DNA of 12,901 bases from a virus. The notes beneath the pieces were generated by a model. It saw nothing but the letters and a program-made list of their open reading frames with translations. It was not told the origin of the DNA and made no database searches. Of this stretch, positions 1 through 12,901 are shown piece after piece. Position 1 is the first letter of the stretch, and every line of letters begins with the position of its first letter. The DNA is taken from IMG/VR virus record IMGVR_UViG_3300045988_120558, positions 1 through 12,901 of that record; one strand, given 5' to 3'. The position numbers and the translations under genes are program-made.

Positions 1-117
1 AAACTTGGCAAGACAAACCTATGAATAAATTGTTAAGATTTCCCCAATCTGTTCATATTTCGTTCATATTTCGTTCATAATTGCAAAACTGGCATGATTC
101 TTGCTAGGTAACTATAA
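1..117. repeat. Left inverted terminal repeat (ITR) of a linear protein-primed genome
   Basis: Bases 1-117 are the reverse complement of 12785-12901, with 116/117 identical (mismatch at 84 C vs 12818 A). Homology stops abruptly at 118. The genome end starts 5'-AAA, the reiterated terminal base needed for sliding-back initiation as in phi29 (AAAGTA). Confidence 0.95.
51..79. repeat. 11-bp direct tandem repeat inside the left ITR (GTTCATATTTC x2 plus partial GTTCATA)
   Basis: Read directly: gttcatatttc (51-61), gttcatatttc (62-72), gttcata (73-79). The period is about one helical turn. It is mirrored in the right ITR at 12823-12851. Confidence 0.9.
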
Positions 118-123
118 CATTAA

Positions 124-156
124 ATTGTCTGACAATATAGCATAAAGTCTGACAAT
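124..156. promoter_or_regulatory. Two candidate operator sites sharing the core GTCTGACAAT, 20 bp apart, just upstream of the early promoter
   Basis: ATTGTC-T-GACAAT (124-136) is a perfect 6-1-6 palindrome. The second copy AAAGTC-T-GACAAT (144-156) is imperfect. The 10-bp core is repeated at 127-136 and 147-156, and the sites lie immediately 5' of the -35 at 164. Confidence 0.5.
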
Positions 157-163
157 TATTCTG

Positions 164-192
164 TTGACATCTTAGTTCATATGGACTATAAT
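164..192 (+). promoter_or_regulatory. Early promoter, perfect sigmaA/sigma70 consensus
   Basis: TTGACA (164-169), exactly 17 nt spacer, TATAAT (187-192). It lies just inside the left ITR and upstream of the first gene. Confidence 0.8.
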
Positions 193-238
193 AGACCTAA
201 CAAATAAATCAAGCACGGCCATAAGGCAGGAGGGTTAT

Positions 239-400
239 ATGTATACTCTTTATAAGGAGTATAATGGAGCAAGATACTTTGCTGATGCATATGATGGAAC
301 TGATGATGTTGAGCTTATTAATGCAACAAACGATAAAGAAGCTATTGAGTTATTTAAAGAGATTATGAGATTAAAAGAGGATGAACAGGAGGAACAGTAA
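239..400 (+). CDS. Small, highly acidic early protein (53 aa), unknown function; not in the ORF track
   Basis: ATG 239 is preceded by AGGAGGG (228-234). My translation is MYTLYKEYNGARYFADAYDGTDDVELINATNDKEAIELFKEIMRLKEDEQEEQ. Stop TAA 398-400 abuts the next ATG at 401. I count 15 D/E against 6 K/R. Confidence 0.6.
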   Translation: MYTLYKEYNGARYFADAYDGTDDVELINATNDKEAIELFKEIMRLKEDEQEEQ

Positions 401-775
401 ATGAAATCAAAATACGAAAAACTCAAATATACCAATACTGGGGTAAAAGCCCCGGTAGTGACTCTCATGAAATCCAGTACAGAACTTTGTAGGTCAAACA
501 TGATAGAATTAAACTATCCAGAAGTAACAATCATCATAAGGAGAATTGCACGAAAAACAATGTACAATCGTTCAATGTCTCTAATAAATATTAAAGCAGA
601 TCATTTTATTGCCTCATTTTATGTTCATGATACTATTAACGATGCAAGAGTTGTATGTGAGAATATTTATTTGATCATTAAAAAACCAGAATTAGATTTT
701 CGCATAACAACTATGGAATACAATAGCATTTATGAGTATATGAAGGGAGTAGTATACAATGCCAAAGAATCCTAA
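401..775 (+). CDS. Hypothetical early protein (124 aa); by position possibly an SSB or dsDNA-binding replication accessory protein
   Basis: ORF-track ORF. AGGAGGA (387-393) lies 7 nt upstream of ATG 401. It overlaps the next gene by 17 nt. I recognise no motif. Confidence 0.6.
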   Translation: MKSKYEKLKYTNTGVKAPVVTLMKSSTELCRSNMIELNYPEVTIIIRRIARKTMYNRSMSLINIKADHFIASFYVHDTINDARVVCENIYLIIKKPELDFRITTMEYNSIYEYMKGVVYNAKES

Positions 776-1379
776 AATCCCAACCACGTCAAAGGGTTTG
801 AACATCAACCCGAACATGCTTACTACGCTTGAGGCTCTACAGCTCCGCAGGCAGCTTGCAAAACGTCTGAATCAGCGTATGCGCAGATTAAAAGCAAAAG
901 GTTTTGATTCAGAGGTTGGAGGAGCGTACGCAGACTACCAGGACTTGCTTGTAAGATTTTTCCCGGGTAGGTCATCTATTCCGGAAAATCTGGAAAATGA
1001 AAAATACAAGGGATTACCGCGAACTCAGGTGAAAGCCATCCAAAAGATATTGAAAAAAAAGAGCAGCACTGTTCAGGGCTGGCATGAGATCATAGATAAA
1101 CGCCAAAAAACCCTTAGCACAGAATATGGGATCAACTTTAAATCTAAAGAGGAAATGAAGTTATTTTTTAAGTCTGAAGTATGGTCATGGATGCAACGAT
1201 TTTATGACAGTAAACAGACAATGAGAATAATCAGTCATAAACTGGATGATTCTACGGTTTCTGAGATCATAAAAGATCTGGAAAAATTCCGGGAGAGAAC
1301 TGATCCAGATGCAGCTGATACGATAGCAAAACAACTAGGTTTTTCTGGCGAAGCAGAAGCTTTGAAATATAGACCATAG
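759..1379 (+). CDS. Candidate terminal protein (206 aa)
   Basis: It sits immediately upstream of the protein-primed DNA polymerase, the phi29 gene3-gene2 synteny. The N-terminus is strongly basic and helical (LQLRRQLAKRLNQRMRRLKAKG). SD GGGAG (745-749) precedes ATG 759. The assignment rests on position and composition only. Confidence 0.5.
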   Translation: MPKNPKIPTTSKGLNINPNMLTTLEALQLRRQLAKRLNQRMRRLKAKGFDSEVGGAYADYQDLLVRFFPGRSSIPENLENEKYKGLPRTQVKAIQKILKKKSSTVQGWHEIIDKRQKTLSTEYGINFKSKEEMKLFFKSEVWSWMQRFYDSKQTMRIISHKLDDSTVSEIIKDLEKFRERTDPDAADTIAKQLGFSGEAEALKYRP

Positions 1380-1394
1380 CAAGGGGGGTAAAGT

Positions 1395-3518
1395 ATGGTA
1401 GTCGCAGGATATCCAGTTATTTATTTTAAAAACTATGATTATATGCGACTATTCAATGGTGATTTTATCCGGAGATCCAATGCAGGTCATTATCTAGGTG
1501 TCTATGAAAAAATAATAACTGTTGATACAGAAACTTTTGTCTATCTTAACAAAAACATTGGCTTTGTCACGGATTGGACAATCACGATAGAGGATGATTG
1601 TTGTATTTACGGCAACCATGTTTCTGATCTGATTGATACGATCGACAGGATTTGCACAACTTTACATGCTGACGATAGCCACCTTGTAAGATTTTTCATT
1701 CATAACTTTCCATATGACTATGTTTTTCTTCGTAACCATTTTTTCCAAAAGTGGGGGAATCCTGATAAATCACTGGCTGCTAAGACACATAAATATATTT
1801 TTATGAAATGGACAGGACAAGGCATTGAGTTCCGTGATAGTCTCATCTTGACACAAAGATCACTTGAGAAGCTTTGTAAAGACATGGGAACAACTGAAAA
1901 AGCTGTCGGAACATGGGACTATAAGAAATTCCGAACGCCAGCAAGTCCACGTACAGCAAAAGAAATAGCCTATGTCTGTACGGATACAATCAGTCTATGC
2001 AAGGCATTACGCAAATACATAGATCAGCGAGGATTTAACGTGGCGAACTGTCCGCTGACCAATACGGGCTTTATCCGGACGAACGCCCGCAGGAGAGCAA
2101 GAAAAGACAAGAAATGGAAAAAGCAATTTGAGAAAATGGCTCTGACGTTGGAGCAATACGATCAAATGCTTGACTGCTATCATGGTGGCTATACGCATGC
2201 TAATAGGTATTATGTGAATCAATTAATAAAAGGGACTGTTGAATGTTATGATTTTGCAAGCTCATACATAGCCTGGATGTGCTATTGTAAGTTTCCTATG
2301 TCGAATTTTTGTTATACAAATAATATAACATTAAAAGACATTATGGATTTGAAAGATGATTATGCTTTTTCTGGTTATATCAGATTAAAGAATCTGAGAC
2401 TGAAAAAAGACTGTCCTATGCCCCCGCTGTCTTTTTCAAAAGCAAAAGTTTGTGTTTTTCCAGAAGCCAAAAGCAAAAAAGAACAGTTTCATGATAATCT
2501 GGATAACGGAAAGATCGTCAACGCTGATCTTGTCATCTATCCATTTACGGATCCAGATTTAGAAGTAATCCTGTCAAGCTATGATTATGAATGGGCTGAC
2601 GTGTCAAAAGTAATGAGAGCTACAAAAGACTACTTGCCGGAGTGGTTTACTGATTACTTGATGGAATTGTTTTTTAAAAAATGCACCCTTAAATGTTTGG
2701 ACGAAGCAAACTACATGATATCAAAGGGGGAGCTAAATGGCATGTACGGCATGACGGTTCAGAGAATCATTCAAATCTTATGTACAGAGCTTATGGAGTC
2801 AGGAGAGTGGGAAGCAAAAGAACCAGAGGACAGGGAAAAAGAGCTTGAAAAGTTCTATCGGAACAAGAACAACTTCATGCCCTACCAGTGGGGGGTATGG
2901 ATCACAGCGTATGCACAAGCTTATCTGTTCCAGCTGGGTTTCTGCTGCCGGAGGTGGTTATATTCAGACACAGATTCAGTAAAGGGAACAGACTGGGATC
3001 ATGATAAACTGGATGAGTTTAATCAGTCAATCGTTGAAATGTCACAAAAAAGAAACATTGGAGTAGTTGATTATAATGGAAAAACTTTCCGGTTGGGAAT
3101 TGCTGAGTTTGACGGGATCTATTCTGAGTTTATAACAATGGGAAGCAAGCGTTATTGCTACCGATTGAAAAAGGATGCATCCTTGCATCTGACGGTCGCA
3201 GGAGTTCCAAAAGAGGGTATTTACTGTTTGAATGACGATATAACAAATTTTCGAAAAGGGTTTATTTTCAAAAATGATTTGACATTCCGCAGGAACTACC
3301 GCAGAGCGAATGATTGGCAGGATCCAAAATGGAAGATGAAAACAGAGTATCTTTTCCATGACGGAATCAATGAAATGAATATTGATGGATGCAAGATTGA
3401 ATATGGTTGTGCCATCCGGTTAACAGATACAGAATATGAATTAGATCATACAATCCCATACGATAAAGAAACAGGATTACCCTTGCCGTTTGAAATAGAA
3501 GATACCGTGTACGGATAA
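1395..3518 (+). CDS. Family B DNA polymerase, protein-primed (phi29 gp2-like), 707 aa
   Basis: Motifs read from the translation: ExoI ITVDTETF (D44/E46), ExoII HNFPYDYVFL, ExoIII YVCTDTISL. Pol motif A is YDFASSYIAWM (Dx2SLYP type), motif B KGELNGMYGM (Kx3NSxYG), motif C YSDTDS (residues 523-528, nt 2961-2978), and KxY is GSKRYCY. SD AAGGGGGG (1381-1388). Confidence 0.95.
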   Translation: MVVAGYPVIYFKNYDYMRLFNGDFIRRSNAGHYLGVYEKIITVDTETFVYLNKNIGFVTDWTITIEDDCCIYGNHVSDLIDTIDRICTTLHADDSHLVRFFIHNFPYDYVFLRNHFFQKWGNPDKSLAAKTHKYIFMKWTGQGIEFRDSLILTQRSLEKLCKDMGTTEKAVGTWDYKKFRTPASPRTAKEIAYVCTDTISLCKALRKYIDQRGFNVANCPLTNTGFIRTNARRRARKDKKWKKQFEKMALTLEQYDQMLDCYHGGYTHANRYYVNQLIKGTVECYDFASSYIAWMCYCKFPMSNFCYTNNITLKDIMDLKDDYAFSGYIRLKNLRLKKDCPMPPLSFSKAKVCVFPEAKSKKEQFHDNLDNGKIVNADLVIYPFTDPDLEVILSSYDYEWADVSKVMRATKDYLPEWFTDYLMELFFKKCTLKCLDEANYMISKGELNGMYGMTVQRIIQILCTELMESGEWEAKEPEDREKELEKFYRNKNNFMPYQWGVWITAYAQAYLFQLGFCCRRWLYSDTDSVKGTDWDHDKLDEFNQSIVEMSQKRNIGVVDYNGKTFRLGIAEFDGIYSEFITMGSKRYCYRLKKDASLHLTVAGVPKEGIYCLNDDITNFRKGFIFKNDLTFRRNYRRANDWQDPKWKMKTEYLFHDGINEMNIDGCKIEYGCAIRLTDTEYELDHTIPYDKETGLPLPFEIEDTVYG

Positions 3519-3520
3519 AA

Positions 3521-3529
3521 TGTTATAAA
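3521..3529 (+). promoter_or_regulatory. Possible extended -10 promoter (TGtTATAAA) in the gap after the polymerase gene
   Basis: TGTTATAAA at 3521-3529 (TGn plus 5/6 of the -10). There is no convincing -35. It lies in the 68-nt intergenic gap upstream of the small-ORF cluster. Confidence 0.25.
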
Positions 3530-3586
3530 TCTGTAATAGTTTTTTAACATAAATAAGTTACAATATAGACAGGAGGTGAAAAAACC

Positions 3587-3700
3587 ATGAAAAAATTCTG
3601 GAAAGAAAATAAAGAAGATATTGAAACGCTTTTCTGGACTTGTGTTACTTTTGCTTGCATGTTTGCAAGCTGTCAAGTATGGTTACTGTTAGTGGATTAA
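3587..3700 (+). CDS. 37-aa single-pass membrane peptide; not in the ORF track
   Basis: AGGAGGTG (3571-3578) precedes ATG 3587. The product is MKKFWKENKEDIETLFWTCVTFACMFASCQVWLLLVD: a charged N-terminus followed by a ~22-residue hydrophobic stretch. Stop TAA 3698-3700. Confidence 0.55.
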   Translation: MKKFWKENKEDIETLFWTCVTFACMFASCQVWLLLVD

Positions 3701-3733
3701 AGGGGGGGTAAATCATGAAAAAAAGTTGTTGAA

Positions 3734-3937
3734 GTGGCTGAGATTAAAAAGAAAATTGAAAAATTAATAAACTCAGCAAATGAAGATTTTAAGAAAGGTT
3801 TAAATAATTTATATGACTTGAAAATCTATGTGGCAAAATTAATGTTTTCCTATTTAGAAGATCTAATATGTGAACCAGAAACATGGGAAGAAGATATGTT
3901 TCGTCTGAATGAGTGGATGGATTCATTAAGACATTAA
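3734..3937 (+). CDS. Hypothetical 67-aa helical protein; start unresolved (GTG 3734, or ATG 3715 if the A7 run is one base too long)
   Basis: The ORF-track ORF begins at GTG and has no SD of its own. The strong SD AGGGGGGG (3701-3708) serves ATG 3715, which is in another frame and stops after 5 codons. See the finding at 3701-3740. Confidence 0.55.
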   Translation: MAEIKKKIEKLINSANEDFKKGLNNLYDLKIYVAKLMFSYLEDLICEPETWEEDMFRLNEWMDSLRH

Positions 3938-3950
3938 GGAGGTGAGAAAA

Positions 3951-4091
3951 TTGATTGACATGTCGGAGATCTATGAAACATTGCGAACAAGCAGCCTGCG
4001 AAGAGTAACTTACGAAGATGATGAAATTAGTATTGTAGCTTATAAGGTTGGAAAAATCATTAGAATTGATGTAAGGGAGGTAATAAGATGA
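3951..4091 (+). CDS. Hypothetical 46-aa protein; not in the ORF track
   Basis: AAGGAGGTG (3936-3944) lies 6 nt before TTG 3951, with an alternative ATG at 3960. The product is (M)IDMSEIYETLRTSSLRRVTYEDDEISIVAYKVGKIIRIDVREVIR. Stop TGA 4089-4091 overlaps the next ATG (ATGA). Confidence 0.5.
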   Translation: MIDMSEIYETLRTSSLRRVTYEDDEISIVAYKVGKIIRIDVREVIR

Positions 4092-4258
4092 ATACAATAT
4101 ACAAATTGTATGATGCGTTACTTACTATAAAAGAGTATTGTGTATCAAACAATACATGCAAGGATTGTCCACTCATTGATAGTGATGATTGTTGCATTTT
4201 TACAACAGATAGAGCACCATGTGATTGGAAACCGGTTAAGCCAACAATAATTAAATAA
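4088..4258 (+). CDS. Cysteine-rich 56-aa protein (possible metal-binding); not in the ORF track
   Basis: AAGGGAGG (4073-4080) lies 7 nt before ATG 4088. The product is MNTIYKLYDALLTIKEYCVSNNTCKDCPLIDSDDCCIFTTDRAPCDWKPVKPTIIK. Six Cys are spaced C-x5-C-x2-C-x7-CC-x8-C. Confidence 0.55.
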   Translation: MNTIYKLYDALLTIKEYCVSNNTCKDCPLIDSDDCCIFTTDRAPCDWKPVKPTIIK

Positions 4259-4273
4259 AGGAGATAAACTAAT

Positions 4274-4573
4274 ATGTTAAAATCAAACGTAAAAATTACT
4301 TGCAAACCTTATTCTGGTACCTCAAATACAAAAGCTTTTATTGATTTGACAGTGGATGACACACTGGTAATTAAAGGGCTGACGTTGGTTGAGGGAAAAA
4401 AAGGTCTTTTCCTGTCATTCCCGAGCAAAAAGGGAAAAGACAAAAAATACTATAATTCAATATATTCACTCGATAAAGAATGGAAACAGCTTTTGCAGGA
4501 TGCCTGCATCAAAAAATACAACGAGTGCAATCAGACTTCACAGTCTGCATCCTCCGGAGGTGGATTTCAATAA
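4274..4573 (+). CDS. spoVG: SpoVG-family nucleic-acid-binding protein (99 aa)
   Basis: By eye it aligns along its length with B. subtilis SpoVG. AFIDLTVDDTLVIKGLTLVEGKKGLFLSFPSKK...LLQDACIKKY matches [33 protein letters not shown]...IQDAVLTEY, and the length is the same (~97-99 aa). SD AAGGAG (4258-4263). Stop TAA overlaps the ATPase ATG (TAATG). Confidence 0.8.
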   Translation: MLKSNVKITCKPYSGTSNTKAFIDLTVDDTLVIKGLTLVEGKKGLFLSFPSKKGKDKKYYNSIYSLDKEWKQLLQDACIKKYNECNQTSQSASSGGGFQ

Positions 4574-5619
4574 TGAACATCTACGATAGAAATGGTTGGC
4601 TGGACTTTCCAAAGATCATCAAGATTGCCGATAAAAATAAGATTAACTTCATTTTCATCATTGGTGCACGTAGAACCGGAAAAACATATGGAATTTTCCA
4701 ACACTTCGTTAATGATGTTTTTTCCAAAAATGAGAAGATCATCTACATGAGACGTACAAAAGAGCAGCTAAAAAAAGTTTTTATTCCGGAGTTTGATCCA
4801 TGGCTGGACATAAACAAAGATATGAACAGGTTTTTTCATTTTGAAAAGCCCAGAGGTGAATACGGACGTATTAAGATTGTAGAGCAGGTTGAGGAAGAGG
4901 AAGTATATAGAGGTGAGGCATTCTGTCTCACCTCAATGCATAACAACCGTGGATTCTCTGGATCTGATTTCTCTGAGGGGTTTTATGATGAGTTCATCCC
5001 GGAGAAGATCGCTAAGTCAATCAGTGGGGAGGATGATGCTTTTCTGAATGCTGTTGAGACCATATCGGCAAACAGAGAATTGCAAGGAAAGAAGCCATTC
5101 CGCTGGTGGCTTGCTTCCAACTCAAACACATTAGATAATGCAATTGTGCAAGCTTTTGGATTGCTGCCAATATTGGAACGAATGAAAAAGAACAAGCAGG
5201 AGTTTTCCATGCTAAAAGAGAGAGGAATCATCTTGCTTTTGATTAACGATTCCCCGATTTCAGAAAAGAAGAAAGATACTGCGTTGTATCGTGCTTTATC
5301 ATGCGATACTGACTTTGCAAAGATGGCTTTATCGAATGAATTTGCATATGATGATGTCTCGGCTGTCAGATCAGAGGACATTAGGCAATACAAGCTAATT
5401 TGTGTGATCGGAAAAGTGGCCATTTACGAACACAAGTCAAAAGCACACTTGTATGTTTCTGATCATATTTCTGGCACTTGTAAAAATGTTTTTAAAGACA
5501 GCCGGCATGGAAAAGATCAGTTTAGATGCTTTTATAGCTGGATTGACAGCTATCGTCTGACAAATCGAATCAGTTACCAGAATATTTCTGTAAAATTTTA
5601 TATTGACAAACTATTTTGA
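4573..5619 (+). CDS. DNA encapsidation (packaging) ATPase, phi29 gp16-like, 348 aa
   Basis: Walker A is FIIGARRTGKTYG (phi29 VIGARGIGKSYA). IIYMRRTKEQL matches phi29 FIYVRRYKPEL. Walker B is GFYDEFIPEK (phi29 IVFDEFIREK), and LASNSN matches CLSNAV. I place the start at ATG 4573 (SD GGAGGTGG 4556-4563) rather than the track's 4480, which would overlap the SpoVG-like gene by 94 nt. Confidence 0.9.
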   Translation: MNIYDRNGWLDFPKIIKIADKNKINFIFIIGARRTGKTYGIFQHFVNDVFSKNEKIIYMRRTKEQLKKVFIPEFDPWLDINKDMNRFFHFEKPRGEYGRIKIVEQVEEEEVYRGEAFCLTSMHNNRGFSGSDFSEGFYDEFIPEKIAKSISGEDDAFLNAVETISANRELQGKKPFRWWLASNSNTLDNAIVQAFGLLPILERMKKNKQEFSMLKERGIILLLINDSPISEKKKDTALYRALSCDTDFAKMALSNEFAYDDVSAVRSEDIRQYKLICVIGKVAIYEHKSKAHLYVSDHISGTCKNVFKDSRHGKDQFRCFYSWIDSYRLTNRISYQNISVKFYIDKLF

Positions 5620-5631
5620 AACAAGTATATT
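5603..5631 (+). promoter_or_regulatory. Late (or RNA-gene) promoter, near-consensus sigmaA type
   Basis: TTGACA (5603-5608), exactly 17 nt spacer, TATATT (5626-5631). It overlaps the ATPase stop codon. The predicted start (~5637-5640) coincides with the first base of the long stem below. A GTCTGACAA copy sits upstream at 5554-5562. Confidence 0.65.
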
Positions 5632-5636
5632 AGAGC

Positions 5637-5716
5637 TAGGTCAGAGTGGCTACATCGACCGCCGGAAGCGGATTGCCGTGGGATGATTACCCAGAAGCTC
5701 TGACCTATTTAATTTT
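5637..5716 (+). ncRNA. Candidate structured RNA (three-way junction): pRNA-like small RNA or structured leader/attenuator of the late operon
   Basis: A closing helix pairs 5637-5646 (taggtcagag) with 5698-5707 (ctctgaccta), 10 Watson-Crick bp. Hairpin A is ccgc(5659-5662)/gcgg(5668-5671) with loop cggaa. Hairpin B is tggg(5679-5682)/ccca(5690-5693) with a 7-nt loop atgatta. The U-rich tail tatttaatttta follows. The element is locally much more GC-rich than its surroundings and contains no ORF. Confidence 0.4.
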
Positions 5717-5742
5717 ACTTCCGGCAGAAAAGGAGAGATAAA

Positions 5743-6078
5743 ATGAAAGTAGATCAGATTTTAGAACTTGGTAAACTTGGATTCTCAAAAAATGAGATCA
5801 TTGGGATTCTGAACACTCAGAACATGACTGGGCTTAATCAGATCACAAGCCCACAGGCTACAGAACAGATTCAGAATCTGGGGCAGCAGGTTACAAATAC
5901 TCCACTGAATCTGACAGCACAGACAGGACAGGATGCAACCAATACAGCCCTGCTTACAGCCATCAATACGTTGACTGCTACGTTACAGGCTGGGAACCTG
6001 TCAGCATCTGGAAAAAGTGTAAATAGCCCACGTACTTCTGAGAATGTGGCAGAAGATCTCATGAAGCTTATGAATTAA
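5743..6078 (+). CDS. Putative scaffolding protein (111 aa)
   Basis: It lies immediately upstream of the capsid gene, as phi29 gp7 does, and is of similar size. It is Q/T/N/L-rich and looks helical. SD AAGGAGAG (5730-5737). The call is positional only. Confidence 0.4.
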   Translation: MKVDQILELGKLGFSKNEIIGILNTQNMTGLNQITSPQATEQIQNLGQQVTNTPLNLTAQTGQDATNTALLTAINTLTATLQAGNLSASGKSVNSPRTSENVAEDLMKLMN

Positions 6079-6093
6079 GGAGGTGTAAATAAT

Positions 6094-7290
6094 ATGGCGA
6101 ACAGTTTAGTTGTGCAGGACGCCTATCCTATCATTAATGAATTGTACAAAATGGCTACTGGTCGTGAAAATCTTAAAGCAATAGACACAAGCTCTTTTGT
6201 TGCAGTTGGTGAAACCATGTTGCGGACAGGTGTAGAGCCAACACTGAAAGCACTCAGTCAGTGGTGTGGAAAAACGTATTTTGAAATGGAAAAATACAGA
6301 TCTGGTGTGTTCCGCTCAATCATTGAGGATAATGAACGATGGGGAGCTATCATACGTGAGATCATCACATTGCCAAACGATGCGGAGGCATCGCAGGATT
6401 GGAATACAGATCTGAACGAAAACCAGCTTGCCAACGGTCAGTCTGTAGACATGTACAAGATTAATGCTCCAAAAGTGGTGGAGTTGAAATTCTACGGAAG
6501 CAAGGTTTTACAGTCTCATCTTACACGTTTTCGGGATCAGCTGGCACTTGCTTTTTCCAATGAAGCAGAGTTTCTGATGTTTGTAAGTAGCTATATGACA
6601 GCTTATTACAATGACATTGAATCCAGAAATGAAGCAAAACGCAGACTGACGGTGCTTAACTTCATGGCAGGCATTTCCTCCATTGGAACAAATGAAGTGG
6701 ATCTGGTAAAAGCTTACAATACAGAGTATGGAACAGAACTCACACGTAAGCAGCTTTTAAGTCCTGAACATCATAAAGATTTCATGGCTTTTGTAGTATC
6801 AAGAGTTAAGAAAGATTCAAAGAAGATGCAGGACAGAACCACAAAGTATCATATGAATCTGACTGGAAAGGACATCTTGCGATTCACAAGACCAGAGAAT
6901 CAGAAGTTGCTTATGTACACTGATTTTTGGATTGACAGCGAAACGCAGGTACTTCCGGAGGTATTTAATGATAAATATTTGAAAATTGGTGACATGGAGC
7001 TTGTAAACGGCTGGCAGGAGTTCGACAGCCCGGCTATCAATATCACACCGAACATCATTGATGCTGACGGAGTTTCAAAGACAGCCACTACAGCTGTAAG
7101 CCTGCCATATGTACTCGGTTTGCTTTACGATCGTAGAGCTATGGGCGTAAATAATCAATGGATGTACTCAGCGACTACACCATTCAATGCAGCTGGTGGC
7201 TACTACAACATCTATGACCATTACCGTTTTAATGCATGGAATAATTTTACGCACAATGCAATTCTTTACGTTCTGGGGGAGGGTGTATAA
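6094..7290 (+). CDS. Major capsid protein (398 aa)
   Basis: This is the largest head-region ORF. It carries a very strong SD, AAGGAGGTG, and follows the scaffold-like gene. Size and position match phi29-like gp8-type capsid proteins. I cannot verify any specific motif by eye. Confidence 0.65.
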   Translation: MANSLVVQDAYPIINELYKMATGRENLKAIDTSSFVAVGETMLRTGVEPTLKALSQWCGKTYFEMEKYRSGVFRSIIEDNERWGAIIREIITLPNDAEASQDWNTDLNENQLANGQSVDMYKINAPKVVELKFYGSKVLQSHLTRFRDQLALAFSNEAEFLMFVSSYMTAYYNDIESRNEAKRRLTVLNFMAGISSIGTNEVDLVKAYNTEYGTELTRKQLLSPEHHKDFMAFVVSRVKKDSKKMQDRTTKYHMNLTGKDILRFTRPENQKLLMYTDFWIDSETQVLPEVFNDKYLKIGDMELVNGWQEFDSPAINITPNIIDADGVSKTATTAVSLPYVLGLLYDRRAMGVNNQWMYSATTPFNAAGGYYNIYDHYRFNAWNNFTHNAILYVLGEGV

Positions 7291-7601
7291 TGATTTATTT
7301 TGACGTAACAGTTTCTGAACCTACTATAATTCCGTTAGATGATACAGTAGGCATAAAAAGGATTGTGATTTTAAATAATGGGGATACTAACTCTGCTACC
7401 GGCTTAATGTTAACTGATAATAGTCTTGTTTTATTGGCAAAAACAGAGCTTGTTGATTTTACTTTTCCCGAAACCCCGTACGGATATCCTGCCCCATCAT
7501 GTTTCTTTATTTCTGTTATTGGTAATAGTACAGCTCTTGTTATGATAGAAACAAGCCCATTTGTAAATGTCAACTATTTTGAAAAAAGGGAGGTTAAATA
7601 G
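7290..7601 (+). CDS. Hypothetical structural protein (103 aa; occupies the head-fibre/decoration position)
   Basis: The start is coupled (TAATG) to the capsid gene, with SD GGGGGAGGG upstream. The composition looks beta-rich. I recognise no motif. Confidence 0.5.
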   Translation: MIYFDVTVSEPTIIPLDDTVGIKRIVILNNGDTNSATGLMLTDNSLVLLAKTELVDFTFPETPYGYPAPSCFFISVIGNSTALVMIETSPFVNVNYFEKREVK

Positions 7602-7606
7602 AAATA

Positions 7607-7828
7607 ATGGATACTTTTCTAACTGTTCTGGGAAACTATGCTTTTCCGATCGTATGCTGTTGTGTTATGGCCTACTTTGTAAAATACATGTACGATCAGA
7701 CCAATCAGAGAGTTGATAAACTCAACGAAGAACATAAAAACGAAGTTGATACACTTTCTGATGTTATCAAAAACAACACACTTGCTATTGAAAAAATGAA
7801 CTCGTTAATTGAACACTTAGAAAAATAG
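7607..7828 (+). CDS. Holin, BhlA/UviB-like (73 aa)
   Basis: An N-terminal transmembrane segment (FLTVLGNYAFPIVCCCVMAYFV) is followed by a charged coiled-coil tail (DKLNEEHKNEVDTL...IEKMNSLIEHLEK). This is the same architecture, with local matches (NEV, IEK), as SPbeta BhlA. It sits directly upstream of the endolysin. Confidence 0.7.
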   Translation: MDTFLTVLGNYAFPIVCCCVMAYFVKYMYDQTNQRVDKLNEEHKNEVDTLSDVIKNNTLAIEKMNSLIEHLEK

Positions 7829-7838
7829 GGATGATAAC

Positions 7839-8489
7839 ATGACAGCGAACGAACTTGTTGAAAATGCAAAGGAATTATTTGGAGTTAGATATGTGTGGGG
7901 TGGTTCAACCCCCACACAGGGACTTGATTGTTCCGGATTGCTTTATTGGATACAAAAGATGGCAGGATCAGAAGTTGGTAGATTGACTGCATCCAGTTAT
8001 TCCAAAATTGGAACAAAGATTCCAATTGGGCAGCAAAAAGTAGGTGATTTTCTATTTTTTGGAACTCCAGTTACTCACTGCGCCATTTTTATTGGCAATG
8101 GCTATATGATTGAAAGCAGGGGAGGCAGAAAAAACACACCCTACAACCCTGGTATTGGGGTGGTCAAAAGCCTTGTCACTCGTAGGTCTGACTTATCCTG
8201 CATCCGCAGAGTATGGGATGAAAAAAGCCCATCTTATGAAATAGGTAGAACCTATACTACTGTCGTAGATCACTTGCATGTACGCTATTCAGTATGGGGG
8301 CAGATCAAAGAGTATGCACAGTTAACACGGGACGGAATGAAACATGCCTATCCTGATGGATGCTTGAAAAAAGGAACTGCGGTCACGATAAAAGATATCA
8401 AAAAGGATGAGACCGGAGCAACGTGGGTACGGATTCCATCTGGCTGGATATGTGCAATTACAGCAAAAGGTGAGGTATATGTAAAATGA
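7839..8489 (+). CDS. Endolysin: NlpC/P60 (C40) endopeptidase with a C-terminal SH3b-like wall-binding domain (216 aa)
   Basis: The N-terminal signature is YVWGGSTPTQGLDCSGLLYW (catalytic Cys31), followed by GDFLFFG...THCAIFIGNGYMIES (His80). The C-terminal ~80 aa (GTAVTIKDIKKDETGATWVRIPSGWI) look SH3b-like. Confidence 0.9.
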   Translation: MTANELVENAKELFGVRYVWGGSTPTQGLDCSGLLYWIQKMAGSEVGRLTASSYSKIGTKIPIGQQKVGDFLFFGTPVTHCAIFIGNGYMIESRGGRKNTPYNPGIGVVKSLVTRRSDLSCIRRVWDEKSPSYEIGRTYTTVVDHLHVRYSVWGQIKEYAQLTRDGMKHAYPDGCLKKGTAVTIKDIKKDETGATWVRIPSGWICAITAKGEVYVK

Positions 8490-9829
8490 CAGATATTATT
8501 TTATTTCATTTTTCCAAACGAAAAAACAGTACCAAAAGACCAACAGGACAGGGGACAACCGTCCCCTGTCTTTTAAAATCAAACACTACTTTTCAGAATC
8601 CAGTGTTTAAATTAAAATTATCATTAGATAATGCATTGCAATACAACTATTTACAATGGGCCGACCATTACTATTTTATCAATTCGACGGTGTCATTAAA
8701 TAATGACATGGTTGAGATCTCAGCGAGTGAGGATATGTTAGCTACCTACCGGACAGAGATCAGCAACTATACATGCTTTATTGAGCGTTCTGCTAAGCAG
8801 AATACGCTTGCAAATGATTCCATGTATATCCCTACAAATGAATGGGTAAGTCAGCCCACGATCGTAGGGCAGCCGATAAATACATTTGTGAATGGATATG
8901 CTAGAAACTATCTGCTGCGGACTATTTCAGTAGAGGGGATAAGCACTTATTATGTCACAGGAAGCCAATTAGATGATCTAATGGAATTTATGTACACTTA
9001 TGGATCCATCCCGGATGTGATTGAGTCAGCACTTACACGTTTGCTTTTTAATCCGTTTCAATACATTGTTGACTTGAAATGGCTGCCATTCCGATTAAGC
9101 GTATTCCTTAATATTGCCGATAATATCAAACTTGGCTACTGGGACAGCAATGTAACTGCTGCATTAATTAATGATGCAACATGCACTTTTTCCTACGATT
9201 TAAGCCTTGGTAATCCCTTATATGCTGATAGTGATTTTAGATTTTACAATCCTGCTTTTTCAAAGTATAGTGTGAAGCTTCCATTTGTAGGGGTTATTCC
9301 TGTAAATCCAACAAAGACACATAAGGGTCAGTTAAAAGCCACTTATAACTTTGATGCTGTTTCTGGCATGGCTGACGTTTGGCTTACTTCCGGATCAGAT
9401 GAATATGCACACTTTCAATGTCAGCTTGCCGTCCCAATACAAATTGGATATGCTACAACAAACATTGGCCAGCTTACGACAAGCTTGATAGATACAGCCA
9501 CAAGTGCTGTCACAATGAATCCAATTAAGGCAACCACAAGCATTGTAGATGCATTTCAAAGTGTTACAGCCCCAGAGCCCAACATGGTAGGTACAGTTGG
9601 CAATATTTCATCAATACTCAATAACATGGATGCAAACAGTATCTGCTATGCCTGCACAAGCATAGATCCAGATGGCACAAGTGAGGGTTATATAGATGGT
9701 ACTGTCCGCAGTATTTCTGCACTGAGTGGTTTTGTAAAATGCAGAAATGCATCTATACAGATTGCAGGATTCGAGGGAGATCAAGAACAGGTGAACAGCT
9801 ACCTAAATAATGGATTTTATTTTGAATAA
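8486..9829 (+). CDS. Tail knob / major tail protein (phi29 gp9-like), 447 aa
   Basis: It occupies the gp9 position immediately upstream of the connector. The N-terminal pattern (NPVFKLKL...NYLQWADHYYFINSTVSLNNDMVEISASEDMLATYRTEI) resembles the conserved gp9 N-domain (SYIMFQN...WFYAFVTELEFKN...FEIDVLQTW). The start overlaps the endolysin stop (ATGA). Confidence 0.6.
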   Translation: MTDIILFHFSKRKNSTKRPTGQGTTVPCLLKSNTTFQNPVFKLKLSLDNALQYNYLQWADHYYFINSTVSLNNDMVEISASEDMLATYRTEISNYTCFIERSAKQNTLANDSMYIPTNEWVSQPTIVGQPINTFVNGYARNYLLRTISVEGISTYYVTGSQLDDLMEFMYTYGSIPDVIESALTRLLFNPFQYIVDLKWLPFRLSVFLNIADNIKLGYWDSNVTAALINDATCTFSYDLSLGNPLYADSDFRFYNPAFSKYSVKLPFVGVIPVNPTKTHKGQLKATYNFDAVSGMADVWLTSGSDEYAHFQCQLAVPIQIGYATTNIGQLTTSLIDTATSAVTMNPIKATTSIVDAFQSVTAPEPNMVGTVGNISSILNNMDANSICYACTSIDPDGTSEGYIDGTVRSISALSGFVKCRNASIQIAGFEGDQEQVNSYLNNGFYFE

Positions 9830-9845
9830 AAGGAGGAAAGAAAAC

Positions 9846-10766
9846 ATGTGGACACCGGTTAATTTTGACAAGATCAACATCTGCACAAATTATTTCCAAC
9901 CATCCGGAATCAAAGTCAACAGCTTATATACTGATACATTTGATAGGATGCTTTACGAGAGGGTATGTTCTATTCTTGACATCACATACAATGGAAGCAT
10001 TGATATTGACTATTTCAAATATTGCCTGCTTTTTGGGGGGTATATTTGCATCACAAAGACAGATCTTTATGGATTGATCGCACAGTATCCAACGCTGACA
10101 GGCTACAATATTTACTTTAAACCAACGACAGCAAGCATACATACGTATGCAAGCAACGCTGTAATTGACATGGAAGACATGGAGATCGGAAAAGACTGTT
10201 CTGTCATCTATCTCAGACCAACTTTCTGCGGAATTGGAGATATCATCGGGTTTTACAGCTACAAACTGGCACTTGTAGCATCTGCCCTTGATATGAATGT
10301 GTTTAATTCAAAACTTGCTTTTCTGATAGCTGCGAAAAACAAAGCAGCAGCTCAGACGCTGAAAAAAATTTATGAAAGTATACAGGCTGGTAACCCAGTT
10401 GAGGCTTTTGATGTATCCATAAAAACAGAAGACAGACAGGGAAGCAAGCAGGATGCGTGGGAGACATTCAACAAAGATTTGAAGCAGAACTTCATTACAC
10501 CGGAGCTGATTGAAGTGTTCGAGAAACTTTTGGATCAGTTCGACACGGAAGTAGGAATTCCCTCTGTCGGATCCGATAAAAAAGAACGTCTGAATGTGCT
10601 TGAGACAAGCAAAAATGATGCAGAATCAGTAACACGGCTTACGACATGGCTTGAGACAATGCAAGCAGGGGTTGACATGACAAACAGACTTTATCCGGAG
10701 ATGAATCTGTCAATCAAGATCAGAAGCTATGAAACTGCGGAGGTGAAAACTTATGGGACTTTATAA
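9846..10766 (+). CDS. Head-tail connector / upper collar (portal), phi29 gp10-like, 306 aa
   Basis: SDKKERLNVLETSKNDAESVT matches phi29 gp10 [27 protein letters not shown]...LALVASALDMNVFNSKLAFLIAAKN matches VVIYNND...[25 protein letters not shown]. The size matches (309 aa in phi29). I place the start at ATG 9846 (AGGAGG 9831-9836) rather than the track's 9810. Confidence 0.85.
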   Translation: MWTPVNFDKINICTNYFQPSGIKVNSLYTDTFDRMLYERVCSILDITYNGSIDIDYFKYCLLFGGYICITKTDLYGLIAQYPTLTGYNIYFKPTTASIHTYASNAVIDMEDMEIGKDCSVIYLRPTFCGIGDIIGFYSYKLALVASALDMNVFNSKLAFLIAAKNKAAAQTLKKIYESIQAGNPVEAFDVSIKTEDRQGSKQDAWETFNKDLKQNFITPELIEVFEKLLDQFDTEVGIPSVGSDKKERLNVLETSKNDAESVTRLTTWLETMQAGVDMTNRLYPEMNLSIKIRSYETAEVKTYGTL

Positions 10767-11442
10767 GATAACGATAGCAGGGCTTTACGAATGGAATAAT
10801 ACTCTGTTTGACAAGATGGAATTCCCAGAATCAGCAGACAAGCAGAATTTTATTGATTGCTTGCTTCTATCCTATGGAGATTGCGAACCACTTTATCCTG
10901 ACTGGGAGTTTATGCATGATAGTGCTATTCCTGCATGGAGTAGAAAATGGAAAAGTAGCATTGACAAGGTTTATAAAGTGTTAGACTTACTTAACTATGA
11001 ACCAATTGAAAACTATGACCGCTATGAAGAATGGACAGATAGCCCCGATCTGACACGGACAAGTCAAAGCTCCGGGCAGGATATAAACAGGGCAGAAGCA
11101 GGACAGGGAACCACTACGACCAACTCTGGGGCAGATACAGCTACCAATGAAGTAAGTGCTTTTAATGATGCAAGCTACAGCCCGAACGAAAAAACGACAA
11201 CGGAGTATGGTGGCAGTACAACAGTGCAAAGTTATGGAGAAAACAAAAATACGTTTGAATACGGAAAAGGTGAAACAAGCAGAGAGACAGGACAGAATAA
11301 GCACTCTGGGCGTATTCATGGCAACATTGGGGTTACTACCTCTCAGCAGATGATCCAGTCAGAGCTTGAGTTACGGATACAAAGCTTTATTGATTACTGT
11401 ACTGGGCTATTTGCACAGGATCTGCTTTTATTAATTTATTAA
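10753..11442 (+). CDS. Lower collar / head-tail adaptor candidate (229 aa)
   Basis: It follows the connector, as phi29 gp11 does. SD GGAGGTG (10739-10745). It has a central low-complexity S/T/G/N-rich segment and a conserved-looking C-terminus (HGNIGVTTSQQMIQSELELR). The call is mainly positional. Confidence 0.5.
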   Translation: MGLYKITIAGLYEWNNTLFDKMEFPESADKQNFIDCLLLSYGDCEPLYPDWEFMHDSAIPAWSRKWKSSIDKVYKVLDLLNYEPIENYDRYEEWTDSPDLTRTSQSSGQDINRAEAGQGTTTTNSGADTATNEVSAFNDASYSPNEKTTTEYGGSTTVQSYGENKNTFEYGKGETSRETGQNKHSGRIHGNIGVTTSQQMIQSELELRIQSFIDYCTGLFAQDLLLLIY

Positions 11443-11455
11443 GGAGGAATAAATT

Positions 11456-12712
11456 ATGTTTTTCAGATACCCACATAGTGGATCACACGAAATGAACTTA
11501 GACTGGCTGCTTAAAGTTGGCAAACAGGCTGACAAAGACCACGAAGAGTGGACACACATTAAAGACACTGCTCAGACAATGATTGATGATGCAATCCAGA
11601 AAAGCCTGGATGATGGAGAGATCGGAAAAGTAGTAAATGATGCCACTACAAAAGTAATCACAGAACAGATTGACCCATTAAAAGAACAGGTTGGAACAAA
11701 TAGAACTGAGATCGCAAAGTTACAAAAAAGAGAAGGACTTTTTGACCATTCTGGGAAAACCATCATCATCGGAGATAGCTACACCGTTGGTTATACACCA
11801 GATGGGAATATAACACCGTGGACTACTAACTTTATCAAGTACACAGGGCTTGAGGATGTCACAATCTCCGCAAATGGGGGGGCTTCTTTCTCAACAGCTA
11901 ATAATTCATTCCTTATGCTTTTAAATGATGTACCCCCTTCTAATGAGGTCAAACAGATCCTTGTTGTAGGTGGATTTAATGAGTTTGGAAGCTACTCAGA
12001 AATTGAAAATGCAATCAATGCTTTTATGGGAGTGGCAGAAGTGAGATTTCCGAATGCAAAAGTATTTTCCGCTATGGTAGCATGGTCAGTAGATCGGACG
12101 GATGACCCAACTGTACAGAATAGGCTCAAGACTGCAAAATCCGTTTATAACAGTCAGCGTAAAAATTGGAGGTATTTGACAGGCTCAGACTATATTTTGC
12201 ATGCCGACGGCTTTCTGGGTTCTGATGGCTTCCATCCAAACACAACAGGACAGGAGAGACTTGCAAGCTATCTTGCTACCGCTGTTGAAACGGGATCATG
12301 CAGTCCATCATTTTATGAAGTTATCGCCAACTTTGAAGCTGGCGACTTTACAGCTACACTAGGTTCAAGCTGGACTTTTATAAGCTCATACAATGAGAAC
12401 ACAAGCACTCTGATCTGGAGCAACTATGTTTGTTTCCCAAACAGCGGAACACTTACATGTGATGGCACTGAATACCGTTTGGGGCGGATTTTCTCAACTT
12501 CTTTTATTGGAGATCACAATGGCTACACATGCTATCCAACAACCGTGATCGTTAAGTCTGTCAGCGATTTCTTTCACATCCCTGCACAGCTTAATTTCCG
12601 AGGCCGACATATTTATTTAAGCTTATACGATATTTCAGATGATAAGCACAATTACCGAACTTTGACAGAGGTTACACAGGTGCAGATTCATAGAGGTTCT
12701 ATTACCATGTAA
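11456..12712 (+). CDS. Tail appendage / receptor-binding protein with a central SGNH (GDSL) esterase domain, 418 aa
   Basis: SGNH blocks are readable: block I IIIGDSYTVGY (Ser108), block II SANGGASF, block III VVGGFNEF, block V SDGFHPNTTG (D-x-x-H). The N-terminal ~95 aa are coiled-coil-like, and the C-terminal ~130 aa form a separate beta-looking domain. It is the last gene, in the phi29 gp12 position. SD AAGGAGGA. Confidence 0.75.
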   Translation: MFFRYPHSGSHEMNLDWLLKVGKQADKDHEEWTHIKDTAQTMIDDAIQKSLDDGEIGKVVNDATTKVITEQIDPLKEQVGTNRTEIAKLQKREGLFDHSGKTIIIGDSYTVGYTPDGNITPWTTNFIKYTGLEDVTISANGGASFSTANNSFLMLLNDVPPSNEVKQILVVGGFNEFGSYSEIENAINAFMGVAEVRFPNAKVFSAMVAWSVDRTDDPTVQNRLKTAKSVYNSQRKNWRYLTGSDYILHADGFLGSDGFHPNTTGQERLASYLATAVETGSCSPSFYEVIANFEAGDFTATLGSSWTFISSYNENTSTLIWSNYVCFPNSGTLTCDGTEYRLGRIFSTSFIGDHNGYTCYPTTVIVKSVSDFFHIPAQLNFRGRHIYLSLYDISDDKHNYRTLTEVTQVQIHRGSITM

Positions 12713-12725
12713 ATATAAAATATGA

Positions 12726-12754
12726 TAGCCCAGCGGTATGCTGGGCTATTTTTT
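12726..12754 (+). terminator. Rho-independent terminator of the late operon
   Basis: A 9-bp stem pairs tagcccagc (12726-12734) with gctgggcta (12740-12748). The loop is ggtat, followed by a T6 run (12749-12754). It begins 14 nt after the last stop codon. Confidence 0.85.
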
Positions 12755-12784
12755 ATACTTCTACCATGAGCTTATTCAACAGCT

Positions 12785-12901
12785 TTATAGTTACCTAGCA
12801 AGAATCATGCCAGTTTTACAATTATGAACGAAATATGAACGAAATATGAACAGATTGGGGAAATCTTAACAATTTATTCATAGGTTTGTCTTGCCAAGTT
12901 T
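12785..12901. repeat. Right inverted terminal repeat
   Basis: It is the reverse complement of 1-117 (116/117). It contains the mirrored 11-bp tandem repeat at 12823-12851. Confidence 0.95.

Follow-up and report, generated by a model that had tools for sequence, protein, structure and literature searches.

Phage phi29 (Salasmaviridae, 19,282 bp) has an inverted terminal repeat (ITR) of 6 bp, divergent early and late transcription, a packaging ATPase encoded by the last late gene and a 174-nt packaging RNA (pRNA) at its left end. The 2,115 phi29-related genomes surveyed recently span 7.9-34.6 kb (Evseev et al. 2024, PMC11476376). The name phi29-like protein-primed podophages is used here informally for Salasmaviridae, Guelinviridae, Madridviridae and Rountreeviridae together with relatives that have no classification. 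Among the small isolates, the Amedibacillus phages AD70P2 and AD70P3 (12.2-12.3 kb; AD70P3, 12,228 bp; GC 26.7%) are filed under Guelinviridae in the NCBI taxonomy, a placement questioned by the same survey (PMC11476376). Nearly all of their coding lies on one strand, with three small ORFs on the other strand at one end, and no ITR as long as 30 nt is present in the AD70P3 record as deposited. The phages Astrid, astrithr and assan of Salmonella (Astrithrvirus; 11.6-11.7 kb; Astrid, 11,713 bp) have an 83-bp terminal repeat, and most of their genes point rightward, apart from a small leftward block that occupies the right end.

We compared these systems with the window, that is, the whole 12,901-bp stretch analysed here (GC 38.6%), in which 19 ORFs of the plus strand span 94% of the length. 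The window very probably represents, from end to end, the linear dsDNA genome of a protein-primed, phi29-like and so far uncultured podophage of the human gut, a species-level variant of an abundant and already catalogued lineage. Its features are the following:

1-117, no strand: left ITR, 5' end AAACTTGGCAAG; related contigs stop at the identical base
51-82, no strand: three tandem 11-bp units (GTTCATATTTC) within the left ITR, mirrored at 12820-12851
164-192, plus: promoter-like site P1, TTGACA-17-TATAAT, 12/12 consensus match; presumed early promoter
239-400, plus: 53-aa early ORF, no function assigned
401-775, plus: 124-aa ORF, conserved in close relatives, no function assigned
759-1379, plus: candidate terminal protein, 206 aa, predicted all-helical, directly upstream of PolB
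1395-3518, plus: protein-primed family-B DNA polymerase (PolB), 707 aa; PF03175, phrog_1907
3587-3700, plus: 37-aa ORF, hydrophobic in one segment, ribosome-binding site good; uncertain gene
3734-4258, plus: three small ORFs (67, 49 and 56 aa); phrog_9264 for the 56-aa ORF; no function assigned
4274-4573, plus: SpoVG-family protein, 99 aa; PF04026 at 3.4e-17; nucleic-acid-binding fold
4573-5619, plus: gp16-type DNA packaging ATPase, 348 aa; start ATG overlaps the preceding stop codon
5603-5631, plus: promoter-like site P2, TTGACA-17-TATATT, 11/12; kept in all close relatives
5637-5707, plus: conserved three-way-junction RNA, 71 nt, directly 3' of P2
5743-6078, plus: 111-aa protein, immediately upstream of the capsid gene
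6094-7290, plus: phi29-type major capsid protein, 398 aa; Phi29_MCP PF25622, 1e-17
7290-7601, plus: 103-aa protein, close relatives only, no function assigned
7607-7828, plus: 73-aa holin candidate, one N-terminal transmembrane segment; phrog_4898, 9e-4
7839-8489, plus: NlpC/P60 peptidoglycan hydrolase, 216 aa, match 1.6e-16; C-terminal half without assignment
8486-9829, plus: gp9-like tail knob protein, 447 aa; AF2 model and Foldseek
9810-10766, plus: gp10-like connector (upper collar) protein, 318 aa; PF05352, 3e-14
10753-11442, plus: gp11-like lower collar protein, 229 aa; hhalign 99.3%, E 2.6e-20
11456-12712, plus: SGNH/GDSL-type hydrolase-domain protein, 418 aa; phrog_31573, 4.8e-25
12724-12750, plus: intrinsic terminator hairpin, 12 pairs and a T run, readable on both strands
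12785-12901, no strand: right ITR, below the ~225-250 bp typical of most relatives

Close relatives were readily retrieved. GenBank MT836115.1 (UNVERIFIED Bacteriophage sp., human faeces, Mexico, 12,876 bp) is 90.6% identical across 95% of the window, with a capsid 95% identical, and relative L005 is 90.1% identical across 98.4%. In IMG/VR, at least 55 contigs (11-13.8 kb) show 82-90% nucleotide identity and encode a PolB that is 93-97% identical. Taken together, MT836115 and the IMG/VR contigs match 82-98% of the window at 82-90.6% nucleotide identity. They share its gene order and also have the terminal 12 nt, the P2 site and the RNA element in common with it; most of them differ by a longer promoter-bearing ITR and by one or two leftward genes at the right end. 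The species threshold of 95% was reached by none of the retrieved relatives; the window is a species-level variant, with an intergenomic similarity of about 89% to the nearest of them. Protein clusters at 90% identity number in the hundreds, one having 1,023 members, and across hundreds of assemblies the longest contig per cluster does not exceed 13.5 kb, which speaks against membership of a larger replicon. A PolB search of 185,579 reference genomes found no relative, and the sole match in a genome collection was a 12.6-kb phage contig binned in an Odoribacter MAG, which is unreliable as a host clue.

The completeness of the genome was judged from its ends. The 117-bp ITRs, which the initial annotation had placed flush with both ends, were recovered there as arms that are 99% complementary with a single mismatch. 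Base 1 is the exact terminus of 15 related contigs from other, independent and public, assemblies, among which the terminal 12 nt AAACTTGGCAAG are invariant; L055, whose PolB is 68% identical to that of the window, begins with AAACTAGGCAAG. Since 15 independent contigs terminate at this base, the window ends are real genome ends, and the molecule is linear with ITRs at its true termini. The view of a complete, small phi29-like genome was thus borne out by the ITRs, the shared ends and the gene kit described below, protein priming being presumed. The ITRs are the presumed replication origins for such priming, and the 11-bp units, present in two or three copies in relatives, are possible sites for an origin-binding protein.

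All ORFs that matched a family lie on the plus strand, and the six longest minus-strand ORFs gave no PHROG match. The claim that all genes share one strand therefore holds for the supported genes of the window; it fails as a trait of the lineage, since a leftward gene of 84-92 aa is present at the right end in 42 of 56 relatives. Most relatives have one or two such genes there, and the leftward gene follows a duplicate of the left promoter, which is contained in an ITR extended to about 225-250 bp; the P1 site of most relatives falls inside the ITR and so is present at both ends. Strict one-strand coding is a loss particular to this variant. Loss of a right-end module, made up of the small leftward gene and the inner ITR with its promoter and kept by most relatives, accounts for both the one-strand layout and the short ITR. 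In L055, the homologue of the 53-aa early ORF lies on the minus strand at the right end.

A defective or mis-assembled variant, in which a truncated or misjoined right end made the 117-bp ITR and the missing leftward gene artefactual, was weighed against this reading. Most relatives do have ITRs of about 225-250 bp and the right-end gene, and flush ends prove little in themselves, as graph assemblers end both ITR arms at one k-mer path. However, the arms differ at one base and so were not simply copied, and the outer end is the consensus terminus of 15 other contigs. Moreover, L035 has the same terminator-to-ITR junction, L049 is an intermediate form with an ITR of 176 bp and no leftward gene, and this gene is also missing from L007 and L045. 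We consider an artefact improbable, and a genuine complete genome with a reduced right end is retained.

The gene kit was then compared with that of phi29. PolB matched PF03175 and phrog_1907 (1.5e-50) and aligned to phi29 gp2 with 100% probability (hhalign, E 8e-61). Motifs Exo II/III, A, B, C and KxY were all aligned, as were insertions equivalent to TPR1/TPR2; the exonuclease and polymerase motifs and the insertions of a protein-primed PolB are thus all present. The ATPase matched PF05894 (1e-13). For the tail knob, the best nine Foldseek matches of the AF2 model were picovirus tail knobs, with 5FB4 at E 3e-10 and with phi29 gp9, C1 gp12 and the Andhra tail knob among them. The structural set of a phi29-like phage (gp16 ATPase, phi29-type capsid, gp10 connector, gp11 lower collar and gp9 tail knob) is therefore present, and these proteins and PolB are homologous to those of phi29. 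Of the full kit proposed initially, PolB, ATPase, capsid, gp9, gp10, gp11 and the NlpC/P60 protein were supported by profile, hhalign or Foldseek matches. Support was weaker for the holin (9e-4), whose family takes in an annotated transmembrane protein of Astrid, for the appendage, as the 418-aa protein had no homology to phi29 gp12 detectable by hhalign, and for the terminal protein, which is assigned by synteny and family. By hhalign, phi29 gp3, gp4, gp5, gp6, gp7, gp12, gp13, gp14 and gp15 had no counterpart in the window; this includes the comparisons of the 124-aa ORF (401-775) with gp4, gp5 and gp6 and of the 111-aa protein with gp7. By its position, the latter is a candidate scaffolding protein. 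The SpoVG-family gene, conserved in L055 and MT835901, was not in the initial gene list; the 67-aa ORF (3734-3937) is missing from MT836115.

ORF 759-1379 gave no Pfam or PDB match, no detectable similarity to phi29 gp3 (hhalign probability 0.3%) and an unusable AF2 model (pLDDT 52). Terminal proteins beyond Salasmaviridae are undetectable by sequence (PMC11476376). The ORF shares 27% identity with a 204-aa protein encoded at the syntenic position in AD70P3 (E 1e-5), and an iterated HMM search linked it to syntenic ORFs of HM2, Astrid, MT836155, MT836263 and MT836587, in a family with a conserved KxSTVxG motif and an invariant Y57. Its position and this conserved syntenic family make it a candidate terminal protein.

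As regards classification, no record of Salasmaviridae, Rountreeviridae or Madridviridae was found at E<=1e-5 in the PolB search, and no Salasmaviridae record was among the tblastn matches of PolB and capsid. Membership of Salasmaviridae was rejected on the lack of a tblastn match, the negative hhalign results for gp3-gp7 and the one-strand coding. ICTV delimits Guelinviridae by a shared proteome and by monophyly with the Clostridium perfringens phages. The window is linked to this family only through the Amedibacillus phages placed in it by NCBI, whose PolB is 30% identical; no C. perfringens phage was among the matches. AD70P2 and AD70P3 resemble the window in size and in order (candidate terminal protein, PolB, small ORFs, gp16 ATPase, promoter and three-way-junction RNA, small protein, capsid, tail knob, connector, lower collar, appendage), although their proteins are only 25-31% identical. 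Astrithrvirus likewise has a member of the candidate terminal protein family upstream of PolB and the ATPase right after PolB, ahead of the head genes, but differs by its Gram-negative host, a tail knob split in two proteins, a CHAP-domain lysin and a capsid 25% identical. The position of the packaging ATPase gene upstream of the head genes, correctly noted at first, belongs to a terminal protein-PolB-ATPase-head-tail order common to the window, AD70P3 and Astrid.

These comparisons bear on the proposal of a distinct, minimal and previously unrecognised lineage of protein-primed podoviruses, with size, one-strand transcription and ATPase-before-head order as its defining novelties. None of the ICTV-classified phages is close; among isolates, PolB matched best in HM2 and AD70P3, at only 30-31% identity. 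The 2024 survey places MT836115 in capsid cluster 12/terminase cluster 9 (Table S1; Evseev et al. 2024, PMC11476376) and treats cluster 12 merely as one table row and a map, with no further discussion (PMC11476376). Nevertheless, MT836115 (90.6%/95%), the IMG/VR contigs and the cluster 12 entry already contradict "unrecognised"; the described isolates, of 11.5-12.3 kb, have the same size and gene order, and most of the window's own relatives are not coded on one strand. By transitivity through MT836115, the window would itself fall in capsid cluster 12/terminase cluster 9, whose cluster-12 representative, Caudoviricetes sp. ctFJX15, has 12,830 bp and 38.7% GC (PMC11476376). The frame used initially, of genomes of 16-21 kb transcribed in both directions, is outdated, and a new lineage is very improbable. 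Close identity to a classified phage, named at the outset as evidence against novelty, was found halfway: the relatives are public and catalogued, yet they have no ICTV classification. A prophage fragment or linear plasmid-like replicon is scarcely credible: some phi29-related sequences are annotated as Enterococcus or Clostridium plasmids (PMC11476376), but the window has a full virion and lysis gene set and no integrase, partition or repressor match, the PolB search of the 185,579 reference genomes found no copy, and no contig exceeds about 13.8 kb. The reading of a catalogued gut phage is therefore kept; the lineage that holds the window is sequenced and catalogued, yet unclassified and uncultured.

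The two consensus-like promoters and the single terminal terminator of the initial annotation were found as pattern matches. From these patterns, the early and replication genes would be under P1 and those for head, lysis and tail under P2, all transcription running rightward and stopping at the single terminator. The candidate terminal protein and PolB, the latter by homology, would initiate replication at both ITR ends, and the conserved 5'-AAA, shared with phi29, may permit phi29-style sliding back. The gp16-type ATPase would drive DNA through the gp10 connector. The tail would consist of the collar (gp11), the knob (gp9) and an appendage of SGNH-esterase type, the 418-aa protein being presumed to act as both tail appendage and receptor-modifying esterase. 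Lysis would involve the one-transmembrane holin candidate and the NlpC/P60 hydrolase, which may act as endolysin, as tail lysin or in both roles.

We then looked at the RNA that follows P2. It comprises an outer helix of 11 bp, a 3-bp helix, an 8-nt internal loop on the 5' side (5651-5658) and two hairpins. One hairpin has the loop CGGAA (5663-5667), the other a loop of 7 nt (5683-5689), and directly after the RNA comes a U-rich tract (5708-5720). The fold is backed by strong covariation. In a pRNA three-way junction, the 5' and 3' ends pair as helix A; next comes the C-E arm, whose internal (CE) loop is on the 5' side, and then the D hairpin (PMC5066667). The 71-nt RNA has the same helix order. 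Further hallmarks of a pRNA are Watson-Crick pairing of the CE loop with the D loop, covarying from phage to phage, and its existence as a discrete small transcript that binds the prohead and that DNA packaging requires. With loops delimited by hand on predicted folds, the CE and D loops of eight lineages contain complementary runs of 3-8 nt with differing letters, one compensatory change (UA to CG) was seen, and the summed run length was matched by 1 of 20,000 shuffles. The RNA recurs in at least seven lineages. Counterparts in MT835901, MT835998, MT836155, MT836263 (and 80 relatives), MT836587, the isolate AD70P3 and, possibly, HM2, a Clostridium phage in which a separate hairpin and U run follow the candidate RNA, adjoin the packaging ATPase gene or sit where the head-gene block begins; the element was not detected in Astrithrvirus. 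The RNA had no match in Rfam, pRNA model included, and the RNA model built here (R2) did not match phi29 pRNA. Because known pRNAs are only about 12% identical in sequence (PMC5066667), such a similarity test is weak. We regard the RNA as a candidate packaging-RNA analogue or late-operon leader. That it is a miniature pRNA docking the gp16-type ATPase on the connector, by analogy with phi29, is a serious possibility which we hold at somewhat less than even.

As the lineage is already abundant in public databases, the window is ordinary as a genome: it adds, unsurprisingly, one species-level variant to an abundant, uncultured and unclassified group of human-gut phi29-like phages, and its use lies in taxonomy and in how ITR-proximal genes come and go at such ends. 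The RNA element matters more, as it bears on how gp16-type motors work without a pRNA. Three-way junctions of pRNA serve as scaffolds in RNA nanotechnology, and a natural 71-nt variant may be of practical interest. So far, phi29 and its Bacillus relatives are the only phages from which a pRNA is known (PMC5066667; PMC11476376). An RNA of pRNA topology, backed by covariation and adjacent to the ATPase gene, makes the question of pRNA-less motors directly testable, since many gut lineages and one or more isolates have it. If this RNA is a pRNA, a far smaller natural version would exist, with two culturable systems, and the pRNA, instead of being peculiar to the Bacillus relatives of phi29, would be ancestral to phi29-like phages and a general component of their packaging motor.

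The set of phi29-type genes reported in the initial annotation is present, with Pfam, hhalign and structure-model (AF2) matches for the core genes. The main coding features are as follows.

759-1379 (+), candidate terminal protein (TP), 206 aa, directly 5' of PolB
1395-3518 (+), PolB, aligned to phi29 gp2 with 100% probability
4274-4573 (+), SpoVG-family protein, 99 aa (PF04026, 3.4e-17)
7607-7828 (+), holin candidate, 73 aa, one transmembrane segment and a weak holin match
7839-8489 (+), NlpC/P60-domain protein, 216 aa (Pfam)
8486-9829 (+), tail knob, 447 aa (AF2 model and PDB structure matches)
10753-11442 (+), lower collar (gp11), 229 aa (hhalign 99.3%, E 2.6e-20)
11456-12712 (+), SGNH/GDSL-type hydrolase, 418 aa, last gene

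When PolB was compared with phi29 gp2, Exo II, Exo III, motifs A, B and C and KxY were conserved, Exo I could be read as VDTETF, and segments aligned to TPR1 and TPR2. The gp16-type ATPase, the phi29-type capsid and the gp10 connector each scored above Pfam cut-offs. Since single-sequence PDB searches with PolB, the tail knob, the lower collar and TP gave nothing useful, we used profiles and a structure model for structure-level assignments. The tail knob model had a mean pLDDT of 67 (about 90 in the first 100 residues), and its nine top PDB matches (best E 3e-10) were to the Andhra tail knob, phi29 gp9 and phage C1 gp12. All hhalign comparisons with phi29 gp4, gp5, gp6, gp7, gp8.5, gp12, gp13, gp14 and gp15 were negative, including that of the SGNH/GDSL protein with gp12. 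Esterases of this type are commonly used in phage tails and, together with the position of the gene, this leads us to infer that the protein is the appendage. The earlier gene list had the core set right and missed the SpoVG-family protein. SpoVG proteins are nucleic-acid binders; the gene lies directly upstream of the packaging ATPase gene and is kept in MT835901 and in L055, a more distant relative (PolB 68% identical). A tRNA search of the window found none.

The inverted terminal repeat (ITR) of 117 bp was found flush with both ends as first described, with arms at 1-117 and 12785-12901 that are 99% complementary and differ by a single base. An assembler may stop both arms at the same point, so flush ends by themselves are weak proof. 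We compared the ends of 55 IMG/VR relatives retrieved with PolB as the query. Among these, 15 contigs from other assemblies terminate at exactly base 1 of the window; all 15 start with AAACTTGGCAAG, and more internal positions are variable. Only L028 extends beyond base 1 among the contigs compared, by 10 bases at one end, and L055 begins AAACTAGGCAAG. The longest contig encoding the 206-aa protein, across hundreds of assemblies, is 13.5 kb, and a PolB scan of 185,579 reference genomes found no relative. Taken together, the shared termini, the contig sizes and the lack of a reference-genome relative indicate that the window is a complete linear replicon and no fragment of a larger molecule. 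Calling it a complete phi29-like genome is well founded. Its 5'-AAA terminus agrees with the 5'-AAAGTA of phi29 and is compatible with sliding-back initiation, a step taken from established phi29 knowledge. Inside the ITR, 11-bp tandem units (GTTCATATTTC; 51-82 and 12820-12851) are present in three copies in the window and two in many relatives, and could be where a protein binds the origin.

The two consensus promoters and the single terminal terminator were recovered by consensus scan as pattern matches.

164-192 (+), promoter-like site P1 (12/12)
5603-5631 (+), promoter-like site P2 (11/12)
12724-12750 (+), the only strong terminator hairpin

All ORFs with a protein-family match lie on the + strand, and the six longest minus-strand ORFs gave no PHROGs match. 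The window (GC 38.6%) is 94% covered by 19 + strand ORFs with plausible ribosome-binding sites. The statement that every gene is on one strand therefore holds for the window; it fails as a lineage trait, because 42 of 56 related contigs carry homologues of a leftward gene, always at the right end and on the minus strand. The inverted repeat ranges from about 55 to 600 bp among relatives; in most of them it is about 225-250 bp and includes the P1 promoter, and at their right end the P1 copy faces this leftward gene, which encodes 84-92 aa and is in some cases joined by another of 58 aa. Examples are listed below.

L001, 12405-12683 (-), leftward right-end gene
L005, 12565-12819 (-), leftward right-end gene
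L051, 12848-13123 and 13136-13312 (-), leftward right-end genes

An extra copy is present within the left terminal repeat of L042. The gene is not in the window: it is missing from 12751-12784, and the terminator runs directly into the 117-bp arm. As L035 has an identical junction, and L049 (176-bp ITR), L007 and L045 are intermediates likewise devoid of the leftward gene, the short arm is more likely a natural state than an error of assembly. One-strand coding is thus a derived loss of the right-end module. Mycoplasma phage P1, considered as a one-strand-coded comparison, proved not to be coded on one strand. Outside the close relatives, the window's first gene (239-400, +) has a single homologue, at the opposite end of L055 (13314-13550, -), which suggests that ITR-proximal genes move between both genome ends. 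In L046 the inverted repeat is at least 600 bp and a second, partial SGNH appendage gene is found at the left end (475-1272, -; other copy at 11846-13102, +), which reflects either a naturally long ITR or an artefact of assembly. In the alignment of relatives, the P2 -35 region of L033 is tandemly duplicated (about 5219-5260).

The 206-aa ORF received no Pfam, PHROG or PDB assignment and no similarity to phi29 gp3 was detected by hhalign. According to a 2024 survey, terminal proteins are unrecognisable by sequence outside Salasmaviridae (PMC11476376), so the absent gp3 match says little. The ORF is homologous to that at the same position in the Amedibacillus phage isolate AD70P3 (27% identity, E 1e-5), and an iterated HMM found homologues at this position in Clostridium phage HM2, Salmonella phage Astrid, MT836155, MT836263 and MT836587. 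On this synteny, it is the putative terminal protein. An invariant Tyr (Y57) and a KxSTVxG motif (S102-T104, G107) conserved across the family are candidate priming residues in phages of 11.7 to 17.5 kb. The AF2 model was all-helical with low confidence (pLDDT 52), and for that reason no fold search was made. Two database searches with this protein returned almost exclusively relatives at least 84% identical, because the phage is so abundant. Clustering at 90% identity places the protein in 373 database clusters, of which one contains 1,023 members.

The initial annotation proposed a distinct, minimal lineage. This kind of phage is already catalogued. The GenBank record MT836115, from human faeces in Mexico, shows 90.6% identity across 95% of the window, and the 55 IMG/VR contigs (11-13.8 kb) are mostly 82-90% identical across 82-98%, with four distant or partial (L055, L056, L057 and L058). 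Evseev et al. 2024 (PMC11476376) assembled a set of 2,115 phi29-related genomes, 7.9-34.6 kb in size, that fall into 30 capsid clusters and include many gut sequences of 12-14 kb; their Table S1 assigns MT836115 to cluster 12 by capsid and to cluster 9 by terminase, and the capsid cluster 12 representative has 12,830 bp and a GC content of 38.7%. The layout is also known in isolates. In AD70P3 (12,228 bp) the genes follow the same order and all but three small ORFs share one strand, and Astrid (11,713 bp), which has an 83-bp terminal repeat, likewise carries the ATPase gene directly after PolB and ahead of the head genes. Intergenomic similarity to the best retrieved relative is about 89% (0.984 x 90.1); with the customary cut-offs of 95% and 70%, the window is a separate species in an existing, unnamed genus-level group.

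The host search with PolB found no relative in reference genomes, and that with the lysin matched a single contig of phage size in an Odoribacter MAG. This contig, L059 (CABPYD010000046.1, 12,636 bp), is a whole phage genome of the group binned into the MAG 'uncultured Odoribacter sp.'. We did not accept Odoribacter as host on this match; a binning artefact is more likely. The holin-plus-lysin set, in which no spanin was found, suggests a Gram-positive host.

Immediately 3' of P2 begins a gap of 123 nt that separates the ATPase gene from the following ORF. This gap is more stably folded than shuffled sequence (z -2.8; z -2.65 for 5637-5722), and its core is more conserved than the flanks in 53 relatives. 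An alignment of 21 distinct sequences gave a three-way junction of 20 pairs with 99.3% of cells paired; both-side changes occurred in 7 pairs, which 0 of 500 shuffles matched, and slid controls gave at most 1 pair. The derived covariance model matched MT836263 (E 0.003) and MT835998 (E 0.004), at the start of their head-gene blocks. After these were added, both-side changes were seen in 16 of the 20 pairs, in an alignment fitted to the model and so favouring the structure. The syntenic gaps of MT836587 and AD70P3 fold into the same architecture, immediately 3' of an 11/12 promoter in AD70P3, and a simple three-way-junction search found the element, again with a CNGAA pentaloop, in the gaps of MT835901 and MT836155. 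It is present in 80 MT836263 relatives with compensatory stem changes and invariant loops. In HM2 the junction comes out as the best fold when 80 nt are folded and not for the 144-nt transcript, so this phage gives weaker support. In every lineage a promoter lies 5' and a U-rich tract 3'; HM2 has a separate hairpin and U run after the element. The three-way-junction RNA was located as follows.

Window, 5637-5707 (+), U-rich tail to 5720, supported by covariation
L002 (AD70P3), about 6290-6365 (-)
L066, 7917-8022 (-)
L064, 1043-1156 (+)
L067, 8537-8641 (-)
L063, about 6026-6095 (+)
L065, about 5611-5690 (+)
L003 (HM2), about 6110-6190 (+)

The phi29 packaging RNA (pRNA) is described in the order helix A (two ends), helix C, 5'-side CE loop, hairpin E, hairpin D, helix A (PMC5066667), and the predicted fold of its domain I has this order. 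The window RNA has an identical helix order, within 71 nt. In phi29 pRNA, the CE loop of one molecule pairs with the D loop of another. The corresponding loops (internal loop x D loop) are complementary in the window and read as follows.

Window, AUCG x UGAU
L055, ACCA x UGGU
MT836263 group, GGC x GCC
MT835998, GCUA x UAGC
MT836587 and AD70P3, UCC x GGA
MT835901, AAAAGGAA x UUCCUUUU
MT836155, GUCG x CGAC
HM2, GUAGU x ACUAC

Between L055 and the window there is one compensatory change at aligned positions. The summed complementary run length over eight lineages, with loops delimited by hand, was matched by 1 of 20,000 loop shuffles; AACC/GGUU of phi29 gave P 0.12 in this test. We counted the hand delimitation against a pRNA. 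We also counted against it that no Rfam family fits the whole window or 5590-5760 and that our covariance model does not match phi29, as well as the longer-transcript fold of HM2 and that the element was not found in Gram-negative Astrid-type genomes. On balance, a pRNA-like packaging RNA is a tentative candidate, to which we give somewhat below an even chance. A cis-acting leader or attenuator of the late operon also fits, the next gene starting about 35 nt downstream in most lineages. However, the element adjoins the head genes and not the ATPase gene in MT835998, and the ATPase gene and not the capsid gene in HM2. Since neither neighbour is constant, a trans-acting RNA fits slightly better than a leader. 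Another gap, 3519-3733, was ruled out as a pRNA gene, for its folding does not exceed that of shuffled sequence (z +0.6) and it contains a small ORF.

Within the CGGAA hairpin of the window, GCCGGAAG (5661-5668) is complementary to a stretch just 5' of the ORF 5743 ribosome-binding site, CUUCCGGC (5724-5731). This complementarity also occurs in L059, in L064 and throughout the window group, and was dropped as a general feature since the MT836263 group does not keep it; it could be a lineage-specific pseudoknot or translational switch.

Altogether, the claim of a distinct minimal lineage brings no new knowledge, as the window joins an already catalogued kind of phage. The part worth specialist attention is the conserved pRNA-like RNA, which is absent from Rfam and is a candidate mini-pRNA or late-operon leader.

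Follow-up and report, generated by a model that had tools for sequence, protein, structure and literature searches.

Gene content and layout of the locus

The stretch of DNA analysed here, referred to as the window (12,901 nucleotides), is a complete 12.9-kb phi29-like genome. Its products include an ATPase of the gp16 family (PF05894) together with a connector (PF05352) and a capsid protein that are both of phi29 type. The profiles PF05894, PF05352 and PF25622 each exceed their own cut-off against the proteins of the genome, and for the ATPase a match to 7jqq_A (E = 5.6e-7) was also obtained. The genes for morphogenesis, which encode scaffold, capsid, tail and connector proteins, lie in a 7-kb late operon. 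A 123-nt gap upstream of the scaffold-like gene is the sole truly non-coding stretch inside the genome; a second gap of 215 nt contains an ORF of 39 aa with a strong Shine-Dalgarno sequence. The description of the 123-nt gap in an earlier note as the only long non-coding stretch and as locally GC-rich is borne out, the element within it having a GC content of 56% against 38.6% for the genome. Hundreds of 12-15-kb phi29-like phages of the gut carry the element, and the cultured Amedibacillus phages AD70P2/P3 show the same arrangement as the window. Capsid proteins of the element-bearing lineages are approximately 25-38% identical to that of the window. The features of the locus are as follows.

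5603-5631, + strand: sigma-70-type promoter TTGACA-17-TATATT (-35 box TTGACA at 5603-5608, 17-nt spacer, -10 box TATATT at 5626-5631), score 11/12; -35 and -10 boxes kept in all relatives
5637-5647, + strand: helix P1, 5' strand; partner 5697-5707; compensatory changes in 10 of 11 pairs
5648-5650, + strand: helix P2a, 5' strand (GGC); partner 5675-5677; all three pairs covary
5651-5658, + strand: internal loop UACAUCGA on the 5' side; 5654-5657 (AUCG) pairs with the P3 loop
5659-5671, + strand: P2b hairpin CCGC-CGGAA-GCGG; apical pentaloop YNGAA; 100% paired, two pairs compensated
5675-5677, + strand: helix P2a, 3' strand (GCC); partner 5648-5650
5679-5693, + strand: P3 hairpin UGGG-AUGAUUA-CCCA; 5684-5687 (UGAU) pairs with the internal loop
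5694-5696, + strand: junction strand J3/1 (GAA); final two A's invariant in clades 1-4
5697-5707, + strand: helix P1, 3' strand; partner 5637-5647, with covariation
5708-5716, + strand: U-rich tract UUUAAUUUU directly after P1; possible leaky terminator, interrupted and weak in the window
5718-5725, + strand: segment CUUCCGGC, exact 8-bp complement of 5661-5668 (5' strand and loop of P2b)
5731-5745, + strand: Shine-Dalgarno sequence (AGGAG) and start codon of the scaffold-like gene 5743-6078; homologous N-terminus ILxLxxxGF in relatives

Promoter and fold

Only two sites in the window score at least 11/12 as promoters, and one of them is the promoter of the element, which is overlapped by the stop codon of the ATPase gene (5617-5619). 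Judged from the spacing to the -10 box, the 5' end of the transcript is predicted to lie at 5637-5639. The promoter is kept in every lineage, with 5-8 nt between the -10 box and P1, and in each of the 11 lineages the start predicted from it coincides with the first bases of P1, as had been proposed for the window. The element is the predicted 5'-terminal domain, approximately 71 nt long, of the morphogenesis-gene transcript from this strong promoter.

Positions 5637-5707 form a three-way junction, in which P1 (11 bp) closes an arm composed of P2a and P2b, with an internal loop on its 5' side, and the hairpin P3. The outer helix had first been described as 10 bp; the pairing 5637-5646/5698-5707 is perfect, and U5647-G5697 adds an eleventh base pair. 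Both hairpins, CCGC/GCGG with the loop CGGAA and UGGG/CCCA with a 7-nt loop, lie where they had been placed. The helix P2a (5648-5650/5675-5677) and the covarying loop-loop pairing 5654-5657/5684-5687 had been overlooked in that first reading. ARAGORN recognised no cloverleaf, neither of a tRNA nor of a tmRNA, in the window.

The window sequence by itself is weak evidence for structure, because inverted repeats that pair perfectly over 10 bp or more and enclose a loop of 30-70 nt occur twice in the window against 0.8 expected from shuffles, and because the folding z-score of -3.1 is equally good on the opposite strand.

Comparative evidence for a conserved RNA

Covariation was assessed in 43 distinct copies from four clades. 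In these, 97.7% of the alignment cells predicted to pair do so, compared with 32-45% when the partners are slid against each other, and 18 of 25 pairs have changed on both sides in a compensatory manner. None of 500 shuffles matched either the observed covariation score or the percentage paired, and RNAalifold found the same junction independently. P2a, for example, varies from GGC/GCC over AGC/GCU to GCG/CGC. These results confirm that the structure is real and conserved, as the earlier note had supposed from the single sequence. Among relatives the element measures 65-75 nt and P1 6-13 bp, and the three junction strands vary in length (0, 0-2 and 2-6 nt). Clade 5 has AGYC as its apical loop; the other 10 of the 11 lineages have C(G/A)GAA or (C/U)CGAA.

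The internal loop and the loop of P3 are also complementary. This pairing (alignment columns 19-22/53-56) is formed in 98.3% of cases with two pairs compensated, and its variants include AUCG/UGAU, ACCA/UGGU, GCCA/UGGC and AACCA/UGGUU. More distant lineages pair GCUA/UAGC, GUCG/CGAC, AAAAGGAA/UUCCUUUU, GGC/GCC and UCC/GGA, and complementary variants are present in L379, L398-L402 and AD70P3. Altogether the complementarity extends over 3-8 bp and is realised by at least nine different sequence pairs. When clade 5 and AD70 were aligned with MAFFT, the rows of AD70 came out misaligned, and the clade-5 rows alone were used.

Because G-U pairs place the structure on the RNA of the + strand, and because a covariance model scores the + strand with 98.9 bits and the - strand with 15.8 bits, selection acts on the + strand RNA only. 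A function at the level of DNA was rejected on the same two grounds.

Two covariance models, R1 and R2, were built from copies of the element. R1 detected clade 4 only after its default filters had been switched off. The versions in AD70P3, L398, L400 and L402 were undetected by R1 and R2, and are assigned by synteny, promoter, fold and loop complementarity only. Pattern scans of metagenomes and genomes gave 183 loci; a sequence filter removed 121 of them as chance matches, which came mostly from GC-rich genomes. From 185,579 species genomes, 63 matches were obtained, and the filter kept a single one (L333). It lies on a contig of 12.6 kb that binning had assigned to an Odoribacter MAG; the contig bears the clade-3a element sequence and is phage-like rather than chromosomal. 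Thus no chromosomal copy was found in these cellular genomes with a strict pattern that distant versions could escape. The element is a new and unusually well supported RNA family that occurs widely in an abundant group of human-gut phages.

Genomic position and 3' flank

The earlier note had pointed to the position of the element next to the gp16 homologue. In two lineages, clade 4 and L399, the two are not adjacent: the ATPase gene has another location, and promoter, element and late operon remain together. In each of the 11 lineages the element heads the late transcript, also in those in which the ATPase gene or the early module has been relocated. The first gene downstream varies, being scaffold-like in some lineages and encoding a small membrane protein in others.

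In most lineages P1 is followed by a U-rich tract, which is stronger in relatives than in the window (U8 in clade 2a, U6 in clade 3b and UUUUUG in L399). A terminator scan made no call at the element, the "loop" enclosed by the stem being too large (49 nt). Clade 5, with approximately 80 genomes, has no U-rich tract and instead carries a tRNA-Gln 4-5 nt downstream of P1. The U-tract and the tRNA may represent two ways of defining a 3' end at one spot, and the tRNA of clade 5 would sever the link between element and mRNA.

These flanks bear on a passive function, in which the element would terminate early/ATPase transcripts and provide a 5' stem that shields the late mRNA from 5' exonucleases with no specific partner. 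It is known that 5'-terminal stems stabilise mRNA in Firmicutes, P1 begins at the predicted first base and is followed by U's, and the reverse strand of the window folds equally well. This purpose would require no more than a plain stem, yet three inner helices, the loop-loop pairing and the pentaloop are kept by compensatory change under selection confined to the + strand RNA, and in clade 5 the stem would be cut off the mRNA with no U-tract next to it. A purely passive role is therefore regarded as highly improbable.

The strictly promoter-proximal position, whichever gene follows, could also point to a cis-acting RNA that modifies RNA polymerase, of the type of the HK022 put RNA or the Bacillus EAR element, and confers resistance to pausing, termination or Rho over the 7-kb late operon. 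The size of approximately 70 nt and the two stem-loops fit such a function, with which the tRNA insertion of clade 5 is compatible, since it would act on transcription. In the lambda pR'-tR' "6S" leader and the HK022 put RNAs, likewise, a short structured transcript begins right behind a strong constitutive promoter, and RNA polymerase passes a possible terminator before the head and tail genes. Lambda, however, relies on a simple terminator and on Q, which binds DNA, and there is no recognisable Q-like gene here; the put RNAs have neither a closing helix nor loop-loop pairing, unlike the element. Moreover, a closing helix from the first base, loop complementarity and a U-tract would all be unneeded, no internal terminators were evident when the late operon was scanned, and a scan of the whole window with Rfam 15 (E up to 10) gave no family at the element. 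An action on the polymerase is considered unlikely.

Downstream segments complementary to the junction

The window contains a further complementarity, in that 5661-5668 (GCCGGAAG) pairs exactly with 5718-5725 (CTTCCGGC), as the earlier note had reported. This complementarity was equalled by 0-2 of 300 shuffled linkers. Analogous segments that target other parts of P2 and P3 are found in clades 2 and 3 and in L399. By at least one of two measures, the complements in clades 1, 2a-c, 3a, 3b and L399 are significant (0-6 of 300 shuffles reach them), and in clade 2 they covary (GCCACGG/CCGUGGC, GUCACGGG/CCCGUGAC and GUCAUGGGAU/AUCCCAUGAC). The sequences thus support selection on a predicted alternative downstream pairing in several clades. 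No complementary segment was found downstream in clade 4, L401 and AD70P3. The segments that are present stop 17-29 nt short of the start codon and do not reach the core ribosome-binding site. The folded and the remodelled states are near iso-energetic, and in the window CUUCC has the Shine-Dalgarno region or the P2b loop as alternative partners. The suggestion that an alternative pairing gates translation or termination therefore stands as far as selection on the pairing in several clades is concerned, whereas a switch gated at the Shine-Dalgarno sequence is plausible in the clade of the window only.

On the basis of these segments, the element can be read as a leader that acts in cis on the late operon, as a switch or attenuator. 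In this reading the junction would serve as the sensor for a phage or host protein, or, with less likelihood, a metabolite; its fold would compete with pairing to the downstream linker, P1 and the U-tract would terminate a fraction of the transcripts, and the timing or level of late-gene expression from a promoter that is constitutive in other respects would be set in this way. Besides the complements, their covariation in clade 2, the near iso-energetic states and the two partners of CUUCC, the frequent U-run after P1 and the placement, in all 11 lineages, at the head of the late transcript, despite the moved ATPase gene and early module, favour this reading. Riboswitches and protein-responsive leaders likewise occupy the 5' leader of an operon with a structured domain and pseudoknot-like tertiary pairing, and they have lineage-specific downstream pairing segments, often with a stem and U-run next.

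On the other hand, the element lacks the conserved unpaired core nucleotides expected of a ligand pocket, the only widespread motif being the apical YNGAA that is lost in clade 5. It is limited to one phage group, the sole genome match kept being phage-like, and its P1 begins at the predicted first transcribed base, in contrast to riboswitch-type leaders. Platforms are absent in some lineages, including clade 4, L401 and AD70P3, and replaced by a tRNA in one; the others end well before the start codon. The first downstream gene differs among lineages. Since clade 5 has an intervening tRNA and no U-tract, translational control or attenuation cannot be the conserved function. Furthermore, no phage protein co-occurs with the element as a partner. 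We regard a leader switch as the main alternative to a packaging RNA, with distinctly less than an even chance; if it is correct, the element would still be a new RNA family, one that controls the late genes of the smallest tailed phages.

Several specific candidates were rejected. A SpoVG-like protein is encoded in clades 1-3 and L398 only, and its absence from clade 4, AD70, L399, L400 and L401 excludes it as the universal partner. Autoregulation by the scaffold protein, for which P22 is a precedent, was dismissed as the first downstream gene is not always scaffold. Ribozymes of the hammerhead or twister type were discarded, the junction strands being too short and an Rfam match lacking, as were CsrA-type GGA sites, the conserved GGA being confined to the apical loop.

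Comparison with the phi29 packaging RNA

The pRNA of phi29 is essential in one of the strongest molecular motors and has become a workhorse of RNA nanotechnology. Its long A-helix and CCA bulge bind gp16. pRNA has been reported from Bacillus phi29 relatives only (PMC5066667, PMC11476376, PMC12670572). Members of the family share approximately 12% sequence identity with the structure kept (PMC5066667), the prohead-binding domain of phi29 pRNA comprises 74 nt (PMC8104870), and new pRNAs have been accepted on the grounds of loop complementarity together with the presence of gp16 and gp10 (PMC12670572).

The phi29 pRNA (RF00044) and the element share a number of properties. Both come from protein-primed phi29-like podoviruses with a gp16-family ATPase, a gp10-type connector and a phi29-type capsid, and both have their own strong promoter and a sequence that is poorly conserved while the structure is strongly conserved. 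In both, the 5' and 3' ends are paired in a closing helix below a three-way junction, and the order of parts is the same: closing helix A, arm C with the CE loop on its 5' side and hairpin E, and then hairpin D. The shared arm consists of an internal loop on the 5' side followed by a capped hairpin of 4-5 bp, and the loop of the other arm is Watson-Crick complementary (3-8 bp) to the internal loop and covaries with it.

The differences are also clear. The closing helix of phi29 pRNA has approximately 25 bp with the CCA bulge, whereas that of the element has 6-13 bp and no conserved bulge; the junction strands are 1/3/0 nt in pRNA and 0/0-2/2-6 nt in the element, which lacks domain II. The pRNA is encoded at the genome end, whereas the element heads the late operon and is co-transcribed with the late genes. 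The element, a computationally predicted RNA, is half the size of a minimal pRNA. A search of the window with the Phage_pRNA model RF00044, the check that had been proposed at the outset, gave no match with E up to 10, compared with 145 bits for the phi29 positive control; reciprocally, R1 and R2 did not match phi29 pRNA, and the late leader of phi29 itself has no such element. Thus the initial proposal of a pRNA analogue gains from the helix order and the covarying CE/D-like loop pairing, and is weakened by the missing Rfam match and by the lack of conserved adjacency to gp16.

A possible role in packaging is suggested by the shape plan, which is the same as that of the phi29 motor RNA. The best reading, held with somewhat less than even confidence, is an architectural RNA that exists as a separate small molecule, pairs with itself and functions in the manner of a miniature pRNA. 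It is favoured because the helix order equals that of the Rfam pRNA consensus and because loop complementarity is kept over at least nine sequence pairs. Furthermore, the window encodes the gp16-family ATPase, connector and capsid and has no other non-coding region to hold a pRNA, the size of 65-75 nt compares with the 74 nt of the prohead-binding domain, and the predicted start at P1 in 11 lineages is combined with a U-tract or tRNA after it. What is conserved is the shape with its self-complementary loops and not unpaired core nucleotides. By the Lescoute-Westhof rules, the tight junction strands would in addition make an intramolecular contact between P2 and P3 sterically awkward, which also argues for the mini-pRNA.

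According to this proposal, the 3' end would be made just past P1, in most lineages by leaky termination at the U-rich tract and in clade 5 by RNase P cleavage at the abutting tRNA. The free RNA could then associate with itself "hand in hand" through the loop-loop pairing and serve at the prohead or packaging motor as the 74-nt prohead-binding domain does for phi29, linking the gp16-type ATPase to the prohead at the portal vertex. Read-through transcripts would be the late-gene mRNA, and in several clades they would carry the segment that unfolds the junction, so that the RNA would be active in its short form only. That the downstream segments target different parts of the junction in different clades fits this view, in which the long mRNA would mask the entire fold. 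That the 5' end of the late transcript is in this manner a miniature packaging RNA, with loops joined at the portal vertex and linking ATPase and prohead, and hence the first molecule of the pRNA type from phages other than the phi29 group of Bacillus, is put forward tentatively.

Several observations speak against a mini-pRNA. In the clade of the window the loop pairing is weak, with one G-C pair, and could be an intramolecular pseudoknot. The first-transcribed position in 11 of 11 lineages is what is expected of a cis-acting leader, and the downstream complements look like riboswitch-style expression platforms. The U-tract of the window is weak and interrupted, and the element is unlinked to the ATPase gene. 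Finally, P1 with its 6-13 bp has neither the long A-helix nor the CCA bulge, and neither by sequence nor by covariance model was there a match with pRNA, in whichever direction the comparison was made.

If the mini-pRNA reading is true, dependence on RNA would be a general, and probably ancestral, property of motors with gp16-type packaging ATPases. For the docking of the motor on the portal in other phages with such ATPases, the element is a concrete candidate supported by covariation. A version with the same layout, unmatched by R1 and R2, is carried by a phage that can be grown in the laboratory, which makes its role directly testable.

A small linear genome with a single promoter before its morphogenesis genes

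Terminal inverted repeats (117 bp; 1-117 and 12785-12901, 99% complementary, holding short direct repeats, GTTCATATTTC) show that the window of 12,901 bp is a complete genome, linear, protein-primed and just 12.9 kb in size. All its genes, which also include those for tail proteins, lie on the + strand.

Principal genes of the window
1395-3518, +, protein-primed family-B DNA polymerase
about 4570-5619, +, gp16-family packaging ATPase (PF05894; matches phi29 gp16 chain 7jqq_A)
5743-6078, +, scaffold-like protein
6094-7290, +, phi29-type major capsid protein (PF25622)
9810-10766, +, phi29-type connector (PF05352)

Only two promoter-like sites with at least 11 of 12 matches occur in the window, one at the left end (164-192) and one before the morphogenesis genes (5603-5631). 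An uncultured human-faecal phage record, MT836115, is 91% identical to the window. That consensus sigma-70 promoters and strong Shine-Dalgarno sequences are present, and that relatives described below infect Amedibacillus, suggests a Firmicute host.

The 215-nt apparent gap 3' of the polymerase gene holds a 39-aa ORF (3587-3706, +) with a strong Shine-Dalgarno sequence; its product, a hydrophobic peptide (MKKFWKENKEDIETLFWTCVTFACMFASCQVWLLLVD), may be a small membrane protein. A strong bidirectional terminator-like hairpin (12724-12750; 12 bp followed by a T-run) lies between the last gene and the right terminal repeat, close to the latter.

A covarying three-way junction with a loop-loop contact

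An earlier note had proposed an RNA three-way junction between the packaging ATPase and scaffold-like genes, and all the features that it described were found in place. The window sequence by itself is weak evidence for such an element: two perfect 10-bp inverted repeats with loops of 30-70 nt were found against 0.8 expected, and the folding z-score was about -3.1 on the + strand and equally on the opposite strand. Relatives were gathered with an ATPase protein query, yielding 57 from IMG/VR, and with a sequence pattern and more protein queries, which brought in copies from metagenomes and from the genome collection as well as clades further removed. The intergenic region is kept among the relatives, with changes concentrated at compensatory positions.

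Pairings of the element in the window
5637-5647 with 5697-5707, +, P1, closing helix
5648-5650 with 5675-5677, +, P2a
5659-5662 with 5668-5671, +, P2b, with a CGGAA cap
5679-5682 with 5690-5693, +, P3
5654-5657 with 5684-5687, +, pairing of the 5'-side internal loop of the P2 arm with the P3 loop

In the window's clade (clade 1) and one sister clade, 43 distinct aligned copies gave 98.5% paired cells and eight doubly changed pairs. An alignment of four clades, reaching down to 41% ATPase identity, had 97.7% paired cells versus 32-45% with slid partners, and its covariation score of 0.571, versus 0.220 in shuffles, was reached by 0 of 500 shuffles. In this alignment 18 of 25 pairs carry changes on both sides. 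RNAalifold without an input structure arrived at the identical three-way junction; 15 of its 20 pairs are compensated. The loop-loop pairing covaries as well (AUCG/UGAU, ACCA/UGGU, GCCA/UGGC, AACCA/UGGUU). The frequent G-U pairs, together with a score of 98.9 bits on the + strand versus 15.8 bits on the - strand for R1, one of two covariance models (R1 and R2) built from the element, show that it is the + strand RNA that is under selection. The finding is confirmed, with considerably better support than one sequence alone could have given.

Distribution across phage lineages

R1 also matched a third clade, where the element lies directly 3' of the ATPase gene and the P1 sequence is wholly different, and clade 4, at 50-56 bits with filters off. 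Matches to MT835998 (L399) and MT836263 (L401) were weaker yet significant. Four more lineages share the layout by fold and position: MT835901 (L398), MT836155 (L400), the cultured Amedibacillus phages AD70P3/AD70P2 (Guelinviridae; L397, L403) and the large MT836587 clade (L402 and 80 IMG/VR genomes, L405-L484). Neither R1 nor R2 matched these four. Their layout begins with a consensus promoter and a 5'/3' closing helix. Next come an arm that carries an internal loop on its 5' side and a capped hairpin, and another hairpin with a loop complementary to that internal loop (AAAAGGAA/UUCCUUUU, GUCG/CGAC, UCC/GGA). Compensatory changes occur in each of P1, P2b and P3 among members of the MT836587 clade. 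No family of Rfam 15 matches the element, which is a new RNA family; none was found in Rfam or in the literature searched.

Location ahead of the late genes

A TTGACA-type promoter precedes the element in each of the 11 lineages. Its -10 box ends 5-8 nt upstream of the element, which puts the predicted transcript start on the first bases of P1. In 11 of 11 the element also stands before the first morphogenesis-operon gene, mostly a scaffold-like gene, in L399 and L401 one for a small membrane protein; in L398 the element lies ~950 nt upstream of the capsid gene, with other genes in between. A put-like polymerase modifier, acting from this position, appears improbable. The link to the gp16-type ATPase gene drawn in the earlier note was not borne out. 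In clade 4 the ATPase gene is the last of a rightward unit, followed by a bidirectional terminator, and the element is ~6.5 kb away on the other strand; in L399 the ATPase gene is likewise away from the element.

The clade 4 terminator is a perfect hairpin in L379 (5675-5706; AAGGCTAGG...CCTAGCCTT). The late genes of this clade converge on the rightward unit, the late module being inverted relative to the window, unlike clade 3 (L228), where the polymerase module is inverted. In L046 (about 4110-4170, window relative) 27 bp of the promoter region are duplicated in tandem (TTATATTGACAAATTATTCAAATAATC twice), giving two -35 boxes before the element. Short repeats, (AAAAAAGAAGAACAA)n and (CAGAAC)n, stand in tandem within the coding sequence of the scaffold-like genes of AD70P2 (L403 5938-6207) and some clade 3 phages (L225).

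Just upstream of the window's ATPase gene, a 99-aa ORF (4274-4573, +) encodes a member of the SpoVG family (PF04026, E = 3.4e-17), whose proteins bind DNA and RNA. Clades 1-3 have a homologue in this position, and L398 a weak one; none was found in clade 4, AD70P2/P3 or L399-L401. A phi29-type SSB (PF17427) stands there instead in AD70P3, L399 and L400, and the SSB of L401 is near the left genome end.

Complementary segments downstream of the junction

The 8-bp complementarity of 5718-5725 to 5661-5668 reported in the note is real and is equalled in 0-2 of 300 shuffled linkers. Similar segments in other lineages vary in their target within the junction: the P2a 3' strand and P3 5' strand in clade 2 (three covarying variants), the P2b loop through P3 in clade 3a (16 bp), the P2b 3' strand in clade 3b, which also has a repeat of the P1 3' strand, and the P2b 5' strand and loop in L399, as in the window. 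None was found in clade 4, L401 or AD70P3. The folded and remodelled states are thermodynamically close. A segment (CUUCC) that is complementary to the Shine-Dalgarno region as well is peculiar to the window's clade.

These segments and the invariant position at the operon head speak for a cis-acting switch of the late operon, a reading that we regard as a serious contender, second in probability to a pRNA-like RNA. Against this reading, three lineages have no platform, no ligand pocket is conserved, the element is confined to phages and the MT836587 clade has an inserted tRNA.

Two candidate devices at the 3' end

In most lineages a U-rich tract follows P1: U8 in clade 2a, U6 in clade 3b, UUUUUG behind a G+C-rich P1 in L399 and an interrupted UUUAAUUUU in the window. 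That the element is just a passive terminator or stabiliser is judged very improbable. The MT836587 clade has no U-tract 3' of P1; a tRNA-Gln(UUG) begins 4-5 nt past P1 in 80 of 80 genomes, ahead of the scaffold-like gene (L402 5131-5206, also in L405-L484). Given the universal tRNA maturation pathway, RNase P processing at this tRNA would free the junction as a ~70-nt RNA, parted from the mRNA. L401 encodes a tRNA-Pro(CGG) at 9066-9142.

Comparison with the phi29 pRNA

The scan with the Rfam phage pRNA model (RF00044) suggested in the note found nothing in the window; the model scores 145 bits on phi29, whose pRNA is not matched by R1 or R2. As the models match in neither direction, the element is not a demonstrable pRNA homologue. 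It does keep the order of structural elements of the pRNA consensus, namely helix A, helix C, a 5'-side-only CE loop, a 4-bp E hairpin and a D hairpin, with complementary CE and D loops (PMC5066667; Rfam consensus), and its size fits the 74-nt prohead-binding domain (PMC8104870). Both features used to recognise new pRNAs in PMC12670572, where only Bacillus phages yielded them, are present: internal-loop/hairpin-loop complementarity and gp16 with gp10. The element differs in lacking the long A-helix and the CCA bulge, and in its junction-strand lengths.

A discrete, self-pairing, pRNA-like small RNA is tentatively favoured, a dual role being possible, and function is directly testable in cultured phage. 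This preference rests on the topology and covarying loops, on shape being conserved and not particular unpaired bases, on P1 beginning at the predicted first transcribed base and on a shared site for two alternative candidate 3'-end devices. Moreover, the tight junction strands (0/0-2/2-6 nt) would make an intramolecular P2-P3 contact awkward, the genome has no other non-coding space, and its motor proteins are of the pRNA-dependent type.
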